A stretch of DNA of 64,000 nucleotides from Parcubacteria group bacterium LiPW_30. GTDB taxonomy: Bacteria > Patescibacteriota > Minisyncoccia > Phycocordibacterales > VMEP01. This document shows positions 1 to 64,000 of the stretch, piece by piece (the first letter of the stretch is position 1; each line of letters opens with the position of its first letter). The notes beneath the pieces were generated by a model. That model was not told where the DNA came from and searched no databases. It was given only the letters and a program-made list of their open reading frames with translations. The DNA lies in the NCBI GenBank assembly GCA_007375595.1, contig VMEP01000001.1, positions 178,816-242,815 of the forward strand, written 5' to 3'. A program made the translations under genes and the position numbers.

Positions 1-897
1 TCTGAGTAAACGTCCCAGAAGAAGTTTGATTTAGTTTAAGGGTTGTATTATTAAAGTAACTAGAGTTTGTCCCCCATTCGAACCAGCGGGTAGTGTTTGT
101 GCTACCATTTGGATCAACAAATCCTTGTAGAATTGCAAAAGTGTCACCATTCTGTACCGTCGAATAAGTCATCACAAAAGGTGTTTGCCCTGTATTTTGA
201 TTACAGTTGTAGTTGTTATAACCACAATTGTAATTGTAATTATTAGTTGTAAAAGACTGAGTTCCACCATAAACAACAGCACTACCTGAATTTTGTCCTA
301 CAGCTCGGTAATAATAGGTTGTATTTTGGTTTAAGGAATTATTAACTGAATAGAATGTTGTATTAACTGTACCAACATTTACTTGTGGGGTGGTGTTTCC
401 AAAGGAATTTGATGTTCCCCACTCAAACCAAACGTTTGTCATGACCCCTCCGTTTGAATTAACAGAACCCTGAAATGTTGCTGAGTTACTGGAGACATTT
501 GTTGGGGCGTTAGTTGTTATTGTTGGAGATGATTGATTTTGATTTTGCTGAGAACAAGAAAGAGTTGATGCGCTTTGGGTATTCGCATAAAAAATATTTT
601 GAGGAGTAGAAGAATCCCAGAAAACCAGCTGATACTGATAAGTAGAGTTACATGGAATATCAACTGTCTCTGAAACAATTTGTGTCCCATTAACAGCAGT
701 GCTTCTTGTTGGTGTTACGGAAGTAGAACCACCACCAATACTATATGAGAAATAGTAACCCGCAGTAGTAGCAACGCTTGACGTTATGTCACCGCGAAAA
801 GTAACACTATCTGCCAGAACAGGGCTCGCAAAAACTCCCGTTGCTAAAACAGTGACTGCGACAAAAAATGCTTTTGTTAGTGTTAGTGATTTTTTCA
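1..897 (-). CDS. secreted Asn/Thr/Ser-rich repeat protein, gene 3' end (C-terminus) truncated by window edge; signal peptide MKKSLTLTKAFFVAVTVLATGVFA; repeated WFEWGT(N/S)S motif
   Basis: Manually translated minus-strand frame is open from ATG at 895-897 to position 1. N-terminal hydrophobic signal. Absent from ORF track because there is no stop in window. Low-complexity N/T/S/Q/Y-rich with internal repeats. Confidence 0.55.
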
Positions 898-999
898 TAT
901 AATTGCTTGGTTTTTTATAATATCAATAATCTATCATAAAACATACAAAAAGTCAATGGGTGGAGAAATTATCTAAACTTAAAGATCCTTGTAAGAAAA

Positions 1000-1043
1000 A
1001 ATACATAAAAAGCAAAAAGGGAGGGCGTAAACGTCCTCCCTTG
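1000..1043 (-). terminator. rho-independent terminator downstream of lipoprotein gene 1087..2067
   Basis: GC hairpin agggagggcg-taaa-cgtcctccct followed on minus strand by a T-run. Confidence 0.45.
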
Positions 1044-1086
1044 TTCCAAACAAAGAACTGTTTTCCTCTTGTCGACAAGGACCCTG

Positions 1087-2067
1087 TTACATGGTCCTGC
1101 CACTGAAGGAAGTTTGTGGCAAAGTTCTGCCACTGAATGACGACTGTGGCAAAGTTCTGCCACTAATCGTCGGTACAACTTGCGGAAAGGTGTTGCCACT
1201 AATCGTCGGTCCGGAAACATACGCTTGCGCCGGCTGAACAACGTACGGAGCGCCGATAACAGCACCGCTGTTCCCGATCCATCCGCTAAAGCCGACGTAG
1301 CCACCGCCGCAACCGTCGTAACAACCACTCGCGACCGCAACAGGCCTTTCCGTGATGACTTCCTTCATCACCACGATGCTCTTGCGATACCAGCCAGTTT
1401 CTGGCGCTTTGGTGGGGCCCGCCACGGCGAAAATCCGGTACTCCTTTTCCACGACCTTGTCTTCCTTGCCGGTTGGCAAGTATGCGATCTCTTTGGCGGG
1501 ATTGCCACAGTCATCGCGTGCGTAGATTTTGAGTTTTCCGTCTTTTACATCAAAACGGAACTTGTCGCCGTCTTTTTGGGCAACCCACTGCCATCCATGA
1601 ACAGTGAACATGTGAACGCAGGCATCCTTTTCAATCGGCATAACCTGACGCCCTTCCCCGTCCGCGGCCGGCAATTTTTTCGAATACTTCGCCTTCGGTA
1701 CATAGTACCGATACTCCCCGCTCTCAAGGGCAGCTAAACACTGCACCTTTTTGTCGAAAGTGTCAACCCCAACCCCTTTGGAAGGAACCGGAGAGACAAC
1801 CTTTGACACCAGCTTGTATTCCGTCTTTCTGGGCAATGCCCCCTCGTTTGAGGGAATGCATTCACCAAGGTTGTTTCCCTTGGTGTCTGCGCGACAGTCA
1901 ACAAACTTGATGCGACCAGAGACTGGGGAACGGCCCCCGTCATTCAGAGGAACTGCCAGAACCGTCTTCGTCGAAGGTTCCGTACTCCCCGTTTTGGTCT
2001 CTATCCCAGCGCAAGCCGAAAGGAAGACCGCCATGAACAATGCCAACAGATTCAATTTGCGTGTCAT
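1087..2067 (-). CDS. lipoprotein (signal peptide with LSAC lipobox) carried on GC-rich island; C-terminal tandem repeats FSGRTLPQ(S/T)S x3
   Basis: 326 aa ORF. N-terminus MTRKLNLLALFMAVFLSAC matches the lipoprotein signal/lipobox pattern. Coding DNA is conspicuously GC-rich relative to the window. No family recognised. Confidence 0.6.
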   Translation of the reverse strand: MTRKLNLLALFMAVFLSACAGIETKTGSTEPSTKTVLAVPLNDGGRSPVSGRIKFVDCRADTKGNNLGECIPSNEGALPRKTEYKLVSKVVSPVPSKGVGVDTFDKKVQCLAALESGEYRYYVPKAKYSKKLPAADGEGRQVMPIEKDACVHMFTVHGWQWVAQKDGDKFRFDVKDGKLKIYARDDCGNPAKEIAYLPTGKEDKVVEKEYRIFAVAGPTKAPETGWYRKSIVVMKEVITERPVAVASGCYDGCGGGYVGFSGWIGNSGAVIGAPYVVQPAQAYVSGPTISGNTFPQVVPTISGRTLPQSSFSGRTLPQTSFSGRTM

Positions 2068-2149
2068 GATGACACCTCCTTTTCAATTTTCAATCGGCAA
2101 GATTGCCGAACTGATTTCTAGCGAAAGACTATCATAATTTTCATGTTTT

Positions 2150-2192
2150 GTCAACACAAAAATTAAAAGGGGTACGATTGCTCGTACCCCTT
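2150..2192 (-). terminator. rho-independent terminator after lipoprotein gene 2213..2695
   Basis: Perfect hairpin ggggtacgattgctcgtacccc, followed on minus strand by ttttaattttt. Confidence 0.5.
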
Positions 2193-2212
2193 GTTTTGCC
2201 CACATGGACACC

Positions 2213-2695
2213 CTAGCAAAGGCTAGGGAACATCGACCAAGTGGACTGACAGCCACGCGGTTGTTGACCACGGGAAGGCTGAATTTGCCCTTGATAACCA
2301 GTGGCGCCGGTTGCGCTTGAGCTTCCTGCAACACCGCTATACGGCGCTGCCGCTTGGGCACAAGCTTCTGGCCGACCGCCATTTTCAAGACACGCGGCGA
2401 TGATTTCTGCTGCCGCCAAACGCCTGGCCGCATCAGCCCGGCCGACCGCGGCTCCGATTTCACTCGGAACCCGTGGCTTGTTGATCAACCGACCTTCGTG
2501 ATTCAGAAACATGCCGTTGCCCCCACTTGTCTTTTCGGGGGTACGACACACTTCTTTGCCGCCGACGATATGGCATTCTTGATCAATGATCACTGGCTCG
2601 TAAGACGTCGTTCGTTCAACCTGTTGCTGTTGGGTTGCACACCCGGCGAGAGCGAGTATCGCCATCACCGATAAAAACATTTTCATCTTGGACAT
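2213..2695 (-). CDS. lipoprotein (MSKMKMFLSVMAILALAGC lipobox), GC-rich island gene 2
   Basis: The ORF track extends to 2863 through AT-rich sequence. The internal ATG at 2695 is preceded by GGAG and followed by a classic lipoprotein signal. Cys-rich mature part. No family recognised. Confidence 0.55.
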   Translation of the reverse strand: MSKMKMFLSVMAILALAGCATQQQQVERTTSYEPVIIDQECHIVGGKEVCRTPEKTSGGNGMFLNHEGRLINKPRVPSEIGAAVGRADAARRLAAAEIIAACLENGGRPEACAQAAAPYSGVAGSSSATGATGYQGQIQPSRGQQPRGCQSTWSMFPSLC

Positions 2696-2965
2696 GGCTG
2701 TCTCCTCTGCGAAATAGTTTAGAAAGAAGCTTTTAAATCTGCCTGTATTATTAGCATGATTTAAATAAAAAGTCAAGTTTTTCTTAATATCCGCCCCTAA
2801 AATGCGCGTATAATTTTCTGCTGAAAATTTACTATACTCGCCTCGCCAGGCTCCGTAATGCATTTTAGAGACGGATATTGGTATTTAAAAGAAAAGAATC
2901 TTGTTACCCTTTAGCCTTTGGGCATCACTAATTTAAAAAATTTAGGTTTTCTAAAAAACTAGGAC

Positions 2966-3051
2966 TTTTCCTTTTTAAAAACATTACGGAGCGCTCGGCG
3001 CAAGTATAGAAAAATTCAGCAGAATTTTATCGTGTTTTTAAAAAGGAAAAG
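2966..3051. repeat. 86-bp element with 18-bp terminal inverted repeats CTTTTCCTTTTTAAAAAC flanking two GC hairpins (copy 1 of 2; MITE-like or structured intergenic RNA)
   Basis: Arms at 2966-2983 and 3034-3051 are exact reverse complements. Interior contains acggagcgctcggcgc and the hairpin aaaattcagcagaatttt. A second copy lies at 7416-7502. Confidence 0.6.
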
Positions 3052-3103
3052 TAAAAAATAAACACCCTTTAGTTTAAAGACAAAATAAAGTATTATTTGA
3101 GGA

Positions 3104-4804
3104 ATGCAAGAATTTGATGATAAAAAACAAGACGACCGTTTATCTTTTTTACGAAAGAAAGAAGAGGAGGATCTTATAAAAATACTATCTGACAAATATG
3201 GGATACCTTACATAGACCTCTCTACTGTTTCAATTGAAGGCGATGCTCTTAAAATAATCTCTGAAGAAAAAGCTCGAGCAGCTGAAATTGCACCATTCCA
3301 GTTAATAAACAAAAAGGCCTTTATTGCTGTTCGCTCCCCTGATCGCAATGACACAAAAATAGCTTTGGAGGAAATTTCTTCAAAAGGATATTTCCCAACT
3401 TTATTTATCACCTCAACGGCAAGCCTAGAACGAGTTTGGGGGCGCTATAAAGAAGTTTCTTTTGCTTCTGAGTCAAAATCTGGACTTCTTGATGTTTCTG
3501 CTGAATTTCTAAACGAAGCATTTGAGAAAATAAAAACAATTCCCGACATAACCAATATGGTTAATGATGTTTTAAGCAAAACTGGTGGACACAAAATATC
3601 GGTGATGTTGGAAATTCTTCTTGCGGGATCAGTTGCTGTTGGAGCATCCGATATTCATATAGAACCAGAGGATGAAAATGTTCATATTAGGGCACGTCTT
3701 GATGGTGTTCTTGAAAACCTTCTCACTATAAACTATGAAACCTACAAACTTCTTTCTTCTAGAATTAAACTACTTTCTGGACTAAAACTAAATGTTAAAG
3801 CTTCTGCTCAAGACGGACGATTCAGTATCAAATTAAACGAAAAAGAAATTGAAATACGTTCTTCTGTTATTCCGGGAGCATATGGGGAATCTTTTGTTAT
3901 GCGTGTTTTAAACCCAGAAAATATTGCTGTCCCATTTGAAGAGTTGGGTGTGAATAAATACCTTTTTGAAATTATTGAGAAAGAACTAAAACGCCCTAAT
4001 GGAATTATCTTAACCACCGGACCAACCGGCTCCGGAAAGACAACAACCCTCTATGCTTTTTTGCGTAAAATTTATTCTCCTGGAAACAAGATGATTACCA
4101 TTGAAGATCCGATTGAGTATCACTTAGAAGGAATCACTCAAACTCAAACAAACGAAGAGAAGGGTTATACCTTCTTGGAAGGGTTGAGGTCAGCCTTGCG
4201 CCAAGATCCAGACGTAATAATGGTTGGTGAAATTCGAGACACCGAAACAGCAAAAATTGCTATTAACTCCGCACTAACAGGACACTTAGTTTTTTCAACA
4301 CTACACACAAACACCGCAGCTGGTGCTATTCCAAGACTAATAGACCTAGGGGTTGATGCTAAAATAATCAGCTCTGCTCTTAATGTCTCCCTTGCTCAAC
4401 GTTTAGCTCGCAAACTTTGTTCTTCTTGTAAAAAAGAATCTCCTGCCACAGACGACGAAAAAAGAATTTTAACTGCCGTTGTCGAGAGAATTAAGGAAGA
4501 GAAAAAGGAGTATGCATTAGAACCAATTGAGTCTCTTCTCCCTGTCACGAATCTTTTCCAACCAGTTGGTTGTGAAAAATGTAACAACACTGGGTTTAAG
4601 GGCCGTGTTGGTATTTACGAAGCAATCCTTACGGATGAAAACATAGAAAAAGCTATCACCGAAAACCCAACAGAGAGAGAATTGAAAAAAGCGAGTTTAT
4701 CGCAAAGGATTCTTGATTTACAAGAAGACGCTACTATTAAAATCATACAGGGAATAACCTCACTTTCAGAAGTTAGTCGTGTTGTCGATCTAGAGGAGGT
4801 CTAA
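3104..4804 (+). CDS. pilB: type IV pilus assembly / type II secretion ATPase, GspE/PilB family (stand-alone paralog)
   Basis: 566 aa. Walker A TTGPTGSGKTTTLYAFL, DPDVIMVGEIRD, and C-terminal CxxC...CxxC tetracysteine motif typical of PilB/GspE. N-terminal GspE-N domain. GAGGA RBS upstream. Confidence 0.85.
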   Translation: MQEFDDKKQDDRLSFLRKKEEEDLIKILSDKYGIPYIDLSTVSIEGDALKIISEEKARAAEIAPFQLINKKAFIAVRSPDRNDTKIALEEISSKGYFPTLFITSTASLERVWGRYKEVSFASESKSGLLDVSAEFLNEAFEKIKTIPDITNMVNDVLSKTGGHKISVMLEILLAGSVAVGASDIHIEPEDENVHIRARLDGVLENLLTINYETYKLLSSRIKLLSGLKLNVKASAQDGRFSIKLNEKEIEIRSSVIPGAYGESFVMRVLNPENIAVPFEELGVNKYLFEIIEKELKRPNGIILTTGPTGSGKTTTLYAFLRKIYSPGNKMITIEDPIEYHLEGITQTQTNEEKGYTFLEGLRSALRQDPDVIMVGEIRDTETAKIAINSALTGHLVFSTLHTNTAAGAIPRLIDLGVDAKIISSALNVSLAQRLARKLCSSCKKESPATDDEKRILTAVVERIKEEKKEYALEPIESLLPVTNLFQPVGCEKCNNTGFKGRVGIYEAILTDENIEKAITENPTERELKKASLSQRILDLQEDATIKIIQGITSLSEVSRVVDLEEV

Positions 4805-4829
4805 TTTTTTACCCAAAGTCTTGAAAAAC

Positions 4830-4860
4830 AAAAAAACACCGATAATTCGGTGTTTTTTGG
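4830..4860 (+). terminator. rho-independent terminator after pilB
   Basis: Hairpin acaccgataattcggtgt followed by a T-run. Confidence 0.55.
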
Positions 4861-5081
4861 AGATAAGAGTACAAACCTCTAAGTAATCCTTTCCGCAAAA
4901 GAGTGGAAAGGGAGAGAGTATCTGCAAGGATAGTCTCAGCAAACACGCAAGCGTGCAACCAAAAACGTCCTCCAAACCCCTCCGGCAAGACACTAGGTCT
5001 CATTACTTAGAGATTTCTGCCCTCATCTAGAAAAGTGCTATAATTAGCTACGTTTCAATAAACTATCATAGTTATTAAAAT

Positions 5082-6134
5082 ATGTCAATAGGAAAAAATC
5101 CCAACACAAAAAGTTCCCTAAAAACAGAGACGGGTAACAAGGAAGAGCGAGACGACTCATTTCTAGATCAAACCCTCCGACCTTCACGTTGGGATGAATA
5201 TATTGGCCAACAAAACATCAAAGAAAACCTAAGAATTCTTTTAACCGCAGCAAAAGAACGTAACCATCCACCAGAACATATTCTTTTTTATGGACCTCCA
5301 GGACTTGGGAAGACAACTCTTGCTTATTTAATTGCCAAAGAAACAGGGGCGCAAATTAAAGTGACTTCTGGTCCCGCGATTGAAAAAGTTGGTGACCTTG
5401 CTTCTATTCTTACCAACCTACTTCCTGGTGATATTCTTTTTATCGATGAAATTCATCGTTTAAATAAAACTATCGAAGAAGTTCTCTATCCTGCTATGGA
5501 ATCTGGCTCACTTGATATCATTATTGGCAAAGGACCTTCCGCTCGCACAATCCAACTTGAGCTCCCGGCTTTCACATTAGTCGCCGCAACCACTCGAATT
5601 GCTTTATTGTCTGCCCCACTTCGCTCTCGTTTCTCTGGAGGAACATTTCGCCTCGAGTTTTATAGCGAAGACGAGATTAAAAAAATTATTGACCGCTCGG
5701 CAAATATTTTGGGAACATCACTTGTAAAAGAAGCTTCTCAAGCAATCGCCAAAAGAAGTAGATTTACTCCGCGTATGGCAAATTATTTACTAAAACGCTG
5801 TCGCGACTTTGCCCAAGTCCACAAAAAATCACTTTCGGAAGAGATAGTTAGTGATGCCTTAAAACTTCTTGGAGTAGATGACCTCGGTCTTTCTTTTTCC
5901 GACCGCCAAATACTTAACGTAATTATTGATAAGTTTAGGGGAGGACCTGTTGGCTTAGGGACAATCGCTGCGGCAACTGGTGAGGAAGAAGCAACAATTG
6001 AAGAAGTCATCGAGCCGTATTTAATTCAACTAGGACTTCTTGAGCGTACTACGAGAGGTCGCGTGGCAACGCCCCGTGCCTACGAACATCTTGGTTTTAA
6101 AATGCCATCAGATATACAAGAAAAACTCATCTAG
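5082..6134 (+). CDS. ruvB: Holliday junction branch migration helicase RuvB
   Basis: 350 aa. AAA+ motifs LFYGPPGLGKTTLA and FIDEIHRL. RuvB C-terminal winged helix. Confidence 0.9.
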   Translation: MSIGKNPNTKSSLKTETGNKEERDDSFLDQTLRPSRWDEYIGQQNIKENLRILLTAAKERNHPPEHILFYGPPGLGKTTLAYLIAKETGAQIKVTSGPAIEKVGDLASILTNLLPGDILFIDEIHRLNKTIEEVLYPAMESGSLDIIIGKGPSARTIQLELPAFTLVAATTRIALLSAPLRSRFSGGTFRLEFYSEDEIKKIIDRSANILGTSLVKEASQAIAKRSRFTPRMANYLLKRCRDFAQVHKKSLSEEIVSDALKLLGVDDLGLSFSDRQILNVIIDKFRGGPVGLGTIAAATGEEEATIEEVIEPYLIQLGLLERTTRGRVATPRAYEHLGFKMPSDIQEKLI

Positions 6135-6369
6135 TAGCTTTTAGGTCATAGCTGTTAGCTAATTAGAAAAACCGAGCTCAACCCCAGCCATATTTTTACA
6201 AAATAATTACTGGCGGGGCGCTTCGCCGTATGAGGATTGTCCTATTCGGACACGCACCCCGCGAGACAAAAATTTACCCAGTGGTATAGTGACATTATTA
6301 CAAAATATAACAGTAAAAATATAGCGGGGTGATGATTTTAATAGTCGTTTCACTCCTTAAAAATCAATC

Positions 6370-6900
6370 ATGTCTGGTCACTCAAAATGGTCTCAAATAA
6401 AAAGACAAAAAGGTAGCGAAGACGCAAAACGTAGTAAAGTTTTTGCGAAACTTGCTCGTGCAATATCCCAAGAATCAAAAAGGGTTAAAGGAGATATTAG
6501 CTCCCCTACTCTACGTGTGATGATTGATAAGGCAAAAAAAGAAAACATGCCTAAAGACACAATAGAGCGCGCCGTTAAAAAAGGAACGAGCGCCGATATG
6601 GGAGAATTATTTGAAGTTATGTATGAAGCTTATGGTCCTGGTGGTTCAGCAATACTTATCGAAGGATTAACCGACAGTAAAAACAGAAGCGCTGCTGAAA
6701 TTAAACATTTACTTTCTTTACACGACGCATCGTTTGCCTCACAAGGAGCTGCTGCTTGGGCTTTTAAAAAAGAAGGAGAGGAGTGGGTTCCACAAACAAC
6801 TGTTCCTCTTTCAGACGAGGATGGAAATAAACTTTCTGTCTTAATTGAAGAACTGGAAGAAAGAGATGACGTTCAGGGTGTTTATACTAACGGAAACTAG
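6370..6900 (+). CDS. YebC/PmpR-family DNA-binding regulator (short form)
   Basis: N-terminus MSGHSKWSQIKRQKG is the YebC family signature. Located between ruvB and ruvC, as in many bacteria. Confidence 0.8.
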   Translation: MSGHSKWSQIKRQKGSEDAKRSKVFAKLARAISQESKRVKGDISSPTLRVMIDKAKKENMPKDTIERAVKKGTSADMGELFEVMYEAYGPGGSAILIEGLTDSKNRSAAEIKHLLSLHDASFASQGAAAWAFKKEGEEWVPQTTVPLSDEDGNKLSVLIEELEERDDVQGVYTNGN

Positions 6901-6912
6901 TATTATCTAATT

Positions 6913-7389
6913 ATGCGTATCATCGCGATTGATCCAGGTCTTGAGAGAGTTGGTATCGCCATACTAGACAAAGAGCGGGGTGGTAAAGAAACTCTTGTTT
7001 TTTCGGAATGTTTTAAAACAAAATCTTCTTTAACACTTTCAGAAAGACTCAACTTAATTGGAGTTCATTTAAACGAGATTATTTTGGAATACAAACCAGA
7101 GGCCCTCGCAATTGAATCTCTTTTTTTCACAACCAATCAAAAGACTGCAATGGTGGTATCTCAAGCTCGTGGAGTTATTATTTACGAAGGTGCTAAAAAT
7201 AATCTTCCCATCTATGAATATACCCCCCTTCAGATAAAAGTAGCTGTCACTGGATATGGAAAGGCCACAAAAACACAAGTTGATTCAATGGTTCAAAAAC
7301 TAATAATCATCTCTAAAAAGATAAAATCGGACGACGAAATGGACGCTGTTGCCATAGGCCTAACCTGTTTTGCCTGCATAAGAAGTTAA
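6913..7389 (+). CDS. ruvC: Holliday junction resolvase RuvC
   Basis: 158 aa. MRIIAIDPGLERVGIAILD with catalytic Asp. Sits in the ruvB-yebC-ruvC neighbourhood. Confidence 0.85.
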   Translation: MRIIAIDPGLERVGIAILDKERGGKETLVFSECFKTKSSLTLSERLNLIGVHLNEIILEYKPEALAIESLFFTTNQKTAMVVSQARGVIIYEGAKNNLPIYEYTPLQIKVAVTGYGKATKTQVDSMVQKLIIISKKIKSDDEMDAVAIGLTCFACIRS

Positions 7390-7415
7390 ACGAGGGTGGT
7401 CAAAATCAAACACGT

Positions 7416-7502
7416 CTTTTCTTTTAAAAAACCTTACGGAGCGCGACGAGCGCGAGTAGAGAAAAACCCAGCAGGGTTCTATCGTGTTTTTTAAAAGAAA
7501 AG
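7416..7502. repeat. second copy of the TIR-flanked GC-hairpin element (arms CTTTTCTTTTAAAAAAC)
   Basis: Same architecture as 2966-3051. Contains ttacggagcgcgacgagcgcgag and a variant hairpin aaacccagcagggtt carrying compensatory changes relative to aaattcagcagaattt. Confidence 0.55.
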
Positions 7503-7645
7503 ATAAAAGACGCCTTATCCACACTTTTTAACTAAAAACATTGCGCTTTTTTTTGTTTTTGATACAACAGTGGGAGTTAGGGGTTTAAATTGAAAAATAT
7601 TGTTTAATTAAATGTGTATTTTATAAATTAAGTTTTTAACTTTAT

Positions 7646-7798
7646 ATGGATGACGAAATGAAGGAACCATTGTCCGAAGAAGCCCTAGATGGCATTTTGG
7701 GAGATGATCTCTTAGGAGATGACGGTCTACCAGATGACCTAGATGCTGATGACCTCGGCAGTGCTCCAATCAGCGAAGAAGACGAAGAAGTTTGGTAG
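7646..7798 (+). CDS. small (50 aa) extremely acidic protein MDDEMKEPLSEEALDGILGDDLLGDDGLPDDLDADDLGSAPISEEDEEVW
   Basis: ATG at 7646, TAG at 7796-7798, followed immediately by a strong terminator. Too short for the ORF track. Composition D/E/L-rich with DDL repeats. Confidence 0.35.
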   Translation: MDDEMKEPLSEEALDGILGDDLLGDDGLPDDLDADDLGSAPISEEDEEVW

Positions 7799-7800
7799 AA

Positions 7801-7829
7801 AAAAGCGGGACAATGTGTCCCGCTTTTTT
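7801..7829. terminator. bidirectional rho-independent terminator between acidic small ORF (+) and tyrS (-)
   Basis: Hairpin agcgggaca-atgt-gtcccgct with flanking A-run and T-run. Confidence 0.55.
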
Positions 7830-9026
7830 CTATTTAATACCGATCTTTATAAATCTTCTTTTACCAACTCGAAGTGTTACCGGGTTTGAAATCTTAAAAT
7901 AAGGATCTGTTATTTTTTCTTCCGTATCCATGTTTAAAACAGCTGACTCTAAGACCAATCTCTTCCATTCATTTTTTGAAGAAATAATTTTTTCTTTAAG
8001 TAACACTTCAACCAAAAGTTCTCCTTTATTAACCGCGACAGAAACTGCATCCTCTGAAACTCCACCCTTCTGGAAGGTCTTAATAAAATCATCTTCAGCT
8101 TCTTTTGCCTTTTTTGCTCCATGATAAAGAGAAACAATTTCTCTGCCGAGCCTCATTTTCGCGTCACGTGGATTTTCACCACTATCAATTGATTCCTTAA
8201 TGCTATTTATTTCCTCATCAGAAAGTCTGGTGCAAAGCGTGAAGTATTTCAAAATTAAATCATCTCGCACCGCCATAACCTTTCCATACATGTCATTTGG
8301 TTCATCTAAAAGATTTATGACGTTTCCCCAAGAAGAAGACATTTTTCTCCCATCTGTTCCCTCTAACATCTGGCAATTCATTATGTCTTGTTCTTCCTGT
8401 CCATAATGTTTTTGAATTGTGCGCCCAGCTTTTAAATTAAACAGTTGATCAAAACCACCAAGCTCAACATCGGCTTTTACAGCAACAGAGTCATATCCCT
8501 GCATCAAAGGGTAAAGAAATTCTCTTAGTGAAATTTCTTCACCTTTTTCAATACGATCAGCGAAATTCCTACGATGCGACATTTGTTGCAATGAAAAACA
8601 CTCTGCCAACTCAGCCACATCGTTAAAATTCAACTTTCTTAGCCATTTCGAATTAAAATGAAACTCTGCTTTTCTTAAATCTAAAACTTTTCCAACCTGA
8701 GCTCTATAATTTTTTAAATTATCTTTTACCTTCTTCGCAGTAAGCATTGGCCTCTTTTCCAATTTGTCTGATGGATCTCCCACTAATGCCGTAAAATCTC
8801 CAACGATAAAAACAACCTTATGCCCAAGATCTTGAAATTCTCGAAGTTTCCATAAAACAATTGCTCTCCCTATGTGTAAAAAAGGAGATGTTGGATCAAA
8901 CCCAAGTTTTACCCTAAGTTGTTTTCCAGAACGAAGCTTTTTTTCTAATGATTCCTTAACAAATACTTCCTCAACTGCATGGCTAAGTAGGTGCTTGATT
9001 TTTTCCTCATCAACGCTAACTTTCAT
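7830..9026 (-). CDS. tyrS: tyrosyl-tRNA synthetase (class I; C-terminal S4-like domain)
   Basis: GFDPTSPFLHIGR (HIGH region), GDFTALVGDPS, YPLMQGYD, GGFDQ and KMSSS motifs. C-terminal LRVGKRRFIKI S4-like tail. Length 398 aa fits TyrS rather than TrpS. Confidence 0.8.
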   Translation of the reverse strand: MKVSVDEEKIKHLLSHAVEEVFVKESLEKKLRSGKQLRVKLGFDPTSPFLHIGRAIVLWKLREFQDLGHKVVFIVGDFTALVGDPSDKLEKRPMLTAKKVKDNLKNYRAQVGKVLDLRKAEFHFNSKWLRKLNFNDVAELAECFSLQQMSHRRNFADRIEKGEEISLREFLYPLMQGYDSVAVKADVELGGFDQLFNLKAGRTIQKHYGQEEQDIMNCQMLEGTDGRKMSSSWGNVINLLDEPNDMYGKVMAVRDDLILKYFTLCTRLSDEEINSIKESIDSGENPRDAKMRLGREIVSLYHGAKKAKEAEDDFIKTFQKGGVSEDAVSVAVNKGELLVEVLLKEKIISSKNEWKRLVLESAVLNMDTEEKITDPYFKISNPVTLRVGKRRFIKIGIK

Positions 9027-9084
9027 ATCGAAAACTTTATCACAAAACCCTTTATTTGTCTTACTGTAAAGGATTTCACATGGT

Positions 9085-11619
9085 ATGCTTAATTTTATGA
9101 AAAGACTCCGTCATCTCTATAAAATAGCCCGTAAACACACAATGAGAAGTTCATTAATTGTGCTGTTTGTTATCGGCGGACTACTGTTTTTGTGGCTTTC
9201 TCAATTCCGCCTCCCAGACTTTAATTCCTTCGAAGAAAGGAAGGTCTCAAATTCAACCAAAATATATGACAGGACTGGCAAAGTTCTTCTTTACGACGTT
9301 CATCAAGGAGTTCGCAGAACGTCGGTTCCTTGGAGCGAAATTAGTGTATATGCCAAAAACGCAACCGTTGCAATTGAAGACTCCGAGTTCTACCAACACC
9401 ATGGAATTAAACCAACAGCTATTGTTAGGGCCGTTTTAGTAAATATTTTTTCTGGGAGCTATTCACAAGGGGGCTCTACGATAACCCAACAAGTTGTAAA
9501 GAACGCCATACTTACCCAAGACAAAAGCATTTCTCGTAAAATAAAAGAGTGGGTCTTATCTTTAAAATTAGAAAGGTCTATGAGCAAAGAAGGTATTCTC
9601 TCTATCTATCTAAATGAAACCCCTTACGGTGGAAATATTTACGGCATTGAAGAGGCAAGTAAATTATATTTCGGAGTAAGCGCAAAGGATTTAACACTGG
9701 CGCAAGCAACATATCTTGCCGCTCTCCCACAGGCTCCAACTTTTTATTCTCCATACGGAAACAATAGAGAAAAACTAGAGAATAGAAAAAATTATGTTTT
9801 GAAAAGAATGTTGGATTTAGGTTTTATAAACCAAGAAGAACATGACAAAGCAAAAAGTGAGGCTGTTGTTTTCCTTCCAAACACAAGCAACAACGCAAAA
9901 GCTATGCACTTTGTTTTTTTTGTTAGAGAGTATTTAGAACAAAAATACGGCCTTGATGCCCTAGAGTCTGGTGGTTTAAAAATAATCACAACGCTTGATT
10001 ATGATCTCCAAAATAAAGCTGAGGAAATTGTTAAAAAAACAGCCCTCTTAAACACGGAAAAATTTAATGCAACCAACGCAAGCTTAGTAGCAATTGACCC
10101 AAAGACAGGGCAAATTCTTGTGATGGTTGGGTCTCGTGATTATTTTGATAAACAAATAGACGGTAATTTTAATATTGCAATCGCCGAAAGACAGCCGGGT
10201 TCTTCTTTTAAACCATTCGTTTATGCAACAGCCTTTATGAAGGGGTACACACCAGATACAATGCTTTTTGATGTAAAAACGGAGTTCCAGACAACTTGTA
10301 CCGCAGAAGGCAACCCTCTTCCGGGAACAAAAGCTGAGGATTGTTATCAGCCAGAAAATTTTGATGGTAAATATTTTGGACCAATGACTATTCGAAATGC
10401 GCTAGCTCAATCAAGAAACGTACCAGCAGTCAAAGCTCTCTATCTTGCGGGAATTCAAGACTCAATTAACACGGCGAGAGTAATGGGAATAAAAAGTCTC
10501 GTTAACGACTCTAGTCGCTATGGACTTACTCTTGTTTTGGGAGGTGGTGAGGTTTCCCTACTTGATATGACAAGCGGTTATTCTGTTTTTGCAAACGGTG
10601 GTATTAGAAATCCATACCAAAGCATTCTTAAAATAGAAGATGCTCAAGGGAAAGTACTCGAGGAATTCAAAGAAAATGGAAGTACGGTAATACCAAAAGA
10701 TATCGCGCTTCAAATCTCAGACATTCTCTCTGATAATAAAGCTCGAGCTCCAGAGTTTGGAGAACACTCTGCGCTATACGTAGAAGGACACGGCGACGTG
10801 GCATCTAAAACAGGTACTACAAACGATTATCGTGACGCTTGGATACTTGGGTATACACCATCACTTGCCGTTGGAGCATGGGCTGGAAACAACGACAATA
10901 GCCCTATGCAAAAAAAGATTGCTGGTTTTATTATTGCACCGATGTGGCATGAATTTATGATGTACGCTCTTGCTTCATCAACCCCAGAACAATTTGAAAA
11001 ACCAAAACCAATTGATTCATCTCTGAAACCAACCCTGCGTGGTGTTTGGCAAGGTGGCGAAGTTTTTGTGATTGATAAAATTTCTGGAAAATTAGCTACC
11101 GAATACACACCAAACGAAACTAAAGAGGAACGAGTTGTAAAAAACCTTCATTCCATTCTTTATTGGGTTTCAAAAAATAACCCAAAAGGAGATGCTCCAG
11201 AAAACCCAGCGGATGATCCTCAGTTTAGATTATGGGAACCAGCTGTTTTAAAATGGGCCCTAAATAACCCAAATCTAGTCACTGGTTACGATAAATCATC
11301 AATTCCAAAAGACTATGACAATGTTCACACTAAAGAAAATATGCCGGTTGTTAAAATAACAGAACCAACAACCCTAAAAACCTATAAGGCCGGAGAAAAA
11401 ATAAAACCAGAAATACAAGTTTCTTCAAGATATAACATTACACGGGTAGATTATTTCTTAAATAACTCTTTCCTTGGCAGTTCTTCGGGTTTTTCAGGTT
11501 TTTCTTTTACCCCACAAGTATCTGATATGAATCCAGAAAATAACACCTTCCGAGTAACTGTTTATGATTCTGTTTACAACAAAACTTCCGCTTCTCAATC
11601 AATAATTATTGATTTTTAG
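9085..11619 (+). CDS. class A penicillin-binding protein (bifunctional glycosyltransferase GT51 + transpeptidase), PBP1A family
   Basis: N-terminal TM anchor. GT51 motifs EDSEFYQHHG and GGSTITQQ. Transpeptidase motifs SSFK (SxxK) and KTGTT. 844 aa with a C-terminal extension. Confidence 0.85.
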   Translation: MLNFMKRLRHLYKIARKHTMRSSLIVLFVIGGLLFLWLSQFRLPDFNSFEERKVSNSTKIYDRTGKVLLYDVHQGVRRTSVPWSEISVYAKNATVAIEDSEFYQHHGIKPTAIVRAVLVNIFSGSYSQGGSTITQQVVKNAILTQDKSISRKIKEWVLSLKLERSMSKEGILSIYLNETPYGGNIYGIEEASKLYFGVSAKDLTLAQATYLAALPQAPTFYSPYGNNREKLENRKNYVLKRMLDLGFINQEEHDKAKSEAVVFLPNTSNNAKAMHFVFFVREYLEQKYGLDALESGGLKIITTLDYDLQNKAEEIVKKTALLNTEKFNATNASLVAIDPKTGQILVMVGSRDYFDKQIDGNFNIAIAERQPGSSFKPFVYATAFMKGYTPDTMLFDVKTEFQTTCTAEGNPLPGTKAEDCYQPENFDGKYFGPMTIRNALAQSRNVPAVKALYLAGIQDSINTARVMGIKSLVNDSSRYGLTLVLGGGEVSLLDMTSGYSVFANGGIRNPYQSILKIEDAQGKVLEEFKENGSTVIPKDIALQISDILSDNKARAPEFGEHSALYVEGHGDVASKTGTTNDYRDAWILGYTPSLAVGAWAGNNDNSPMQKKIAGFIIAPMWHEFMMYALASSTPEQFEKPKPIDSSLKPTLRGVWQGGEVFVIDKISGKLATEYTPNETKEERVVKNLHSILYWVSKNNPKGDAPENPADDPQFRLWEPAVLKWALNNPNLVTGYDKSSIPKDYDNVHTKENMPVVKITEPTTLKTYKAGEKIKPEIQVSSRYNITRVDYFLNNSFLGSSSGFSGFSFTPQVSDMNPENNTFRVTVYDSVYNKTSASQSIIIDF

Positions 11620-11879
11620 TTTATTTCTTTAATTAAATCTGACGTTATTTCGTCTTTAATTAATTTTAATATTCCCTCTTTTTTAATGTAAATAATACTT
11701 TTCTCCTTTGAATTACAAGAGATGGTGACTGTTTTTTTATTTATTTTTATACTTTTTTTATCTAAAACAACACCTGTTTCTTTTTTTACCACTTCAATTA
11801 TTACATCGAGAATGGCCTCTTTTTCTAAAATTGTTTTTTTTATTTTATCAAAAAGTGACCCAAGGTTATTTAAATTCAT
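11616..11879 (-). CDS. small Lys/Ile-rich protein immediately downstream of dnaN; possibly a DUF721 (DciA-like) family member
   Basis: 87 aa ORF abutting the dnaN stop. Position matches the conserved dnaA-dnaN-(small DUF721) synteny. No motif confirmation. Confidence 0.4.
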   Translation of the reverse strand: MNLNNLGSLFDKIKKTILEKEAILDVIIEVVKKETGVVLDKKSIKINKKTVTISCNSKEKSIIYIKKEGILKLIKDEITSDLIKEIN

Positions 11880-11880
11880 T

Positions 11881-12981
11881 TTATCTATTCATTGGCATCA
11901 CAAGGTAAAGAAAGGAACTATCTGAAACATTCTTAATAATTAAAGGTTTTGAGTTTCCATTAAACTGTAATACTAAACTGTCCTGTGTGATGGATTGAAA
12001 ACAATCAAAAATATATCTATAGTTAAAATTAACTTCCACTTCTTCCCCTGAAATAGCCGCTTCAATATTCGTATCTGTTTCACCAACATCTTGATTTTTT
12101 GTTTTTATTTTTAATTGTTTTGTTTTTGGCGATACTAAAAAAGAAACTTGGTTAAATTTATCAAGAAAAGTGTTACTTAATTTAAAAGCGTTAACGATAT
12201 CTTGTTTTAAAACAACAGCCTCTGTTTTTTGTTCCTTGGGAATTATTTGTTGGTAGTCAGGAAAAACACCGTCTATTAATCTAGATGTTATATAAACACC
12301 ATCAAAAGAAATTGATATTTGGTTTTTTGTTGTTTTAATTAAAAGTAAACCATCTGTATTTTCTGTTATTTTTACTATTTCTGTAATGTTTTTAAACGGA
12401 ATAATAACGCCATTAAAATCACTAATGGTTTTTGTTTTTATTCTCTTTTCAGCTAAACGGAATGAATCTGTTGAAACAAAAATTAATTCATTATTGTTTT
12501 GATAAATATAAACACTCGCTATTTCCGGTTTTATTTCTGTTGTGGCAGAACTATAAAAAACATATTTTACACCTTGGTTGAAAATTTTTGATTCTATTTC
12601 AAAAGACACCCCAGTTGTAATTGTTGGTATTGTTGGAAAATCATTATATGGATAACATTTTATTACTGTTTTATTATTTTTTGTTGTAACTACTATATTT
12701 TCATTTACTTCCTCTAGTAAAACATTCTTTTCATTCTGTATTCCTGATAAAAAATTATTTAAAACACTTCCTTTAATAGCTAATATTCCTTCTTTTTCTA
12801 TTTTTGCTGGGATTTCGATTTCTACACCTAAATCGAGATTTGTTGCTCTTATTTTTAAAGTCTTTCCATTTGCTATCAAAAGGACACAACTTAAAACATT
12901 TAAAGTTAAATTTTTACCAGTAATTTTCTCTGCAATAGAAATTGCATTTTTAATTTTTTCAACTAAGCATTCTACTTTCAT
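11881..12981 (-). CDS. dnaN: DNA polymerase III beta sliding clamp
   Basis: 366 aa with three-domain clamp architecture. Immediately downstream of dnaA. Confidence 0.85.
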   Translation of the reverse strand: MKVECLVEKIKNAISIAEKITGKNLTLNVLSCVLLIANGKTLKIRATNLDLGVEIEIPAKIEKEGILAIKGSVLNNFLSGIQNEKNVLLEEVNENIVVTTKNNKTVIKCYPYNDFPTIPTITTGVSFEIESKIFNQGVKYVFYSSATTEIKPEIASVYIYQNNNELIFVSTDSFRLAEKRIKTKTISDFNGVIIPFKNITEIVKITENTDGLLLIKTTKNQISISFDGVYITSRLIDGVFPDYQQIIPKEQKTEAVVLKQDIVNAFKLSNTFLDKFNQVSFLVSPKTKQLKIKTKNQDVGETDTNIEAAISGEEVEVNFNYRYIFDCFQSITQDSLVLQFNGNSKPLIIKNVSDSSFLYLVMPMNR

Positions 12982-13218
12982 AGTATTAGTATTTATTTAA
13001 AAGAATATGATTATTATAATGAGCCTGTTGATATGTGGAAAAGTTTAAAAAACCTATATTAAATAATGATGTAATATTTTTTTTAAACATACTTAATAAG
13101 TTAATAAGTGAATAATTATAAATAATAACTTCTTGGGTTTTTAATGAAATATTATTTTTTGTGTTTTTTATTAACTTCATATTATTTACTTATCAACAGT
13201 TTTTCCTTAAGTTAAAAA
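12982..13218. promoter_or_regulatory. AT-rich dnaA-dnaN intergenic region with DnaA-box-like 9-mers (candidate oriC segment)
   Basis: Very AT-rich 237 bp. TTATCAACA (8/9 to TTATCCACA) near 13187-13195 and atgtggaaa near 13035. Conserved position of oriC between dnaA and dnaN. Confidence 0.35.
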
Positions 13219-14568
13219 TTAAAATAATGCTTTGATTTGTTCTAATTCTTGTAGTAAAGAATTGTCTGTTTTTATTTCTTTTTTTATTTTTTCACAAGAA
13301 TGGATAACAGTTGTGTGATCACGGCCACCCATTTTTTGTCCAATAGAAGGATAAGAAATATCAAACTCTTCTCTTAAGATGTACATAGCTACTTGTCTTG
13401 GTTTAACAACATCTTTTCTCCTGGTTTTTTCATAAACACTAGCCTCTTCAATGTTATAAAAATCAGCAATTATCTTAACAACATCTTTTACAGCCATATT
13501 TTTCTTAGGTTTTATGTTGTTTTTTAAGAGATTTTTTATTTCATACAAGGAAAGATCTTTGTTTTTTAGTTTTGTGTGGCAAATAACAAGGTTTAAAGCC
13601 CCTTCAAGCTCTCTAATGTTTCCTTGAATAAGCGAAGCAATATACTGCATTACTTCTTCTGGTGGGTAAAAATTATTTTCTTTCGCTTTTGCCGACAAAA
13701 TTGAGAGCCTAGATTCATACTCTGGTTGGCCGACATCAACTGTCATGCCAGCTCCAAAACGCGACTTCAAGCGTTCTTCTAGGTTTGGGATAAAGTTTGG
13801 GTGCACATCTGAGGAAAAAATAATTTGTTTGTTGTTGTCGTAAAAGGCGTTAAAAAGGTGGAATAATTCCTCTTGGGTTTTATCTTTGTTTGATAAAAAC
13901 TGAACATCATCAACAATAAGAACATCATATTTTCTATATCTTTCTTTAAAGGCAGGTATTTTATTTGCCTGCATTGAAGTAACAAAATCAACTGAAAATT
14001 TTTCAGATGTTGTGTAAAAAACCTTACGATTGTTATGTTTTGTTTTTAAAGTGTTCCCTACTGATTGAATAAGGTGTGTTTTTCCTAAACCAGTGCGACC
14101 ATAAATAAAAAGAGGGTTATAGGCCATTCCTGGTTTTTCAAGTACTGCTTGTGCAGCGCTGTAAGCAAGTTCATTAAAAGAACCAATAACAAAAGAATCA
14201 AAAGTGTAACGAGGGTTTAAGTTATCTTCTTTGTTTATGTATAAATCTGCCAAAGGAAGCTCGCGAAGAAGTGGAGATTTTGAAAGATCGGCAATTACAG
14301 TTTTTGGTTTTTCGCCAATATTTTTTACAACAACGTACTCGACCCCTCTAACGAATTCAGAGGTATCACGCATCTTTTGTAAAATAAATTTGTGATACTT
14401 GTTAAATATCCAATCTTTAACAAACTCGTTAGGAACCCCAACAAAGACAATACCCCCCTCTTCTTTTACAATGTCTGTGTTTTTAAACCATGTACTAAAA
14501 TTTGCTTTTGAAACATGAAGCTCTACTTCAAGAAGTGTATTTGTCCAAAGGTTTTTTAAGTCGAGCAT
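13219..14568 (-). CDS. dnaA: chromosomal replication initiator DnaA
   Basis: 449 aa. AAA+ Walker A GRTGLGKTHL, Walker B VDDVQFL, and C-terminal DNA-binding signature MGGRDHTTVIHSCEKI. Confidence 0.9.
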   Translation of the reverse strand: MLDLKNLWTNTLLEVELHVSKANFSTWFKNTDIVKEEGGIVFVGVPNEFVKDWIFNKYHKFILQKMRDTSEFVRGVEYVVVKNIGEKPKTVIADLSKSPLLRELPLADLYINKEDNLNPRYTFDSFVIGSFNELAYSAAQAVLEKPGMAYNPLFIYGRTGLGKTHLIQSVGNTLKTKHNNRKVFYTTSEKFSVDFVTSMQANKIPAFKERYRKYDVLIVDDVQFLSNKDKTQEELFHLFNAFYDNNKQIIFSSDVHPNFIPNLEERLKSRFGAGMTVDVGQPEYESRLSILSAKAKENNFYPPEEVMQYIASLIQGNIRELEGALNLVICHTKLKNKDLSLYEIKNLLKNNIKPKKNMAVKDVVKIIADFYNIEEASVYEKTRRKDVVKPRQVAMYILREEFDISYPSIGQKMGGRDHTTVIHSCEKIKKEIKTDNSLLQELEQIKALF

Positions 14569-14722
14569 AAAAGAGATGTTTGTTTGGAGTATTATAATGG
14601 GTAAAACTAAAAATGGAACGTGACAAAAAAATGCTTTTATGTTAATAAGGTGTGAACAAGTTGGTGATTCTAAAACTAGAACACATTTGTTTTGTCTTTA
14701 GTGTTAATCTATAATCAATCTT
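14569..14722. promoter_or_regulatory. dnaA upstream region / divergent rpmH promoter region with DnaA-box-like tgtgaacaa
   Basis: Intergenic region between divergent dnaA and rpmH, a common oriC/regulatory location. One 7/9 DnaA-box-like sequence. Confidence 0.25.
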
Positions 14723-14860
14723 ATGTCACAAACATATCAACCTAAAAAGAGAAAAAGAGCTAAAGCTCACGGTTTTTTAGCTAGAACAGCAACAAAAGGT
14801 GGAAAGAAGGTAATAAAACGAAGGGCTCAAAAAGGAAGAAAGAAACTTACTACCGTCTAA
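14723..14860 (+). CDS. rpmH: 50S ribosomal protein L34
   Basis: [45 protein letters not shown]. Absent from ORF track because it is below 60 aa. Precedes rnpA as usual. Confidence 0.85.
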
Positions 14861-14870
14861 AAACAAAAAA

Positions 14871-15218
14871 ATGCTCGCCAAAAAAAGGAGAGTAAAAACG
14901 AAAGAGTTTAATTTGGCTTTTTCTAGTGCTGGAGCAAAAAACTATACATCCCCCTTTTTTTCACTAAAGGTTGTTTCTAGTGGAGAAATAAACGACGAAA
15001 CAACGTTTTCCTCTGTGGTTTCAAAAAAGATTGCAAATACTGCTGTTTTAAGGAATAAAACAAGGCGCAGGATGTATGAAATAGTAAAAAAAATATTACC
15101 AGAAGTTAAAAATGGTTATATTTGTTTGATTTTTGTAAAGAAAGAAGCAATAAAAGCTGATTTTTCAGTACTTAAGGAAAATTTCAGCCAGTTAGTAAAA
15201 AAAGCCGGGATTGTATGA
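14871..15218 (+). CDS. rnpA: RNase P protein component
   Basis: 115 aa basic protein in the rpmH-rnpA-yidD-yidC synteny. Confidence 0.8.
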   Translation: MLAKKRRVKTKEFNLAFSSAGAKNYTSPFFSLKVVSSGEINDETTFSSVVSKKIANTAVLRNKTRRRMYEIVKKILPEVKNGYICLIFVKKEAIKADFSVLKENFSQLVKKAGIV

Positions 15219-15463
15219 AAAAAGCCTTTGTTTACATAATTCGTCTATATCAAAGGTATCTATCTCCCGACCAGGGGGTATTTTCTTTTTTTGTAAGACA
15301 ACCAACTTGTGTTTTTTACCCTACTTGCTCGGAGTACTGTATTTCTGCGGTAGAAAAATATGGAGTTTTATGTGGTTTTTGGCTTTTTTTGAAAAGAATA
15401 GTGCGCTGTCGCCCTGGATCCGAATTCAAAATAGACCCAGTTCCAGAGGATGTTGCTAAATAA
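15215..15463 (+). CDS. yidD: membrane protein insertion efficiency factor YidD
   Basis: Conserved YPTCSEY and GFWLxLKRIxRCxP motifs. Confidence 0.85.
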   Translation: MKKAFVYIIRLYQRYLSPDQGVFSFFVRQPTCVFYPTCSEYCISAVEKYGVLCGFWLFLKRIVRCRPGSEFKIDPVPEDVAK

Positions 15464-15488
15464 GACACATTGGTCGTAGAATAGGAGT

Positions 15489-16229
15489 ATGTCTTACTTG
15501 TGGGAAACTTTAATTCATCAGCCGTTATATAACGGCCTTGTTTTTTTAATCAATATTATTCCTGGTGGAAATGTTGCAGTTGCGATTATTATCCTCACAC
15601 TGGTTGTTAAACTTGCTATTTTTCCTTTAACAAAAAAATCTATTAGGACTCAAGTTTTAATGCGCAAGCTTGAACCAGAACTTGTTTTAATAAAAAATAA
15701 AGTAAAAAATAAAGAAGACCAAGCTCGCCAGACAATGGAGCTTTATAAAAAGCATAATGTTAATCCTTTTTCTAGTTGTTTGATTGCCATCATCCAGGTT
15801 TTTATAGCAATCGGTCTTTACAATGTTTTATCGGCCGGAATTGTTTTAGAACAAGATTCCCTATATTCTTTTGTTGTTTTTCCAGAAATAATAAATTCTT
15901 TATTTTTAGGAATAATTGATACCCACACACCGAGCTATCTTCTCGCCTTCTTTGCAGCTATCTCACAGTACTTCTTGGCTGCGCTTTTACCTGCTCCACA
16001 AAAAAAAGAAGGGAAAGAAGCTCCTACTTTTCAAGAAGATTTGGCTAGGAATATGCACATGCAAATGAAGTATGTTTTACCTTTTGTTATTCTCGTTATA
16101 GCGGTTACTTTTCCAGCGGCAATTTCTCTTTATTGGGTTGTGAGTAACCTCTTTTCTATCGGACAAGAAATTGTTATAAGGAAAGGATTAGAGAAGTACG
16201 ATATGAAGAACCCACAGGTTGTTTCTTAA
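15489..16229 (+). CDS. yidC: membrane protein insertase YidC (short Oxa1-like form)
   Basis: 246 aa polytopic protein. Synteny after yidD. Confidence 0.8.
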   Translation: MSYLWETLIHQPLYNGLVFLINIIPGGNVAVAIIILTLVVKLAIFPLTKKSIRTQVLMRKLEPELVLIKNKVKNKEDQARQTMELYKKHNVNPFSSCLIAIIQVFIAIGLYNVLSAGIVLEQDSLYSFVVFPEIINSLFLGIIDTHTPSYLLAFFAAISQYFLAALLPAPQKKEGKEAPTFQEDLARNMHMQMKYVLPFVILVIAVTFPAAISLYWVVSNLFSIGQEIVIRKGLEKYDMKNPQVVS

Positions 16230-16238
16230 AATACAAAA

Positions 16239-16727
16239 ATGAAACCAGAGGATGTAAAAAAAATAATAGAGGAAGTTCTCAATAAACTTACAACTTCTTT
16301 TGAGGAGATAGAAATAAATAAAATGGAAGATGGATCTTATGTTTTTTCAATTAAAACAAAAGAAACAGATTTTATTGTTGGAAAGGATGGAACTTCCCTT
16401 TTGTCGCTAAACCATCTTGTCAAAAGAATTTTTGATCAGAAATTAAATAAAACACAAACTGAAGCACCTTTCTCTTTTGTTGTTGATGTTAATGGTTATC
16501 AACAAAAAAAGATTGATGAAATAAAAAATAAAGCAAAAATGATGGTTGAAAGAGCTCGTTTTTTTAAATCAAACGTTGAGCTTGAGCCGATGTCTTCATA
16601 CGAAAGAATGATTGTTCATAATTTTTTAAAAACAATTCCAGACATAGATACTGAGTCTATTGGGACAGGAGGAGAAAGAAGGGTTGTTGTTAAGTATAAA
16701 GAGGCACCCGGTATAGCATCTCTGTAA
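16239..16727 (+). CDS. jag: Jag/KhpB-like RNA-binding protein (KH + R3H domains)
   Basis: C-terminal R3H signature ERMIVHNFLK. Located after yidC. Confidence 0.7.
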   Translation: MKPEDVKKIIEEVLNKLTTSFEEIEINKMEDGSYVFSIKTKETDFIVGKDGTSLLSLNHLVKRIFDQKLNKTQTEAPFSFVVDVNGYQQKKIDEIKNKAKMMVERARFFKSNVELEPMSSYERMIVHNFLKTIPDIDTESIGTGGERRVVVKYKEAPGIASL

Positions 16728-16744
16728 GCCATTTTTAGCTCTAT

Positions 16745-18010
16745 CTAGAGGGATAAAAGCCAGAGTGAGTTGTCTGTCTTATTCAAAAAAACCAAAGTAT
16801 CACCGTTTTGGTTTATTTGCATAAGTGTCGCATCTATTTGTTCCCTTGAGATTTCGCGTAGGTTTATAAGTTGGTCAGTGGCGCCCGATTCCGTGTCTAT
16901 TTTCCAAATAGTATCAGAGAAATTAATTAATCCTTGATACCAAGAATCAGGATAACCGTCGGCAGTTCTGGGGGTAGATTCTGGAACAGCGCAATAAACA
17001 TCAATATTGTTTGAGTACCAGACACATTTTTCAGAAAGTGTTGCTAACCCAAAGGAGTATGAAGCTTTTGTTTTTTTAATAAGAATAGACAAGGGTGATC
17101 CATATTCGGTATTCTCTGAGAAAAGAACTCTACTTCCATCCGGTGAGGTTAATGTTGTGAGTCCGTATTTTCCCCCAAGAATTTTTGTTAGAGATGAATT
17201 TTTTGTGGTTATTGAGTAATCAAAACCAAAAACAAAAGAAGAAGGTTTAGTGTTAAGTGAAATTAAGTCGGTTGTTACCCATTGAGGGAGCCATTCAGTG
17301 AAAGATGACTGGAATATTTGTGATTTTTTCGTACCATCAAATAATGAAATAGTTCCAACAGATAGTCCTCCGTAATTAGATAAAGTGAAAATTTTTAACT
17401 TATCAGGAGAAACTGCTATTTGTTCTATATCTTCATCTAAGAAAGATCCAACAAGAATCCCCTCATCTGTACTGGTTGCTTTAGGTGAAATTTTTCCAGA
17501 AAATGTTTGAATGGAATCGCTATCTTCTTTTTGGTATCTAAGCAAAACCTGTTCTCCTTTGTCCGAAAAAATAGCTTCATGTATTTGTGGAATGGTTGTA
17601 TTGCTTACCCTTTTTTTCTCAAGACTAGCTGTGTTTACTTCTTGAATGTGACCATTCCCTTTTTCTACATAACGGACAATAGTTGAACTCCCTTTTTCAA
17701 AAACAATAAACCCGGCTACAGGAGTGTCGGATATCTTTGAGAGCTTGACCTTCCTTTGTTCGTTTTGGTTTTGGTTATTTGTTGTTTGTGATGAGTCACC
17801 CGTGCCTGTTGTGTCTCCCCCTCCGCTTGTTGGCTGTTTTTCAAAAATACCAAAAGGGAAAAATCCGTCGTTGGTGCTGGTTTCTCCATTATTTGATTTT
17901 TGGGTTAGAAAAAACCAACCTGCTCCTGCAAAGGCGACCAAAATCAAGGAAAGAATTATTGCGAGTGTTGTTTTTGTGGGCATTTTATTTAAGGTGTTCT
18001 TACGTGCCAA
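16745..18010 (-). CDS. membrane-anchored (N-terminal TM) extracellular protein; last gene of T4SS-like operon
   Basis: 421 aa. N-terminal hydrophobic anchor then Gly/Thr-rich linker. Overlaps the upstream gene by about 20 nt (operonic). Confidence 0.5.
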   Translation of the reverse strand: MARKNTLNKMPTKTTLAIILSLILVAFAGAGWFFLTQKSNNGETSTNDGFFPFGIFEKQPTSGGGDTTGTGDSSQTTNNQNQNEQRKVKLSKISDTPVAGFIVFEKGSSTIVRYVEKGNGHIQEVNTASLEKKRVSNTTIPQIHEAIFSDKGEQVLLRYQKEDSDSIQTFSGKISPKATSTDEGILVGSFLDEDIEQIAVSPDKLKIFTLSNYGGLSVGTISLFDGTKKSQIFQSSFTEWLPQWVTTDLISLNTKPSSFVFGFDYSITTKNSSLTKILGGKYGLTTLTSPDGSRVLFSENTEYGSPLSILIKKTKASYSFGLATLSEKCVWYSNNIDVYCAVPESTPRTADGYPDSWYQGLINFSDTIWKIDTESGATDQLINLREISREQIDATLMQINQNGDTLVFLNKTDNSLWLLSL

Positions 18011-18870
18011 TGAGCATCATTTTCGTTGTAGAAAGAGCCACCAAATAGAATACATGTTTCCCCTATTTTTGAACAAGTATTTGAGTTTGCTCTGGTACTA
18101 GTCTCCACCCCTTTTTTTATTATATATTCTGATATTTTTACTCCAGAACTATTTTTCCCAATATCAACAACAGGACGACCTTGTCCATGTGTTTTGTGTT
18201 TCCACCACTCGGTTCCGCCACTTATGACGATTTTGCAATCACCACCACAGGCCTTTTTTAAAGTAGAGAGAAAAGAGATTGTTGATGTTGGAAGTAATCC
18301 CACATTTGTACAATTATTTTGACCATATGATTGGCATGGAGGATTATTAATCTCAATATTAGCGGCCTTAAGTAGGGCTCTAACCCTATCCTCGTCTTTT
18401 AAAATAGCCTCTAGTTGTTCTTTGTTTTCAGCTTTAACAAAAGGAGTAGAAACAGCTCCTGTGGTGACTCCGCTTGTCGGTGCGCCAGCAGGAGGTTTAA
18501 TAATATCCAGTTTGAGACTGACGATGTCTGGATTTATTGTGTATAGAAAAACGTAAATACCGAGCGCAAGAATTAGGCCTAGTATCGCTCCTTCAATTTT
18601 TGATTTAGCGTCTCCTATTTTAAACGGAGACTCGCTTGCCATATATTGAATTCCACCAATAACAATCTGGATAACCGCAAGCCCAGCAGCCACCCCAATA
18701 CCAATTTTAAAAACAAGATTAAGATAGTCAGAAAAAGGCTTACCGCCGGTCGTATTGTATGTACCGTTATAAACGCTCGGTTCAAGTAAGGTATATTCTG
18801 TTTGAGCAAAAACAAAAGGAGGTAAAGTAAAAAAAGTTAGCAGTAGTGTGGTTAAAAAGAAATTTTTCAT
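17989..18870 (-). CDS. VirB2/TrbC-like pilin domain (signal peptide + two TM helices) fused to a Cys-containing C-terminal domain
   Basis: Signal peptide then two hydrophobic helices separated by a short charged loop, the topology of T4SS pilins. Extra ~170 aa C-terminal domain of unknown family. Confidence 0.4.
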   Translation of the reverse strand: MKNFFLTTLLLTFFTLPPFVFAQTEYTLLEPSVYNGTYNTTGGKPFSDYLNLVFKIGIGVAAGLAVIQIVIGGIQYMASESPFKIGDAKSKIEGAILGLILALGIYVFLYTINPDIVSLKLDIIKPPAGAPTSGVTTGAVSTPFVKAENKEQLEAILKDEDRVRALLKAANIEINNPPCQSYGQNNCTNVGLLPTSTISFLSTLKKACGGDCKIVISGGTEWWKHKTHGQGRPVVDIGKNSSGVKISEYIIKKGVETSTRANSNTCSKIGETCILFGGSFYNENDAHWHVRTP

Positions 18871-18871
18871 T

Positions 18872-19873
18872 TTATCTTCCTTTAAAGTTTAACATAAGGT
18901 TATTAGTTGCCGAGAGCAAGATTTTAGATGGACTTGTTACTTCAAGAGAGACGTTTGCTTCTCCTCCGACTCCTGTTTGTTGTCTAACAACTAAAATATT
19001 TGGATTTTTACTGTTCGTCGCTACAGGGCTACCATTAAGAGACCAAGTATATTGTATTTTACTGCTGGTTTTGTCTCTTGGAGAAATAAAATATGGTTCT
19101 GCAACTAAAGAAAGTTCTTCGTTCGAAAGATTTATAGAATTAAATAGGGACTTATTGTATAAAACTCCCAATATTGGGTTTTTTTCGTAAAATAAAATTT
19201 TTGGATCAACAATTCTAATAATGACCCCTCCTTTCCCTATTTTTACATCAGAAGTATTTCTTGTTTCTACCCCAATCGACTCCTCTCTTTTAAGATAGTC
19301 ATTTTTAAGAGATAACGTTGAAGCCCCTCTTCCAGAAAGAGAGCCGAGTATTTCGCCGTTACGACTCCATTTGTACGAAAGCTCGCTAGTTTTATAAGCG
19401 ACACCGTTACTTTTAAAAACACTAGGGACAATCGTGACTTTTATCGAAGACTCTGAGGTCGGCAAGGCTTTTCCTTTATAAAACGGCGGGGTGTAGATGT
19501 CGGTTGCTTCCCAAAGAATATCAACCTCTGATGGGTTTATGGTTGCGGTATCGCTCAAGAAGGTGTTTCCAAGAGTTGCAGTGGCAACTACGGTTGTTTT
19601 CTCGCCAACACCCTTTGTTTTGAAGGTGATTGATTTTTGTCCAACATTGGAAGAAAACTTTTTTCCATCCAAAGACCAAGAAATGCTTGCGATATCTAAA
19701 TTAACAGAAGGGCTAGAAACAGAGGCTGTAACTTCTTCATAAGCACCAGGTATTTCAGGTGAAATCTTAATAAAGAGGACGCTGTTGGTTTGTGCTTCGG
19801 CAATAATAAAAAACGAAAACAAAAAGATAGGGATTATTGCTTTTATGAAGTTGAGAGAATAGTTATTTTTCAC
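18872..19873 (-). CDS. secreted protein (signal peptide), unknown function, T4SS-like operon
   Basis: 333 aa, N-terminal signal. Gap to the downstream operon gene is 1 nt. Confidence 0.5.
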   Translation of the reverse strand: MKNNYSLNFIKAIIPIFLFSFFIIAEAQTNSVLFIKISPEIPGAYEEVTASVSSPSVNLDIASISWSLDGKKFSSNVGQKSITFKTKGVGEKTTVVATATLGNTFLSDTATINPSEVDILWEATDIYTPPFYKGKALPTSESSIKVTIVPSVFKSNGVAYKTSELSYKWSRNGEILGSLSGRGASTLSLKNDYLKREESIGVETRNTSDVKIGKGGVIIRIVDPKILFYEKNPILGVLYNKSLFNSINLSNEELSLVAEPYFISPRDKTSSKIQYTWSLNGSPVATNSKNPNILVVRQQTGVGGEANVSLEVTSPSKILLSATNNLMLNFKGR

Positions 19874-19938
19874 AAAAAACGCATTAAAGCTTGTTACTTA
19901 TTATAACCAAAAATCCCTTGCTAACCAAACAAAACAGG

Positions 19939-21771
19939 TTAGTTTGCGTTAGTTTGTTCCTCGACGGTACCAAGCTCTGCTTTGGCTTTTTTAATAGCGA
20001 GCACTTGTGATGGGTCGGAGGTGATTATTTGATCTTCCGTGTAGGAAGCGACAATTTTTAAAGCCACGTGTTTTAGTCCGGCGAAAAAGATACCCTCCCC
20101 TATACCAGACTCAAGAAGAAGGTATTTTTCTTCATCTGTTAGATTGAAGGTCTTTTGAACCACGTCAATAGAAGAAGGAGACTGCTTTAAGAGAAGCTGG
20201 ATAGAAGAGTTCGTGATAATAGGAAGACCATAGGGAGATTTAAGGAAATCGCCAACGTCCTGGGTAATTGTGGCAAGTCCTAAATAGTATTTACGTCCAC
20301 GTTTTGCAATACTGAAAAGAAAAGAGGCGGTATCTTCAGACTTCATCATCCACCAAGCCTCATCAACAACCAGGAGGCGTTTTTTGAGGTTTTTACGAAC
20401 GGCGTTCCAGATATAGTGGGTGACAATATACATCGCGACAGGCTTCAATTCATCTTCCATGTCACGGACAGAAAAGACCACGAACTTTTTGTTGATATCA
20501 ACATTGGTTGGTTTGTTTATAAAACCAGACCAAGTTCCTTTGGTGTATTTTGAGAGTTTTTGAAGAAGCTCTCCGCTTCCTTCCATTCCAGCGAGCACCA
20601 TTTCAAAGTCAGAAAGTAATGGAGGCTCAATCATTGAAAAATCTGAATCAGCGGTAATATCTTTCAGTGCGTATGTTTCAGTAATTGCGCGGTCTATAAG
20701 GGAGTCTTCTCCTGGTGAAAGACCACCGAGCATAATACGAAACAAACCAACAAGATTTACGATATTTGAACGTAAAACATCAGCCGCAGACTCGTCCTCT
20801 CTTGGAATAGGAAGATCAAATGGATTTATGTGATTTTCTGAAGTTAGGGAAATATTGAAATAACGCCCACCTGTTGCCTCGGCTAGATATTCATACTCCC
20901 TTTCTGGGTCTATTACGATAACTTCCGTATCAAACATTAAAGTACGAATTATTTCTAGTTTTGTGGTATACGATTTTCCAGAACCTGATTTAGCAAAAAT
21001 AATTGAATTGTAGTTTTCAAGTGAATAGCGATCAAAAAGAACAAGACTCGAATTGTGGCGGTTTATTCCATATAAAATTCCACGATCAGAAGTGAGGTCA
21101 AAAGAAACGAAGGGGAAAAGAGAAGAAAGAGGAGAAGAATTTAATTTAGAGTGAACACCTAATTCGTCTGAGGCTATTGGAATAACGCTTTTAAAACCTT
21201 GTTCTTGTTGGAAAAGAGCTGGTTTAACATAAACAAGTTTTGATTCAAGAATAGATTTTATTTCCGTCTCTGTTTTATCAAGCTCTGCCTCGGTGGCGCC
21301 ATAGATAGTGAGATAAAGACCAACGTCGAATATTTTTTCTTGCGCTTGCTGTAAGGAGTCGCGTAAGGCTTCTAGGTCTTGATATGCAGTATCAAGCATA
21401 GGGTCACGAACCATGCCTTTTTCTTCTCTCATGTGAATTTGGCTCTGAACTTCAGCAACCTTTTTTTGAAAAGTATGAAGAATTTTTGCCGTTTCAATCG
21501 GGTGAATGAAGATGGAAACATCAAAGACCTTGTCTAGGTTTATGATTGGAGAAAACCAGTTGTCAGCGAGTACTCTTGGGTAGGAAATAACAAAAAAGGT
21601 TCGTGCTATCTTATCCCCAAGATTTAATGCCCTTGGTTCTATTTTTAAGGCGGATGGGGCGATAATGTCGCGAAGCTCAAGTGTTGCTGCTTGGTATATT
21701 TCCTGAGGAAGAATCGGAGTAATTTCCTCCTCTTTTTCCTTATCTCCAGTTATGAAATCAAATATTCCCAT
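19939..21771 (-). CDS. VirB4/TrbE/TraC-family conjugative-type ATPase
   Basis: Walker A AKSGSGKSYTTK, Walker B LLVVDEAWWMM (the DEAW hallmark of VirB4 family). N-terminal region resembles the VirB4 N-domain. Confidence 0.65.
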   Translation of the reverse strand: MGIFDFITGDKEKEEEITPILPQEIYQAATLELRDIIAPSALKIEPRALNLGDKIARTFFVISYPRVLADNWFSPIINLDKVFDVSIFIHPIETAKILHTFQKKVAEVQSQIHMREEKGMVRDPMLDTAYQDLEALRDSLQQAQEKIFDVGLYLTIYGATEAELDKTETEIKSILESKLVYVKPALFQQEQGFKSVIPIASDELGVHSKLNSSPLSSLFPFVSFDLTSDRGILYGINRHNSSLVLFDRYSLENYNSIIFAKSGSGKSYTTKLEIIRTLMFDTEVIVIDPEREYEYLAEATGGRYFNISLTSENHINPFDLPIPREDESAADVLRSNIVNLVGLFRIMLGGLSPGEDSLIDRAITETYALKDITADSDFSMIEPPLLSDFEMVLAGMEGSGELLQKLSKYTKGTWSGFINKPTNVDINKKFVVFSVRDMEDELKPVAMYIVTHYIWNAVRKNLKKRLLVVDEAWWMMKSEDTASFLFSIAKRGRKYYLGLATITQDVGDFLKSPYGLPIITNSSIQLLLKQSPSSIDVVQKTFNLTDEEKYLLLESGIGEGIFFAGLKHVALKIVASYTEDQIITSDPSQVLAIKKAKAELGTVEEQTNAN

Positions 21772-21776
21772 AATGA

Positions 21777-22439
21777 TTATTGATTGAGCTTTATAGCTTT
21801 TTCTGTTTCCCCTGGGTTAAAAATTTTATAAAAAACCTCAATAACCTCTTCTGTTCCAAGTTGGACGGCCCTAACCCCAAAGCGGGATAAGCCTTGTGCG
21901 ACAACAGAAACACGTTGGTCGAGCTGAGAACGACTTTCTTCAAAAAGTTCTGATTCTGCGATTCTTGATTCCGCGGTAGGTTCTTTCTTGCTATCCATCC
22001 CAGGAATAGGGGGAAGTGAAAAACCACTACTGCCTTTTCCACCAAGAGACGGTGCGCTATACGGAACAACGATAAAGAAATTTTTAGTCATAATATTTCT
22101 TGTTTCCGCTAGATTCTTTATAAAATCGATGTATTCACGAGTCTGTATTTTAAGGAGGTCTTCTAGTTGTTCTTTCATTCTATCCTCAAGCATTGTTATG
22201 TATGGCTTGATATCTAATTTTCGAGATTGAATAAATATCTGAATTGAAAAATCTAAAGAATTTAGAAATCCTTGAAATTGAAGAATTGTAGCGGTTTGTT
22301 CGTCTTCCGATTTTAAAGAGAGGTTTAAGGAAGAAGTCATAACAAGAGCTCTTAAAGAGCCATCTTTTAAAATAACAACTCCATCACGCACTTCTTTGAT
22401 GGGAACAAAATCCTGAGCTGCTTTTGATTGAATGGCCAT
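21777..22439 (-). CDS. hypothetical protein of T4SS-like operon
   Basis: 220 aa. 5-nt gap to the VirB4-like gene. Confidence 0.5.
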   Translation of the reverse strand: MAIQSKAAQDFVPIKEVRDGVVILKDGSLRALVMTSSLNLSLKSEDEQTATILQFQGFLNSLDFSIQIFIQSRKLDIKPYITMLEDRMKEQLEDLLKIQTREYIDFIKNLAETRNIMTKNFFIVVPYSAPSLGGKGSSGFSLPPIPGMDSKKEPTAESRIAESELFEESRSQLDQRVSVVAQGLSRFGVRAVQLGTEEVIEVFYKIFNPGETEKAIKLNQ

Positions 22440-22498
22440 TGTTTATTTTGAATCAGTATAGCAAATTTGAACCAAAACACGTGTTTACAATAATGTTT

Positions 22499-22939
22499 TT
22501 ACTCCTCTTTGCTTGTGTTTAGAACATCGAGCCCCCAAGAAAGGTCCTTTAGTTTACTGTCAGATAGTTTTGGTACTAAAGAATTTTCTGAAGATTCTTT
22601 AGTGGCCTTTTTTGTTATCTCCATTGGGCGATTTTCTTTTTTCCAAATATATAATTTTTCTCCAAAATAATAACGAAAAGCTGCCTCAACACTGTTAATA
22701 AAAGGTTTCTCGTTTATTTTGTAGAAAGCTAGAGCAAAAGCTAGAGCTATTACTGGTATCACAAAAAACAAGGTTATTACTAGAGGAAGAAAGGCATCTA
22801 AAATTTTATATACAACAAAAGCCATACCAGCTCCACCGGCTAAATAAACGAACTGTTTAAAAGTAAAAGGACCAAAAATTTTATCTTCTACTTCTATGAA
22901 TTGAGGAACACGAAATTGCATCTTTTTATTATAACGCAT
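22499..22939 (-). CDS. PrgI/VirB3-like small membrane protein (two TM helices)
   Basis: 146 aa. N-terminal FRVPQFIEVEDKIFGPFTFKQF followed by two TM helices, resembling Gram-positive PrgI/VirB3-type proteins. Located upstream of VirB4-like. Confidence 0.45.
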   Translation of the reverse strand: MRYNKKMQFRVPQFIEVEDKIFGPFTFKQFVYLAGGAGMAFVVYKILDAFLPLVITLFFVIPVIALAFALAFYKINEKPFINSVEAAFRYYFGEKLYIWKKENRPMEITKKATKESSENSLVPKLSDSKLKDLSWGLDVLNTSKEE

Positions 22940-22962
22940 TCCTCATATAGAGCGAGAGAAAA

Positions 22963-23703
22963 TTAAACCTGCTCTCTGTAGGGGTCTAGCTGATAGGTAC
23001 TCTCTTTTTTAGGGATAGCAAAGTCGTTAGTTAGTTTTTCGGCGACAATGTTTTTAACTACGGGTGTTTCTTGTATTATTTTTTCTGATCCCTCTTTTCC
23101 ACTTTCAAGCTCAACTTTTATGTCTGGTTGATTGATTTGCAAGACTTCTTTTTTAGGAGGTAAACTTCTCTCCTCTGCTTTTGTTGGAGTTTCAATGTCT
23201 TTTAAGACTGTTTCTCTATTTAGGTTTTCACCCGCTTCGGTAGCTAGTTGTTCATTGTCAACAATCTCTATTCCACTTTCCCTAAGTATTGTTTTATCAA
23301 TTGGTTCTAGGGTTATTTGTACACCACTTTCTTGTGGCAGAGAATTTTCAGAAATATTGCTATGTTTTATTTCAACCATCTCGTCTGTGTTGTGAATTTT
23401 CTTTAGTGATTCACGAATTGAGTCAAAAATCTGTTCGTTGATATCGTGAACGATTAATTCCGCTACATCTTTTGTTACATTGAGTTTTGATTGAATAATT
23501 TCAGAAAAATCATTAGGTTTTGTAAGACCAAACATAACTAAATTTGTTTCATCAACTAAGATTGAGAGCTTGTCTATATGAAGGGAATATTTTGCTCCAA
23601 TATTTCTTATTTTTGAGCCAGTATCAAACCCAAAAAGAACACCTTTAACATCCTCAGGGAGAGATTCAAGCATTTGTTCTAATTGTTGGTTGGTGTAATC
23701 CAT
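22963..23703 (-). CDS. acidic hypothetical protein of T4SS-like operon
   Basis: 246 aa, operonic spacing. Confidence 0.5.
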   Translation of the reverse strand: MDYTNQQLEQMLESLPEDVKGVLFGFDTGSKIRNIGAKYSLHIDKLSILVDETNLVMFGLTKPNDFSEIIQSKLNVTKDVAELIVHDINEQIFDSIRESLKKIHNTDEMVEIKHSNISENSLPQESGVQITLEPIDKTILRESGIEIVDNEQLATEAGENLNRETVLKDIETPTKAEERSLPPKKEVLQINQPDIKVELESGKEGSEKIIQETPVVKNIVAEKLTNDFAIPKKESTYQLDPYREQV

Positions 23704-23726
23704 AGGAAGACTTAGTTTACCTTAAT

Positions 23727-25949
23727 TTACTTCTTTTTTTCGCTACCACCGTCGTCTTTTTTCTTGCTTTCCCTGTCTCTTATTAGATCAAGTTTGTTTA
23801 TATAGTTTTGGAGTGTTCGCGCGTTTGTTTTTGCCATCTCTCTTTCAAGGATTAATTTTGCACGGGCATCTTTGTCTGCCCCCTTGCCAAGGTCTTCAAG
23901 TTCTACGCTTATAGTAGCGGCTTGTTTTGTAAAATTATCAATGGCGTCTTTTACTGAGCCATGGCTACCCATTAATTCTTTTATGGTTTCTTCTAGACCC
24001 GCAATTTCTCTATCAGCTTTGTATTTCTGGTCTATTTCTTTTTCTGCCTTTTTGGTTCCACCGGTATCTCCTATTTTAAGGCTTTGTGGAATAATCTCAC
24101 CTTTTCCAGTTTTTAGTTGGTCAAAATATTCTTTTTGTCTTTCTTGGGTTGTAGTTCTTTGTTTGTCTACCTCGGCTACCTTAAGTTTTTCTGCTCTTAG
24201 TTTATTTACTTCCTCAGAACTTTTACCTGCTTTTTCCGCATCTGTTAAGTCGATACTGTTAATTTCTTTGGTGGTTAGTTTGACCTTCTTAGCTTCAAGA
24301 AGTTTTGCCATCTCAACTCTTTCTTTTCCTAACGCTTCCTCTCCTCGTTTAAGATCTCCCCTGTAGCCATCCTTTAGATTTTCTGGTTTTTTGCCTAAGT
24401 CTAATTTAACGTCAGCAATTCCGGCGAGTTTTGATGCCATACCACCAACAAGAGGTATTTCTCCGGCGGCGCGAACATCAAAACTTGATTTAGCAACACC
24501 TTCGGTCGTCTGTAGTGCGAGGCGACCAACCTTGCTATTTGACGCCCAACCCTTGAAGTTTTCACTTCCCGCAAGTGCGGCAGCCCCTCGTCCGAGTATT
24601 TGTTTTCCAGCAAAACCACCAACACCGCCCACCACAGCCCCAGCTACTGTCATCAACCCGCTAGTTATTGTTCCACTAAGACCATCACATTTTGCGACCT
24701 TGTAAGACGCAATAAGAAAGAAACACACAAGGAAATAACTGAAAATAACAGTTACGCTAGTTGGGGATAAGTCACCGGTGGCTGTCATTCCAGAAAGGGC
24801 ATCGTTTATCCCTTTTCCAGACTTAACAACATTAACAGAAGAAAGAATTTGTAAAGAAACCCAAATGAGCAGAAAGTAGATCGGCGCAGAGAGCGAGTTG
24901 CAAATAAGCTCTTTCCACCATTTGTCAGTGTACTCTTTCAGTTTAGGTAAAATACTACCCAGAAACATAATTGGAGAAAAAGGAAGAAGAAAAATAAGAA
25001 CAGCAGTTCTTGCTATAAAAAGAAATGACGCTTGGAGAAAGATGAAAAACATAATAAAAACCATGACGGCTGTCGCCCACATTTGTGTAGTAACACCCCA
25101 TGCTGTTCCAGCGACTTCTTTTCCAGAGAACATTGTTTCTGCGTCAAATTTCTCCATAAATGCCCCACTAATGCCCACTGCCCCATTGTTTGTTATGGAA
25201 GAATAAAATTGAACAGCGACGATATTTGAGGTGTCGATAATTACTTTCGTAAAAAATAAACTAAAATTAACAAGGAGTGCCGCGAGAATAAGTGTTGGTA
25301 TGAATTTTTTTGCATCGCCTATCTGGAGAATATTTGTAATAGAAACCCAGAGCAACATAAATATAAAAAGAATATTTCCCAAATCTCGGATGGTGCTCCA
25401 GGCGATATTGATTCCATTATTAGATTGCCCAATAAGGGTACCCATTTCAAAGAGACTGAATTTTACTGCAAAATCAAATATTTGCCCGGCAAAACTAACT
25501 AGGAAGGTAAGAATTGTCAAAATAGCGTAACCAAAACCACGGGCGATACAAGCACCCCAGTTTTTAAAAAAACCATTAAGACTAGAACAAGATGCTGTTT
25601 CTTCTAGTGGATCAAAAGCAGAGGGAGGAAGTGTTTTTGCTGTTTCTGCTTGAACACAATTAAGATATTTACCAGAGTTTACGTCTTTAAGATAGGCACA
25701 GGCTTCCTCCGGGGTCATTGAAGTATTTAATGTTGCACCAGAATCCAGAGCTTTTGTTTGGTTATTTCTGTTTTCAATGTCAGTAGGAAGAATACAAGCA
25801 CCACCGTCTGGGTCATCCACAAAAGGTGCTTCGCAAGTCTGCGCACTTACAGTGTTTTCGATAAACAGTGGAAGTAAAAGAAATAGTGAAAAACTAAAGA
25901 AGAGTATTACTGAAAAATTTATTAGTTTTTTAAAAGAAAAAGATATCAT
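23727..25949 (-). CDS. VirB6/TrbL-like polytopic membrane protein with N-terminal secreted Cys-containing domain and C-terminal K/E-rich coiled-coil tail
   Basis: Signal peptide, about 6 predicted TM helices in the middle, charged C-terminal tail. Architecture resembles VirB6-type channel subunits. Confidence 0.4.
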   Translation of the reverse strand: MISFSFKKLINFSVILFFSFSLFLLLPLFIENTVSAQTCEAPFVDDPDGGACILPTDIENRNNQTKALDSGATLNTSMTPEEACAYLKDVNSGKYLNCVQAETAKTLPPSAFDPLEETASCSSLNGFFKNWGACIARGFGYAILTILTFLVSFAGQIFDFAVKFSLFEMGTLIGQSNNGINIAWSTIRDLGNILFIFMLLWVSITNILQIGDAKKFIPTLILAALLVNFSLFFTKVIIDTSNIVAVQFYSSITNNGAVGISGAFMEKFDAETMFSGKEVAGTAWGVTTQMWATAVMVFIMFFIFLQASFLFIARTAVLIFLLPFSPIMFLGSILPKLKEYTDKWWKELICNSLSAPIYFLLIWVSLQILSSVNVVKSGKGINDALSGMTATGDLSPTSVTVIFSYFLVCFFLIASYKVAKCDGLSGTITSGLMTVAGAVVGGVGGFAGKQILGRGAAALAGSENFKGWASNSKVGRLALQTTEGVAKSSFDVRAAGEIPLVGGMASKLAGIADVKLDLGKKPENLKDGYRGDLKRGEEALGKERVEMAKLLEAKKVKLTTKEINSIDLTDAEKAGKSSEEVNKLRAEKLKVAEVDKQRTTTQERQKEYFDQLKTGKGEIIPQSLKIGDTGGTKKAEKEIDQKYKADREIAGLEETIKELMGSHGSVKDAIDNFTKQAATISVELEDLGKGADKDARAKLILEREMAKTNARTLQNYINKLDLIRDRESKKKDDGGSEKKK

Positions 25950-25953
25950 GCTT

Positions 25954-28146
25954 TTAGTATGTTTGTGGAAGGTTTTGTTTTTTTCTCTCTTCTTCCGCTA
26001 AAATTTCTTTATGCTCCGCTTCACAAGAGGTAATCATGCTTTTTGTTGTGTCACGAATCGTTCTTGCTTGGGACAATTGAGAGGAAGCGTTTGTCACCAC
26101 GTCAGAACTAGGGATTCTCCCTGAGGTCGAGATATTTATTAATTCGCCGGCTGCGGATTGGTAATCAACATCTTTTTTAGCAACAGCATCTTTAAGGGTA
26201 TATAGATCAATCATTGTTCTTGCTGCTGTTTCAATTTCGCTATCTAGGCTTGTTATTGCTTGGTTGTATAAAGTTGCTCTGTCGAAAAGAGAAGCTACCC
26301 CAGAGTTTGATTGATTTGCAAGGTTGCTTGGACAGTAAGTTACAGGCCCTAGTTTTATTAGAGAATCGGTTGCTACGGCTGCTTCGGAGGTAACGTTGCG
26401 GAGTTCGTCTATGATGGTGACATAAGCAATTAATGAGTTTGCTGTTTTTTCTATGCTATTAACAACATCGTTTGAAGAATTTATTTCTTGGTTTGAGATT
26501 TCTCTTGCCGTGGCGTTATTGTCGGTAGTATCCCAGAAAGACGAGTTTGAATCTGTGAGATAGTTTTGGAGTGCTAAGTCTGCCGTAGAAATTGTTTCGT
26601 TTGAGTCTGCTCCGATGTTGCCAGCGTTTCTTTCTGGGGCTGTTGCGGCAGAGCGAAGTTTTTCTTCGATAACTGATGCCGGAGTAATAACTTTATATTT
26701 TCGACAAGCCCCAGAGGTGGCGTCTACTTCCACACACTCTTCTATTGGCGAAACACCATTAACTAGTTTGTTTTTTGCCTCCTCTGATTTTTTGTCTTGA
26801 TCTTCCTGATAAATTCTTTCTGTGGCAACAAGGTACCCAAATCTGTTGTTTGATTCAATTTGGGTTAAGTTGTTCCAGCCTTTCCATCCACCAGCGGAGA
26901 AATCACCATTGCGAAATTTTGCAGCATTCGCTGAACCAATAATACTTGGGAGGCTGTCATTTAAGGCGCTTGCACTATTTGTAGTATTTTTTGCCTGTTC
27001 ACTGCTTACGATATTTTTTATTGCTTCATTTTTATAAGGAGAATTGCTCTTTGATAAGTCAGAGAGGAAAAGTTTTGTTTGGTTTTGTGTTTGCTTAAGC
27101 AAGTAATCATTCATGTTCGTGACATAAAGAGGGTTACCATTATTCCCTGTGTTTAACCAGTTGCGGATATTGTTTTCCATCTTAGCTCTTGTTATTAAAG
27201 AGCTCGTGTAAGAAAGTCTGTTTAGGCAAGTTTCTTTTGTTTTAAGAATACTCGTGTCTTGCTGAAGAGTGTTTATTTGTTTAACAATTGTTTGAGGGTC
27301 TGTTGGAACGGGGCCACTGCCTCCTATTAAAGAAAGTATTGAACCAACCCCAGGAATAGCACTAGCGCCACTAAACATAGAGCCTAATTCTCCTGCTGTA
27401 TATCCAGCAGACATTCCGCCGAGAGTATTTCCAAGACTAACCAAGCTACCAGAACCAATAGTTCCACCTAAATCTATGAGAACATTGGAAACGGCGTTTG
27501 TTGCACCAGAAAGTAGATCGCTTGATAAAGCGCTCGTTACTAATTTATCTGCTCCGCCAACAATAGCGCTTGTTCCAGATTGAATTGCACCACTAATACC
27601 ACCCGCTGAACTATCCGCTCCACTTACAGCTTGGTTAATTCCTTGGTTTATAGCGCTTGTTGCTCCGGTTACTGCGGTATTGGCGGCTTTATCTACGATA
27701 GAACCAACAGCACTTCCAACACTATTCCCTATTTGGCCACCACCGAGGGCGCCACTTATAGCACCAGAGGCGGAAGAACCAAGCCCACTTATTCCTGCCC
27801 CACTAATGAGTTGTTGTCCAAGAGAAGAAAGAGTGTTACCGATTGCTCCGCCGAGCGCGGTACACCCAGAGTTTCCCAGTGTTTCAGCCATAGATTCGTT
27901 GGAGGAGTTTAGACTTTTTCTTGTATCGAGAGCCTGGGTTTCTGAATCCCTGTTATCTATATCAGACGGAAGAATACAAGAACCTGGACTTGTTGGGTCA
28001 TCAACGAAACCGTCTGTACAGCCGTCAACTTCTTGAGCCTTGGCGTTGTTTGTATTAAAAAATGACGGCGAGAGAATAATCAGAGAAACAAGAATCACCG
28101 AAATTATTTTTTTTACCATATTCCTTTTAGCAGAAAATAGAACCAT
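25954..28146 (-). CDS. large secreted Gly/Ser/Ala-rich repeat protein; N-terminal domain paralogous to that of 23727..25949
   Basis: Signal peptide. Shared motif FVDDP..G.CILP.DI.NR...T.ALD with the downstream gene. Long GxxGxxS low-complexity region. Confidence 0.5.
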   Translation of the reverse strand: MVLFSAKRNMVKKIISVILVSLIILSPSFFNTNNAKAQEVDGCTDGFVDDPTSPGSCILPSDIDNRDSETQALDTRKSLNSSNESMAETLGNSGCTALGGAIGNTLSSLGQQLISGAGISGLGSSASGAISGALGGGQIGNSVGSAVGSIVDKAANTAVTGATSAINQGINQAVSGADSSAGGISGAIQSGTSAIVGGADKLVTSALSSDLLSGATNAVSNVLIDLGGTIGSGSLVSLGNTLGGMSAGYTAGELGSMFSGASAIPGVGSILSLIGGSGPVPTDPQTIVKQINTLQQDTSILKTKETCLNRLSYTSSLITRAKMENNIRNWLNTGNNGNPLYVTNMNDYLLKQTQNQTKLFLSDLSKSNSPYKNEAIKNIVSSEQAKNTTNSASALNDSLPSIIGSANAAKFRNGDFSAGGWKGWNNLTQIESNNRFGYLVATERIYQEDQDKKSEEAKNKLVNGVSPIEECVEVDATSGACRKYKVITPASVIEEKLRSAATAPERNAGNIGADSNETISTADLALQNYLTDSNSSFWDTTDNNATAREISNQEINSSNDVVNSIEKTANSLIAYVTIIDELRNVTSEAAVATDSLIKLGPVTYCPSNLANQSNSGVASLFDRATLYNQAITSLDSEIETAARTMIDLYTLKDAVAKKDVDYQSAAGELINISTSGRIPSSDVVTNASSQLSQARTIRDTTKSMITSCEAEHKEILAEEERKKQNLPQTY

Positions 28147-28151
28147 AGTTT

Positions 28152-29093
28152 TTACGGCTTTGTACTGTTAAGTATAACACCACTTTTAAAATATATCTCT
28201 AGTGTTTTGGCTGTTTCTATTATTTTATTACTAAAGGAAAGGTACTGATTGATTCCTTGCATGGAAAGAAGAGGATCTTCAAAAATTTTTCCAGCTATTT
28301 TTAGAGAGTCGGCGGTTCCTTTGTAACTGTTTATTAAATCAAGGTGAATTGTGGCAATTTTATCTGGCACCGGGATCTTTAATGTCTCTTTGGTGATGTT
28401 GGTGTAGGCGTCTATATAAGGAATAAGCTTTTTAGGTAGTGTTTTGTCCCCTGTTTCAAGAGCGGTTGAAATGAGCGGAAGCTCTTGGCCAAGATTATAT
28501 TTTGAGTATTTTTGAATCACCGCCCCGAGAGTTTTCCCATACGCCAAAATTTCTGCGTCGCTAGCATTTTTTAAGACTGAAATATCGTTCATTGTATATG
28601 AGGGAGATATTTTTTCTTGTTTTACGTTTGAATATATGGTTTCTGTGGCATTTTTTATGGATTGAGCACTTAATTGTCCAGTATTTTTAAGAGCAGAAAC
28701 AGCAACGAAAAACTGTTGTCCAAATTGATCAGTTGTATTTATGTTTTCTTTAGTTGGTACCTTGCTGTCATTTTGCTTACGAACTTCAATTGAATCCGTT
28801 ATTCCATTATCGTTTGAGTCTTGTTTTTCAGGATCCGTCCCGTAAAGCGCCTCTTCCCAGTCTTTTAAACCGTCCTTATCGCTGTCTTTGTTTATTAAAT
28901 CAGCAACAGAAGAAGAATCAGCTCCCCCGTTGATTACTAAAACACTTTGTTCCTCCTCTGTCGTGTTTATAATCGGCGATTTATTGTCTTCGTATCTTGA
29001 AAAAAGCGATAAGACAATAATGCTTATACCTAAAATAGACGCCCCGACTAATTTTTTGTTCTGAAAAAAGCTACGCACTAATTGAGAATTCAT
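28152..29093 (-). CDS. N-terminally TM-anchored protein with DxDxDG calcium-binding-like motif; first gene of T4SS-like operon
   Basis: 313 aa. DSDKDGLKDWEEALYGTDPEKQDSNDNGITD resembles thrombospondin type-3/dockerin-like Ca-binding repeats. Confidence 0.5.
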   Translation of the reverse strand: MNSQLVRSFFQNKKLVGASILGISIIVLSLFSRYEDNKSPIINTTEEEQSVLVINGGADSSSVADLINKDSDKDGLKDWEEALYGTDPEKQDSNDNGITDSIEVRKQNDSKVPTKENINTTDQFGQQFFVAVSALKNTGQLSAQSIKNATETIYSNVKQEKISPSYTMNDISVLKNASDAEILAYGKTLGAVIQKYSKYNLGQELPLISTALETGDKTLPKKLIPYIDAYTNITKETLKIPVPDKIATIHLDLINSYKGTADSLKIAGKIFEDPLLSMQGINQYLSFSNKIIETAKTLEIYFKSGVILNSTKP

Positions 29094-29231
29094 ATATTAC
29101 TTAATTATAGCAAGGAAATTATAGTTTTTTTATAAATTTATAGATTTGTGTGGATATGTTTTGCTTTTTCAAAGTTTTTTTGTTCTGAAAGAAAAAAAGA
29201 CAATAATCTTTTCGGTTGCTATAATGATTTT

Positions 29232-29570
29232 ATGAAAAAAATAGTACTCCTTTTGTTTGTCACAGGAATAATGTTTTCACTCGCTTCTCCTTTGTCGGTT
29301 AATGCCGCTTCTGTTTTTGGTGGAAAAATTAAAGCGATTATTCCATGTACTTGTTCGCCTGGAATGGGGATAATCGTTGGGCCCCCAAAACCAGCAATCC
29401 TTCTATTTGTCCCCGGCTTGTCCCGGTTATTTAGTAATGGGCGACTATTTTCAGGGTCATGGACCCTAGGAGACTACTCTTCTGGTGGTGTTTGTATGCA
29501 GATTGCTGGGAAAACCTGTGCTCCATATCCACCAATACAAGGAACAATCATTAAGATTGGAACATCCTAA
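29232..29570 (+). CDS. small secreted Cys-containing protein
   Basis: Internal ATG of ORF 29148..29570 gives MKKIVLLLFVTGIMFSLASPLSVNA, a signal peptide. Confidence 0.45.
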   Translation: MKKIVLLLFVTGIMFSLASPLSVNAASVFGGKIKAIIPCTCSPGMGIIVGPPKPAILLFVPGLSRLFSNGRLFSGSWTLGDYSSGGVCMQIAGKTCAPYPPIQGTIIKIGTS

Positions 29571-29583
29571 TTCTTGGTAGTTT

Positions 29584-30366
29584 TTACAAATCCTTTGCAA
29601 GAAGTAAGAAGGTCTCAGGAGAGAGATCTTCCGCTCTTGTGTTTGTGTCTAACCTTAGTTTTGTGAATGCTTTTGAAATATTTTCCTTTTTTGCCACACT
29701 GGTTAAGTTACTAGAAATTTTTTTACGCTTACTGCTAAATCCTGCTTTTAGTATTTCAAAAAATTTTCGCTCCCCGCTTTTATCTTTAAACGGGGATTTT
29801 ATATTTTCAATTGCGAGCACTGCTGAATCAACATTCGGTCTTGGAAAAAAACTTCCCGCCGAAACACGGCGCACAATTTTTGGAGTACCGTACGTTTTTA
29901 CTGAGAGAGATAAAACACTTTCTTTTTTGTCGCGCGCAATTACTCTTTCAGCAACTTCCTTTTGAACCATGAAGATGATTGTTTTTGGGCGTGGCCCTGT
30001 TTCGAGAAAAAGTCTGAATAATAGTCCTGTTAAGTTGTATGGAATGTTCGCGATTAGTTTATAATCACCCTCTTTTATTTTATGTGTAGCGAAATCAAAA
30101 TTTAAAATATCCCCAGAAATTAAAATTAATTTTCCATTTTTTATTTCATCCGCAAATTTTTCTGAAAGAAATAAAAAGAGTTCGTGGTCTTTTTCAACAG
30201 CAATAACATTTTTCGCATATTTAATTAAAAATTCGGTGAGTATTCCTTTACCAGGACCAACCTCAAGAACAACGTCTTTTTTTGAAATATCTCCCGATAG
30301 GGCAATATTCTCTGCGATTTTTTTATCGGTCAGGAAATTCTGACCAAGTGATTTTTTTGGTTTCAC
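29584..30366 (-). CDS. rsmA: 16S rRNA (adenine1518/1519-N6)-dimethyltransferase RsmA/KsgA
   Basis: LGQNFL and VLEVGPGKG SAM-binding motifs. Confidence 0.85.
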   Translation of the reverse strand: MKPKKSLGQNFLTDKKIAENIALSGDISKKDVVLEVGPGKGILTEFLIKYAKNVIAVEKDHELFLFLSEKFADEIKNGKLILISGDILNFDFATHKIKEGDYKLIANIPYNLTGLLFRLFLETGPRPKTIIFMVQKEVAERVIARDKKESVLSLSVKTYGTPKIVRRVSAGSFFPRPNVDSAVLAIENIKSPFKDKSGERKFFEILKAGFSSKRKKISSNLTSVAKKENISKAFTKLRLDTNTRAEDLSPETFLLLAKDL

Positions 30367-30367
30367 G

Positions 30368-32380
30368 TTAATCTAAGTATATTACTTTTCCGACTGATTC
30401 ACTCCTCTCTGTTTGTTCAAGGAGTGTTGGGTCGATATCGTAGATAAACTCAGAAGGAGTTTCGACTTGGCGAGAGCCAAAAATGGTACGAACGGTCGCA
30501 AATGTTAGAAAAACTTTTTTGCGGGCGCGAGTAATGGCCACATAAAATAAACGACGCTCCTCCTCAGAATCTTCCTCGGTTGTTGTTGGAAGATTAACTC
30601 TTGCGTGTGGGAATAATCCTTGTTCGAGGCCGACAATAAAAACATAATCAAACTCTAAGCCTTTTGAAGCATGGGCGGTCATTAAACGAACACCGTCTTT
30701 GTTTTTTTTCTGATCCATAGAATCTTGGTCGCTCGCAAGGGCAGCATCTGATAGTAATTTCTCCACTCCTTCGTCGGGCTCAAAAATATCGTATTTTGTA
30801 GCAAGAGAAGCAAGTTCCATCATGTTTTCAAGGCGCTCCAAATCTTCTTCGCCACCTTCTTCTTTGAAGAATTTTTCTAAACCAGTTTCTTTAATTACAA
30901 AGCGCACCAACTCAGAAGTTTTCATTGTCTCTGATGAATTTTTTATCTTTTCGAGAAGCGCCCAAAAAATTGAGATGCGCTCCCTCATTTTTGGTGGCAG
31001 TGAATCTTCTTTGCCAGAAAAGATTTTTGCGATAGTTGCATCCCCTACTCCACGCGGTGGAACATTAATAACACGTTTAATATCGGAAAGTCCGGCCGGG
31101 TTTCTTCCGGCACGAATATATGCGAGTACATCTTTAACTTCTTTTCTCTCAAAAAATTTCACACCCAAAACTCGATGTGGAACATTAAGAGAAAGAAACC
31201 CTTCCTCAAGAGCACGAGATTGATAATTTGCGCGGTATAAAACGGCGATTTCGTTTGATGGTACCCCTCTCTCAATTAGCTCGGCTGATTTTGAGGCAAT
31301 GAAACGAGCTTCGTCGGCTTCATCATATGCTTCGAAGACGGAAATTTTCTCACCCTCAACATTTTTTGTAAAAAGATTTTTTTCTTTACGGATTTTATTT
31401 TTCTTAATGATATCATTTGCCGCCTGGAGAATGTTTTGAGTTGAACGATAATTTTCTTCAAGGAGAACAACCTTTGCTCCGGGATAATCATGTTCAAAAT
31501 TTAAAATGTTTCGTAAGTTTGCTCCGCGCCAACCATAAATATTTTGATCACTATCACCGACAACACAAACATTCTTTTCTTTTTTTGCCAAGAGGTGTGA
31601 TAGTTCGTATTGGGCGGTGTTTGTATCTTGATACTCGTCAATATGAATATATTTCCAAGTGTCGTGATATTTTTTTAGAACATCTTGGTTTTCTCTTAAA
31701 AGAATTGTGGTTCTGGTAACAAGGTCATCAAAGTCAAAAGCATTTTCTTCTTTTAAAAGGGTTTCATATTTTCTCCAAACAGAAGAAAGTATTTTTGGAA
31801 AATAACCTTCCGCCGTTTCGGCGTATTCGTCTGCCGAAACAACATTTCCTTTGTGCCTTGAAATGGCCCAACGTAGTCGCGCCGGATCAAATTGTTTTGG
31901 ATCCAAATCTAGACTTTTGATGGCATTCCTAACAAGAGAGACGGTTTCCTGTTCATCTAATATAGAAAAGCGGGCGGTGCGACCGACGTGTGAGGCATTT
32001 TCCCGCAATATCTTTACTCCTAAGGAATGGAAGGTTGCAACAAGTGGGCCATCTTTTAGTCCGAAATCAGCAACCGAGCGTCTAGTAGAAAGAAGGGCGG
32101 AAACACGCTGCCCCATCTCCGCCGCCGCCTTGTTTGTGAAAGTAATAGCCAAAATTGAACTCGGGGTTACCCCGCTCTCTACTAAGTGAAGGATTCTGTG
32201 GGTTATGGTTTTTGTTTTCCCAGCCCCGGCCCCCGCGATAATCAAGAGAGGACCAGTCGTTTGAGCGACAGCTTCTTGTTGCTGTGGATTTAAGTCGTTT
32301 TTTGAAGAAGACATGGATGGAACTATAACATCAAGCCATCCATTAAAGAAAAAATTGTTAAATTTCTTAAAAAATACCAC
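30368..32380 (-). CDS. pcrA: ATP-dependent DNA helicase, UvrD/PcrA/Rep family
   Basis: Walker A GAGAGKTKT, DEYQDTN motif, C-terminal UvrD helicase domains. Confidence 0.85.
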   Translation of the reverse strand: MVFFKKFNNFFFNGWLDVIVPSMSSSKNDLNPQQQEAVAQTTGPLLIIAGAGAGKTKTITHRILHLVESGVTPSSILAITFTNKAAAEMGQRVSALLSTRRSVADFGLKDGPLVATFHSLGVKILRENASHVGRTARFSILDEQETVSLVRNAIKSLDLDPKQFDPARLRWAISRHKGNVVSADEYAETAEGYFPKILSSVWRKYETLLKEENAFDFDDLVTRTTILLRENQDVLKKYHDTWKYIHIDEYQDTNTAQYELSHLLAKKEKNVCVVGDSDQNIYGWRGANLRNILNFEHDYPGAKVVLLEENYRSTQNILQAANDIIKKNKIRKEKNLFTKNVEGEKISVFEAYDEADEARFIASKSAELIERGVPSNEIAVLYRANYQSRALEEGFLSLNVPHRVLGVKFFERKEVKDVLAYIRAGRNPAGLSDIKRVINVPPRGVGDATIAKIFSGKEDSLPPKMRERISIFWALLEKIKNSSETMKTSELVRFVIKETGLEKFFKEEGGEEDLERLENMMELASLATKYDIFEPDEGVEKLLSDAALASDQDSMDQKKNKDGVRLMTAHASKGLEFDYVFIVGLEQGLFPHARVNLPTTTEEDSEEERRLFYVAITRARKKVFLTFATVRTIFGSRQVETPSEFIYDIDPTLLEQTERSESVGKVIYLD

Positions 32381-32722
32381 TACGTGATTTTCAAAAAGGC
32401 TTTTTAGGTTGTCCCAAAGATATCCCCACCTTCATTGACTTCCTTCTCCATGAGGGATACCATTTTAAGTGAAGGGGGAATATCCCCTTCGAAATAGAAA
32501 AATGGCTCTGCTAGGCCATTTTTAGCCCTTTTAGGGCCTTAAGATAGTAAAATTGCTTGTTTTTCAACGGTTTTACCCACTCGGGTCATACAGGGAAAGG
32601 GCAATTTTTAAAATAGGCTTATCGAACATAAAGAAAAAGACCCTGGTTGTGCTAATCAGGCGAAAAACCCCTTATTTTTAGGGCTTCTCTCAAAGAGGCT
32701 TGTACTCCTATTTATAGGTGTT

Positions 32723-33715
32723 TTGTTAGTATATTCGTCACCTTCCACGGCTTCTGCGGGAGTTTTTTCTAAAATAGGAGATTTTTTCTCAAAGAACGAC
32801 TCAATACAAGAAGGAGGTAATTCCCAGAACTTGGCAATCTTAGAAGCATCATCAGGACCGTCCTGGCAAAAACTCCCTTCTGGCGGTGGGGATATTACTA
32901 TTGTTGGAGGCGTGGCCCTTCTTCCAGACGCTGGTCCTTCTGGAACACAAGTTGAGGTTAACGAAAAACCATCATCAGCTTCCGGTCAGGTTAGTACCTA
33001 TATTGTTAGACAAGGCGATACCATTTCAAGTATTGCCAAAATGTTTGATGTTAGTGCTGGCACAATTTTAAGTGCCAATGATTTAAAAAGAGGAGACACT
33101 TTGTCTGTTGGACAGAAACTCATAATCCTACCTATTTCTGGTGTTCAATACACAGTGAAAAAAGGAGACACGATTTCCTCTGTTGCTAAGAAGTATAAAG
33201 TTGATGTTGGTGAAATTGTTGGTTTCAACGGCTTCTCTTCAAGTGAAGAAGACCTCACTATTGGCGAGGTAATAATTATTCCTTTTGCCGAGGTTGAAGA
33301 AAAGAGTACGACACAAACCAAAAAAACTACCAGCAAGGCCCATGGTACGAGCGGCCCAGACTATAGCGGTTATTACATGAGACCAGTCCAATACGAACTC
33401 GGAAGAAAATCTCAAGGATTACATGGATACAATGGCGTTGATATTGCGGGAGCAGTAGGAACTCCGATTGTTGCCGCAGCTTCAGGTGAAGTTATTGTTT
33501 CAAAACAAGGTGGATGGAATGGAGGATATGGTTCATATATTGTTATTTCTCACGACAACGGAACACAGACTCTTTACGGTCACTTAAGCGGTGTTGTAGC
33601 AAAAGAAGGTTGGCATGTAAGTAAGGGGCAACTTATTGGCTACATGGGCTCAACTGGACGCTCAACTGGCTCACACTTACACTTTGAGGTTCGTGGGGCT
33701 AAAAACCCATTCTAA
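32723..33715 (+). CDS. peptidoglycan endopeptidase with two LysM domains and C-terminal M23 peptidase domain
   Basis: Two LysM repeats (YIVRQGDTISSIA, YTVKKGDTISSVA). M23 motifs HxxxD-like and HLHFEV. Confidence 0.85.
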   Translation: MLVYSSPSTASAGVFSKIGDFFSKNDSIQEGGNSQNLAILEASSGPSWQKLPSGGGDITIVGGVALLPDAGPSGTQVEVNEKPSSASGQVSTYIVRQGDTISSIAKMFDVSAGTILSANDLKRGDTLSVGQKLIILPISGVQYTVKKGDTISSVAKKYKVDVGEIVGFNGFSSSEEDLTIGEVIIIPFAEVEEKSTTQTKKTTSKAHGTSGPDYSGYYMRPVQYELGRKSQGLHGYNGVDIAGAVGTPIVAAASGEVIVSKQGGWNGGYGSYIVISHDNGTQTLYGHLSGVVAKEGWHVSKGQLIGYMGSTGRSTGSHLHFEVRGAKNPF

Positions 33716-33829
33716 GGGTTTCGCCCGAACGCGAAGTGTTTTAGAACTAAAAACCCATTTTAAAGGAAGGATGACGGGTAAGGAAGATTGCCCAAAAATA
33801 TAATTTGCGATCTAGATAATCGACCAAAC

Positions 33830-33860
33830 AAAAAATCCGCAATTTCAGGCGGATTTTTTG
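33830..33860. terminator. bidirectional terminator between M23 peptidase (+) and comM (-)
   Basis: aaaaaatccgcaatttcaggcggattttttg: hairpin with A-run and T-run flanks. Confidence 0.5.
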
Positions 33861-33864
33861 TTTA

Positions 33865-35430
33865 CTAAGTGCGAGATAAAAATGATTCCCTTGGGCGATA
33901 GTGGATAGCTTCTAGGATATGTTTATCTAAAATTTCGTCACTTTCATCTAGGTCGGCGATTGTTCGGGCAAGTTTAATTGTTTTGTGATAAGCGCGCGCT
34001 GAAAAATTAAAATGTTCTGCGCTTTGGCGTAAAATTTTTTCTGCATTATCCGTGATACGAGACATTTCTATTATGTCTTTTGCTTTCATGTCGGTGTTTA
34101 GCTTTCCTTTTTTATTGAAAATCAAAAAACGTTCTTTTTGTCGAGCACGAGCACGAGTAACACGGGCGCGGATATTTTCACTTTTCTCCCCATCACTTTC
34201 ACCGGAAAGTTTTTGGTAATCAATCGTTCCAACTTCAATCCACATGTCTACACGGTCAACAATCGGTCCTGATAACTTTCTTTCGTAGCGAGCGATGGCA
34301 GAAGCAGTGCAGGTGCATTGTTGTTTTTTATTACCACGATTGCCACAAGGACAAGGGTTTAGTGCGGCGACCAAAATAAAAGATGCTGGAAAAAGAGCAA
34401 AGCCACGAGAGCGAGAAATATTTACCACACGGTCTTCAAGTGGCTGTCGGAGCGATTCCAAAACACGAGTTTCAAATTCCGGGAATTCATCTAGAAACAA
34501 AACTCCACGATGTGCGAGGGTTGCTTCTCCTGGTTTAGGAATAGCCCCTCCTCCAATAACGGAAACGTAAGAAGCGGTGTGGTGTGGAGAGCGAAACGGC
34601 GGTGTGGTGATAATTGTTTCCTTTAATATCCCGGCTGCAGAATGGATGCCAGTGACTTCGAGCATTTCTTCTTCGCTTAAATTTGGGAGAAGCCCGCGGA
34701 ATCCTTTAGCGAGCATTGTCTTTCCGGTTCCGGGTGGTCCGTAAAGAGCAATATTGTGCCCACCAGAAGCGGCTATTTCTAAACCACGTTTTCCTGTTTC
34801 TTGTCCACGAATTTCTGAAAGATCTAAATCTACCTCAGAAAATGATTGAGAAATTTCTGTTGGTTCAGAAATTTTTATAACATTTTGCTCTTCTTGGGGA
34901 TTTTTTTCTTTGTTATAAGAAAGGTGACTTATTAACTGTTTTAATGTTTTAACTGGGAAAATTTTTATTCCTCTAATGAGAGCTGCTTCATTTGCATTTT
35001 CTTCTGGAACATAAAGTTCTTCAAAACCTTTTTGTTTTGCTTCTTCTGCAATAAGTAAAGTTCCCCGCACTGGCATGACTCTACCATCAAGAGAAAGTTC
35101 TCCGACAAATAATTTTTTATTTGTATCAAAAGAAATATCTTCTGAGGCAAGGGCGTAAGCAAGTGCAATTGGGACATCAAAAACAGGACCTTCTTTTTTC
35201 ATATCAGCAGGAGCAAGGGAAACGACTACTTTCTCGTTTTTACTTTTCGGTGGTTTGAGTCCTGAATTTTTAATCGCGGCGCTAACTCGGTCGCGAGATT
35301 CCTCGACTGCTTTATCCGGGAGTCCGACAATTGAAAACGAAAAGAGGCCACGAGAAATGTCGGCCTCTACGTTAACCACGTGTGCTTTTAGGAATTGTAT
35401 TTGAGCTCCATAAACACGCGCGAAATTCAT
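33865..35430 (-). CDS. comM: Mg-chelatase-like AAA+ protein YifB/ComM
   Basis: 521 aa. N-terminal Lon-like domain, AAA+ Walker A GPPGTGKT, C-terminal ChlI domain. Confidence 0.85.
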   Translation of the reverse strand: MNFARVYGAQIQFLKAHVVNVEADISRGLFSFSIVGLPDKAVEESRDRVSAAIKNSGLKPPKSKNEKVVVSLAPADMKKEGPVFDVPIALAYALASEDISFDTNKKLFVGELSLDGRVMPVRGTLLIAEEAKQKGFEELYVPEENANEAALIRGIKIFPVKTLKQLISHLSYNKEKNPQEEQNVIKISEPTEISQSFSEVDLDLSEIRGQETGKRGLEIAASGGHNIALYGPPGTGKTMLAKGFRGLLPNLSEEEMLEVTGIHSAAGILKETIITTPPFRSPHHTASYVSVIGGGAIPKPGEATLAHRGVLFLDEFPEFETRVLESLRQPLEDRVVNISRSRGFALFPASFILVAALNPCPCGNRGNKKQQCTCTASAIARYERKLSGPIVDRVDMWIEVGTIDYQKLSGESDGEKSENIRARVTRARARQKERFLIFNKKGKLNTDMKAKDIIEMSRITDNAEKILRQSAEHFNFSARAYHKTIKLARTIADLDESDEILDKHILEAIHYRPRESFLSRT

Positions 35431-35445
35431 AATTTTGGTGACGGA

Positions 35446-35802
35446 CTATAAGTGCTCCATGCAGGTTGTTGCTGCTGCATTTGCATCAAGTCTTTTTTCT
35501 TCTATTTCTTTTCCACAAACAGAACAAATACCGTATCCATTATTTTTTGTTCGAAGAATGGCGGCGTCGACTTCATTCAATCTTTTTTCTAGTTCTGATT
35601 GAGTGGCGGTGACCTCTTCAAAGTCTTCCATTAAATCAGCCATTTCGTTTTTATCAGAAACGCTTGCATCCATTACAGAAGGAACTGGTTCCCAGTCTTT
35701 TGGATTACTTGGGTTCTTTCTTCCGAGTGACTGCATCTCTTCTTCGAGAAGCTTTTTTTCTTCGGTTAATTTCTGTATGTATTTTTCGTAATTTTTTTCC
35801 AT
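35446..35802 (-). CDS. dksA: DksA/TraR-family C4 zinc-finger protein
   Basis: C-terminal CxxC...C zinc-finger signature (CSVCGKEIEEKRLDANAAATTCMEHL) plus N-terminal coiled coil. The ORF track start at 35847 is GTG inside a hairpin, so ATG at 35802 is preferred. Confidence 0.65.
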   Translation of the reverse strand: MEKNYEKYIQKLTEEKKLLEEEMQSLGRKNPSNPKDWEPVPSVMDASVSDKNEMADLMEDFEEVTATQSELEKRLNEVDAAILRTKNNGYGICSVCGKEIEEKRLDANAAATTCMEHL

Positions 35803-35926
35803 ATTTTTATTACGACGAGCGAGGATCGCATGAGTGAGTATTTTCACTCATGACGTTCGAGTCGACGTCGTATCAAAAGGTTAATACCTTTTATTTTATC
35901 ACAATCCTCCATTTTTTGAACACCAA

Positions 35927-36919
35927 CTATATTTGTGATTTTGGAACAGAGAGTCTAGTGATTAGCTCGCTTAAGGTCGCCTCGTTTGTTGTGACGATTA
36001 TTGTTTTCTTGTCTTTGAAGTAATAAAGAAGGAGGGGCTGATTCGCGTTATCGGTTAGCATTCGGACATCTTTGTTTTTTACAACAGCATCAACAAAGTC
36101 TTTTTCATAAAGATTGGATTTACCATTTGGGGCAATGCCAAAAAGTGGAAGAATTTCTTCTGCCATATCATTTTCCCAAGAATACATTCCTGCCACTGCA
36201 TTTTCATAGAAGTTTGTTTTAAGTATTAAGAATGGTTGGTTCCCATTAAAGGAATGAATCCCAAATAAGAAAGAAGTATCAAGGGAGCGAAGAAGAGTTG
36301 AGGGAATTCTTGATTCAAGTAAAGAAAATAGTCGTTCAGTATTTAGGATTTCAGGTTGAGATAAATAATCTTTTGTTTCTGTAAAATATATATTGACTAG
36401 TGTGTCTAGGCGAGGAGTTAAGTTTTTAACAACAGTTGTACTTTTTTTCCAGATGTTCTCGCGGTTATTTCCTGTTATATCAATAGCAACATCTTGTTCT
36501 GTTAAGATAAAAGTTTTTATACGTGGAACAGTATTTGGGTCTTCTCCCGTGGTATTCAGTGTTTTAACAAAAAAGAAGGTGGCAAGTAAAACACCGGCGA
36601 TTAGTAGAATAACGCTTAAAGAAATCAAGACGATGTTTTTTGAAGAACGGGGAGAGAGTTCTCTAAACTGGACATCACGCTTCCCTTGCTCTGCAATAAC
36701 CATCCTTACAAGAGAAGTTTTATTTTCTTGAACAGATCTTGCTGCGTCAGTTTGATAAGTTCTAATAGACGATATTTTTGGTGGAACACTGACCTTAGGT
36801 TCTTCTTTAGCCGGGGAATCATTCAGGGAAGTTTGCTGAACAGGCTCCACACCCAAGCCTATTTCTTCTTTTGGCCCTTGATTTTGTGGGGTAGTCTCAT
36901 CCATTAACATATTATACAC
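35927..36919 (-). CDS. bitopic membrane protein, unknown function
   Basis: 330 aa with a single central TM helix (IVLISLSVILLIAGVLLATFFFV). Confidence 0.45.
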   Translation of the reverse strand: MYNMLMDETTPQNQGPKEEIGLGVEPVQQTSLNDSPAKEEPKVSVPPKISSIRTYQTDAARSVQENKTSLVRMVIAEQGKRDVQFRELSPRSSKNIVLISLSVILLIAGVLLATFFFVKTLNTTGEDPNTVPRIKTFILTEQDVAIDITGNNRENIWKKSTTVVKNLTPRLDTLVNIYFTETKDYLSQPEILNTERLFSLLESRIPSTLLRSLDTSFLFGIHSFNGNQPFLILKTNFYENAVAGMYSWENDMAEEILPLFGIAPNGKSNLYEKDFVDAVVKNKDVRMLTDNANQPLLLYYFKDKKTIIVTTNEATLSELITRLSVPKSQI

Positions 36920-36969
36920 GCGCGCAAGAGTTGTATGCTCTTCTTTTGTGGAGAATATTAAGTTTTCGC

Positions 36970-39120
36970 TTAAGCGCTAGTTTTCGGAATTGTTGGCTCC
37001 TCCGGCTTTATCCCTTTTCTTGTGGCAAACTCAGGATCAACATCTTTGATAGAAAGATTGATGCGGTGCTTTTCGTCAATTTCTTTGATGATGACTTCTA
37101 CCTTTTCTCCAATGGACAAAACATCTGTTACGCGATTAATGTGAAACGGAGCTATCTGTGAAACGTGGACAAGTCCATCGGTACGAGGTCCAATTTCAAC
37201 AAAAGCGCCGAAGTCCATAATACGAGCGACGGTGCCAGTAAATTTTTCTCCAACTTTATATTCCCTAGTTAGTTCTTTTATTTTTTCTAATGCTTTTTCA
37301 GCACTACCATTTTTACCAACAATCAAAACTCCACCAGTTTCGTCGATATCAATATGTTCTGCTCCCGTTGCATCTTTGATGCCATTTATTGTTTTTCCAC
37401 CAGGTCCGATAATAAGTCCAATCTGGTCTTCCTTAACTTTATGGCGCAAAACTTTTGGTGCCGAAGCTGAGAGCATTGGACGAGGTGCTGGTATGGCCTC
37501 TTTTATTTTTTCTATAATTTTTAATCGGGCATTTTTTGCGTCAACGAGAGCTTCTTTCAAAACCAAAAGAGGAATACCACCCACTTTAATATCTAGCTGA
37601 ATTGCTGTGATTCCGAGTTCAGTTCCAGCAACCTTGAAATCCATATCACCATAGTGGTCTTCTGGTCCTTGGATGTCCGTTAGAATTTTATAATTTTTTT
37701 CACCCTCCATCATTACCCCCATCGCGATTCCGGCGACAGGTCTTTTGATTGGCACACCACCATCCGTCAAAGCAAGGGTTGAACCACAAACAGAAGCCAT
37801 TGAAGTTGAGCCATTTGAAGCCATCGATTCAGAAACAATACGAATTGTATAAGGGAATTCTTCTTGGCTAGGCAAAACAGCAAGTAGGGCTTTTTCCGCA
37901 AGTGCGCCATGTCCGATTTCTCGGCGATTTATATTTCCAACTTTTTTTATTTCCCCAGATGAAAACGGTGGAAAATTATAATGATGCATGTAGCGTTTTT
38001 CCGTCTTGATTTCAATACCATCAATTGTTTGTGATTCGCCCGGTCCCGCGAGAGTTAAGGCAGAAAGAACGTGGGTTCCACCGCGATAAAAAATTCCAGT
38101 GCCATGAAGAACAGGAGAAATTCCTCCAGCTTGAGCAAAGAGTGAGCGCACCTCTTTAAAATCTCTCCCATCTGGACGCCTGTTGTTTTTTATAGCTTCT
38201 TGGTGAATAAAATCATCCATCGCCTTTTCAAAATACGAAAGAGCGAGAGAACTTTTTTCTTCTGGTAATTCTTCTTTAACAACACTCATCCAATTTTCTA
38301 GAATTCCATTGATAACTTTCCCCCCAGCTCCCCCACTTAGGATTTCGTTGAATCTACTAGAAATTTTTTCGGCAAAAATATTTTTTGCCACATCGCTGAT
38401 TTCTTCTTTCTCAATCGTATTTTTTTTCTTACCTATTTCTTTAACAATACTTTCTTGAAATTCTTGTAATTTTTTAAGTTCTGGTAAGGATTTTTCTAGC
38501 GCATCCGCAATAATGTCTTCCGGCATTTCTTCCCCGGAAGCTTCTATCATGTTTATTTTTCCATCGCGTCCACAAATAACGAGCTCAAGCTCGGCGTCAT
38601 CATGGCGACGAAAATCATAATCAGGATTTATTTCTGGGGCATCGGATTTAGAATGTTTTGTTAGACGAATTGCGGACACTGGTCCGTTCCAAGGAATGTC
38701 TGAAGTTGCAAGAGCAAGAGAGGCGGCATTAATTGCTAAAATATCAGGATCATCTTTATCAATCGCGAGGACAGTGATAATAACCTGTATTTCGTTTCTG
38801 ATATGGTCGTCAAAAAGTGGACGAATTGTGCGGTCAATAATTCTTCCAGAAAGAATTGCTTCGTCAGATGGTTTTCCTTCACGCCGAACAAACCTACTTC
38901 CCAAAATTTGGCCGGCAGCATAAAAGCGTTCTTCGTAATCAACCGTGAGTGGAAAAAAATCTATGTTGTCGCGTTTTTCTTTTGAGATTACCGCGGTCGC
39001 AAGAACAATAGTTTTTCCATAGGAGACGATAACTGAACCATTCGCTTGTTCGGTTAGGTCAGAAAAAGTTGCGGTTAGTGTTTTTCCTCCGATTTCACAC
39101 GAGAAATTTTTCTTTTGCAT
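36970..39120 (-). CDS. pnp: polyribonucleotide nucleotidyltransferase (PNPase)
   Basis: 716 aa. Two RNase PH domains, KH and S1 domains. Downstream of rpsO. Confidence 0.9.
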   Translation of the reverse strand: MQKKNFSCEIGGKTLTATFSDLTEQANGSVIVSYGKTIVLATAVISKEKRDNIDFFPLTVDYEERFYAAGQILGSRFVRREGKPSDEAILSGRIIDRTIRPLFDDHIRNEIQVIITVLAIDKDDPDILAINAASLALATSDIPWNGPVSAIRLTKHSKSDAPEINPDYDFRRHDDAELELVICGRDGKINMIEASGEEMPEDIIADALEKSLPELKKLQEFQESIVKEIGKKKNTIEKEEISDVAKNIFAEKISSRFNEILSGGAGGKVINGILENWMSVVKEELPEEKSSLALSYFEKAMDDFIHQEAIKNNRRPDGRDFKEVRSLFAQAGGISPVLHGTGIFYRGGTHVLSALTLAGPGESQTIDGIEIKTEKRYMHHYNFPPFSSGEIKKVGNINRREIGHGALAEKALLAVLPSQEEFPYTIRIVSESMASNGSTSMASVCGSTLALTDGGVPIKRPVAGIAMGVMMEGEKNYKILTDIQGPEDHYGDMDFKVAGTELGITAIQLDIKVGGIPLLVLKEALVDAKNARLKIIEKIKEAIPAPRPMLSASAPKVLRHKVKEDQIGLIIGPGGKTINGIKDATGAEHIDIDETGGVLIVGKNGSAEKALEKIKELTREYKVGEKFTGTVARIMDFGAFVEIGPRTDGLVHVSQIAPFHINRVTDVLSIGEKVEVIIKEIDEKHRINLSIKDVDPEFATRKGIKPEEPTIPKTSA

Positions 39121-39283
39121 TTTGTTTTAAACCCGCCGAATTTCAGGATTGAAAGTTTTATAAACGCTTTCAACTCTGCGTATCCGGCGACTTTTATTAA
39201 TGATAAGTTTCTTTAAGTTTCGCACGGAAACAATGTCTTTTCAATGCAAACAAAAATGAGACCAGTTTGGTCTCATTTTTGTT

Positions 39284-39826
39284 CTAATTTTTTTCTGAAT
39301 CCCCTTTTTTCCCACGCCTTGGCATTATGAGGAATTTTTTTGGATCGTTTGAAAGATCAATAAAGTCGTCGGCGACAGCACGAAGGCTACTTGAGGCTGA
39401 TTTACCAAAGGCGATAACTTCAACCTGTACTCCAACGTTTAGTTTTAGATATTCAACTAAAGGACAAAAATCGCCATCTCCAGAAACAATAACAACAGCA
39501 TCAAGCTTTGGTGCTAGCCTCATGGCATCAACCGCAAGCCCAACATCCCAATCTGCTTTTTTAGCGCCTCCCCAAAAAATTTGAAGATCTTTAACTTTTG
39601 TTTCTATTCCAACCTTCCCTAATGCTTCAAAAAAGCCTTTTTCATCATCCCCTTCTGTTTTTATGACGTATGCAATAGCTCGGACGAGTTGTCGTACCCC
39701 GACAGCTTCTTTCATTATTGCTCCAAAATTTACCTTTGCGTGATAGAGATTGCGCGCACTGTGATAAAGGTTTTGCGTATCAATAAAAACACCAACTCTT
39801 TGGTCTTTATGTTTTATGACGGACAT
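39284..39826 (-). CDS. NYN-domain (LabA/YacP-like) putative RNase
   Basis: VGVFIDTQNLYHS...VIVSGDGDFCPLVEYLK is the NYN/PIN-like signature. Confidence 0.7.
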   Translation of the reverse strand: MSVIKHKDQRVGVFIDTQNLYHSARNLYHAKVNFGAIMKEAVGVRQLVRAIAYVIKTEGDDEKGFFEALGKVGIETKVKDLQIFWGGAKKADWDVGLAVDAMRLAPKLDAVVIVSGDGDFCPLVEYLKLNVGVQVEVIAFGKSASSSLRAVADDFIDLSNDPKKFLIMPRRGKKGDSEKN

Positions 39827-39900
39827 ATATAAAATTTAAATCTTAAAGGAACCTATTTTATTAAAAATGAAATTACCCATCTATTAAGACGGGCTATTTC

Positions 39901-40164
39901 CTACTTTAGAGCTAATTTTTTAACGATAGAATCGTATCGTTTTTTGCTTTTTTTCTCCAAATACTTTAAATGTGTTCGGCGATCAGCAACAATTTGAATA
40001 AGCCCACGGCGAGAGTGGTTATCTTTCTGGTTTTTCTTTAAATGGGTAGCCAAATCAGTGATTCTTTTGGTCAAAATGGCAATTTGGACCTCTGCAGAAC
40101 CAGTATCCTTGTCGTGAACCTGTGCCTTTGACATGATTTCAGCCTTTTTCTTCTTCGTTATCAT
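39901..40164 (-). CDS. rpsO: 30S ribosomal protein S15
   Basis: 87 aa. HxxDxxSRRGL and LKYL motifs. rpsO-pnp synteny. Confidence 0.85.
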   Translation of the reverse strand: MITKKKKAEIMSKAQVHDKDTGSAEVQIAILTKRITDLATHLKKNQKDNHSRRGLIQIVADRRTHLKYLEKKSKKRYDSIVKKLALK

Positions 40165-40234
40165 GTCGCAAACTATAACAAAAAACCCTTATTTTTGCAA
40201 GGCCTGCACTAAAAACAACGTTTTTAAGTCTTTT

Positions 40235-40429
40235 TTAGTGGAGGTTGTTAAAAGAGGCGTCCTTTTTTAGCTTTTTTAGGGCTTCGTTGAGTTTCTTCTC
40301 CTCTTCGGCTGTTAATTCATGTGTTTCTGGGTATTGTTCAGCTTTTTTTTCAAAAAGATCCTCGCGCCCCAAAAGAGAAGCATCGCCGTGCACCTCATTG
40401 TCGTCCATTGGTAGTGATTCTAGTCCCAT
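40235..40429 (-). CDS. small acidic hypothetical protein
   Basis: 64 aa ORF only; no support beyond the ORF. Confidence 0.25.
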   Translation of the reverse strand: MGLESLPMDDNEVHGDASLLGREDLFEKKAEQYPETHELTAEEEKKLNEALKKLKKDASFNNLH

Positions 40430-40494
40430 ATTTGTATATTCATATAACTATATCATAAAAAAATAAATGGTATGACTATAAAATAAACTTTTAT

Positions 40495-40670
40495 TGCCGA
40501 CGTAGAGCGAGTGAAGTGAGAAAGTAATCTTTCTCACTTCCGAGCCGAGGAGAGCAATACAAGGGATTAAAATACCGCGCGGCTTGCCGCGCCAAAGCGT
40601 GAGCGAAGCGAACGCGCTTTGGGTGCAGAGTTTGCCCTGCGGTATGATACCTTTTATTTAAGTTTGACTT
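40495..40670. repeat. GC-rich structured intergenic element (multiple nested hairpins) upstream of xerC/D-like gene
   Basis: Hairpins gtgagaaagtaatctttctcac, gcgcggcttgccgcgc and aaagcg..cgcttt. Long-range ataccgc...gcggtat. Shares motifs with 42845-43000. Confidence 0.4.
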
Positions 40671-40731
40671 GGAAAATCATTAAAATAGAGCGTGTTTATA
40701 TGTTTGTCATGGTAAAATATTTTACGACATC

Positions 40732-41655
40732 ATGACTCAAGATCTAAAGAGTTTAAAACAACAATTTCTTGAATATATTGAAATTGAACGTGGAAGAAGC
40801 TTAAAAACTGTTCGTAATTACGATGCTTATCTCGAGCGTTTTCTTACTCAAACAAACGCTAAATATCCAAAAGATATAACTGATGATTCCATAAGGGAAT
40901 TTCGTCTTTGGTTGAATAGACAAGAAGGTCGTCGCGAGCGTGGAATGAGTGCGGGAACGTTAAAAAAGAAAACCCAAAACTATTATTTGATTGCTTTACG
41001 TATTTTTCTTAAATATTTAATGAAAAGAGGTATCGAAGCTCTTTCCCCTGATCGTATTGAGCTTGCAAAGGTGGCAGAGAGGTCCCTTGATCTTATTTCT
41101 TTAGATGAATTAGAGCGATTACTTAAAGCTCCTGATGGCGAGGATTTAAAAAGCTTACGAGATAAGGCTATTTTAGAATTACTTTTCTCAACAGGGCTTC
41201 GTGTTTCGGAACTTTGCTCTCTTCCTCGTGATATTGATCTTCGCAAAGATGAATTTTCGGTACGAGGAAAAGGAGAAAAAGTACGGGTTGTCTTTCTTTC
41301 CGATTCAGCAAAAGAAGCAATTAAAAAATATTTAGCAAAGCGAGGAGATATGGAGGATGTTCTTTTTATTGGAACAGGAAGCGTTGGAAAAAAGAAAGGA
41401 GAAATAACACACCTAACGACCCGTTCGGTTGAAAGAATCGTTGCGCAATATGCAATTAAGGCCGGTATCTCAAAAAAAGTAACCCCACACGTTATCAGAC
41501 ACTCATTTGCCACAGACCTACTTGGTAATGGGGCAGATATTCGTTCTGTTCAAATGATGCTTGGGCATGCCAGTATTTCAACCACACAGATTTACACGCA
41601 CGTAACTGACAAGGCTCTCAGAGAAATACATAAGAAGTTCCACTCTAAAAAATAG
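40732..41655 (+). CDS. tyrosine recombinase, XerC/XerD family
   Basis: RHSFATDLLxxGADIRxVQxMLGHASISTTQIYTHV catalytic C-terminal signature including the Tyr. Confidence 0.8.
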   Translation: MTQDLKSLKQQFLEYIEIERGRSLKTVRNYDAYLERFLTQTNAKYPKDITDDSIREFRLWLNRQEGRRERGMSAGTLKKKTQNYYLIALRIFLKYLMKRGIEALSPDRIELAKVAERSLDLISLDELERLLKAPDGEDLKSLRDKAILELLFSTGLRVSELCSLPRDIDLRKDEFSVRGKGEKVRVVFLSDSAKEAIKKYLAKRGDMEDVLFIGTGSVGKKKGEITHLTTRSVERIVAQYAIKAGISKKVTPHVIRHSFATDLLGNGADIRSVQMMLGHASISTTQIYTHVTDKALREIHKKFHSKK

Positions 41656-41698
41656 GAATGTTTATGCGAAAAACAGAAAAGACGCCGTTTGGCGTCTT

Positions 41699-42016
41699 TT
41701 AGTCTGGAAATCCCGCATACCACTCAACCGAACCATCAGGTTTTAGGTTGAGAGATACGAAGACTTCCTCCCTCCCGTATTCCGGGAAGTTTTTTTCCAC
41801 ATAATCGATGATGTCAATAAGGGGAACACAGAGTGATATTTTTTTGTACGCACTACCAATGAAAAGCTTTTCCCCGTTTGTACAAACTCCCCAGTTGCCA
41901 TAGTGACAACCTTCCCCATCTCTCTCCATTTTTCCGATTAAACGCCCGACACTATAAATAGAACCATTGGGAAGCATAATACTAACCTCCTTTTTTGTAA
42001 TTTCTACATCTATCAT
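41699..42016 (-). CDS. hypothetical protein
   Basis: 105 aa ORF between xerC/D-like and xth; no recognisable motif. Confidence 0.4.
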   Translation of the reverse strand: MIDVEITKKEVSIMLPNGSIYSVGRLIGKMERDGEGCHYGNWGVCTNGEKLFIGSAYKKISLCVPLIDIIDYVEKNFPEYGREEVFVSLNLKPDGSVEWYAGFPD

Positions 42017-42033
42017 ATGCTAAAATAGAAAAA

Positions 42034-42807
42034 ATGAAAATAATCTCTTGGAATGTTAATGGTTTGCGGGCCGTGCATCGCAAGGACTTGCTTCTCCCTT
42101 TTATAAAGAAAGAAAAGCCAGATATTTTGTGTTTACAGGAAACTAAAGCTGAGGAAGTGCAATTACCAGAAGAAATAAAAAATATCCCTGGTTATTTTGG
42201 TTATTTCTCTCACTCAAAAGGACGGAAAGGATATAGTGGAGTTGGTATTTATACAAAAATAGCACCAGAAAAAATTGAAGAAGGAATGGGGATTAAAAAA
42301 TTTGATGATGAAGGAAGACTTCTAATTTTACACTTTAAAAATTTTGTACTTCTAAATGTTTATTTTCCAAACGGCGGAGGTGAACCTCATCGATTGAAAT
42401 ATAAACTAGATTTCTATGAAGAATTTTTAAAACATATCGAAAAATTAAAAAAGAAAAATAAAGAAATTATTTTTTGTGGAGATGTTAATGTTGCACATGA
42501 AGCAATAGATATTGCGAGACCGAAGGAAAATGAGAACCAGATTGGGTTTTTACCAGAAGAGCGCGCATGGATTGACGAATATATTGCGCATGGATATATA
42601 GATATTTTTCGTTATTTTAATCCGGAAAAACAAAATGCTTATACTTGGTGGGACATGAAAACTCGCGCGCGCGATAGGAATGTTGGGTGGAGAATAGATT
42701 ATTTTTTCGCTTCGCGCAGTTTGTTAAAAAAAATCACAGGAACAAAAATTCTTTCAGATGTTTTAGGCTCAGATCATTGCCCGATTACACTAACGTTGAG
42801 TGATTAA
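42034..42807 (+). CDS. xth: exodeoxyribonuclease III (AP endonuclease)
   Basis: MKIISWNVNGLRA..., an EEP-family AP-endonuclease signature; 257 aa. Confidence 0.85.
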   Translation: MKIISWNVNGLRAVHRKDLLLPFIKKEKPDILCLQETKAEEVQLPEEIKNIPGYFGYFSHSKGRKGYSGVGIYTKIAPEKIEEGMGIKKFDDEGRLLILHFKNFVLLNVYFPNGGGEPHRLKYKLDFYEEFLKHIEKLKKKNKEIIFCGDVNVAHEAIDIARPKENENQIGFLPEERAWIDEYIAHGYIDIFRYFNPEKQNAYTWWDMKTRARDRNVGWRIDYFFASRSLLKKITGTKILSDVLGSDHCPITLTLSD

Positions 42808-42844
42808 ATAAATAAAGGACACTTATGTTAATTAGTGTCCTTTA

Positions 42845-43000
42845 TTTATTTCGGCTAGCGAGGAGCGCGTGGACGAGTACTCTCGTACACAGCGTCCGAG
42901 CGAAGACGAAATACAGGTCTAATACTTCACCGCTTACAGTAATAAATCGCAGGCAAGGCGAGATAATACCCTGTCGGCTTGCCGTGAGAAACCTTTATTT
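42845..43000. repeat. GC-rich structured element related to 40495-40670; overlaps 3' end of cca
   Basis: Shares cgaggagcgcgtggacgag (the window-wide GGAGCGCG motif), ccgagcgaag and ataccctgtcggcttgccgtg with the other element. Confidence 0.35.
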
Positions 43001-44464
43001 TACCCAATGCTTTTTTCTTATCTCAGAGACTTCTTTTGATTCCTCCTCTTCTTTTTTAGCTTTTCCTTCCTCTCCCAACTTCTTTAGCTCTTCAATTGAG
43101 AGTTTTATCAGCTCAACTGAACGTTTTTCTAGATATTCAGTCGTATTTCTTTCTGGTTCATCAAGTACTTCCTCAAGTAGGGCATGTAAAACATAACCTA
43201 TTTTAGGGCCTGGAGTTTCATGTGTAACTTCCATAATACGTTTCCCGTCTATTTTTAACATAGCAACCGATATCGGCGCACGCATTGCTTCTTCAATCAT
43301 AGACTCATATTTTCTAAGCCGATACGGGGTCTCTTTTGGTCTTCCCATGCCGATACGGTCGCAGGCGCGAAGTTTCATTAAATCCCAAACATGTTCTGGC
43401 CCAACGTTTTTTACGATACGCCTTACTGCCGATAAGGTTATTTTGTCTACATCTGAGAAAAATAAATGGTAACGCACTAACTTTGAAACAACATCTACGA
43501 TTTCTCGTGGAAAACGCATTCTTTCAAGAATTTTTTTTGTTACACGTGAACCAACGACATCATGTCCATAGAAGGTGTAATCTTTCTTTTCGTCAGACCA
43601 ACGACGTGTTTCAGGCTTAGAAACATCATGAAATAGAGCAGAAAGTCTCACGTGTAACGGCCATTCACGATCTGCTGAGTGTTGCAACGCCCTTAGGTTA
43701 TGCTCCCAAACGTCATAGATATGGTCACCATTCTGTTTAACATTAATCCCCGCTTCTGTTTCAGGTGAAACATATTTAAGAATACCAAGCCGATTAGCTA
43801 AAACTATTCCAATCATTGGGTTTGGAGACATAATCAATTTAATGAATTCATCACGAATACGCTCCTGAGCAATTTTACCGAGGTTTTTAACGTTATTTTC
43901 CAAGGCTTTTTCGGTCTCATTGTTAATCATGAAACCTAATTCAGTAGCTAGTCTGATAGCTCTGAGGACACGAAGGGCATCTTCTGCAAATCTTTCTTCT
44001 GGATTACCAACAGCCCTGATAACTTTGTCCTTTATATCTTTTTGTCCGTTATACGGATCAACAATTTGTCCTTTAGTAATATCATAGGCGATTGCGTTTA
44101 TAGTGAAGTCTCGTCGCTTTAAATCATCTTCTAGGTTTTTACTAAAAACAACTGAATCTGGTCTGCGGTAGTCGCTATATTTTCCCTCAATTCGATATGG
44201 GGTTATTTCAACCACCTTTAAAGATTCATCTTCAGTATTTTCGTTCACAACACCAACTGTTCCATATTCATTTTCATAAAATGTTTTTGGAAAGATTTTG
44301 ATAATATCTTCCGGTCTTGCATTAGTTGTGAAATCCCAGTCTTTTGGTTTTCTTCCCGCCAACACATCACGAACACAACCTCCAACTAGATATGCTTCAA
44401 AACCAGCTTTTTCCAAAGATTCGCTTATGGCGCCTATGTTTTCTGGAATATTTTCCGGTTTCAT
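42995..44464 (-). CDS. cca: CCA-adding tRNA nucleotidyltransferase with HD domain
   Basis: GGCVRDxLLG...DxD polymerase-beta head motif plus HD domain. Adjacent to tRNA genes that do not encode CCA. Confidence 0.8.
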   Translation of the reverse strand: MKPENIPENIGAISESLEKAGFEAYLVGGCVRDVLAGRKPKDWDFTTNARPEDIIKIFPKTFYENEYGTVGVVNENTEDESLKVVEITPYRIEGKYSDYRRPDSVVFSKNLEDDLKRRDFTINAIAYDITKGQIVDPYNGQKDIKDKVIRAVGNPEERFAEDALRVLRAIRLATELGFMINNETEKALENNVKNLGKIAQERIRDEFIKLIMSPNPMIGIVLANRLGILKYVSPETEAGINVKQNGDHIYDVWEHNLRALQHSADREWPLHVRLSALFHDVSKPETRRWSDEKKDYTFYGHDVVGSRVTKKILERMRFPREIVDVVSKLVRYHLFFSDVDKITLSAVRRIVKNVGPEHVWDLMKLRACDRIGMGRPKETPYRLRKYESMIEEAMRAPISVAMLKIDGKRIMEVTHETPGPKIGYVLHALLEEVLDEPERNTTEYLEKRSVELIKLSIEELKKLGEEGKAKKEEEESKEVSEIRKKHWVK

Positions 44465-44528
44465 TGTTTAAAAATTTTACTCCAGGTTTTGATATTTTCC
44501 TAATTTTCCTTATGATGTATGGGATTAA

Positions 44529-44600
44529 GCCCCCGTAGTGAAATGGATATCACGACAGTCTTCGAAACTGTTATTCCAGGTTCGAATCCTGGCAGGGGCA
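44529..44600 (+). tRNA. tRNA-Arg (anticodon UCG); CCA not encoded; one C-A mismatch in acceptor stem
   Basis: Manual cloverleaf: acceptor GCCCCCG/CAGGGGC, D-stem GTGA/TCAC, anticodon stem ACAGT/ACTGT with loop CTTCGAA, T-arm CCAGG-TTCGAAT-CCTGG. Confidence 0.7.
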
Positions 44601-44608
44601 TATGAATA

Positions 44609-44725
44609 TGCCCCTGCCAGGATTCGAAAGCCGGAGCGCGACGGTGCGAGGCGGGGCTGCGCAAAAATTCAGCAGAATTTTATGCGTAGCCGAATCACTT
44701 TGTTTATAAGTCGTGACCGAATCCT
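44609..44725 (+). repeat. tRNA-tail element copy 1: 20-nt exact antisense of tRNA-Arg 3' end + conserved core AGCCGGAGCGCGACGGTGCGAGGCGGG + aaaattcagcagaatttt hairpin + cgtgaccgaatcc
   Basis: Sequence 44609-44628 is the exact reverse complement of tRNA positions 44581-44600 (8-nt spacer). Core shared with three other copies. Confidence 0.7.
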
Positions 44726-44775
44726 TGTTTTATTTGAACTTATCTTAATCTCTGTTAAAATACGTCGATAAAAAT

Positions 44776-44846
44776 GCGGGTATGGTTTAGTGGTAGAACA
44801 CGTCCTTGCCAAGGATGAGACGGGAGTTCGATTCTCCCTACCCGCA
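44776..44846 (+). tRNA. tRNA-Gly (anticodon GCC)
   Basis: GCGGGTA acceptor, anticodon loop CTTGCCAAG, T-arm GGGAGTTCGATTCTCCC, discriminator A. CCA not encoded. Confidence 0.85.
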
Positions 44847-44850
44847 CAAA

Positions 44851-44890
44851 ATTAAAATAACCCGTCTTTAAGACGGGTTATTTTAATTTT
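44851..44890 (+). terminator. rho-independent terminator after tRNA-Gly(GCC)
   Basis: aacccgtctttaagacgggtt hairpin followed by a T-rich run. Confidence 0.55.
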
Positions 44891-44891
44891 T

Positions 44892-45010
44892 GCAGAGGGA
44901 GAATCGAAAGCCGGAGCGCGACGGTGCGAGGCGGGCTTAATTGCGATAAGTGAAACAATTGAGAGACGGAGGCTGACGAGCCGAGTTGGGGTCGCTAATA
45001 TTACGGACAA
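44892..45010 (+). repeat. tRNA-tail element copy 2 (13-nt antisense of tRNA-Gly(GCC) T-arm + core + ~100 nt identical to copy 4; right end degenerate)
   Basis: gcagagggagaatcgaa then agccggagcgcgacggtgcgaggcgggcttaattgcgataagtgaaacaattgagagacggaggctgacgagccgagttggggtcgc, identical to 47340-47438. Confidence 0.65.
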
Positions 45011-45252
45011 TTTTTCACATAAATGAGCATATTTTGTAAAGAGTAATCTTATAAAAATAAGGCTAAAATAGGTCAAAAGTGGGGATAAGTCGGGGGACAA
45101 TGTTAATAAGAGACACTAAAATTGTCCAAGAAAAAGACCTTTAAATGCTCTAAAACGGCTTTAAATAAGGATATATTGTCTTTTTCCACAGAAACTGTTT
45201 ATAAAGTTTCACGTGAAACTAAAAAGGTGTTTATTTTGGTATATAATCATAT

Positions 45253-45672
45253 TTGATGGATTCAAAAGTATTGAAAAATAAGGAGAGGCAACAGGTTGGT
45301 AGACTTGGGGAAGATATTGCTTGTCGCTTTTTAGAAGAAAAAGGTTTCAGTGTTATTGATAGAAATTACAGAAAGTTTATTGGAGAAATAGACATTATTG
45401 CCAAAAAGGACAAAATTTTATACTTTGTTGAAGTAAAAACTGTTTCTCGTGAAAACTTCAAAGAAGGTGAAAGTGGGCCAACTTCTCAGTATAGGGCTGA
45501 GGATAATATTCATCCACAAAAGTTAAAGCGCTTAAGCAGAGCAATTAACTCCTATCTTTCAGAAAAAGTGGGAAATGTTGATTATGTTTGGCAATGCGAT
45601 GCGATTATTGTTAATTTATTCACTGCTAACAAGATTGCAAAAGTTAAATATTTAGAAAATATTTTTGCGTAA
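45253..45672 (+). CDS. YraN-family (UPF0102) putative endonuclease
   Basis: GEDIACRFLEEKGFSVIDRNYR...GEIDIIA...FVEVKTV matches the UPF0102 restriction-endonuclease-like fold signature. Confidence 0.7.
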   Translation: MMDSKVLKNKERQQVGRLGEDIACRFLEEKGFSVIDRNYRKFIGEIDIIAKKDKILYFVEVKTVSRENFKEGESGPTSQYRAEDNIHPQKLKRLSRAINSYLSEKVGNVDYVWQCDAIIVNLFTANKIAKVKYLENIFA

Positions 45673-45729
45673 TTTTTTGTTTTTTGTGATAGGATTGATA
45701 AATTGTCGGATTGGAGGGGTTTGTTTTTA

Positions 45730-45800
45730 CGGGGTGTAGTATAGAGGTAGTACGTCTGCTTTGGGAGCAGATAGCCCGAGTTCGATTCTCGGCACCCCGA
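45730..45800 (+). tRNA. tRNA-Pro (anticodon UGG)
   Basis: Acceptor CGGGGTG/CACCCCG, anticodon stem TCTGC/GCAGA with loop TTTGGGA (G37), T-arm CCGAG-TTCGATT-CTCGG. Confidence 0.8.
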
Positions 45801-45848
45801 ATGTAGCGAAGCATAGTGAGGGTTGAGCGAATGAACTGCTTCATTCGC

Positions 45849-45956
45849 GTCCGGAATCGAAAGCCGGAGCATGTCGCTCTGCGACAGCGAGGCGGGGTCG
45901 CGAGTACTTATGAGCAAAGCGAATTGGTAACTCGTGACCGATTCTCGGCACCCCGA
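45849..45956 (+). repeat. tRNA-tail element copy 3 (antisense T-arm of tRNA-Pro + variant core + exact 17-nt sense copy of tRNA-Pro 3' end)
   Basis: gtccggaatcgaaagccggagc...gaggcggggtcgcg...cgtgaccgATTCTCGGCACCCCGA; the last 17 nt equal tRNA positions 45784-45800. Confidence 0.65.
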
Positions 45957-45973
45957 CAATGTAACTAAAGTTT

Positions 45974-47128
45974 TTAATTTGTCTCACTGATCAATAAGAA
46001 CATTAGTGGGATAGATAGATTTTCACGAAAATCTTTTTGAATCAAATCCAAGTCTTGTGAAATAAATTCATTTAAGTTTTTTCCGGTTTCATTCTCTATT
46101 TTTCTATTAATATGACCAGGTGTAATAGCAAATAATTCTCTGGTGTTTGTTTCTTTTGTTTCTGTGCTTGTTGTAATAATTCCTTCAAGTTTCCCAGTTG
46201 AACGATTGACCACCGCTCCACCAGAAGATCCTTGCTGAGAAAGAATGTTTCCTTCAATTGAAATAATGTCTAGTAAAGCACCATCATGGAAGTTATATAA
46301 TTCTTTAATAACACCGATACTTGAGGTAAGAAAAAGATTTGTTTGAATTGTTACACCGCCTAAAAACCCAGCAGGGTAAGCAGAAATTAAGACAGGAAGG
46401 CCACGCAATACATTTTCTGGGTCTATGTTTGGCTCGAGATAGGGGAAGGTGAGTGGTAATTGTTTTCCGTCTGTTGTCCCAACAACACGAAGAAGGGCGA
46501 AATCGTCTTCACCTGTGCCAGTTGGCTTTTCTTGTTTGATAACTTTTGAATTTTCGGTTACCCATTTTTTTGAGACATAGATAGGTTCAATCAAAAAAGC
46601 TGGTGAAGCAGGGGAGCCTTGTCTTGCGATACAGGTTATATAATTTTTTACTCCGTAATCACGAAGTAGGAAGTATTGTCCAATGTGGGCATTTGTTAGA
46701 ATAACTCCTTTATCGCTAATAAAGACCCCACTTCCCGATAATGGCTTGAAATCGCCACCATTTTGAGTGGTACAAAGGATATTAACAATAGTACTGCGGG
46801 TTAGTGCATTCAGTGGTTCAAGAGGGAGAATTTCAAGCGTAATGGTGCGTGGGCTTGTGGAGGCGATAGCGATTGGTTCTGTTTTACTTACAGTTGTTGT
46901 TTTTAGATTTTTTGGGGTCGTTGTTGCGGTTTTTTTAAGTGAGTTTATGGTCGTTGTTCCTTTTTCTATTGATGATGTAATTTTGGGAGAATTGTTTTCG
47001 GTTTTTATTATATTAAGTGGTGTTGTTTGTATTTCTTTTTGAGTGTTGTGTATAGGGAATACCGAAAAAACCCCGGCGATGATGCCAATTATGGTGTTTT
47101 TTAAAATAATTCCTAAGGTTTCAAGCAT
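45974..47128 (-). CDS. membrane-anchored trypsin-like (S1) serine protease
   Basis: Catalytic triad contexts TNAHI (His), DFALLRV (Asp), GSSGGAV (Ser). N-terminal TM helix. No PDZ domain recognised. Confidence 0.7.
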   Translation of the reverse strand: MLETLGIILKNTIIGIIAGVFSVFPIHNTQKEIQTTPLNIIKTENNSPKITSSIEKGTTTINSLKKTATTTPKNLKTTTVSKTEPIAIASTSPRTITLEILPLEPLNALTRSTIVNILCTTQNGGDFKPLSGSGVFISDKGVILTNAHIGQYFLLRDYGVKNYITCIARQGSPASPAFLIEPIYVSKKWVTENSKVIKQEKPTGTGEDDFALLRVVGTTDGKQLPLTFPYLEPNIDPENVLRGLPVLISAYPAGFLGGVTIQTNLFLTSSIGVIKELYNFHDGALLDIISIEGNILSQQGSSGGAVVNRSTGKLEGIITTSTETKETNTRELFAITPGHINRKIENETGKNLNEFISQDLDLIQKDFRENLSIPLMFLLISETN

Positions 47129-47223
47129 TGATTTGTTGCTTCGTGATAAGTTTACTAAATATTACCTTATCTGATAATATGTCGGATACATAGTTTGCCA
47201 CTAAAGTGAGCATACTCGGGCAA

Positions 47224-47294
47224 GCGGGATTAGTTAAATGGTATAACTCCAGTTTTCCAAACTGGTGTCGGGAGTTCGATTCTCCCATCCCGCA
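47224..47294 (+). tRNA. tRNA-Gly (anticodon UCC)
   Basis: Acceptor GCGGGAT/ATCCCGC, anticodon stem CCAGT/ACTGG with loop TTTCCAA, T-arm GGGAG-TTCGATT-CTCCC. Confidence 0.85.
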
Positions 47295-47331
47295 CTGAAT
47301 TTTAACAAAACTAACTAAGGTTAGTTTTGTT

Positions 47332-47474
47332 GCGGGATGGGAGAATCGAAAGCCGGAGCGCGACGGTGCGAGGCGGGCTTAATTGCGATAAGTGAAACAA
47401 TTGAGAGACGGAGGCTGACGAGCCGAGTTGGGGTCGCCGAAGCAAATTATCCGTGACCGATTCCCATCCCGCAC
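47332..47474 (+). repeat. tRNA-tail element copy 4 (19-nt exact antisense of tRNA-Gly(UCC) 3' end + core + body shared with copy 2 + near-exact sense copy of tRNA 3' end)
   Basis: gcgggatgggagaatcgaa is the reverse complement of ttcgattctcccatcccgc. Right end cgtgaccgattcccatcccgcac. Confidence 0.7.
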
Positions 47475-47484
47475 AAAAAAATAA

Positions 47485-47516
47485 AAAACCGCATTCATGC
47501 GGTCTTTTATTTTTAG
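47485..47516 (-). terminator. rho-independent terminator of hup
   Basis: accgca-ttca-tgcggt hairpin followed on minus strand by a T-run. Confidence 0.5.
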
Positions 47517-47529
47517 AGATGAGTGAATG

Positions 47530-47802
47530 TTACTTCACTGCGTCTTTCAAACCCTTGCCTGCGCGGAACTTAGGAACGTTCATTGCTGGTACGTTTACTG
47601 GTTCGCCAGTGCGAGGATTTCGGGCGGTTCTTGCTGCGCGTTTCTTTACAACGAATGTTCCGAAACCTGCAACAGAGACCTCATCACCTTTCTTTAGTGA
47701 TTTTACGATCGAGTCAAACACTGTCTCAACAGCTTGTTCTGCAGAAACTTTTGTTCCGCCTAACACTGCATGGACTGCGTCGACGATTGCTGCTTTATTC
47801 AT
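47530..47802 (-). CDS. hup: DNA-binding protein HU
   Basis: 90 aa. GFGTF and RNPRTGE arm motifs. Confidence 0.9.
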   Translation of the reverse strand: MNKAAIVDAVHAVLGGTKVSAEQAVETVFDSIVKSLKKGDEVSVAGFGTFVVKKRAARTARNPRTGEPVNVPAMNVPKFRAGKGLKDAVK

Positions 47803-48066
47803 TTTTTTAAGTAGCTACTTAAACGATTAATAATGCTCGACCGAGTTTTATTATGGTCATACACGCGTATGAACCGCCTTAAGACCACGCAAACATTATA
47901 TATCAGGCCGTTTTTTAGGCAACAGCAATAAAGCAACAAAAGGTTATTGGTTGAAAAATGGGGAAGAAAAAATTGAAAAAGGGGAACAATTGGGGTGATA
48001 TTCTACAACAAAAAAACTAGGAGTGCTCCTAGTTTTTTTGTTGTAGAATATAGGTTTTTTGACTTT

Positions 48067-49596
48067 TTATCTTGCGTATTCAATAACACGAGATTCGCGG
48101 ATGACATTTATCTTTATTTCACCTGGGTATTTCAATTCTTTCTCAACACGAAGGGCAATTTCTTGCGCCATCTTCTTGGCTTCAAGGTCGCTAACTTTTT
48201 CAGGGTAAACAAAAATACGAACTTCTCTTCCAGCTTGAAGTGCGTAAGTTTTTTCAACGCCTTCAAAAGAATTTGCTATAGCCTCAAGATCACCCAATCT
48301 CTTTAGGTAGTTTTCTGCGGTATCGCGACGTGCTCCAGGGCGACCACCAGAAATTGCATCGGCCGTTTGAACAATTATTGATTCAATTGTTTCGTAAGGG
48401 TACTCATCATGATGTGATTGCATTGCTTGAATAATACGAACATCAGCGCCGTACTTCTGAAGGATGCGCCTGCCGATATCAACATGAGTTCCTTGCACTT
48501 CATGGTCGACGGCCTTACCAATATCATGCAAAAGAGCTCCGGCTTTAGCGATTGTGACGTCACCGCCCAATTCTTCTGCAAGCATTCCGGAAATATGTGC
48601 CATTTCTAGTGAGTGCTGAAGAACATTTTGTCCGTAACTTGTGCGGAAATATAATCTTCCTAAAATCGCGATGATTCGTGGGTCAACATTAAACAATCCG
48701 CATTCGTAAACAGCTTGTTCTCCTTTTTCTTTAATTATTTTATGGATTTCATTTTTTGCTTTTTCAACCATCTCTTCAATTTTTACTGGCTGAATGCGAC
48801 CATCAAGAATTAAGTTCTCGAGCGCGACTCGGGCAATTTGCCTGCGAACAGGATCGAAAGAGGAAATTATGATGTAACCAGGAGTATCGTCGACAATAAG
48901 CTCGACTCCAGCAGCGCGCTCAAATGCCCGAATATTTCTTCCTTCTTTTCCGATAATTTTCCCCTTAACTTCGTCCGATGGAATTGTGACGTTTGTCGTC
49001 ATTATTTCAGCAGCAGTTGAGGAAGCAAGGCGTTGTATTGACGTGGCTAAAATATCCTTTGCCTTACGATCAAGACGCTCGGCATTGGCTGTTTCTAGTT
49101 TTTGCATGCGGATAAGCATGTCTTCCTCGTACCTTTTTTCTAGGGTAGCAAAAAGTTCCGCCCGCGCTTCTTCTTCCGTAAGCTTTGTTACGCGCTCAAG
49201 TTCACTTTGGTGCTTTAACAAAATTTCTTCAGTTTCTTCTTTAACCTTTGCGACTTCTTCGATTTTGTTTTTTAAACTCTCTGCCTCCTTACTAATATCA
49301 ACTTGGCGTTGATCAAGAAGACTCTCTTTGTTAATGAGGCGTTCTTCTGTCTTTTTAAATTCTGCATCGTGCTTTTTCTCTTCTTCGCGGAGCTCCTCCA
49401 TTCTTGTCTCCGCCTTTTTTACCGCTTCGTTTACGATTTTACCGGCCTCTTCTTTGGCCTGGAGAGTCATCTGCTTGATTTGAAGCTCCATGGACCCCTT
49501 TTTCCCCAAAAGGACGAGCCAGCGCAAAATATAACCGATTGCGATACCCGCTACACCAGCTACGGCGACTAGCGCCAAAACTATCTTAAGACTCAT
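48067..49596 (-). CDS. rny: ribonuclease Y (TM anchor + KH + HD domains)
   Basis: N-terminal TM, long coiled coil, KH (GKIIGKEGRNIR), HD domain (HSLEMAHISG...LLHDIGK). Confidence 0.85.
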   Translation of the reverse strand: MSLKIVLALVAVAGVAGIAIGYILRWLVLLGKKGSMELQIKQMTLQAKEEAGKIVNEAVKKAETRMEELREEEKKHDAEFKKTEERLINKESLLDQRQVDISKEAESLKNKIEEVAKVKEETEEILLKHQSELERVTKLTEEEARAELFATLEKRYEEDMLIRMQKLETANAERLDRKAKDILATSIQRLASSTAAEIMTTNVTIPSDEVKGKIIGKEGRNIRAFERAAGVELIVDDTPGYIIISSFDPVRRQIARVALENLILDGRIQPVKIEEMVEKAKNEIHKIIKEKGEQAVYECGLFNVDPRIIAILGRLYFRTSYGQNVLQHSLEMAHISGMLAEELGGDVTIAKAGALLHDIGKAVDHEVQGTHVDIGRRILQKYGADVRIIQAMQSHHDEYPYETIESIIVQTADAISGGRPGARRDTAENYLKRLGDLEAIANSFEGVEKTYALQAGREVRIFVYPEKVSDLEAKKMAQEIALRVEKELKYPGEIKINVIRESRVIEYAR

Positions 49597-49761
49597 AAGC
49601 GATCAGGAATCGCTCGCAAAAACGTTGCAATTATTAGGTTTTTTGACTATTACTTAGTGTGTTTTCCAGAATGTAATTCATACAGAGGCTAAAACCGAAC
49701 GTTTGTTTCAAGTGATTCATTTTAATTTATTAAGTGAACAAATCTATTCTATCATTGTCAA

Positions 49762-49804
49762 TAGTAAAAGTAAAAATGGCCATTTCTGGCCATTTTTACT
49801 TTTA
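49762..49804 (-). terminator. rho-independent terminator of clpP
   Basis: Extended palindrome gtaaaaatggccatttctggccatttttac with T-runs. Confidence 0.5.
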
Positions 49805-50398
49805 CTATTTTCCGTTACTGATGCGAGTTTTGATAATATCGTCGATTAATCCGTATTTTTTAGCTTCTTCTGCCGACATGTAGTAGTCACGATCGACATC
49901 TTTCTCGATTTGGGAAATTGGTTGCCCTGTGTTTTTAGAGAGAATTTTATTAAGAGAGTCTTTTGTTTTTAAAATATGCTTTGCGGAGATGGCAATGTCT
50001 GATGCTTGTCCTTCTGTGCCACCCATTGGTTGGTGAATCATAACCTCGGCGTTTGGAAGTACAAAACGCTTTCCTTTTGCGCCAGCGGAGAGAAGCACTG
50101 CGCCCATTGAGGCGGCAATACCAACACAAATAGTTGAAACGTCTGGCTTGATGAAATTCATAGTGTCCAAAATAGCAAGTCCTGCTGTGACATGTCCTCC
50201 GGGAGAATTAATGTAGAGGGAAATATCTTTTTTAGGATCTTCGTTTTCAAGAAAGATTAATTGGGCAATGACTATGTTTGCTGTGTGGTCATCAATTGGT
50301 CCGCCTAAGAAAATAATACGGTCACGTAAAAGACGCGAATAGATGTCGTATGCGCGTTCCCCATATTGCGATTTCTCGATAACTGTTGGTATTAACAT
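49805..50398 (-). CDS. clpP: ATP-dependent Clp protease proteolytic subunit
   Basis: 197 aa. Catalytic Ser context GIAASMGA, His and Asp conserved. [11 protein letters not shown] signature. Confidence 0.9.
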
Positions 50399-50500
50399 AT
50401 AATTAAATTTATTTAGCTTACGGCCTTTAAAGTTAGATTATAGCAGAACTAAAAAACTGGCAAACTTAGCAATATTTACAAATAGGTATATTAATTTATA

Positions 50501-51205
50501 GTGAGCGCCATGAGATTACATAGATTTTTTGTAGAACAAGAAATAGGGGACAAAAAAACCCTTGAAATAAAGGAAGAGAGGATTTTGTACCAATGGAGAA
50601 ATGTTTTACGTTTCTCTCCTCTAGATAAGGTTATTTTGTTTGATGGAAAGGGTAGTGATTTTTTGTGTGAAATTAATATTCTTACAAAAAACGAAGCAAA
50701 GCTTTCCGTATTAGAAAAAATGAAGGGGATTATCTCAGAGAGAAAGATCACACTCTTTGTTTCTTTAATTAAGCGGGAAAATTTTGAACTTGTACTTGAG
50801 AAGGCGACAGAGCTTGGTGTGTCGCATATCGTCCCTGTTGTTGCCGAGAGGAGTGAAAAGAAATCTTTTAATTACGAAAGAAGCGCTAAGATTATAGTTG
50901 AAGCAAGTGAACAGTCTGGGAGAGCTGACATTCCGGTTCTTAGCGAAGAAGTAAAACCGGAAGAAGCTGTCAATAAGTACAAAAAAGAATTAAATCTTTT
51001 TGCTTTTGATCCAACTGGTTCGGATTTGTACAAAACAATAGTTAAAAACGACAATCTCGGATTGTTTATTGGCCCTGAAGGTGGGTTCACACTAAAAGAG
51101 CTAGATTTTTTTAAGGAAAATGAAATTCCAGTCGTAAAATTATGTGAACAGATTCTTCGGGCAGAAACAGCAAGTATTGTTGCTATTTCTTTAATTACGT
51201 TTTAG
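50501..51205 (+). CDS. rsmE: 16S rRNA (uracil1498-N3)-methyltransferase RsmE
   Basis: MRLHRFFV N-terminus (PUA-like) and C-terminal SPOUT domain (GPEGGF). Confidence 0.8.
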   Translation: MSAMRLHRFFVEQEIGDKKTLEIKEERILYQWRNVLRFSPLDKVILFDGKGSDFLCEINILTKNEAKLSVLEKMKGIISERKITLFVSLIKRENFELVLEKATELGVSHIVPVVAERSEKKSFNYERSAKIIVEASEQSGRADIPVLSEEVKPEEAVNKYKKELNLFAFDPTGSDLYKTIVKNDNLGLFIGPEGGFTLKELDFFKENEIPVVKLCEQILRAETASIVAISLITF

Positions 51206-51207
51206 TT

Positions 51208-52242
51208 TTACTTTTGTGCTTCTAAAAACTCAATAACCTTTTGGTTAGACATAATTCCCTCAAGGTACACTTCTGCTCGCTCACGATCGGCGCCAATATT
51301 GTGCTCAAGTAAGTGTTTCAATTCTTTCTCAAGTTCTTCTTTGGGAACTTCTATTTTTTCCGTACGAGCGATTTCAGCGAGGATGAGTTCTGTTTTTACA
51401 CGTTTTTCAGCATCTTTAGCCCAGTCTTTTTTGATATCTTCTTCTGTTTTCTTAACGTTTTTGAGGTATTCATCGAATTTTAGCCCGAGTTTTTCGACAT
51501 CATATTGTAGACGGGTAAGCATTTTTCTCTGTTCTTCCTCAACAAGAATTATTGGAATCTCCACTTCTGTTTTTTCGGCAATAGCATCTAGAATTGCAAC
51601 TCGCATTTTCTCTTTATGGGCCTGCTCTTTTTCAAACTTAATGTTTTCTTTTAGTTTTTCCTTAAAGTCTGCAACATTTTCAAATTTACCAAGTGTTTTT
51701 ACGAACTCATCGTTTAGTTCTGGTAACAATGGTTCCACGGCTTCTTCTCCGTCTTTTAACTCAACTTTAGGGGCGCGTGCTTTCTGAATCTCTTTTATGG
51801 TGTCTTCAATTTCTTTTTCATCCACAACAACAGCCTCATCTTTTGAGAGTTCTTTTTTGGCGATTGATTTGTAATTCGCAAGCTTAACTTCTGGAAATAC
51901 AGCTGTTTTTAGTTTAAAGGAAAGGGGATTTCCTTTTGCAATTTTTGTTATAGATACTTCAGGGCGTCCAATTGGGTCAATTTTATTTTCAGTAATTATT
52001 TTTGGGTAAGCATCTCGTATGGCGAATTCAGCCATTTCTTCTAGGATAGCCATTTCCCCGAGCTTTTGAGTAAGGATTTCTTCTGAAGCCTTTCCTTTTC
52101 TAAACCCCGGTATTTCAACCTGTTCTGCTAAATGCACAACAGCTTTTTTTCTAAATGATTCAAAAACATCGGCAGTTATTTCTGCCTCAATTTCAATTTC
52201 TGAATTTTTAAGTTTATTTATTGTTGCTTTCATAGCGAGCAT
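51208..52242 (-). CDS. tig: trigger factor (ribosome-binding and C-terminal chaperone domains; PPIase domain apparently absent)
   Basis: N-terminal GFRKGK ribosome-binding signature. 344 aa versus ~430 typical. Near clpP as in the tig-clpP cluster. Confidence 0.75.
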   Translation of the reverse strand: MLAMKATINKLKNSEIEIEAEITADVFESFRKKAVVHLAEQVEIPGFRKGKASEEILTQKLGEMAILEEMAEFAIRDAYPKIITENKIDPIGRPEVSITKIAKGNPLSFKLKTAVFPEVKLANYKSIAKKELSKDEAVVVDEKEIEDTIKEIQKARAPKVELKDGEEAVEPLLPELNDEFVKTLGKFENVADFKEKLKENIKFEKEQAHKEKMRVAILDAIAEKTEVEIPIILVEEEQRKMLTRLQYDVEKLGLKFDEYLKNVKKTEEDIKKDWAKDAEKRVKTELILAEIARTEKIEVPKEELEKELKHLLEHNIGADRERAEVYLEGIMSNQKVIEFLEAQK

Positions 52243-52269
52243 CCTACCCGAAAAAGGTATCTAAAGTCA

Positions 52270-52300
52270 AAACAAAAACCCGCTTAATGCGGGTTTTTGT
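52270..52300. terminator. bidirectional terminator (tig / downstream gene)
   Basis: aaaaacccgcttaatgcgggttttt. Confidence 0.5.
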
Positions 52301-52320
52301 GAGCTGCTCGAAGAGTCTTT

Positions 52321-52623
52321 TTATTGAAGTAACTCGCTTTCGATGTTTTTTACATCAGCATCTGTTGCTGTTGATGAGTCAACGGCCCCCAAATCGGCCT
52401 CAATCTGAGCGAGGTCGTTTGTTACTGGAACCTGCGCGGTGTTTTCCTGGGTGGTTGGCACAACATCGCTAGATTGCCAAACATAATATCCTCCAACCGC
52501 AAGAACTAACACAATAATAATAATTGCGATTACTCCACCAACTCCACCTTTTTCTTCCACCGGAGAAGGTGTCGGAGTAGAACTTACTTGATTTACTGAA
52601 TTTATGTCGTTTATTGGTTCCAT
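52321..52623 (-). CDS. small single-TM protein
   Basis: 100 aa ORF with a central hydrophobic helix GVIAIIIIVLVLAVGGYYVW. Confidence 0.4.
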   Translation of the reverse strand: MEPINDINSVNQVSSTPTPSPVEEKGGVGGVIAIIIIVLVLAVGGYYVWQSSDVVPTTQENTAQVPVTNDLAQIEADLGAVDSSTATDADVKNIESELLQ

Positions 52624-52656
52624 ATTTTTCTATTTTATGTTAATAAATTTATTTTT

Positions 52657-53628
52657 TTACTGTGTTGTTGAGGTTGCTGTAGTTGTTGCAGTCACAGTGG
52701 TTGGTGTTTGTGTTGCAACTTTTTTAACTTCTGGAATCACTTTTCCGCTCAATTCTTTGCGTGCTTCTTCAATTGCGTCGCTTGCCTCGTCCGCCGATTT
52801 CTTTATTTGCTCTGTAATAGATTTAACATTTTCTTTGGTCACGGTACCAGAAAGTGATTCTACTAATGTCTTTGTCGCTGTTACTTTTTGCGTAGCTATA
52901 TCAATTTTTGCTTGAGCCAAAGAAAGGGCTACTTTTGCGCTTGAGGTATCTAGCCCTTTGTTTTCAAAGTTAATTAGAACACGCTCAATGTTTGAAACAG
53001 ATTTGTTTAGAGATTCTATTCTTGAAGTTAGGTTGTTTGCCCTTAATCCAAAATAGTTTTTACTAAGACCTATTTTTTGTTCTTTAATCTTTTCGTTAAC
53101 TTCTCTTCTTATTGATGTTGATGAAGCAATGTTTAGTTGTTCACGAAGGTTTTTGACTTGAGAAAAATCTTCCTTTGCTTGTTCGCGTGCTTTTTCAAAG
53201 GCTTCTTTCGCTTGTTCAACTGCCTTCTTCTGTGTTTCGCGTGCTTCTTCTAGGGCCTTTTTCCTATTCTCGCGGATTTTTTCCATCTCTTCCCTTAGTA
53301 ATTGAGATGAAGTTGCGTTTGTTATTGTAGGAATAAAGTTTTTTCTGGCATCTTTCGCTTCTTCGCGTGCTTTTTCCTGGATGTTCTTCATATCTTCCCT
53401 TTTCTTTTCGGCAGCATCCTTGGCTGCTTCTCTATTTTTTTCTTGTAGGTCTTTCAGCTCCTCCCTTTTTTTCTCCGCGGCCGTCTTTGCTTCCTCTCTT
53501 GCTTCTTTTATTGCCTGACTACTTTCAATAGAGGTCGTTGTGACGGGGGCCGTGGTTGTTTCTTCTGCGATTGCATTAGAGACAAAAATTAAACTGAGCA
53601 CAATTAATGGAATGATTTTTTTATTCAT
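52657..53628 (-). CDS. secreted K/E/A-rich coiled-coil repeat protein
   Basis: Signal peptide then repeated EKKREELKDLQEK / EKAREEAKDARK heptad-like repeats. Confidence 0.5.
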   Translation of the reverse strand: MNKKIIPLIVLSLIFVSNAIAEETTTAPVTTTSIESSQAIKEAREEAKTAAEKKREELKDLQEKNREAAKDAAEKKREDMKNIQEKAREEAKDARKNFIPTITNATSSQLLREEMEKIRENRKKALEEARETQKKAVEQAKEAFEKAREQAKEDFSQVKNLREQLNIASSTSIRREVNEKIKEQKIGLSKNYFGLRANNLTSRIESLNKSVSNIERVLINFENKGLDTSSAKVALSLAQAKIDIATQKVTATKTLVESLSGTVTKENVKSITEQIKKSADEASDAIEEARKELSGKVIPEVKKVATQTPTTVTATTTATSTTQ

Positions 53629-53751
53629 AAAAATTTAAATATTAATAATAACCAAAACGAAATGTTTGTTTCGATATTATAGCAAAAAAAGAGCAATCTT
53701 AATGATGCTCTTTTCCTGTGGAAAACTTTAAGCGCTTAATAGTAAGGAGAT

Positions 53752-54282
53752 TTAGGAGTTTTTGTTGTATTTTTCTTGGTACAAAGCAACTGAACGTTCA
53801 AAGTCTTTCATTGCTTCTTCTTTTTCTTGCCAATCACCAACAGTAACTTTTTTATTTTGAAGTTCCTTGTAAACAGCAAAAAAATGTTTTATTTCATCAA
53901 GAAGATGAGGTTCAATATCATGAATATTGGTAGTGTTGTTAAATCGGGGATCATCTGCTGGAACCGCTAATAGTTTTGCATCGTCGTCTCCGCCATCGTT
54001 CATTGGGAGAACTCCGATTGGTCTCGATTTTACGAGACACCCTGGAATAAATGCTTCGTGGGCGAGAACTAAGACATCAAGTGGGTCTCCGTCATCCCAG
54101 AGTGTGTTAGGTACAAATCCGTAGTTTGCGGGATAATGCATTGGAGAATAAAGAACACGGTCAAACTTAATGAGACCAGTTTCTTTATCCAATTCATACT
54201 TAACACGGGAGAGTTTTGGGATTTCGATGACCACATTCATGTGTTCTTTTGTCCCAGGTTTTACGTCATGCCAAATGTTCAT
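53752..54282 (-). CDS. ppa: inorganic pyrophosphatase (family I)
   Basis: DGDPLDVLV signature, 176 aa. Confidence 0.9.
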   Translation of the reverse strand: MNIWHDVKPGTKEHMNVVIEIPKLSRVKYELDKETGLIKFDRVLYSPMHYPANYGFVPNTLWDDGDPLDVLVLAHEAFIPGCLVKSRPIGVLPMNDGGDDDAKLLAVPADDPRFNNTTNIHDIEPHLLDEIKHFFAVYKELQNKKVTVGDWQEKEEAMKDFERSVALYQEKYNKNS

Positions 54283-54304
54283 TTTTTTGTTTTTATTTAT
54301 CTAC

Positions 54305-55537
54305 CTACTCAGTAGTCTCTTTTGTTAAATTTTCACCAACCTCAATCTCTTCTGGGGCACCGAATTCAGCTTTAGCGTCTTCTGTCATTTCGATAACGTC
54401 GCCGTCTGTTTTAAGGATTTCTTCCCCTTTAGGACTGACGATGTCTATTCTCCACCCAGTTAGTTTGTTGGCGAGGCGAACATTTTGGCCACCTTTACCA
54501 ATTGCAAGAGATAATTGGTCTTCTGAAACCTCAACACGAGCCTGTCTTTCTGTTTCATCAATAAGGACACTAGTTACTCTTGCTGGAGATAGTGCATCAG
54601 CAACAAAGCGCTTTGGATCCTCTGACCACTCAATAATATCTATTTTTTCACCGGATAGTTCTTGGATAACAGTTGAGACGCGAACTCCGCGTTGTCCGAC
54701 ACAGGCTCCGATTGGGTCAACATGCTGATCTGTAGAAGAAACAGCAATCTTTGAGCGAGAACCAGCTTCGCGGGCAACGGCTTTGATCAAAACAACGCCA
54801 TTTGCGATTTCTGGTGACTCTAACTTAAAGAGTTCTTCTATAAAACGAGGATGAGTACGAGATAATTTTATGTTTATACCGCGTGGGGTTTCTTCGACAG
54901 CATACAAATATGCGCGAATACGTTCACCGCGACGATAGAATTCACCAGGGATTTGCTCCTCCATTGGCAAAATAGCTGTTGTGCGTCCGAGATCTAGAAA
55001 CGCGTTTCCACGCTCCATTCTCTGAACGATTCCAGAGATGATTGTTCCTTGTTTGTCCGAGTATTCTTCTAGAACAGAGAATTTCTCAGCCTCTCTAATG
55101 CGCTGAATGATAACTTGCTTAGCGCTTTGGGCGGCGATTCGTCCATAATCATCTTTTGTTTCAAGTGGGAAAACTATTTCTTCGCCTAAAACAGCATCCT
55201 TTTTGATTTTTTTAGCATCTGCAAGAAAGATGTGGTGCTCTGGATTATAGCGCTCGCGGATGTCTTCAGCGTCTTTTAGTCTTTCTTCTTCTGAGGCGTC
55301 TTCTGGAATAGGATCTTTAACAGTTGTTTCGTCTGCGATTATTTTTACCTGGAGAAAATCAGTTGCTCCAGTATCTAGGTCAAAACGAGCACGAACAATC
55401 TGTCCTTTTTTACCGTAGTCACGGCGATAGGCGGCAGCGAGGGCTTGTTCAATAGCATCTATTATTTTCTCTCTTGGAATCTTACGCTCCTCTTCCAGTT
55501 GTTCAAGGGCGGATTTTAAAACTTTTAGGTCCATCAT
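54305..55537 (-). CDS. nusA: transcription termination/antitermination factor NusA
   Basis: N-terminal domain, S1, two KH domains (GxxG motifs). ORF track start at 55603 is non-ATG; the ATGATG at 55537/55534 gives the canonical MMDLKVLKSALEQL N-terminus. Confidence 0.8.
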   Translation of the reverse strand: MMDLKVLKSALEQLEEERKIPREKIIDAIEQALAAAYRRDYGKKGQIVRARFDLDTGATDFLQVKIIADETTVKDPIPEDASEEERLKDAEDIRERYNPEHHIFLADAKKIKKDAVLGEEIVFPLETKDDYGRIAAQSAKQVIIQRIREAEKFSVLEEYSDKQGTIISGIVQRMERGNAFLDLGRTTAILPMEEQIPGEFYRRGERIRAYLYAVEETPRGINIKLSRTHPRFIEELFKLESPEIANGVVLIKAVAREAGSRSKIAVSSTDQHVDPIGACVGQRGVRVSTVIQELSGEKIDIIEWSEDPKRFVADALSPARVTSVLIDETERQARVEVSEDQLSLAIGKGGQNVRLANKLTGWRIDIVSPKGEEILKTDGDVIEMTEDAKAEFGAPEEIEVGENLTKETTE

Positions 55538-55690
55538 GTTGATAATTCTTAAATTTTTTGATAAAAAAATGCCCGTTTTTGACGGACTTGTTACTTGCCC
55601 CATGATACCAGGATTTTCAAAAAAAGCAAGTAGGTTGTATAATCTGCCACAGTTTTAAGTAAGACCACTTTTTAGTTAGACGGAGGACAG

Positions 55691-56044
55691 ATGGGAAAGT
55701 TCTTTTGTTTTTTTATAGGGCTACTTGCGACAGCTTCTTCGTTTGCTTTGCCGCCCTGGACTGGTGTTGAGGGGCCAGACGGTAATGTCGGCAAAATACC
55801 GTTTTCCACTAAACCAAGCACAGCCATAGTTTCTCTTGGTGAGTGGGACTGTGTTTTAAGGAGGGACGGAGAGGGTAAAATTAGGATGTTTTGTGTCCAT
55901 GCCACAGAGGGTACGAGAGAGTTTGTTGGCAGGGAGTATTTGATTAACCGATGTCCGGATAGTCCCGCATACATAAAATGGAAGAACGGCAACACGATTG
56001 ATCCGGAATACTTCCTTTACTTGTACAAGGAAAAATGTAGGTAA
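55691..56044 (+). CDS. small secreted Cys-containing protein
   Basis: Signal peptide MGKFFCFFIGLLATASSFA. 117 aa. Confidence 0.45.
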   Translation: MGKFFCFFIGLLATASSFALPPWTGVEGPDGNVGKIPFSTKPSTAIVSLGEWDCVLRRDGEGKIRMFCVHATEGTREFVGREYLINRCPDSPAYIKWKNGNTIDPEYFLYLYKEKCR

Positions 56045-56191
56045 ATTGACCCCGAGATTACAATTCCTTTTGGAATTGATTCGGGGTTTATTTTTTTGGC
56101 TAACATCAAATATAAAAAGAAATTTTGTGATTTAACAATAAGACACACACATTTTTATTAAATCCTGTTATAATTTAATTAACAGACTCCA

Positions 56192-57943
56192 ATGATCCTT
56201 GATGAGACACAATTAAAAAAGTTTATTCTAGATTCAGGCCTTGTTTCGCGTGGGGACATGGAGACTATCGAGAAAAAAAATAAGAAAAAAAATCAAACAC
56301 TTAGTGAAATACTTTTGTCTGAAGGAAAAATTTCAGAAAATGATTTAAAGAGAACAGAAGCCTATCTTCTTGGAATACCATACATAAGTTTGAAGGGAGA
56401 GAAAATCGAATTTTCGGTTCTTTCTTTAATTCCAGAACCGATTGCAAGACATCACAACATTGTTTCCTATAGAAAAACAGCAACTGAACTTGAGGTTGCA
56501 ATGCTTGATGCTGACGACTTAGAGGCAATTGAATTTATTAAGAAAAAAACCGGTCTCAAGATTCTACCCCGTCTAACAGACACAGACTCTATTAAAGGAG
56601 TGCTTTTGCAATATCAAAAAAGCCTTAAGGCTGAATTTGATGACATCATCCAAAAAGAAGCAAGTTCGCTTAAGCTTGTAGCGGAAGACGGTGGAGAAGA
56701 AATATCAGAGAAGGAATTAAAAAAACTTGCCGAGGATTTACCCGTTGTGCGTATTGTGGACACGCTTTTGAACCACGCGATTATTCAAGATGCTTCAGAC
56801 ATACACATAGAACCACAAGACGGACAGCTTTTAGTTAGATATCGCGTTGATGGAATTTTACGAGACGCTATGGTTTTACCAAAAACGGCTGGCCCTGGAA
56901 TTGTTGCGCGCATAAAAGTTCTTTCAAACTTAAAGTTAGACGAAAAACGTCTTCCTCAGGATGGAAGATTTAAAATAAATTTAAGTGATCAAAATGTTTC
57001 TTTTCGTGTTTCAACTCTACCGACGTATTTTGGAGAAAAAACCGTTATGCGTCTTTTGAAAGAATCGGTTTCTGGTTTCACTCTTGAAGGATTGGGTTTT
57101 CATGGGGAAGGGCTTGAGCGAGTTCATTCATCAACAAGACAAACAGTTGGAATGATTTTGGCAACCGGCCCGACTGGTTCTGGAAAAACCACAACTCTTT
57201 ATACAATTTTGGATATTGTTAATACTCCAGATGTAAACATTTCAACAATCGAAGATCCTATTGAATACCAAATGAAACGCATTAACCAAACGCAAGTTAA
57301 GCCGGAAATTGGTCTTACTTTTGCAAACGGTTTACGCTCTCTCGTTCGTCAGGATCCAGATATTATTATGGTTGGTGAAATTCGCGATAATGAAACAGCC
57401 TCCCTTGCAATTAACGCCGCCTTAACTGGACACCTTGTACTTTCAACTCTTCATACAAACTCTGCGGCGGGGGCCATCCCACGTTTACTTGAAATGGGAG
57501 CAGAGCCGTTTCTTTTAACATCAACTCTTGATATTGTTTTGGCCCAACGCCTGGTCCGAAGACTTTGTAATCAAAAAGAAAAATATGTTCTTTCTGATTT
57601 GGAATTACGCAATTTAGGTAAGCTTGTTGATCTTGAGCGTATGCTTAAGTTTTTGCGCGAAGAAAAAATTGTTGGGCCAAAAGACGGGTGGGATAAAATT
57701 CCATTTTATAAACCAATGAAGTCGGCAGAATGTGAAGAAGGATATAAGGGTCGAATTGGAATACACGAAGTTCTTAAGGTAACACCAACAATAAAAGAAC
57801 TTATTTTAAAGGGTGCGACTTCGGATGAAGTAGAAGCTCAGGCAAAAAAAGAAGGAATGATGACGATGCTTGAAGACGGAATATTTTTTGCCGCCCAAGG
57901 CGTTACAACAATAGAGGAGGTCTTGCGTGTGGTTTCAGAATAA
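56192..57943 (+). CDS. pilB: type IV pilus assembly ATPase PilB (GspE family), in pilus operon
   Basis: Walker A ATGPTGSGKTTTLY, DPDIIMVGEIRD, tetracysteine motif. Followed by pilC and pilins. Confidence 0.85.
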   Translation: MILDETQLKKFILDSGLVSRGDMETIEKKNKKKNQTLSEILLSEGKISENDLKRTEAYLLGIPYISLKGEKIEFSVLSLIPEPIARHHNIVSYRKTATELEVAMLDADDLEAIEFIKKKTGLKILPRLTDTDSIKGVLLQYQKSLKAEFDDIIQKEASSLKLVAEDGGEEISEKELKKLAEDLPVVRIVDTLLNHAIIQDASDIHIEPQDGQLLVRYRVDGILRDAMVLPKTAGPGIVARIKVLSNLKLDEKRLPQDGRFKINLSDQNVSFRVSTLPTYFGEKTVMRLLKESVSGFTLEGLGFHGEGLERVHSSTRQTVGMILATGPTGSGKTTTLYTILDIVNTPDVNISTIEDPIEYQMKRINQTQVKPEIGLTFANGLRSLVRQDPDIIMVGEIRDNETASLAINAALTGHLVLSTLHTNSAAGAIPRLLEMGAEPFLLTSTLDIVLAQRLVRRLCNQKEKYVLSDLELRNLGKLVDLERMLKFLREEKIVGPKDGWDKIPFYKPMKSAECEEGYKGRIGIHEVLKVTPTIKELILKGATSDEVEAQAKKEGMMTMLEDGIFFAAQGVTTIEEVLRVVSE

Positions 57944-59162
57944 CAAAATGAGATTTTTTTATAAAGCAAAAACCGAAATTGGGATTATCGAGAGCGGTTA
58001 TTTGGAAGTGTCCGACCAAACTGAACTTGAAAACATTCTTCGTGAAAAAAAACAGACGCTAGTTTTTTTTAAGGAAGAAAAAAAGTTAGCATTTTTCGAC
58101 GTTACCGCGATTAACAATATGTTTGTGTGGGTAAAACTTCACGACAAAATTATTTTTACAAGAAATCTTTCAGTAATGCTTTCCGCTGGACTTCCGCTTT
58201 CTCGATCACTTAGTATTTTAGAGAAACAAACAAAAAATTTTAAATTCAAAATAGCCTTGGCTAGTTTGATTGAGGATATAAACGCCGGGATGGGATTAAG
58301 TGATGGGATGAAAAAATTTCCAGCGATTTTTTCAAACCTTTTCGTCTCAATGGTTAAGGCTGGCGAAGAGTCTGGTAGTTTGCCACAATCTTTACGCGCG
58401 GTAGGGGAGCAGCTTGAGCGTACGTATACCATAAATAGGAAAGTGAGGGGGGCGCTCACTTATCCAGCGATAATTTTGTCGGCAGTTTTTGGAATCGGTA
58501 TTTTAATGCTTATTTATGTTGTGCCAACACTAACAAAAACATTTGCCGATTTACATGTTGAGTTGCCAACAAGTACAAAATTCATAATCAATACAAGTTC
58601 TTTCCTCGTTAACCACACTGCCCTTGTTATAATTGGATTGATATTTTTTGTTTTTCTATCTTATCTTGGAATAAAAACACAAAGAGGGCAGGTATTTATT
58701 AGTTTTGTTTCGATGCATTTTCCTGTAATTAGTAAAATTGTTCAGGAATTTAATTCAGCACGCGCCACAAGAACGCTTTCCGCTCTTTTTACTGCCGGTG
58801 TTCCTGTTCAGCATGCGATTTCAATTTCCGCCGATGTTATGCAAAACGTTTACTTTAAAAAAGTTCTTATTGAGGCAGGGGAAAAAATAGAAAAAGGCTC
58901 GACACTATCTTCTGTTTTTAAAGATCATTCAGACTTATATCCCGTTATTGTCGGTGAGATGATTGAAGTTGGAGAGGAGACAGGGAAGCTTGCAGAAATG
59001 TTGATGAATATTGCCGTTTTTTACGAAGAAGAAGTTGAGGCTGCGACAAAAGACCTCTCTACTATAATTGAACCACTTCTTATGATTGTGATTGGCGCGG
59101 CGGTCGGATTTTTCGCGGTATCAATGATTTCTCCAATGTATTCTGTTATGTCGGGAATTTAA
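57927..59162 (+). CDS. pilC: type IV pilus platform protein PilC (GspF family)
   Basis: Two GspF repeats, three TM segments. Overlaps the pilB stop. Confidence 0.85.
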   Translation: MWFQNNKMRFFYKAKTEIGIIESGYLEVSDQTELENILREKKQTLVFFKEEKKLAFFDVTAINNMFVWVKLHDKIIFTRNLSVMLSAGLPLSRSLSILEKQTKNFKFKIALASLIEDINAGMGLSDGMKKFPAIFSNLFVSMVKAGEESGSLPQSLRAVGEQLERTYTINRKVRGALTYPAIILSAVFGIGILMLIYVVPTLTKTFADLHVELPTSTKFIINTSSFLVNHTALVIIGLIFFVFLSYLGIKTQRGQVFISFVSMHFPVISKIVQEFNSARATRTLSALFTAGVPVQHAISISADVMQNVYFKKVLIEAGEKIEKGSTLSSVFKDHSDLYPVIVGEMIEVGEETGKLAEMLMNIAVFYEEEVEAATKDLSTIIEPLLMIVIGAAVGFFAVSMISPMYSVMSGI

Positions 59163-59204
59163 AGTGTGTGGTTAAGGCAAGGGTTGTACTTTTAATTTAC
59201 CAAG

Positions 59205-59705
59205 ATGAAAATATTTACAATACAAAAAAATAAGAAGAGCATGTTGAATATAAAGCAAGGTTTTACTTTAATCGAGCTTCTTGTTGTTATCGCCATAATG
59301 GCGCTTCTTGGGAGTATTTTGTGGGGTGGTCTATCTAGTTACCGAGATGTGCAGGCACTTGAAAGCGCGACAGACGTTGTTGTTGCAACATTGGGGGAGG
59401 CGCGTTCGCGGGCTACTTCCTCTGTTGGAAATAAACAATACGGCGTGCATTTCACAGAAAATAGTGTGACTCAATTCGAAGGAACTCAATATGTGAGCTC
59501 AAGCCCAAGTAATATTGTGACAAATTTAAATGGAGCAGTTTCGCTGTCGTTTGGTGGACTTACGGCATCATCAAGTGAAATTGTTTTTGAAAAATTTTCT
59601 GGAAGAGGGAGCGCCTCTGGCCAGGTAGTAATATTTTTACGAGGAAATCCCGCAAAGAATTTCACGGTTGTTATGGAACCAACCGGTATCGCGTATCGCA
59701 AATAA
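59205..59705 (+). CDS. type IV pilin (prepilin leader ...KQG|FTLIELLVVIAI); true start may be the internal Met at about 59241
   Basis: Class III signal peptide with Gly-1, Phe+1, Glu+5. Confidence 0.7.
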   Translation: MKIFTIQKNKKSMLNIKQGFTLIELLVVIAIMALLGSILWGGLSSYRDVQALESATDVVVATLGEARSRATSSVGNKQYGVHFTENSVTQFEGTQYVSSSPSNIVTNLNGAVSLSFGGLTASSSEIVFEKFSGRGSASGQVVIFLRGNPAKNFTVVMEPTGIAYRK

Positions 59706-59709
59706 TTAA

Positions 59710-60204
59710 ATGATGAAAAATTTAAAAAAAACATGTCACGACAAAAATGGCTTCGGTTTGATTGAAGTGGTGATTGGGGTCGCCATAATCTCTATATCGT
59801 TGTTTGCAATCATGTCTTCGGCGAGAGGAGCGGTTGATTTAAACCGTCGCGCCATTTCTGAAATAAAAGGAAAGTTAATTTTAGAAGAAGGAAGTGAAGT
59901 AGTCCGTTTTATGAGAGACAGTGCCTGGAGCAACGTAAGTTCTCTCTCGACATCAACAACTTATTATTTAGCAACCACAACAACTGGGTGGATAGCAACA
60001 ACGACGCAGAACAAAATCGATGGATCTTTCTTGCGCCGGATTGTAGTAAGCGATGTTTTTCGCGGAGCAGGGGATAAAATTTCTGAAAGTGGAGTTTATG
60101 ATAGCGGGACAAAAAAATTCACCATTACTGTTTTCTATGAAGGTCGTTTTGGCACTACTACCAAGCAAACAGTATTTTATTTGAGTGATATTTTTGATAA
60201 CTAA
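59710..60204 (+). CDS. minor pilin / pseudopilin (leader ...KNG|FGLIEVV)
   Basis: Prepilin-type N-terminus with Glu+5. Confidence 0.6.
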   Translation: MMKNLKKTCHDKNGFGLIEVVIGVAIISISLFAIMSSARGAVDLNRRAISEIKGKLILEEGSEVVRFMRDSAWSNVSSLSTSTTYYLATTTTGWIATTTQNKIDGSFLRRIVVSDVFRGAGDKISESGVYDSGTKKFTITVFYEGRFGTTTKQTVFYLSDIFDN

Positions 60205-60214
60205 AATTTCTTTT

Positions 60215-60730
60215 ATGAAAAAAGAAAATAAGAATAAAAATAGTGGTTACACATTAGCAGAGATGCTTGGTTACCTTTTTGCTCTTAGTCTAATTTCAGT
60301 TTTAGTTGTAAATTCACTTCTTACCCTTTCCAAGGCTTTTATTTCAATGAAAACATCCCGTGCTGTTGGTACAAGCGCAGTCGTTTCTTTTGATCAGATG
60401 GTGAAGGAAATTAGAAGCGCAAAGAGCATTGCTCTTTCTAGTGTTTTGAAAACAAACCCCGGAAAACTTGTTTTGACGATGCCCGCAGGTTCACCGACAA
60501 CAACAGTAGAGTTTTCTTTGGGGAATTCAAATTCACTTCATAAATTTGAGAATGGGATAGATCAAGGTGTCTTAACAGCAACAGGGACAGAGGTTTCTCG
60601 CCTTGTTTTTAGAGCTGCAACAACAACAAAAAGTACGGCGGTCTCTATTGAGATGACTATAAAAGATAGTACAGGTAGGACTTCAACAGAAGAGAAGTTT
60701 TTTTCGACAGCAACGATGAGAACCTACTGA
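60215..60730 (+). CDS. minor pilin (leader MKKENKNKNSG|YTLAEML)
   Basis: Prepilin-type N-terminus with Glu+5. ORF track start at 60185 overlaps the previous gene, so the ATG at 60215 is preferred. Confidence 0.55.
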   Translation: MKKENKNKNSGYTLAEMLGYLFALSLISVLVVNSLLTLSKAFISMKTSRAVGTSAVVSFDQMVKEIRSAKSIALSSVLKTNPGKLVLTMPAGSPTTTVEFSLGNSNSLHKFENGIDQGVLTATGTEVSRLVFRAATTTKSTAVSIEMTIKDSTGRTSTEEKFFSTATMRTY

Positions 60731-60749
60731 TTAATGGTAAAATTAAAAA

Positions 60750-62120
60750 ATGAAAAAAAGAGTTAACTTTAACGATCAGGGTGGGCAGGCAGTTCTTACG
60801 GTTGTAGTTTTTCTACTTTCAATCGGAATGTCTATTGTTTATGGAGTTGTTTCCCCAACATTAAAACAATCAGCTGTTGCTGAGAATTTTATACAATCAA
60901 GCCAGAGTTATGCGACTTCAGAATCTGGAATTGAGGATGTTATTTATAGACTAAAGAGAGGAATGCAGGTTGGAGAAACTGAAGTTCTTTCCGTTGCAAA
61001 CTCTATCGCAACAACAACAATTACCCCAGTTGGTAACAATGAAAAATCAATCACTTCTTCTGGCAACAGTTTAAATAGAGTGCGTAACACTAACGCCAAC
61101 CTTGTTACTAAAAATGGAGTTACTTTTACTTACGGAGTACAGGCTGGAAATGGAGGATTTTTTATAGAAAATAATAGTAAGGTTGTTGGAAATATTTATT
61201 CAAACGGGCCTGTTTTTGGTCAAAATCTCAATCTTGTTAAAGGTGATGTTGTTTCCGCTGGTTTTTATGGAATCATCAGTGGTGTTCACGCAACAGGTAC
61301 TGCATATGCTCATATAATTAATAATTCCACGATAGATAAAGATGCTTATTATAGCTCGTCTTTTAACGCAACAGTTCTCGGAACGAGACATCCCGGTAGT
61401 CAAGACCAACCAAGTGTATCTCTTCCGATTCCAGACACTACTATTTCTGCTTGGGAGCAGGAGGCACTTTCTGGTGGCACCATTAGTTACCCATGCCCCT
61501 ACGTTATAACAGGAAATAAAACACTTGGTCCGGTGAAAATTACTTGCAACCTTACTATTTCTGGAAGTGCGATTGTGACGCTTAACGGTCCGGTGTGGGT
61601 TTCTGGTGACATAAGAATTAGGAATAACCCAGTCATTAAGGTTTCATCAGTGCTTGGCTCTAAGAGTGTGGCGGTAATCGCTGATAATCCATATCATCGA
61701 CACCACGATGATTGGCATGACGATAGTAATTATGGAGAGAGTCAGATTTCTATTGAAAATTCGCCGACATTTCAAGGTTCAGGGAATACTGGTTCTTATA
61801 TATTAATGATTTCTCAAAATAACGACGCAGAATTAAGTTACTACAATTGGTGGTCTGATTGGTGGGGAAATGAATGGCATAGCTGGTGGAGTGCGCCAGC
61901 AATTAATGTTGCCAACAGTGCGAATGGGGCAGTTCTTTTTTATGCTGGACACGGGGAAGTGCTACTTGAAGATAACGTTAGTGTAAAAGAAGTGACAGCC
62001 TATAGAGTTCGTTTAAAAAACTCAGCTCAAGTTACTTACGAAACAGGGCTATCCTCACTTCTTTTTTCTAGTGGACCATCTGGCTCGTGGACAGTTAATG
62101 GATGGGGGGAGGCTAGGTAG
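60750..62120 (+). CDS. large (456 aa) pilin-like protein with prepilin-like N-terminal helix and His/Trp-rich C-terminal region; candidate tip-associated minor pilin/adhesin
   Basis: N-terminus NDQGG|QAVLTVVVFLLSIG (no Glu+5). Clusters HRHHDDWHDD and YYNWWSDWWGNEWHSWWS. Confidence 0.5.
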   Translation: MKKRVNFNDQGGQAVLTVVVFLLSIGMSIVYGVVSPTLKQSAVAENFIQSSQSYATSESGIEDVIYRLKRGMQVGETEVLSVANSIATTTITPVGNNEKSITSSGNSLNRVRNTNANLVTKNGVTFTYGVQAGNGGFFIENNSKVVGNIYSNGPVFGQNLNLVKGDVVSAGFYGIISGVHATGTAYAHIINNSTIDKDAYYSSSFNATVLGTRHPGSQDQPSVSLPIPDTTISAWEQEALSGGTISYPCPYVITGNKTLGPVKITCNLTISGSAIVTLNGPVWVSGDIRIRNNPVIKVSSVLGSKSVAVIADNPYHRHHDDWHDDSNYGESQISIENSPTFQGSGNTGSYILMISQNNDAELSYYNWWSDWWGNEWHSWWSAPAINVANSANGAVLFYAGHGEVLLEDNVSVKEVTAYRVRLKNSAQVTYETGLSSLLFSSGPSGSWTVNGWGEAR

Positions 62121-62162
62121 AAATATTTTTGATGAGTAACACCGTGTGTTACAATCAAACAA

Positions 62163-62936
62163 ATGAAAAAGATTGTTATTGGTAATTGGAAGATGAATCC
62201 AGAGAAAGTTGATGAGGCAAAAAAAATTGCTAGCGGAATTGTCAAAGTTTGTAAAAATTTAAAAAAAACAGAAGTTGTTATTTGCCCACCAACACTTTTC
62301 ATCTCAGCGATAGCGGAAACACTACAAAAAACAAAAATCTCTATTGGTGCACAGGATGCTTTTTATGAACCAAAAGGCGCTTACACCGGCTCTGTATCGG
62401 TCGCTATGCTAAAGAGAATCGGGGTTAAATATATTATTTTGGGGCATTCTGAAAGAAGAGAGCTTGGAGAAACAGATGAGCTCGTCAATAAGAAGTTAAA
62501 AGTTTGCTTGAAAAATAAAGTAACACCAGTTGTTTGTGTTGGAGAGAAAGTTCGAGATGCACACGGATATTATCTAGCTTTTATAAAAAAAGAGATTGAA
62601 CATTCATTAGCTGGGGTTAAAAGAAAAGATTTGAAGGATGTGGTTATTGCCTATGAGCCAGTGTGGGCGGTTGGGAGTAAGGCGCTTAAGGCAATTGAAG
62701 CGAGCGACCTTTCGGAAATGGTGATTTATATAAAGCGCACACTTACCGATTTGTTTGGGCCTGCTGCCGCGCAATCGGTTAGAATTTTGTATGGTGGTTC
62801 GGTTAATAAAGAAAATGCCGGAGAGTTTTTTAACGGAAGTGGTTTAAGTGGTTTGCTCGTTGGTCGCGATAGTCTTGATGTAAAAAAGTTTGGGGACATA
62901 GTTTTACTTACCGAAGAAGTTGCTTCTATAAAATAA
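62163..62936 (+). CDS. tpiA: triosephosphate isomerase
   Basis: IGNWKMN N-terminus, catalytic AYEPVWAVG and GGSV motifs. Confidence 0.9.
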   Translation: MKKIVIGNWKMNPEKVDEAKKIASGIVKVCKNLKKTEVVICPPTLFISAIAETLQKTKISIGAQDAFYEPKGAYTGSVSVAMLKRIGVKYIILGHSERRELGETDELVNKKLKVCLKNKVTPVVCVGEKVRDAHGYYLAFIKKEIEHSLAGVKRKDLKDVVIAYEPVWAVGSKALKAIEASDLSEMVIYIKRTLTDLFGPAAAQSVRILYGGSVNKENAGEFFNGSGLSGLLVGRDSLDVKKFGDIVLLTEEVASIK

Positions 62937-62940
62937 GGAC

Positions 62941-64000
62941 ATGAAGTTATCGACAATTCCTAAAAACTTAAAGTTAAAAGGACGACGAGTTTTAATTCGC
63001 TTAGATTTGAACGAGCCAATTGAGAACGGAAAGGTTGTTAATGATTTTCGAATAAGAAGAATTATTCCAACTTTACAGTTTTTGGTTAAGAATGGCGCCA
63101 AGATTGTCGTCATTAGTCATCGTGGAGAAAAAGAAGATTCACTAAAACCAATCGCACTTTATTTAAATAAATTTATTAAAGTCGGTTTTGTTCCAGATGT
63201 TTGTGGTAGTGTTGCAAGTGATTCTATAAAAATGATGGCTGACGGAAGTATTATTATTTTAGAAAATCTAAGAAAAGAAAAAGGAGAAGAGAAAAACGGT
63301 CTTAATTTTGCAAAAAAGTTAGCTAAATTTGCTGATATTTATATAAACGAAGCATTTTCCGTTTCTCATAGAAAACACGCTTCTATTGTTTTGCTACCGA
63401 AACTTTTACCTTCATATGCGGGTTTCCTTTTTACTGAGGAAGTCACAGCTCTTTCTCGTGTGATTAAACCAAAGCAACCACTTTTGATGATTATGGGTGG
63501 CGCAAAATCGGAAACTAAATTACCACTTATAAAAAAATATTTACCAAAAGCATCAAGTATTTTTGTTGGTGGAGCGCTTGCAAACAGTTTTTTAAAGGAG
63601 GATGGTTATGAGATAGGAAAATCTCTCGCGGATAAAAATACAAAAGCATTGAGTCCTCTTTTGAAAAACAAAAAAGTATTTTTACCAGTTGATGTCGTGG
63701 TAAGAAACGGGGAAGTTAAGTGGATAGACGAAGTTTTAAAAAGTGAATGCATTGTTGATAATGGACCAGAATCGATTTTTATTTTAGAAAACATGATTGG
63801 AAAAGCAAAGACAGTTATTGTTAACGGCCCACTTGGTATTTATCAAGACGGGTTTGGGGTTGGTACTGAAAAACTTTTAAAGATACTAGCGAAATCAAAT
63901 TGTGATGTGTTTATTGGTGGCGGAGATACTGTTGCTTTAGTTTCTAAATTAAAGCTTGAGAAAAAGTTTTCATTTGTCTCAACGGGTGGTGGAGCGATGC
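62941..64000 (+). CDS. pgk: phosphoglycerate kinase, 3'-truncated by window edge
   Basis: RxDxNxP (RLDLNEP) and ISHRGE motifs. tpiA-pgk adjacency. No stop in window. Confidence 0.85.
   Translation, partial: MKLSTIPKNLKLKGRRVLIRLDLNEPIENGKVVNDFRIRRIIPTLQFLVKNGAKIVVISHRGEKEDSLKPIALYLNKFIKVGFVPDVCGSVASDSIKMMADGSIIILENLRKEKGEEKNGLNFAKKLAKFADIYINEAFSVSHRKHASIVLLPKLLPSYAGFLFTEEVTALSRVIKPKQPLLMIMGGAKSETKLPLIKKYLPKASSIFVGGALANSFLKEDGYEIGKSLADKNTKALSPLLKNKKVFLPVDVVVRNGEVKWIDEVLKSECIVDNGPESIFILENMIGKAKTVIVNGPLGIYQDGFGVGTEKLLKILAKSNCDVFIGGGDTVALVSKLKLEKKFSFVSTGGGAM

Follow-up and report, generated by a model that had tools for sequence, protein, structure and literature searches.

A pair of GC-rich lipoprotein genes in an otherwise AT-rich stretch of DNA (the window, i.e., the whole 64,000 nucleotides that we analysed) is older than the divergence of all the relatives we found, and so is its GC-richness. 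The reading that we favour, and consider probable, is that this island is an ancestral, vertically inherited array of surface-lipoprotein cassettes, kept at a GC-rich equilibrium by biased fixation associated with recombination, and with a role in contact. The initial annotation had taken the island for a recent horizontal acquisition from a GC-richer host or partner organism, and that interpretation is partly supported overall: the foreign-looking composition and the uptake of GC-rich genes by the same slot (an EamA-like gene in sister strains) both stand, whereas a recent gain of the lipoprotein pair does not.

Gene content and base composition of the island

The features of the locus are as follows; positions are those of the window, and LIPO-L and LIPO-S denote the large and the small lipoprotein.

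2..898, minus strand: 5' part of Big, a secreted repeat protein of ~653 aa with faint PhoD_N/fn3 matches; GC3 0.26
1019..1043, minus strand: predicted intrinsic-terminator hairpin of LIPO-L (-19.5 kcal/mol, z -3.6), then TTTTTGCTTTTT
1085..1210, minus strand: tandem repeats encoding the C-terminus of LIPO-L, period 30 nt (10 aa), (F)SGRTLPQ(S/T)S
1087..2067, minus strand: LIPO-L, ORF and RBS, 326 aa, start MTRKLNLLALFMAVFLSAC, AGGAGG ahead; signal peptide, lipobox LSAC, linker, central domain, conserved segment, C-terminal tail
2068..2212, minus strand: spacer with the LIPO-S hairpin, a TTGACA box and the LIPO-L RBS; 37% GC once the hairpin is excluded
2167-2192, minus strand: predicted terminator hairpin of LIPO-S (-25 kcal/mol, z -3.8), T-run next
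2213..2695, minus strand: LIPO-S, 160 aa, start MSKMKMFLSVMAILALAGC, lipobox LAGC, GGAG ahead
2736..2789, minus strand: predicted promoter of the cassette array, CTTGACTTTTTATTTAAATCATGCTAATAATA, with -35 TTGACT and a TG-extended -10; conserved in all relatives
2964-3052: palindromic repeat (~90 nt), with a second copy at 7417-7508
3104..4804, plus strand: pilB, type IV pilus ATPase of the T2SSE family; GC3 0.28

The stretch 1087-2695 is 53.1% GC and the remainder of the 64-kb window 37.9%; it tops all 1.6-kb stretches of the 64 kb and lies more than 4 SD over their mean, which confirms the initial description of a GC-rich island in AT-rich DNA. The further claim that its codon usage is unlike that of the other genes in the window also held, as GC3 is 0.60 in LIPO-L and 0.53 in LIPO-S (overall GC 0.535 and 0.561, respectively) compared with a mean of 0.294 (SD 0.042, maximum 0.41) in the 51 other ORFs, so that the two island genes lie 7.3 and 5.7 SD higher than the remaining ORFs. 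The codons CGG, CTG, GGC, CCG, ACG and AAG are strongly over-used in the island, and some of the codons it favours are almost unused elsewhere in the genome (CGG 24% vs 2%, CTG 20% vs 2%). Slightly more than one third of the GC excess of LIPO-L comes from its Ala/Gly/Pro/Cys-rich protein and the remainder from GC-ending synonymous codons; for LIPO-S the protein sequence explains slightly more than half.

High GC is limited to the two coding sequences, as spacer and UTRs, once the hairpins are set aside, have a GC of 35.5-37%, a value from a short sample (~180 nt) constrained by promoter, RBS and terminator functions. The GC switch near 1080 and 2700 reported initially is present, but the region between is not uniformly GC-rich. 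Its borders are sharp, as had been claimed, with no GC gradient into pilB or Big; the "TIR element" placed at 2966 is the separate ~90-nt palindromic repeat at 2964-3052.

Judging from sequence features, both minus-strand genes encode putative lipoproteins, as first proposed: each predicted product has a basic n-region, a hydrophobic h-region and a lipobox conforming to [LVI][ASTVI][GAS]C (LSAC and LAGC), and each gene has its own putative GC hairpin terminator with a T-run directly after it. All rows of the LIPO-L alignment have the lipobox Cys, as do at least 90% of the rows for LIPO-S, of which one is N-terminally truncated. For LIPO-S the homologues favour a start at 2695 over the ATG at 2863, which would give a longer ORF; within the protein an Ala-rich core (PRIPSEIGAAVGKADAARRLAAAEIIAACL..GGRPEAC) is invariant, and a motif PRGCQSTW.MFPSLC lies at the C-terminus. 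The tandem repeat noted earlier at the C-terminus of LIPO-L is real (2.3 clean plus four degenerate copies in the DNA, and 3-4 motif copies among relatives, differing in number), although its period is 30 nt rather than ~27 and its span 1085-1210 rather than 1100-1230.

A search for flanking direct repeats returned nothing at the borders besides two promoter-like 25-mers (932-956 and 2752-2776, 72% identical), the only repeats that bracket the island; the former resembles the cassette promoter and lies upstream of the big surface-protein gene. There is no tRNA within 1-12000, and no integrase, transposase or other mobility gene among the neighbours. For positions 1-5000 Rfam had no match at E ≤ 1, and no conserved structure emerged at the RNA level; nothing thus suggests that the island acts as a structured RNA.

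Conservation of the locus in related genomes

A GC-rich orthologue pair was present at the same locus in 8 of the 8 relatives found (L111, L009, L105, L001, L015, L005/L004, L014 and L010), which belong to a genus-level clade of Paceibacteria (Patescibacteria/CPR). The gene order in these relatives, recorded in independent samples (L001, L004/5, L008/9, L010, L014, L015 and L111), is pilB, LIPO-S, an optional lipoprotein of 102-131 aa, LIPO-L, Big, tsaE and polA; Big is thus the conserved left neighbour and the divergently transcribed pilB the conserved right neighbour, both of normal composition. The relatives' island genes have a GC of 0.51-0.59 and a GC3 of 0.48-0.60, and their flanks a GC3 of 0.24-0.33 (0.38-0.51 in L010). 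LIPO-L homologues are syntenic and 38-93% identical; LIPO-S was found only within this clade, and that of L111 has an alternative C-terminal allele (an alternative 3' end). Among 5.8 billion proteins there was no close homologue outside the syntenic slot save P0008 (L012), which covers only 29% of LIPO-L at 46% identity. All named homologues were labelled Patescibacteria or Paceibacterota, and the GC-richer host or partner initially proposed as donor has no counterpart among them.

Synonymous divergence of the island is similar to that of its flanks: dS between the window and L009 is 0.50 and 0.29 for the island genes and 0.42 for Big; between the window and L001 it is 1.02 and 1.09, compared with 0.88 for Big, 0.91 for PilB and 1.04 for RuvB; and between L005 and L014 it is 0.75 and 0.41, with 0.51 and 0.62 in the flanks. 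The island's synonymous sites therefore turn over as those of the flanks do, yet keep a GC3 of ~0.5-0.6 against 0.27. The proteins themselves evolve fast, with dN/dS of 0.09-0.46 in the island, 0.02-0.08 in Big, PilB, RuvB and PolA, and up to 0.13 in TsaE; in close relatives the lipoproteins differ by ordinary point substitutions (dN/dS ~0.1).

We polarised the synonymous third-position changes of the island in seven rooted triples by parsimony, which is biased, and with small counts (20-57 per triple); in six of the seven the S>W:W>S ratio was 0.71-0.95. The implied equilibrium GC3* in six triples is 0.51-0.65, near present values. In a simulation of neutral decay the ratio was 2.5-3.7 (~3:1) for depths matching the closer triples, and the 74% S>W share of neutral decay was rejected by each of six triples (p ≤ 0.008), which thus show no amelioration toward host composition. 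Moreover, GC3 is unchanged in lineages with saturated synonymous sites. Because AT->GC and GC->AT changes are balanced, the GC content of the island is a maintained equilibrium, with no fading signature of a transfer. The shallowest triple (window and L111 vs L009) is ambiguous: its GC->AT excess is 2.08 (n=37; p=0.35 against neutral decay), which we read as recent mutations not yet purged, although ongoing amelioration would give the same. The older synonymous changes are thus balanced and the youngest AT-biased, a pattern that selection would produce as well as GC-biased gene conversion (gBGC).

Mosaic structure of LIPO-L and an inserted cassette

The locus is a recombination mosaic. LIPO-L is composed of N-terminal, central and C-terminal modules, of which the two end modules follow the divergence of the flanks (window-L001 dS 0.26 and 0.90, respectively), whereas for the central module there are two deep classes, which cross the flank phylogeny (dS 1.87 and dN 1.05 in the same comparison). 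This module-wise discordance is evidence for intragenic recombination.

In the sister strains L111 and L016 the slot holds an extra EamA-like cassette, an insertion polymorphism, and in L111 the cassette promoter is present twice, flanking the insertion. Homologues of the EamA-like protein, 73-79% identical, are native to Paceibacterota genomes of 53-55% GC, and the cassette was imported into the sister strains from such GC-rich Paceibacterota. L016 had seemed to have EamA in place of the lipoproteins; the 93-kb contig of L111 shows the insertion upstream of them, and L016 ends early. Only the EamA cassette is patchily distributed among relatives, both lipoprotein genes being present in all.

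The LIPO-L domain family

The central alpha/beta domain of LIPO-L (~110 aa, residues ~95-205), which carries a YARDDCGNP motif in allele class A, is followed by a conserved ETGWYRKS..GCYDGCGGG segment and then by a Gly/Ser/Pro-rich C-terminal tail. These central ~110 residues belong to a domain family that is uncurated and comprises at least 148 clusters. AlphaFold2 gave a confident model of the domain alone (pLDDT 90, pTM 0.80) and no usable model of full-length LIPO-L (8 sequences, pLDDT 31). A Foldseek search with the domain model against PDB and BFVD found no match at E ≤ 0.001, and sequence searches of PDB with the domain and LIPO-S profiles found none. The initial statement that neither lipoprotein belongs to a recognised family was borne out, since no Pfam or NCBIfam family passes for LIPO-L or LIPO-S; over Pfam, NCBIfam, PADLOC and PHROGs, searched with both proteins, the optional middle lipoprotein and the class-B allele, the matches were at the level of signal peptides only. 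Neither by structure nor by sequence did these searches yield a relative of known function. An identity with Ntox17 (PF15524) was rejected, as it was matched by 1 of 34 domain sequences (E=0.001, 18 bits vs a cut-off of 25), and not by the protein of the window. The domain HMM gives no match to the type-B central module, so that its homology to type A is unproven.

In each of 11 independent contexts, distant members of the family have a higher GC than the contig that carries them; the excess amounts to 0.10-0.18 except in the four backgrounds richest in GC, where it is 0.03-0.08. These include a member in L096 that shares the pilB slot, with a PilB only 57% identical (GC 0.59 vs 0.44), and one in L098 in an unrelated context (GC 0.53 vs 0.35). 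A degenerate DNA pattern for YARDDCGNP identified 12 loci, seven of them with a family member; the match at L109 is marginal (E=0.002), and an in-frame scan gave no matching ORF in L100, L106, L109 and L110. In four of the six lineages with visible neighbours, the family member lies between genes for a type IV pilus ATPase and a large surface protein, a placement that makes the family a candidate cell-contact determinant of episymbionts. Its fold is confidently modelled and has no structural match, in a family that is itself uncharacterised. In the literature we found no description of a GC-rich lipoprotein locus of Patescibacteria, and a survey of horizontal gene transfer (PMC12455944) makes no mention of one.

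What maintains the GC content

According to the reading we favour, the array would code for fast-evolving cell-surface lipoproteins in a variable slot reaching from pilB to the large secreted repeat protein, and its cassettes would be self-contained, each with promoter, ORF and terminator hairpin. Based on lipobox, architecture and neighbours, we infer that the variable ~110-aa alpha/beta domain of LIPO-L is exposed at the cell surface, probably to make contact with a partner or host cell or with some other exposed target on which diversifying pressure acts. The most likely candidate for the maintaining force is GC-biased fixation tied to unusually frequent recombination and allele shuffling at the locus, which might take the form of biased gene conversion and/or of repeated patch-wise import of GC-rich segments from a wider Paceibacterota pool. 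Against gene conversion as the driver stand the background GC of the non-coding island DNA and the sharp borders.

Those same observations favour the main alternative, which we hold to be a good deal less probable, namely that what keeps GC high is not recombination but selection acting on the coding sequence or mRNA. The targets of such selection could be slow translation through rare codons (for export or low expression), a stable GC-rich transcript, or the avoidance of AT-rich cleavage or termination motifs. This would fit a shift confined to ORFs, a GC-richness that belongs to a gene family across unrelated genomic contexts, and the abundance of codons that the genome barely uses, which points to something other than translational optimisation. 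On the other hand, dS is not below that of the flanks, so any constraint must be weak and purely compositional; neither an Rfam match nor a conserved RNA structure was found; and the unrelated EamA cassette, together with likewise unrelated GC-elevated ORFs in the slot of other Paceibacteria, suggests an effect of the locus too. More speculatively, and with slightly less confidence still, these may be members of a Patescibacteria surface-protein family with an intrinsic, heritable need for GC-rich DNA or RNA, which would shift equilibrium GC3 by ~0.3 in any context or genome. Such a need, if real, could serve locus-specific recombination or diversification, analogous to but distinct from the vls system of Borrelia, or could instead reflect an mRNA-level function specific to episymbionts.

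We think it improbable that the composition goes back to a single ancient transfer from a very GC-rich donor into the ancestor of the clade, with incomplete amelioration and no maintaining force. Islands can keep a distinct composition for long periods; GC-rich Paceibacterota with LIPO-L family members exist (L102, L107), and the GC->AT excess of the shallowest triple would agree. However, the six deeper triples are balanced and reject neutral decay; with a per-lineage dS of ~0.5 since the window-L001 split, a neutral ancestor would have needed a GC3 above 1 to arrive at 0.55-0.60; and GC3 is equal in saturated lineages and also high in the genome whose PilB is 57% identical. The lipoprotein pair may have had an ancient horizontal origin, but this would not explain its persistent composition.

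Much less plausible is a Borrelia vls-like site of antigenic variation, in which silent cassettes convert the central domain of LIPO-L and high GC serves the mechanism. LIPO-L does recall the vls system: it is a predicted surface lipoprotein, its gene is rich in GC within an AT-rich genome, and its central module is exchanged while its ends are conserved; the vls cassettes have 49% GC vs 28.6% (PMC11499132). But tblastn of the 64-kb window and of 20-kb related loci turned up neither a further copy nor a fragment of LIPO-L or LIPO-S, the coding-strand GC skew is weak (0.13 and 0.08 in the island genes, vs ~0.52 in vls; PMC11499132), and close relatives differ by the point substitutions described above.

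Recent acquisition of both lipoprotein genes from a GC-richer host or partner is more doubtful again: the foreign-looking composition and codon usage, and the EamA-like gene that the slot gained from GC-rich Paceibacterota in sister strains, speak for it, but it is contradicted by same-slot orthologues in 8 of 8 related lineages, whose dS matches that of the flanks, by synonymous changes at equilibrium rather than in decay, by the dearth of close homologues elsewhere among 5.8 billion proteins (the partial P0008 excepted), and by borders with neither integrase, tRNA nor repeats other than the promoter-like 25-mers. The initial annotation had itself named GC-rich orthologues at the same locus across the clade as grounds for refutation, and such orthologues are what we found. 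Least credible of all is an assembly chimera or contamination joining a GC-rich fragment into an AT-rich contig, as the abrupt composition switch might suggest, because at least eight assemblies, produced by different studies and drawn from several sources (NCBI, JGI, ENA, Logan), have the same junctions, promoter and gene order.

Comparison with known systems

In small AT-rich genomes, genes of deviant composition are commonly taken for recent horizontal transfers, e.g., by island-prediction tools. As an island that looks like a textbook case is here old, syntenic and stationary, such calls in Patescibacteria can mislead systematically in at least one family of surface proteins. The locus resembles classical genomic islands in its anomalous composition and codon usage, its surface-protein cargo and its hot-spot slot with the EamA insertion polymorphism; unlike them it is devoid of mobility genes, tRNA and att-like repeats, and its lipoprotein pair occurs in all relatives, co-diverges with the flanks and has no amelioration signal. 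Streamlined bacteria and archaea also have hypervariable cell-surface regions, e.g., the cell-wall-associated genomic island of Haloquadratum walsbyi, with which the locus shares a fixed slot, fast-evolving and strain-variable envelope genes and conserved core-gene flanks; persistent GC elevation is not known to be a defining trait of such regions.

The high GC of Borrelia vls relative to its genome (~49% vs ~28.6%) is conserved across species, and strong maintaining pressure has been inferred for it (PMC11499132). Our locus is similar in having a GC far above that of an AT-rich genome and a variable centre between conserved ends in a surface lipoprotein gene; it differs in that no silent cassette array was found in the 64-kb window and related loci, in its weak skew (0.08-0.13), its G-runs that are not clustered and its lack of sequence relationship, and in that the variation observed lies between lineages (as allele classes).

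In bacteria, recombining genes have higher GC and GC3 independent of codon-usage selection, and mutations of recent date lean toward AT, whereas substitutions over the long term are closer to balance (Lassalle et al. 2015, PMC4450053). Our locus, for which gBGC is a candidate force, shares with these genes the coincidence of intragenic recombination with high GC, and AT-biased recent vs balanced older changes; here, by contrast, the effect is very large for one locus (GC3 +0.25-0.30), ends at the ORF ends leaving adjacent non-coding DNA unaffected, and tracks a gene family into unrelated contexts. Over a region of ~1.6 kb the equilibrium GC3 is roughly double the value in the adjoining genes, and many independent lineages can be compared; the locus therefore offers a compact natural test of the long-standing question whether the GC-favouring force in bacteria is biased gene conversion or selection.

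Composition and gene content of the island

The region 1087-2695 had a GC content of 53.1%, compared with 37.9% for the rest of the 64 kb, and no other 1.6-kb stretch of the window came near this value (mean 38.3%, SD 3.4). This bore out the initial annotation of a GC-rich island with two lipoprotein genes:

1087..2067, minus strand: LIPO-L, 326 residues, N-terminus MTRKLNLLALFMAVFLSAC, AGGAGG upstream
2213..2695, minus strand: LIPO-S, 160 residues, N-terminus MSKMKMFLSVMAILALAGC, GGAG upstream

Third-position GC (GC3) was 0.60 for LIPO-L and 0.53 for LIPO-S, 7.3 and 5.7 SD over the mean of the 51 other ORFs (0.294; maximum 0.41), with C3 and G3 both elevated. Both genes terminated in stable hairpins, with a T-run behind each (fold z-scores -3.6 and -3.8), as had been proposed, and the reported C-terminal repeats of LIPO-L were present, but with a period of 30 nt rather than about 27. 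The GC excess stopped at the ORF limits; the spacer and UTRs, minus the hairpins, were 35.5-37% GC. Coding GC was 0.537 for LIPO-L and 0.562 for LIPO-S against a background of 0.388. Both proteins are high in Ala, Gly, Pro and Cys, and under the genome's own codon usage the expected GC would be 0.44 and 0.485, respectively; amino-acid composition accounts for just over one third of the excess in LIPO-L and just over one half in LIPO-S, the remainder being synonymous codon choice. Several of the codons preferred in the island hardly occur in other genes of the genome (CGG, 24% vs 2%; CTG, 20% vs 2%; and NCG codons), a pattern unlike that expected from selection towards codons common in this genome.

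The island is overlain by antisense ORFs (185, 128 and 106 residues), and in the related contig L004 (2159-2890, +) the public gene call is a 72-residue ORF on the wrong strand where the LIPO-S orthologue is intact (HMM E=2e-86); gene callers are misled by GC-rich DNA in an AT-rich genome through such long antisense ORFs. The same window holds a compositional outlier of the opposite kind at 11500-13500, ~2 kb at only 24-26% GC with a 366-residue ORF (11881..12981, minus strand; GC3 0.15).

Orthologues and vertical inheritance

A search of 5.8 billion proteins returned very few homologs of the two lipoproteins, 8 and 15 clusters, none of them annotated. All those with visible context that covered most of the query were in the same slot; the sole partial match, P0008 (contig L012), was located outside it. 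The order pilB (type IV pilus ATPase), LIPO-S, an optional lipoprotein of 102-131 residues, LIPO-L, Big (a large secreted repeat protein, ~650 residues), tsaE and polA was seen in the related loci L001, L004/5, L008/9, L010, L014, L015 and L111, from NCBI, JGI, ENA and Logan samples, and this recurrence across assemblies excluded an assembly chimera. In these relatives the island genes had GC of 0.51-0.59 and GC3 of 0.48-0.60, and their neighbours GC3 of 0.24-0.33 (0.38-0.51 in L010, a slightly GC-richer genome). Neither a tRNA, an integrase nor an att-like repeat was found at the island borders, where the initial annotation had suggested looking for flanking direct repeats. As only two genomes among GTDB species representatives had PilB of at least 93% identity, and the next relatives fell to 58% (labelled Nomurabacteria, Zambryskibacteria or Paceibacterota), the clade carrying the pair is roughly a genus of Paceibacteria. 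Many TPA MAG records that are Paceibacteria by PilB and gene order (e.g., L016 and L017) are titled 'uncultured Candidatus Saccharibacteria bacterium', and some Shapirobacteria-like ones 'uncultured Gammaproteobacteria bacterium'; such titles are unreliable as taxonomy.

Synonymous divergence of the island matched that of its flanks. For the window and L009, dS was 0.50 and 0.29 in the island and 0.42 in Big; for the window and L001, 1.02 and 1.09 (Big 0.88, PilB 0.91, RuvB 1.04); and for L005 and L014, 0.75 and 0.41 (flanks 0.51 and 0.62). The lipoprotein pair is ancestral and vertically inherited, and the presence of GC-rich orthologues at this locus throughout the clade refutes its proposed recent horizontal acquisition. 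Non-synonymous divergence was ~3-10 times that of the flanks (dN/dS 0.09-0.46, against 0.02-0.08 for Big, PilB, RuvB and PolA and up to 0.13 for TsaE), which is why identity of the LIPO proteins drops to 38-62% in comparisons of genomes with ~90% identical housekeeping proteins.

Compositional equilibrium

If an island starting at GC3 ~0.58 were decaying neutrally under the genome's AT-biased mutation (equilibrium GC3 ~0.27), ~3 GC->AT changes would be expected per AT->GC change. We tallied synonymous changes at third positions across rooted triples of relatives; in simulations with the observed tree depths and the same parsimony polarisation, decay gave ratios of 2.5-3.7 on the closer trees and a stationary sequence ~1.1. 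In six triples drawn from three independent groups of species (window/L009/L105, L005/L101/L014 and L001/L015) the island ratio was 0.71-0.95, each rejecting the 74% GC->AT share implied by neutral decay (p <= 0.008), and the implied equilibrium GC3* of 0.51-0.65 was near present values. In the cleanest close triple (L005 and L101, with L014 as outgroup) island GC3* was 0.57 and flank GC3* 0.26, against current GC3 values of 0.49 and 0.28. The shallowest triple (window and L111, with L009 as outgroup) gave a ratio of 2.08 (n=37), which fits decay or stationarity. Furthermore, per-lineage dS since the window-L001 split is ~0.5, so pure decay would need an ancestral GC3 above 1. The composition of the island is at equilibrium. 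On established population-genetic grounds, AT-biased recent differences combined with balanced older substitutions are what a weak GC-favouring fixation bias working against mutation would produce (compare PMC2936529 and PMC4450053); a back-of-envelope estimate from GC3 0.27 vs 0.57 puts the population-scaled coefficient at ~1.3.

The LIPO-L domain family

An exhaustive phmmer search matched LIPO-L residues ~95-205 to a ~100-residue domain (consensus ..F.SK..C..AL.SG.F.YY.PK..G...KNPVDG.T.V..PLE.DACV.M.TV.G..WVVQ..GT.FR.....DG.L..YARDDCGNP) present in 148 clusters (50% identity) of secreted proteins or lipoproteins of 200-500 residues, with Gly/Pro-rich tails and, in several, C-terminal membrane anchors. 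No Pfam family covers the domain, a lone sub-threshold match to Ntox17 was judged chance, and a PDB sequence search gave no match. AlphaFold2 on a 34-sequence alignment gave a confident fold prediction with a single helix and six strands (pLDDT 90, pTM 0.80), and Foldseek with this model found no match at E <= 0.001 in PDB or BFVD. While LIPO-S is limited to the genus-level clade, the domain family is not, and all members sampled with flanking DNA were GC-richer than their own contigs:

GC content of domain-family members versus their own contigs
L096: same pilB/X/Big slot, PilB only 57% identical; GC 0.59 vs 0.44, GC3 0.68 vs about 0.42
L098: unrelated context; 0.53 vs 0.35
L099, L104, L108: GC excess 0.08-0.13
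L012: 0.52 vs 0.47
L102, L107: GC-rich backgrounds; 0.57 vs 0.53 and 0.70 vs 0.61

A recombination mosaic

LIPO-L is modular and the locus is a recombination mosaic. Its signal peptide and C-terminal ~100 residues track the flank phylogeny (window-L001 dS 0.26 and 0.90), whereas its central domain (window-L001 dS 1.87, dN 1.05) falls into two deep classes that cut across it: class A in the window, L111, L009, L105, L005, L014 and the wider family, and class B in L001, L015 and L010. Repeat number in LIPO-L varies among relatives, the third lipoprotein gene occurs in some lineages only, and LIPO-S of L111 has a differing C-terminal end. At this end (window 2216-2260) the homologs carry an invariant PR.CQSTW.MFPSLC, with a final Cys in 15 of 16; the L111 allele, ..CDIYWGAVKGICR, likewise has two Cys, and the end may form a disulphide-closed terminal loop.

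L111, the closest relative of the window (95% DNA identity, 98.6% PilB identity), carries an additional cassette between pilB and LIPO-S:

L111 2339-2773: 435 nt, EamA-like (PF00892, weak) membrane protein of 144 residues

This cassette, also in L016 (291-725), L112 and L113, has GC of 0.54 and GC3 of 0.655, along with a hairpin and a copy of the conserved promoter (CTTGACTTTTTATTTAAATCATGCTAATAATA) of its own, and is flanked by two cassette-promoter copies. As its homologs (73-79% identical) are native, in conserved context, to Paceibacterota of 53-55% GC (L114 and L116), the cassette is a clear case of recent intra-phylum transfer from GC-rich relatives into the slot. Acquisition from GC-richer organisms thus holds for the slot, in these sister strains, but not for the window's two lipoprotein genes.

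In distant Paceibacteria (PilB 52-59% identical) unrelated GC-elevated ORFs lie immediately upstream of pilB (L034 3004-5634, L035 5139-5918, L036 4167-4772, L037 2822-3496, L038 5398-5862, L053 5006-5860 and L026 3812-5812), with GC3 up to 0.70 vs 0.3-0.5 and, in several, signal peptides or lipoboxes. Scans of seven such ORFs, from L034-L038 and L053, against Pfam and the LIPO-L domain HMM gave no match. It may be the slot itself that draws in or retains GC-rich surface genes.

The TIR element of the initial annotation is a palindromic repeat of ~90 nt at 2964-3052, upstream of pilB and unrelated to the island; it has perfect 20-nt inverted arms 49 nt apart and a second copy (81.5% identical) at 7417-7508, after ruvC. 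The corresponding position in L016 (973-1043) carries another kind of repeat, with two relatives in the window (47377-47448 and 44935-44994). These intergenic repeats (~70-90 nt) look like MITE/REP-type elements varying between strains. The pilB/LIPO-S intergenic region (2786-3052) contains four nested inverted-repeat pairs:

2786-2805/2860-2879
2810-2830/3010-3030
2850-2865/2977-2992
2964-2983/3033-3052

Maintenance of GC content and possible function

Because the locus is visibly recombinogenic and unrelated cargo in the slot is also GC-rich, we favour a GC-biased fixation tied to frequent recombination, which would act through biased gene conversion, through piecemeal import of GC-rich allele segments out of the Paceibacterota pool, or through both. 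Counting against this are the background GC of the non-coding parts and the sharp borders, both of which fit the main rival, selection on the ORF or mRNA keeping GC high, an explanation we consider rather doubtful overall.

Four features lead us to suggest that the LIPO proteins are surface-exposed and probably partner-contacting: their lipoboxes, an architecture of domain plus stalk, rapid evolution, and conserved neighbours that include the pilus ATPase and a large secreted repeat protein. We class the locus as a hypervariable surface-protein locus at a maintained, family-wide GC-rich equilibrium, holding an uncharacterised domain family, a finding more interesting than the plain island that the mistaken 'recent HGT' reading implied. 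A vls-like cassette system is unlikely, as no silent copies were found in the 64-kb window or related loci, and GC skew is 0.08-0.13 in the island genes compared with 0.52 in vls.

Follow-up and report, generated by a model that had tools for sequence, protein, structure and literature searches.

Islands and prophages of the T-loop class, which reside in tRNA and tmRNA genes, have as flanks a direct repeat that extends from the T-loop to slightly beyond the tRNA 3′ end; they use tmRNA as well as tRNA genes, accumulate in tandem at one tRNA, and carry restriction-modification and accessory cargo. The elements described here, which were recognized in a 64,000-nt stretch of DNA from Parcubacteria group bacterium LiPW_30 (GCA_007375595.1 VMEP01000001.1:178816-242815; hereafter the window), share these properties. 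Unlike such islands and prophages, however, most of the element copies are 100 to 250 bp long with no gene and no integrase, they possess a structured junction and an inverted attachment copy beside the right-hand repeat, and they have no matches in 2.9 million viral contigs, phage collections, or plasmid collections. Most units lack the integrase of their own that characterizes integrative elements of tRNA genes; one island (locus L119) has a recombinase.

Other described systems resemble the element in part. Integron cassettes and their attC sites are likewise strand-specific imperfect palindromes with a variable center, arrayed at a fixed anchor and without a recombinase of their own, whereas the element lacks the R″/R′ consensus, its junction is strongly conserved, and its anchor is a tRNA gene. 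Like REP, BIME, REPIN, Correia, BOX, RUP, and ERIC sequences and MITEs, it is short, noncoding, multicopy, hairpin forming, and modular, and the 86-nt TIR elements of the window resemble classic MITEs; unlike those repeats, its core is common to Patescibacteria and Elusimicrobia, most copies are fixed, in a single orientation, to the 3′ ends of tRNA genes, and the target tRNA supplies the sequence of the stems. In tRNA-like structures (the tRNA-like domain of tmRNA, viral TLS, mascRNA, and YrlA) the corresponding feature is the closing stem, which in tails 1 and 4 is an acceptor/T-stem helix of 17 to 19 bp followed by the discriminator base. Assignment to this class, or to a minihelix, was rejected: the stems are present in tails 1 and 4, but a whole junction takes the place of the element's T-loop, and there is no D or anticodon arm, at most one small hairpin.

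Copies of a GC-Rich Motif in the Window

The GC-rich motif is real and far above chance expectation. The exact string GGAGCGCGACGGTGCGAG occurs three times, on the + strand at 44633, 44913, and 47355, whereas shuffled sequence gave 0.03 matches to its pattern with up to three mismatches. A covariance model (R1), trained on 49 copies from other genomes together with tail 1 of the window, matched eight copies in the 64 kb, located in the tails behind tRNA genes, in two TIR elements, and at 2792-2873 (Table 1). Tail modules scored 86, 59, 41, 36, and 32 bits (the best E-value, 5e-26, belonging to tail 1, itself in the training set), and the two TIR elements scored 26 and 25 bits. Seven of the eight copies are intergenic; the other (2792-2873) is positioned at the 5′ end of an unvalidated ORF or overlaps it.

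Table 1. Coordinates of tRNA genes, tails, and TIR-type elements in the window
Feature	Position	Strand	Evidence and remarks
tRNA-Arg(TCG)	44529..44600	+	ARAGORN and Rfam tRNA, 64.9 bits; no encoded CCA; 3′ 19 nt are the template of the tail 1 arms
Tail 1	44610..44724	+	R1 match 44614-44703, 86.4 bits, E = 5e-26; fold z = -3.65
Tail 1 left arm	44610-44628	+	exact reverse complement of last 19 nt of tRNA-Arg
Tail 1 P2, containing the flagged motif	44630-44652	+
Tail 1 P3 (GGCUGC...GUAGCC) with CAGCAG hairpin	44655-44691	+
Tail 1 remnant GTGACC|GAATCC	44713-44724	+
tRNA-Gly(GCC)	44776..44847	+	ARAGORN, Rfam
Tail 2, 3′ side truncated	44892..44995	+	R1 match 44894-44963, 35.9 bits
Tail 2 degenerate left arm	44892-44908
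Tail 2 P2 module A, followed by hairpin	44910-44932
Tail 2 module B	44965-44987
Tail 2 P3 5′ strand GGUCGC	44990-44995
tRNA-Pro(TGG)	45730..45800	+	ARAGORN, Rfam
Tail 3 (class II)	45827..45957	+	R1 match 45847-45951, 58.7 bits; fold z = -2.92
Tail 3 5′ small hairpin	45827-45848	+	loop AACUGCUU
Tail 3 left arm	45850-45859
Tail 3 P2 with long hairpin	45863-45893
Tail 3 P3	45896-45939
Tail 3 direct repeat of tRNA-Pro 3′ end	45940-45957	+	repeat family D4
tRNA-Gly(TCC)	47224..47295	+	ARAGORN, Rfam
Tail 4	47332..47474	+	R1 matches 47345-47389 (32.2 bits) and 47391-47470 (40.9 bits); fold -59 kcal/mol, z = -4.02
Tail 4 left arm	47332-47350	+	reverse complement of 3′ 19 nt of tRNA-Gly(TCC)
Tail 4 module A, followed by hairpin	47352-47374
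Tail 4 module B	47407-47429
Tail 4 P3	47432-47458
Tail 4 direct repeat of tRNA 3′ end	47459-47474	+	one base deleted
Terminator 3′ of tail 4	47488-47503
E1, TIR type	2966..3051	+	R1 match 2971-3045, 24.9 bits, E = 1e-5; fold z = -6.65
E2, TIR type	7416..7502	+	R1 match 7421-7497, 26.4 bits, E = 3e-6; fold z = -4.11
E3, TIR type	2792..2873	-	R1 36.1 bits, E = 2e-9; pattern match at 3 mismatches, 2837-2854

The sequence-only reading had placed the motif in all four tRNA tails. Three of them hold an identical GGAGCGCGACGGTGCGAG, but the tRNA-Pro tail carries a longer hairpin in the same frame, GGAGC-ATGTCGCTCTGCGACA-GCGAGG at 45866-45892, and the wording that all four are identical was therefore slightly overstated. 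Together the four tails contain six modules, since tails 2 and 4 have two each; the second of these is GAC-GGA-GGCUGACGAGCC-GA-GUU (repeat family D1), and the same two tails are identical over 99 nt (repeat family D2). Neither GTGACC nor the direct repeat is present in tail 2; the orthologous tail at locus L027 is complete, direct repeat included.

The motif also stands in the first two TIR elements exactly as had been quoted. A sub-hairpin is indeed common to E1 and tail 1, the 20-nt aaaaattcagcagaatttta recurring without a mismatch at 3010-3029 and 44664-44683, and the counterpart in E2 is aaacccagcagggtt, in which the stem changes are compensated. The architecture of E1 is an AT-rich 19-bp closing stem around UAC-GGA-[GCGC UCG GCGC]-AA-GUA and the CAGCAG hairpin; E2, which has similar 19-bp inverted termini, lies between convergent ruvC and tRNA-synthetase genes; and the closing stem of E3 is CUCUAAAAUGC/GCAUUUUAGGG. 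All of these TIR-type copies are remote from any tRNA, and no target-site duplication was evident from reading the flanks of E1 and E2.

Two further proposed members fell away. The element at 42845-43000 gave no R1 match at E ≤ 10 and no Rfam match, its resemblance being a loose GGAGCGCG...CGAG only, and the string at 35811-35830, placed in the dksA leader by the sequence-only reading, likewise gave no R1 match at E ≤ 10 and lies within the N-terminal coding part of ORF 35446-35847. What had been counted as at least three repeat families in unrelated intergenic contexts is reduced to one: the tails and TIR elements do carry the motif, as variants of a single family, and the 42845 element is outside it. 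Element E3, the second modules of tails 2 and 4, the larger junction, the link with tRNA 3′ ends, and the phylogenetic spread did not figure in that reading.

A Conserved Three-Way Junction

On the tRNA-sense strand, the flagged motif forms the P2 helix of a three-way junction, conserved and 70 to 160 nt in size; core length varies between 64 and 159 nt. The order is P1, GAAA, P2, GG, and P3, with P3 leading into P1 without an intervening nucleotide. Helix P2 consists of GCC/GGC, an asymmetric GGA/GA loop, and a variable hairpin (GCC-GGA-[hairpin]-GA-GGC), and the loop may form tandem G.A pairs; one element can contain as many as three of these GA-facing-GA modules. Helix P3 is GGUCGC/GUGACC with a near-universal G.U pair, followed by a variable hairpin. 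The GGA/GA loop is reminiscent of kink-turns and the sheared G.A motifs bound by L7Ae-type proteins, in which GA faces GA across an asymmetric loop beside a short GC helix. A kink-turn was nevertheless rejected, as one unpaired base (G) precedes the GA/GA instead of a 3-nt bulge, and the GCC/GGC pairs below the loop are three true pairs because they covary.

Among 133 distinct copies, 90% of cells are paired, compared with 36 to 46% when the partners are slid, and compensatory changes occur at 29 of 31 pairs (866 cells), values reached by none of 500 shuffles. At one position of P3, 122 of the 133 copies have G.U and none has G-C; for the third pair further on in P3, 53 copies have GC, 39 GU, and 24 AU, none having A.C, and G.U vastly exceeds A.C across P3. 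Folding is strand-specific, and folds are better on the + strand. Covariation and strand-specific folding support a structured single-strand module, one of the functional sites that the sequence-only reading had proposed, and the conserved GGA/GA loop may have a protein partner. Another of its proposals, a DNA-uptake-type signal, was not supported. A double-stranded protein-binding site, an uptake signal, or a chance likeness of unrelated repeats would each account for a short GC-rich string recurring in an AT-rich genome, but compensatory changes preserve the pairing and not the sequence, G.U is preferred to A.C in P3, and model E-values descend to 5e-26. Uptake sequences are in excess genome-wide, in genes, and in both orientations, whereas there are eight copies in 64 kb, seven of them intergenic, and orientation is tied to tRNAs. 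This group of explanations is already contradicted, and we give it next to no weight.

About 35 near-invariant nucleotides are clustered at the junction. Together with the invariant G.U and the zero-nucleotide passage from P3 to P1, this concentration would suit a new small self-cleaving or self-ligating ribozyme, in which P1 would be the substrate helix, P3 and P1 would meet at the scissile bond (GUGACC|GA), and the target would be its own transcript or the tRNA T-loop. Small ribozymes are often associated with mobile elements, and HDV-like theta ribozymes have been reported downstream of phage tRNAs. Yet no Rfam ribozyme family matched even at E ≤ 10, the HDV family included, and a protein partner would explain the conserved nucleotides equally well. 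The hammerhead was rejected as well: GAAA is present at J1/2, but there is no Rfam match, and the core is a misfit because the strand in the CUGANGA position (GUGACCGA) forms a covarying helix with GGUCGC (U-A to C-G and C-G to U-A). We regard a ribozyme as quite improbable.

The element is uncatalogued and is present in many ultra-small (CPR) bacteria and in Elusimicrobia. Among the matches listed, genomes supplied more than 118 loci with the same core and metagenomes more than 120, in Saccharibacteria, Paceibacterota, other Patescibacteria, and Elusimicrobia. Only tRNA and tmRNA exceeded the Rfam 15 gathering threshold in the window and 16 loci, nothing relevant was detected in 44400-47600 even at E ≤ 10, and the literature searched contained no description of the element.

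The Closing Stem and the Neighboring tRNA

In the closing stem P1, one strand is copied, as the reverse complement, from the T-loop and the 3′ strands of the T stem and acceptor stem of the neighboring tRNA; the strand paired with it is a direct repeat of the same segment. The chromosomal order is tRNA, short spacer, reverse-complement arm, core, and tRNA 3′-end repeat. Almost without exception the core follows a same-strand tRNA or tmRNA gene at a distance of 20 to 120 nt. Such a gene ends less than 400 nt upstream in 107 of the 126 genome matches listed, and one is found within 300 nt in 96 of the 122 metagenome matches listed; 102 of 135 R1 matches lie up to 300 nt downstream of a same-strand tRNA, compared with four for the opposite strand. 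The element occurs behind genes for 20 tRNA isotypes and for tmRNA. At about 47 of 107 loci the core is followed by a duplicate of the tRNA 3′ end (17 to 20 nt, at most one mismatch), and this direct repeat starts at C56 of the T-loop and ends mostly 0 to 5 nt past the tRNA. In most other genomes the T-stem part alone pairs in the closing stem, and at locus L061 the arms derive from the last 4 nt of the tRNA and its trailer, not from the T-loop.

The left arm copies the complement of the tRNA 3′ strand and not the tRNA 5′ strand; for tRNA-Arg of the window, the 5′ strand is GCCCCCG and the tail arm is GCCCCTG. Of the positions that distinguish tRNA from repeat, the left arm shows the tRNA base at 77, the repeat base at 16, and neither at 18. 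From these sequence comparisons the arms look as if they were made to match the tRNA and then decayed independently. The inner 5 to 7 bp of P1 and the core are better preserved than the outer arms.

This arrangement could also be that of a cis-acting RNA in the tRNA 3′ trailer that benefits the host by aiding 3′ maturation or by insulation, either as an entry site for RNase P, RNase Z, or RNase III behind tRNA genes lacking CCA or as a shield of tRNA folding from read-through transcripts. The tail is on the tRNA strand, the tRNA genes of the window encode no CCA, and a window scan found no terminator between tRNA and tail. Among the sampled loci, which were selected for having an element, 105 of 196 tRNA and tmRNA genes bear one, and the core and inner P1 are conserved over two phyla. 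Copies are, however, often truncated or degenerate, as in tail 2 and the tail 1 repeats; presence varies among close relatives and among tRNAs; a terminator-like hairpin frequently stands between tRNA and tail in other genomes; the outer arms decay without compensation; TIR-type copies are far from tRNAs; and identity to the 3′ end of the tRNA itself is unneeded for a processing role. We consider a host-beneficial RNA unlikely.

Proposed Insertion of the Element and Accessory Genes

Some loci have the appearance of insertions. Three identical units stand in tandem at L050, and at three loci accessory genes are interposed between the tRNA and the core, with a tRNA 3′-end copy past the core (L086, 2.0 kb; L079, 1.6 kb; L119, 12.3 kb). 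Restriction-modification genes are among the cargo of L119, as is a large serine recombinase of which neither the window nor the remaining 118 genome loci contain a homologue; no recombinase domain or match was detected in the cargo of L086 and L079. No recombinase gene was found beside the great majority of copies, and most units have no ORF. Close relatives (about 90% identity) have differing cores at orthologous tRNAs, and L015 is tail-less at two. Tandem arrays, interposed accessory genes, and fast turnover together point to a mostly cargo-free insertion element.

Our preferred reading, to which we assign a probability of roughly 45% as a whole (including entry, transcription, release, and TIR derivation), is that a selfish insertion cassette, in most cases without cargo, has the junction as its conserved end module. 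The cassette would enter by recombination within the segment from T-loop to 3′ end of tRNA and tmRNA genes, regenerating the tRNA on one side and leaving the duplicated 3′ end on the other; units would pile up in tandem, 1 to 12 kb of accessory genes could sit between tRNA and core, and copies within a genome would be homogenized via gene conversion. Transcription is predicted to occur by read-through from the tRNA promoter; in the window, promoter-like sites were found upstream of tRNA-Arg and tRNA-Gly(GCC), and the sole terminator stands after the tail 4 repeat. The closing stem, similar to a tRNA acceptor/T minihelix, would provide an access point at which RNase P, RNase Z, or RNase III could free the RNA. 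Selection would act on the released junction RNA, whose partner is probably a conserved protein; this may be the recombinase responsible for mobility. The 86-nt TIR elements would be derivatives in which the tRNA-derived stem was swapped for an arbitrary AT-rich one.

Several observations run against insertion. Large serine recombinases do not generate 20-bp repeats by their usual chemistry, and this applies to the L119 enzyme; the accessory genes may be later arrivals in the spacers of preexisting tails; and neither a free or circular form nor a high-identity pair of empty and filled sites was seen among the loci examined. A strictly T-loop-specific recombinase would not produce the L061 arms, no third copy of the arm was found near the TIR-type copies, and the better-kept inner P1 and core could also reflect a benefit of the RNA to the host.

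The same cassette-like features would fit a recombination site of folded single-stranded DNA resembling attC, with the tRNA 3′ end as attI, the spacer-plus-tail units as cassettes, and a recombinase encoded elsewhere. The element is an imperfect palindrome with a variable middle and strand-specific folding, units without a recombinase of their own stand in tandem at a fixed anchor, the apparently newest insert adjoins the tRNA in L086, and small accessory genes lie between anchor and folded site. The base of P1, on the other hand, reads ..(A/T)TCG / CGA(A/T).., derived from the tRNA T-loop, and not R″ RYYYAAC / R′ GTTRRRY; core conservation is far above that of attC sites; the ORFs scanned beside the tails included no integron-type integrase; tandem G.A loops and an invariant G.U are seen more typically in RNA; and a strong co-oriented tRNA promoter is a simpler route to a single-stranded form. 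We consider an attC-like site improbable.

A bolder reading, and a rather unlikely one, is that the junction is the RNA component of a hitherto undescribed, homology-guided insertion system. Its arms, one complementary and one identical to the tRNA 3′ segment, would be written from the target, and the RNA or a recruited recombinase would direct insertion; a catalytic, ribozyme version of such a system may also be envisaged. If the homology-guided reading were true, the element would represent a tRNA-anchored cassette platform common to Patescibacteria and Elusimicrobia.

Motif membership and anatomy of the element

The window is AT-rich (GC ~38%), and the four tRNA genes of its 44.5-47.3 kb block, Arg-TCG, Gly-GCC, Pro-TGG and Gly-TCC, all lack an encoded CCA. 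The recurrence of a GC-rich motif in this DNA, flagged by a sequence-only reading, is above chance: GGAGCGCGACGGTGCGAG is present in three exact copies, compared with 0.03 matches (allowing up to 3 mismatches) in shuffled sequence. The motif had been reported from the elements behind all four tRNAs (tails 1 to 4, in gene order); it is exact behind three of them, and the tRNA-Pro tail carries the inexact form GGAGC...GCGAGG with a longer hairpin. Both 86-nt TIR elements contain the motif as quoted, and the CAGCAG hairpin is shared or compensated among copies as first described. Using a covariance model of the element (R1), we obtained eight matches in the window with E values from 5e-26 to 1e-5, both TIR elements among them. 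The eight also include a TIR-type copy missing from the earlier list; it lies head-to-head with the copy at 2966 and overlaps the 5′ end of a predicted ORF that has no Pfam match and whose start may be mis-called. Two other proposed members, an element at 42845 and a string in the dksA leader, had no R1 match at E ≤ 10, and the latter lies within coding sequence. The 42845 stretch is flanked by an exonuclease gene and the CCA-adding enzyme gene, Rfam gives no match to it, and a hairpin at its upstream edge looks like the terminator of the preceding gene.

When the plus strand is folded, every copy shows a common module, in which three pairs lead to an asymmetric GGA/GA loop and then to a short GC hairpin. 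The module in the tails is arm P2 of a three-way junction that runs from the closing stem P1 through GAAA, P2, GG and the third arm, P3, and then back into P1 without a gap. P2 is composed of GCC/GGC, the GGA/GA loop and a variable hairpin, and P3 of GGUCGC/GUGACC and a variable hairpin with CAGCAG often at its tip; in tails 2 and 4 the module is present twice, the second time as GAC-GGA-GGCUGACGAGCC-GA-GUU. The 3′ strand of P1 directly repeats the stretch of the upstream tRNA between C56 in the T-loop and the discriminator, and the reverse complement of this stretch makes up the 5′ strand; P1 in tails 1 and 4 is a helix of 17-19 bp with the sequence of the T stem plus the acceptor stem. Because the 5′ end of tRNA-Arg reads GCCCCCG but the arm reads GCCCCTG, and because the T-loop (AATCGAA or ATTCGAA) is complemented too, the 5′ strand of P1 is templated on the 3′ strand and does not derive from the tRNA 5′ end. 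Derivation of the tail from a degraded tRNA pseudogene, interrupted by an insert in the T-loop, was rejected, since the left arm complements the 3′ strand instead of copying the 5′ strand. The TIR elements retain P2 and the CAGCAG hairpin on arbitrary, AT-rich closing stems, and similar copies occur at two loci from other genomes (L089 and L035). Class II copies, among them tail 3, have a small 5′ hairpin with the loop AACUGCUU, complementary to the CAGCAG loop that tips P3 in class I. Kissing of the two loops is not supported, as both are seldom found in one copy (3/19 versus 36/93 in loci L001-L100); pairing between copies, or a common duplex-DNA site, is possible.

Distribution, covariation and folded strand

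A genome scan with the pattern TCGAAAGCCGGAGC-N(4-30)-GCGAGGCGG, restricted to one genome per species and with ~0.5 chance matches expected by our own estimate, detected at least 118 loci, and a metagenome scan at least 120. Among the genome loci listed are Saccharibacteria, Paceibacterota/Parcubacteria, Berkelbacteria, Moraniibacteriota and other Patescibacteria, together with Elusimicrobia (~14); a 26-bit Binataceae match (L066), inside coding sequence, was discarded as due to chance. Among the matches listed, the window organism is most closely related to L086 and L027, two MAGs of Saccharibacteria (identity ~90%). A tRNA or tmRNA on the same strand ends less than 400 nt upstream in 107 of the 126 genome matches listed, mostly 24-115 nt away, and those without one are mostly at locus edges; within 300 nt, the same is found for 96 of the 122 metagenome matches listed. 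No match to either of two patterns was detected in viral contigs, nor any match in phage and plasmid collections, and a phage or plasmid origin was rejected on these grounds. The tie of the family to tRNA and tmRNA 3′ ends, with a closing stem copied from the target, is solidly established.

In a first alignment of 50 short copies with structure assigned by hand, 90.6% of cells were paired, compared with 35-44% when partners were slid, and there were 231 double-sided changes; 0 of 500 shuffles reached the observed values. Across 731 kb of locus sequence R1 matched 135 copies, and in the resulting alignment pairing was 90% (36-46% slid), with compensatory changes at 29 of 31 pairs (866 cells). 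At one P3 pair, 122 of 133 copies have G.U, three have A-U and none has G-C; the third pair further along is GC in 53, GU in 39, AU in 24 and A.C in none. This preference for G.U over A.C indicates that the tRNA-sense strand is the one that folds. P1, unlike P3, has balanced G.U (70) and A.C (60), and only the core and the inner 5-7 bp of P1 are well kept. A conserved, strand-specific, structured element family is thus solidly supported. Among the readings offered from sequence, the structured module stands, and the data exclude a duplex-DNA site and an uptake signal, as they do chance similarity.

A folded DNA site of the attC type is a rival explanation; the element resembles attC sites in part and fails a defining test for them. 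The same holds for tRNA-targeting islands, tRNA minihelices and G.A loops, each of which it resembles in part while failing a defining test. It resembles MITEs in part as well, and no target-site duplication is evident in the flanks of the TIR elements. A new ribozyme is another rival; covariation and the Rfam results led us to reject a hammerhead or a classical kink-turn as the junction fold, and they make an HDV fold unlikely. No Rfam 15 family matches the element in the window and 16 loci, and the literature, searched also with raw sequence strings, yielded no description of it. We rate it as a kind of small structured element targeting tRNA genes, with a modest chance that the arm-making route, or the RNA itself, is categorically new.

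Signs of insertion at tRNA 3′ ends

In ~47 of 107 listed loci the core is followed by a copied tRNA 3′ end of 17-20 nt with no more than one mismatch, which starts at C56 and ends mostly 0-5 nt beyond the tRNA. L050 has three identical tandem units, and in several loci a full unit precedes part of a second. Tails are absent at Arg and Pro in L015, and cores at orthologous tRNAs differ between the window, L027 and L086. The Arg and Gly-GCC tails of L086 have 75 identical nucleotides in common, including an Arg-type arm, which indicates gene conversion between them. At positions where tRNA and downstream repeat differ, the left arm matches the tRNA in 77 cases, the repeat in 16 and neither of the two in 18, and mismatches to the tRNA in both arms average ~1.5 per 9 nt; the arms look as if they were made to match the tRNA and later drifted without compensation. 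A retroviral-type primer-binding site was rejected, given that TGG for CCA is absent, trailer sequence is present in the repeats and there is no nearby reverse transcriptase.

The spacer between tRNA and left arm is usually 5-60 nt and can hold genes (see the table). Such accessory genes could have entered later, into the palindrome that the tRNA end makes with its inverted copy. The largest insert, an island anchored at an intact tRNA-Gln, encodes a large serine recombinase, which we rejected as the general enzyme because a homolog is absent from the window and the other 118 genome loci; inverted repeats were not found at the island ends. The recurrent AAG(Y)GTAAUC(R)YGG insert of several genomes lies exactly between GACCGA and the remaining tRNA repeat, as if this junction were also used by another small module or marked by the scar of a recombination event. 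An insert without the core in L086, absent from L027, is flanked by a 30-nt direct repeat starting at ~tRNA position 44, more 5′ than the tail repeats, and may represent a second kind of insertion event at the same tRNA.

Coordinates of features in the window and in loci from other genomes (L-numbers)
Sequence	Position	Strand	Size	Feature
Window	1085-1210		30-nt units	Four to five tandem units (TGTGGCAAAGTTCTGCCACT...) within overlapping predicted ORFs
Window	2213-2863			Predicted ORF
Window	2792-2873	-		Additional TIR-type copy
Window	2966-3051	+	86 nt	TIR element
Window	7416-7502	+	86 nt	TIR element
Window	42806-42851			Hairpin
Window	42845-43000			GC-rich non-coding stretch
Window	42995-44464	-		CCA-adding enzyme gene
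Window	44.5-47.3 kb	+		Four tRNA genes
L015	2093-2106, 2150-2165		13-14 nt	AAG(Y)GTAAUC(R)YGG insert
L016, L009, L098, L088, L111			13-14 nt	AAG(Y)GTAAUC(R)YGG insert
L048/L119	~17600		13-14 nt	AAG(Y)GTAAUC(R)YGG insert
L079			1.6 kb	Spacer insert behind tRNA-Gly: small ORFs
L079	2350-2460, 3800-3810, 4095-4110			Short motif GGTTCTAAC, at least four occurrences in and around the 1.6-kb insert
L086			2.0 kb	Spacer insert: ribbon-helix-helix protein
L086	2893-3006		85 nt	Extra insert behind tRNA-Pro
L119			12.3 kb	Spacer insert: large serine recombinase, two C5 methylases, type ISP enzyme, ParB-methylase
L119	4945-4990			tRNA-Gln 5′-part fragment, ~130 nt upstream of intact tRNA-Gln
Metagenome loci				Spacer inserts: R-M, NYN-domain and lyase genes

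Expression, proposed mechanism and meaning

Promoter-like sites precede tRNA-Arg and tRNA-Gly(GCC) of the window, and the sole terminator of the tRNA block follows the tail 4 repeat; from these predicted signals, at least tails 1 and 4 should belong to tRNA transcripts. In other genomes a terminator-like hairpin is often found between tRNA and tail. A processing RNA useful to the host is a rival explanation of such tails. The CCA-adding enzyme gene is directly upstream of the tail-bearing, CCA-less tRNA cluster, and genes for RNase Y and HU are just downstream.

The reading we favor, to which we assign slightly less than an even chance as one whole (about 0.45), is that of a selfish, mostly cargo-free insertion cassette. 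It would recombine inside the segment from the tRNA T-loop to the 3′ end, be transcribed by read-through from the tRNA promoter and be under selection for its junction RNA, probably via a conserved protein partner. Against an insertion cassette stand the sole recombinase seen, in L119, which is not general, and the arms of one copy, which are built from trailer sequence.

If the family is what it appears to be, a widespread and strongly conserved structured RNA would join the very few non-coding elements known from the Candidate Phyla Radiation (CPR), an enormous and poorly understood share of bacterial diversity, and a large share of CPR tRNA and tmRNA genes would bear an appendage, parasitic or co-opted, with a stem copied from the tRNA end. 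The partner protein and the route of arm formation could disclose a new form of site-directed DNA insertion. In these reduced genomes the tails flag tRNA-adjacent spots that hold defense and other accessory genes, and their mimicry of tRNA 3′ ends can confuse the annotation of tRNAs and attachment sites in metagenome-assembled genomes.

What the first reader, a model, noticed from the sequence alone, without database searches (positions are those of the whole stretch)
16745..29093. Ten-gene minus-strand operon: VirB4-family ATPase + PrgI/VirB3-like + VirB6-like + pilin-like + large secreted proteins, without VirD4 or relaxase (T4SS-like, possibly a DNA-import or host-contact apparatus)
All ten genes are on one strand with 1-60 nt gaps or overlaps. 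Components seen:
- DEAW-type VirB4 ATPase (19939..21771).
- Small two-TM PrgI/VirB3-like protein (22499..22939).
- Polytopic VirB6-like protein with a charged tail (23727..25949).
- Signal peptide + two-helix VirB2/TrbC-like pilin domain, unusually fused to a ~170 aa Cys-containing domain (17989..18870).
- A 730 aa Gly/Ser-rich secreted protein whose N-terminal domain is paralogous to the VirB6-like protein's N-terminal domain (shared FVDDP..G.CILP.DI.NR...T.ALD).
- A Ca-binding-motif membrane protein (28152..29093).

No coupling protein (VirD4), relaxase, oriT-like nick site or VirB11 is seen in the window. Minimal VirB4+VirB6 systems lacking VirD4 are known to act in DNA import in archaea and some bacteria (established knowledge, named loosely: Ced/Tdt-type systems). 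For a putative episymbiont that must scavenge nucleotides or DNA, this is a plausible role (inference).
Basis: partly seen in the sequence, partly recalled or inferred. Interest (0 to 1): 0.65.

Follow-up and report, generated by a model that had tools for sequence, protein, structure and literature searches.

The report
Patescibacterial chromosomal type IV secretion operon
This is the origin-proximal type IV secretion gene cluster that ultra-small Patescibacteria (here a Parcubacteria/Paceibacteria genome) carry in place of a conjugation system; the cluster type has been described, and its only unusual feature here is a pilin-like membrane hairpin fused to a probable cell-wall-cutting enzyme.

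Summary
Ten co-directional genes (16745-29093, minus strand; gaps -22 to +65 nt) encode a split VirB4 ATPase (TrsD-like N-domain plus a 610-aa ATPase), PrgI/VirB3, an extended VirB6/TrbL-like channel protein, one VirB2-like pilin hairpin fused to a 150-aa Cys/His domain, and five accessory envelope or cytoplasmic proteins.

The 64-kb window holds no VirD4, relaxase or VirB11. The block lies between jag/yidC/rnpA/dnaA/dnaN and ksgA/uvrD. Its GC content equals that of the rest of the window. Gene order and flanks recur in about 80 species-level Patescibacteria genomes, so it is a fixed chromosomal locus and not an ICE.

This system, including the dnaA/ksgA/rnpA context and the missing relaxase, is already published (Wang 2023, Cell; Quinonero-Coronel 2025, Microb Genom; a 2025 FEMS review). 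In Saccharibacteria it is essential for epibiotic growth. Substrate and direction remain unknown, and DNA import is a published hypothesis.

What I add: in this clade the pilin hairpin is almost always a carrier for interchangeable wall-hydrolase heads (VanY, M15, NlpC/P60, SLT, YkuD). The head in this window belongs to a family of at least 2,271 clusters with no Pfam model and an invariant H-x7-D...HxH signature. That signature points to a LAS-type peptidase, but the fold evidence is inconclusive.

Verdict: a correct rediscovery of a known system.

The parts
28152..29093 (-). First gene of the operon (313 aa). N-terminal membrane anchor, one TSP3-type Ca-binding repeat (DSDKDGLKDWEE), and a conserved helical extracytoplasmic domain. 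Accessory envelope protein of unknown role.
   Evidence: One TM-like segment at 13-34. TSP3_bac 22 bits, E 1.5e-4, below cutoff. TSP3_bac matched 15 members of a pooled scan, attributed to the 27 orthologues of this gene. Found at the same position in 36 related loci.
25954..28146 (-). 730-aa Sec-type secreted or anchored protein. Signal/anchor, a Cys-bracketed ~40-aa motif shared with the VirB6-like protein, a ~200-aa Gly/Ser-rich region, and a conserved core of unknown fold. Probably a surface-exposed, fast-evolving component.
   Evidence: TM-like segment at 9-33. Motif shared with the next gene, E 9e-14. No Pfam or PDB match. Some orthologues add Bact_surface_Ig-like and F5/8 type C carbohydrate-binding domains. 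Only 6 homologues found by word search. Median 28% identity in 30 loci.
23727..25949 (-). Extended VirB6/TrbL-like polytopic channel protein (740 aa) with a 280-aa charged, probably coiled-coil, C-terminal tail.
   Evidence: Several hydrophobic segments between residues 133 and 419. 11 of 40 homologues hit PF04610 TrbL; PF19590/PF04610 are precomputed on many homologues. Invariant W184, R188, D189, N228-F-S230, R314, P326, P335. Tail composition. Present in 64 loci.
22963..23703 (-). 246-aa cytoplasmic acidic protein. ~95-aa helical N-domain, a disordered linker, and an invariant C-terminal DPYRE(P)I peptide. Possibly an adaptor or docking factor (inference).
   Evidence: No TM segment, 30% charged residues. 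No Pfam or NCBIfam hit. Alignment A8 shows the invariant D240, P241, Y242 and E244 tail. Present in 42 loci.
22499..22939 (-). PrgI/VirB3-like small membrane protein (146 aa; 140 aa in metagenome gene calls). By analogy it anchors VirB4 to the membrane.
   Evidence: PF12666 PrgI, 45.8 bits against a cutoff of 27, E 9.3e-12. Hydrophobic stretch at 37-77. Present in 81 of 83 loci at a median 52% identity.
21777..22439 (-). TrsD-like protein (220 aa): the N-terminal domain of VirB4 encoded as a separate gene.
   Evidence: NCBIfam TrsD NF041427 2.6e-8. Matches positions 102-233 of VirB4_plasma and 2-118 of the CD1110 VirB4 model. Precomputed PF26593 TraC-like. Separate from, and directly upstream of, VirB4 in 82 of 83 loci, so it is not a frameshift.
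19939..21771 (-). VirB4-family ATPase, middle and C-terminal motor part (610 aa), of the MPF-FATA / CD1110 type.
   Evidence: NF045971, 373.9 bits against a cutoff of 325. P-loop_TraG 1.7e-25. Walker B LLVVDEAWW. 77-86% identical to the 80 best loci kept out of more than 540 relatives detected in Patescibacteria genomes. More conserved than DnaA in 51 of 51 genomes.
18872..19873 (-). 333-aa membrane-anchored protein with three ~105-aa Ig-like beta-sandwich repeats. Extracytoplasmic scaffold or spacer (inference).
   Evidence: TM-like segment at 5-28. Invariant W66, W169 and W277 at ~105-aa spacing. Weak BiPBP_C/PKD hits here, and BiPBP_C, Ig_3 and Big_2 hits in a pooled scan that I attribute to its orthologues. 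Weak PDB Hoc/NAR hits. Present in 80 of 83 loci, nearly always directly after VirB4.
17989..18870 (-). VirB2-like pilin hairpin (signal peptide 1-22, helices ~46-78 and 82-117) fused through a disordered linker to a 150-aa Cys/His domain (143-293). The domain is a probable LAS-type Zn peptidoglycan peptidase. It is the only pilin-type gene in the window.
   Evidence: T4SS_pilin PF18895 matches all 25 homologues; this protein scores 20.8 bits. Mbov_0395 pilin 6e-5. Invariant C179, C187, H225, H228, D236, H287 and H289. AF2 model of the C-domain: pLDDT 90. The C-domain family has 2,271 clusters and 129 of the best 150 carry the hairpin. SLT fusions exist. Proteins at the same syntenic position carry VanY, M15, NlpC/P60, SLT or YkuD heads. 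Single hairpin in the window.
16745..18010 (-). Last gene (421 aa from the TTG; 412 aa from the ATG at 17983). N-terminal membrane anchor, a low-complexity linker, and a probable beta-propeller (TolB/PD40-like) domain with two invariant Cys.
   Evidence: TM-like segment at 10-37. The ortholog profile hits TolB 7mx5, E 0.0075. Single weak DPPIV_N and PD40 hits in a pooled scan, attributed to its orthologues. Invariant C320, W322, C331 and W348. Present in 65 loci at a median 35% identity.
29094..29231 (.). Divergent intergenic region upstream of the operon, with two TATAAT boxes 13 and 25 nt before the first ATG. Putative promoter (weak evidence).
   Evidence: Sequence read directly. The consensus promoter scan of the region was not above chance, so this is inference only.

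Best explanation
This is the Paceibacteria (Parcubacteria) version of the chromosomally fixed, conjugation-derived (MPF-FATA-type) type IV secretion system found across Patescibacteria.

Shown:
- A split VirB4 motor (TrsD plus the ATPase), a PrgI/VirB3 anchor and an extended VirB6 channel protein form the cytoplasmic-membrane core.
- Six further genes accompany them. Five encode Sec-type or membrane-anchored extracytoplasmic proteins and one encodes a cytoplasmic acidic protein.
- No coupling protein or relaxase is nearby.
- The block sits next to dnaA/oriC as a vertically inherited, strongly constrained locus.

Inferred mechanism:
- The VirB4/TrsD hexamer, docked on PrgI and the VirB6 tail, powers assembly of, and transport through, an envelope-spanning conduit at the contact site with the host cell, without a T4CP.
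- The Ig-repeat, propeller, TSP3 and large secreted proteins build or decorate the extracellular part.
- The single VirB2-like hairpin does not act as a plain pilin. It tethers a wall-cutting head (here an H-x7-D...HxH domain, probably a LAS-type peptidase) that opens peptidoglycan (the symbiont's own, the host's, or both) for the conduit.

The net role is host-dependent growth. I slightly favour uptake of host-derived macromolecules (DNA or other; about 0.35) over export of effectors (about 0.3). No data here decide the direction.
For: - Core assignments.
- Split VirB4 conserved in 82 of 83 loci.
- Source genome is 'Parcubacteria group bacterium LiPW_30'.
- Flanks are jag, yidC, rnpA, dnaA and dnaN on one side and ksgA and uvrD on the other.
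- The order ksgA-[10 genes]-jag/yidC-dnaA-dnaN recurs in nearly all long loci among 80 species-representative genomes.
- Operon GC is 0.383, equal to the rest of the window.
- VirB4 is a median 80% identical against 60% for DnaA, and is higher in 51 of 51 genomes.
- No T4CP, relaxase or VirB11 in the window.
- Literature: the same component set, the dnaA/ksgA/rnpA neighbourhood, the lack of a relaxase and the import hypothesis are in PMC12102498. Essentiality of the T4SS and its pilins in Southlakia epibionticum, with comEC dispensable, is in PMC10633639 and PMC12857230.
- Hydrolase-head idea: invariant Cys/His/Asp signature; confident AF2 model; proteins at the same position with VanY, M15_3, M15_4, NlpC/P60, SLT, YkuD or Amidase_5 heads; SLT plus C-domain fusions; topology places the head outside the membrane.
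Against: - No expression, localisation or functional data exist for this lineage. Essentiality is known only for a Saccharimonadia species whose cluster differs (an array of six bare pilins).
- The VirB6 call is transitive: the protein itself has no Pfam hit.
- The peptidase assignment of the pilin head is unproven. It has no Pfam hit and no PDB sequence hit. hhalign against VanY gives 0.6% probability. The best Foldseek hits are not significant (Sonic hedgehog N-domain E 0.26, phage M15A protein E 0.12).
- A T4CP or relaxase could lie elsewhere in the 680-kb genome; T4CP homologues far from virB4 are common in Patescibacteria.
- No VirB8-like component was identified.
- The loci compared were chosen by VirB4 similarity, which inflates VirB4 identity somewhat.
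Confidence: 0.8

Rival explanations
1. A dedicated DNA-uptake machine analogous to Helicobacter ComB or archaeal Ced. The T4CP-less VirB4/VirB6 core pulls host or environmental DNA inward to supply nucleotides to an organism that cannot synthesise them.
For: - No T4CP or relaxase in the cluster.
- T4CP-less T4SSs that import DNA are known (established knowledge: ComB, Ced).
- Import is the hypothesis favoured in PMC12102498.
- The VirB4 shows a weak local similarity to CedB (3.6e-9).
Against: - CedB and CedD scores are far below their cutoffs (35.8 against 700; 18.7 against 600). The ATPase is an MPF-FATA conjugative type.
- No DNA-binding or nuclease component was recognised among the ten genes.
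- In S. epibionticum, competence depends on comEC and T4P, and comEC is dispensable while the T4SS is essential. If DNA is imported, it does not go through the known route.
- Nothing here indicates direction.
Confidence: 0.25
2. A protein or effector export (or hydrolase-delivery) system. Like the T4CP-less Ptl or Brucella VirB systems, it delivers proteins, possibly the wall hydrolase heads themselves, onto or into the host cell to breach and exploit it.
For: - Wang et al. suggest export of proteins because coupling and relaxase proteins are lacking.
- The operon encodes many Sec-dependent surface proteins.
- Heads at the pilin position are interchangeable wall-degrading enzymes that differ between species, as expected for host-facing weapons.
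- Some orthologues of the 730-aa protein carry carbohydrate-binding domains.
Against: - No effector or immunity gene, and no secretion signal, was recognised.
- The hydrolase heads have Sec signal peptides and need no T4SS for export.
- The hydrolases could serve only to open the symbiont's own wall, the ordinary VirB1 role.
Confidence: 0.3
3. An integrated conjugative element or its decayed remnant, whose relaxase, T4CP and oriT lie outside the window.
For: - The VirB4 passes the NCBIfam cutoff for a conjugal-transfer ATPase family.
- A tyrosine recombinase gene lies at 40732-41655.
Against: - Identical gene order and housekeeping flanks (ksgA/uvrD and jag/yidC/rnpA/dnaA/dnaN) in about 80 species-level genomes.
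- GC content identical to the surroundings.
- VirB4 is more conserved than DnaA.
- The recombinase lies 11 kb away beyond housekeeping genes and has XerC/D-type architecture.
- Relaxases are rare in Patescibacteria.
Confidence: 0.03
4. An adhesion pilus only. The VirB4 core merely assembles a VirB2-type filament that sticks the symbiont to its host, with no substrate transport.
For: - A VirB2-like module is present in a monoderm-type system.
- Pilins are essential in S. epibionticum.
Against: - The only hairpin gene in the window carries a 17-kDa head, and 64 of 80 hairpins in related loci have C-terminal extensions of more than 100 aa, which is awkward for a tightly packed VirB2 filament.
- A separate type IV pilus cluster in the same window (56192-60204) is the established adhesion organelle in Saccharibacteria.
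Confidence: 0.1

Closest known systems
Patescibacteria-clade T4SS (Wang et al. 2023, Cell, PMC10633639: SEML1_0006-0019 of Southlakia epibionticum; Quinonero-Coronel et al. 2025, Microb Genom, PMC12102498)
   Same: It shares the VirB4, detached TrsD, PrgI/VirB3, VirB6 and VirB2-like pilin set. It has no relaxase or T4CP next to virB4. It is chromosomal and sits next to dnaA, dnaN, rnpA, rpmH and ksgA, as reported for Paceibacteria. It occurs in a monoderm ultra-small host-dependent lineage.
   Different: The experimentally studied Saccharimonadia cluster has an array of six bare pilins plus separate peptidase and lysozyme genes. This locus has a single pilin hairpin fused to the putative hydrolase. 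The five accessory proteins (TSP3, 730-aa, 246-aa, Ig-repeat, propeller) are not named in those papers as far as I could read.
Gram-positive conjugative T4SS of the MPF-FATA class (pGO1/pSK41 Trs, pCF10 Prg, CTn2 CD1110 family)
   Same: The VirB4 passes the CD1110-family cutoff. A separate TrsD is present, as in pGO1. PrgI is present. There is no outer-membrane core. A wall hydrolase is part of the system.
   Different: It has no relaxase, T4CP or oriT and is not mobile. It possesses a VirB2-like module, which Gram-positive systems lack. The hydrolase is tethered to that module instead of being a PrgK/TraG-type SLT+CHAP protein. No VirB8-like protein was recognised.
T4CP-less T4SSs: Helicobacter ComB and archaeal Ced (DNA import); Bordetella Ptl and Brucella VirB (protein export)
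   Same: It works, or would have to work, without a coupling protein. It is a chromosomal, non-conjugative use of a VirB4 machine.
   Different: There is no sequence membership: CedB 35.8 bits against a cutoff of 700. It has no VirB7, VirB9 or VirB10 core as in ComB, Ptl and Brucella. No toxin or DNA-processing genes are linked.
Bifunctional VirB1-type hydrolases (PrgK, TraG of pIP501: SLT + CHAP) and LAS metallopeptidases (M15 VanY/VanX, M23 lysostaphin, Hedgehog N-domain)
   Same: The head has an invariant H-x7-D...HxH signature. It is extracytoplasmic. Some family members are fused to SLT. At the same syntenic position, sister proteins carry VanY, M15_3, M15_4 or Extensin-like_C heads.
   Different: No sequence or profile match to any M15 or M23 model. 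The fold match is not significant. An additional invariant Cys pair and a TE motif are present. The domain is anchored by a pilin hairpin.

Membership tests
Patescibacteria-type (MPF-FATA-derived) T4SS | VirB4 ATPase of the MPF-FATA/Patescibacteria lineage | tested here: met
   NF045971 (CD1110 family), 373.9 bits against a cutoff of 325. 77-86% identity to VirB4 in the 80 best Patescibacteria genome loci. No phylogenetic tree was built.
Patescibacteria-type (MPF-FATA-derived) T4SS | Separate TrsD (VirB4 N-domain) gene next to virB4 | tested here: met
   TrsD NF041427 2.6e-8 (below its own cutoff of 200). It also matches the N-terminal regions of two VirB4 models and carries PF26593 TraC-like. 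The arrangement is conserved in 82 of 83 loci.
Patescibacteria-type (MPF-FATA-derived) T4SS | PrgI/VirB3 homologue | tested here: met
   PF12666, 45.8 bits against a cutoff of 27.
Patescibacteria-type (MPF-FATA-derived) T4SS | VirB6/TrbL-like polytopic protein | tested here: met
   Met only transitively. The protein itself has no Pfam hit. 11 of 40 homologues hit PF04610 (best 4.2e-7), and many homologues carry precomputed PF19590. The polytopic hydrophobicity profile fits.
Patescibacteria-type (MPF-FATA-derived) T4SS | VirB2-like pilin gene near virB4 | tested here: met
   PF18895 matches 25 of 25 homologues; this protein scores 20.8 bits against a cutoff of 26.6. NF045849 6.3e-5. The module is fused to a 150-aa domain.
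Patescibacteria-type (MPF-FATA-derived) T4SS | No relaxase or T4CP adjacent; chromosomal position near dnaA, ksgA and rnpA | tested here: met
   Pfam scans of the window ORFs of 100 aa or more and conserved flanks. The rest of the genome was not available.
Patescibacteria-type (MPF-FATA-derived) T4SS | Required for host-associated growth | not testable with these tools
   Known only from Tn-seq in S. epibionticum.
Conjugative element (ICE or plasmid T4SS) | Relaxase, coupling protein and oriT linked to the mating-pair genes | tested here: not met
   No relaxase or T4CP is encoded in the 64-kb window. oriT was not searched for. The remainder of the genome was not examined.
Conjugative element (ICE or plasmid T4SS) | Mobile: variable insertion site, integrase, deviating composition | tested here: not met
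   The same site and flanks recur in about 80 genomes. GC content equals the surroundings.
Ced DNA-import system (archaeal) | CedB/CedD-type ATPase with CedA, CedA1 and CedA2 membrane proteins | tested here: not met
   CedB 35.8 bits against a cutoff of 700; CedD 18.7 against 600. No CedA-family match was reported in the NCBIfam scan of the ten proteins, but whether that library holds CedA models was not checked.
VirB2/TrbC pilins | Signal peptide plus two-helix hydrophobic hairpin | tested here: met
   Hydrophobic segments at 3-22, 49-78 and 90-117. AF2 helices at 46-78 and 82-112. PF18895 match.
VirB2/TrbC pilins | Small mature subunit that polymerises into a filament | tested here: not met
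   The mature protein is about 270 aa with a folded 150-aa C-terminal domain. Polymerisation itself is not testable here.
LAS-type Zn peptidases (M15/M23/Hedgehog-like), for residues 143-293 of the pilin fusion | Conserved H-x(3-7)-D and H-x-H metal-binding signature | tested here: met
   H228-x7-D236 and H287-x-H289 are invariant in 25 homologues. An HxH lies within about the last 15 residues in 142 of the best 150 family representatives.
LAS-type Zn peptidases (M15/M23/Hedgehog-like), for residues 143-293 of the pilin fusion | Sequence or profile similarity to a known LAS family | tested here: not met
   No Pfam hit in 25 members. No PDB profile hit. hhalign against the VanY domains of related pilin-VanY fusion proteins gives 0.6% probability.
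LAS-type Zn peptidases (M15/M23/Hedgehog-like), for residues 143-293 of the pilin fusion | LAS fold | tested here: inconclusive

The most novel reading that the evidence does not exclude
In Paceibacteria the VirB2-like module of the T4SS is not a filament subunit. It is a conserved membrane (or pilus-base) carrier onto which lineage-specific cell-wall-degrading heads are swapped. These include a family of at least 2,271 clusters with no Pfam model and an H-x7-D...HxH signature, which would be a new LAS-like peptidoglycan peptidase. The head would be the host-wall-breaching tip of the secretion system, and its exchange between species would track host range.
Probability: 0.3. Interest if true: 0.6.

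Novelty: already known. Interest (0 to 1): 0.33.

Why it matters
Patescibacteria make up a large share of bacterial diversity and mostly live attached to other microbes. This T4SS is one of the few machines shown (in Saccharibacteria) to be essential for that lifestyle, and its substrate and direction are still unknown. The locus adds no new kind of system.

It does show how tightly constrained the motor is: VirB4 is more conserved than DnaA across about 50 genomes. It also shows how variable the outward-facing parts are. The hairpin-tethered hydrolase heads give a concrete, testable handle on how the apparatus gets through peptidoglycan and perhaps on host specificity.

Tried and rejected
- Full-length AF2 model of the pilin fusion against PDB: only spurious histidine-kinase-like matches with rmsd above 20 Å, caused by the helix hairpin plus alpha/beta domain. 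I re-modelled the C-domain alone.
- Profile searches of the head, VirB6, Ig-repeat, propeller and 730-aa families against PDB sequences gave nothing or only weak hints.
- hhalign of the head against the VanY domains of related pilin-VanY fusions aligned only the H..G..D motif, at 0.6% probability.
- The promoter and terminator consensus scan was not above the shuffled expectation, so it gives no evidence about operon structure.
- I tested whether the N-terminal motif shared by the 740-aa and 730-aa proteins is a general feature. It is not: no FVDDP-type motif occurs in the other loci, and there is only marginal N-terminal similarity in a few. I treat it as lineage-specific duplication or gene conversion rather than a defining domain.
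- I searched for additional pilin genes in the window with a hairpin HMM and tblastn and found none.
- The ICE idea was rejected on synteny and composition.
- Ced membership was rejected on NCBIfam scores.
- A literature search for the MAG name (LiPW) was uninformative.
- A word-based homologue search with the 730-aa core found only six close relatives and no names.

Full report
**What is there.** Ten ORFs lie on the minus strand between 16745 and 29093, with neighbour gaps of -22 to +65 nt.

Pfam and NCBIfam scans identify these components:
- 19939-21771 is a VirB4-family ATPase. NF045971 'VirB4-like conjugal transfer ATPase, CD1110 family' scores 373.9 bits against a cutoff of 325, and P-loop_TraG gives 1.7e-25. 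Walker B is LLVVDEAWW.
- 21777-22439 is the detached N-terminal VirB4 domain. It matches TrsD/TraD at 2.6e-8, matches positions 102-233 and 2-118 of two VirB4 models, and carries precomputed PF26593 TraC-like.
- 22499-22939 is PrgI/VirB3 (45.8 bits against a cutoff of 27).
- 17989-18870 has a sub-threshold T4SS_pilin match (E 4e-4; Mbov_0395 pilin 6e-5).
- 28152-29093 has a sub-threshold TSP3 Ca-binding repeat.

The 740-aa protein (23727-25949) has no direct hit. Of 40 homologues, 11 hit TrbL/VirB6 PF04610, and many carry precomputed PF19590 or PF04610. Its hydrophobicity profile is polytopic, and it ends in a 280-aa charged tail. All 25 aligned homologues of the pilin-fusion protein match PF18895.

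**Where it is.** The exact proteins are annotated in NCBI as LiPW30_198 and LiPW30_204 of 'Parcubacteria group bacterium LiPW_30' on a 680-kb contig. They also occur in Hainich groundwater 0.1-µm metagenomes.

The operon is bounded on one side by jag/KhpB, yidC, yidD, rnpA, rpmH, dnaA and dnaN, and on the other by ksgA and uvrD. The dnaA-dnaN spacer has 27% GC and DnaA-box-like sites, and the cumulative GC skew is lowest there. The operon therefore starts about 2 kb from the probable origin. Its GC content (0.383) equals that of the rest of the window.

Pfam scans of the remaining window ORFs of 100 aa or more found no VirD4/TraG coupling protein, relaxase or VirB11. The two T2SSE ATPases are PilB-type with MshEN domains, and one heads a type IV pilus cluster.

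**Is it an island?** No. A scan of one genome per GTDB species found more than 540 VirB4 relatives. The best 80 are 77-86% identical and all come from Patescibacteria MAGs (Paceibacterota, Parcubacteria, Taylor-, Campbell-, Nomura- and Zambryskibacteria, and some labelled Saccharibacteria).

tblastn of all ten proteins and the flanking genes against these loci shows the same order, ksgA-[TSP3, 730-aa, VirB6, 246-aa, PrgI, TrsD, VirB4, Ig-repeat, pilin, propeller]-jag/yidC/rnpA-dnaA-dnaN, in nearly every locus long enough to show it.

Conservation falls steeply from the motor to the surface. Median identities are VirB4 80%, TrsD 60%, PrgI 52%, pilin 39%, propeller 35%, Ig-repeat 32%, the 246-aa protein 30%, VirB6 29%, TSP3 28% and the 730-aa protein 28%. 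In all 51 genomes where both could be measured, VirB4 is more conserved than DnaA (80% against 60%). The loci were chosen by VirB4 similarity, which biases this upward somewhat. The picture is of a vertically inherited, strongly constrained core locus, not an ICE.

**What is known.** This system is published.
- Wang et al. 2023 (PMC10633639) showed by Tn-seq that the T4SS cluster of Southlakia epibionticum is essential for epibiotic growth. It resembles Gram-positive conjugative systems, has essential pilins, and lacks recognisable coupling and relaxase proteins.
- Quinonero-Coronel et al. 2025 (PMC12102498) surveyed Patescibacteria. They found VirB4 in a distinct clade related to MPF-FATA, with TrsD, PrgI/VirB3, VirB6 and VirB2-like proteins widespread and relaxases rare. 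In Paceibacteria and Microgenomatia, dnaA, dnaN, rnpA, ksgA and rpmH lie near virB4. They proposed import of DNA or other macromolecules.
- A 2025 FEMS review (PMC12857230) lists these systems as newcomers to the T4SS superfamily.

Its loose 'Ced-type' analogy fails as membership: CedB scores 35.8 bits against a cutoff of 700.

**The accessory proteins.**
- The 333-aa protein after VirB4 has an N-terminal anchor and three ~105-aa repeats, each with an invariant Trp. Weak Ig-like hits support this (BiPBP_C, Ig_3, Big_2; PDB Hoc).
- The last gene encodes an anchored protein whose ortholog profile weakly hits the TolB beta-propeller (E 0.0075). Single DPPIV_N and PD40 hits appear in a pooled scan and I attribute them to its orthologues.
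- The first gene's family carries TSP3 repeats: 15 TSP3_bac matches in the pooled scan, attributed to its 27 orthologues.
- The 246-aa protein is cytoplasmic and acidic. It has a helical N-domain, a disordered linker and an invariant C-terminal DPYRE(P)I peptide.
- The 730-aa protein has a conserved core without any Pfam or PDB relative. Some orthologues add Bact_surface_Ig-like or F5/8-type-C domains, which suggests surface exposure. It evolves fast.
- Its N-terminal Cys-bracketed motif shared with the VirB6-like protein is real (E 9e-14). It is restricted to this genome's lineage.
- No VirB8-like protein was recognised.

**The pilin fusion.** The protein has a signal peptide, a VirB2-like two-helix hairpin, a disordered linker and a 150-aa C-terminal domain. 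AF2 gives pLDDT 76 for the full length, and 90 with pTM 0.84 for the C-domain alone. With a cleaved signal peptide and a Lys-rich loop between the helices, the head is predicted to lie outside the membrane (inference).

C179, C187, H225, H228, D236, H287 and H289 are invariant in 25 homologues. This gives an H-x7-D...HxH pattern like that of LAS-type zinc peptidases; that comparison rests on established knowledge of the M15, M23 and Hedgehog families.

Direct tests of that assignment did not succeed:
- No Pfam hit.
- No PDB profile hit.
- hhalign against VanY at 0.6% probability.
- Only non-significant Foldseek hits. The best-TM ones are Sonic hedgehog N-domain (E 0.26, TM 0.38) and phage lysin-type proteins, including a 'Peptidase M15A' (E 0.05-0.12).

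Context evidence is stronger:
- Proteins sharing the hairpin carry VanY, YkuD, SLT or NlpC/P60 domains.
- At the same syntenic position in 56 related loci, Pfam finds VanY (3), NlpC/P60 (3), M15_3, M15_4, SLT, YkuD, Amidase_5, Extensin-like_C and a subtilase (1 each). The window-type HxH head appears in 9 of the 63 proteins at this position, two of which are the window's own sequence on metagenome contigs.
- A hairpin HMM finds one hairpin gene in most of these loci. Sixty-four of 80 hairpins have C-terminal extensions of more than 100 aa and only 10 are bare.
- The window has only this one hairpin gene.
- The head profile retrieves 2,271 clusters at 50% identity (1,468 at E <= 1e-10). Of the best 150, 129 have the hairpin upstream.
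- Two hairpin-less members are SLT plus head fusions. That is the two-enzyme architecture of Gram-positive VirB1-type hydrolases.

I conclude that the head is probably a peptidoglycan hydrolase tethered by the pilin hairpin, acting as a VirB1 analogue or host-wall-breaching tip. The enzymatic class is not established. I found no mention of such fusions in the three papers read or by full-text search. That is not proof of novelty.

**Mechanism.** The component identities, their conservation, the chromosomal fixation and the lack of linked conjugation genes are shown. The rest is inferred. TrsD/VirB4 on PrgI and VirB6 would power a T4CP-independent conduit. The Sec-exported accessory proteins would build the extracellular part. 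The hairpin-tethered enzyme would cut peptidoglycan. The apparatus would serve host-dependent growth. Direction and substrate cannot be decided from sequence. I put import of host macromolecules at about 0.35, export or delivery at about 0.3, adhesion only at about 0.1, and an ICE at about 0.03.

**Verdict.** This is a correct and well-described rediscovery of a known system in a Paceibacteria genome, hence 'already known' with modest interest. The most novel reading still open is the modular pilin-carrier and hydrolase-head idea, together with the Pfam-less head family.

Noticed in passing
window 56192-62120 (+): A type IV pilus cluster: PilB-type ATPase (583 aa, T2SSE + MshEN), PilC (T2SSF), two prepilin-type N-methylation-motif proteins (59205-59705, 59710-60204), and two unknown ORFs (181 and 456 aa). 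T4P is the other machine known to be essential for epibiosis in Saccharibacteria. Here it lies 27 kb from the T4SS.
   Followed up: partly
window 3104-4804 (+): A second PilB/GspE-type T2SSE ATPase (566 aa, MshEN domain) stands alone upstream of ruvB. It is not VirB11-like in size or architecture.
   Followed up: no
window 12982-13218 and 14569-14720: Probable oriC. The dnaA-dnaN spacer lies in a 27% GC stretch with DnaA-box-like sites at 13034 and 13190, and the cumulative GC skew is lowest at 12-14 kb. If replication starts here, the rpmH-rnpA-yidC-jag genes are co-directional with the rightward fork. The T4SS operon would then be transcribed head-on to the fork, which is unusual for a supposedly highly expressed locus.
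   Followed up: partly
window 19939-21771 vs 13219-14568; loci L004-L083: VirB4 is more conserved than DnaA in every one of 51 genomes where both were measured (median 80% against 60% identity). DnaN, YidC, KsgA and UvrD are at 44-54%. The loci were selected by VirB4 similarity, so the gap is somewhat inflated.
   Followed up: partly
window 17989-18870 residues 143-293; proteins P0177-P0317: The C-terminal Cys/His domain defines a large family: 2,271 clusters at 50% identity with E <= 1e-3, and no Pfam model. It is nearly always C-terminal to a T4SS_pilin hairpin. Rare members are fused to SLT instead (P0182, P0208), and one cluster member is labelled as from an 'archaeon' MAG from a Tara 0.1-0.22 µm sample.
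   Followed up: partly
window 22963-23703 (-); alignment A8: The cytoplasmic 246-aa protein and its orthologues end in an invariant DPYRE(P)I peptide after a long disordered acidic linker. They also share short SGIEI and RExxLxxIExP motifs. This looks like a set of short linear docking motifs.
   Followed up: no
window 29148-29570 (+), likely start at 29232: A small divergently transcribed ORF encodes a signal-peptide-bearing, Cys-containing protein of about 112 aa with no Pfam hit. It is conserved next to the operon in about 6 related loci.
   Followed up: no
window 32723-33715 (+): A LysM + Peptidase_M23 protein lies 3.6 kb upstream of the operon, beyond ksgA and uvrD, and is found in the same place in 4 related loci. 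M23/LysM proteins were counted among VirB1-like candidates in PMC12102498. It could equally be a cell-division hydrolase.
   Followed up: no
window 23727-25949 and 25954-28146, N-termini: The ~40-aa Cys-bracketed motif (C..FVDDP..G.CILP.DI.NR...T.ALD) shared by the VirB6-like and 730-aa proteins occurs only in this genome and an identical metagenome contig among the loci examined. This suggests recent duplication or gene conversion between adjacent genes.
   Followed up: yes
window 40732-41655 (+) and 44529-47295: A XerC/D-type tyrosine recombinase (Phage_integrase + SAM-like N-domain) and, 3-6 kb further on, four tRNA genes (Arg-TCG, Gly-GCC, Pro-TGG, Gly-TCC). Housekeeping genes lie between them and the T4SS, so there is no sign of a link.
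   Followed up: no
window 1087-2067, 2213-2863, 35927-36919, 52657-53628, 60185-62120: Several ORFs of 180-456 aa have no Pfam match at E <= 1e-3. This is typical of the poorly annotated Patescibacteria proteome.
   Followed up: no
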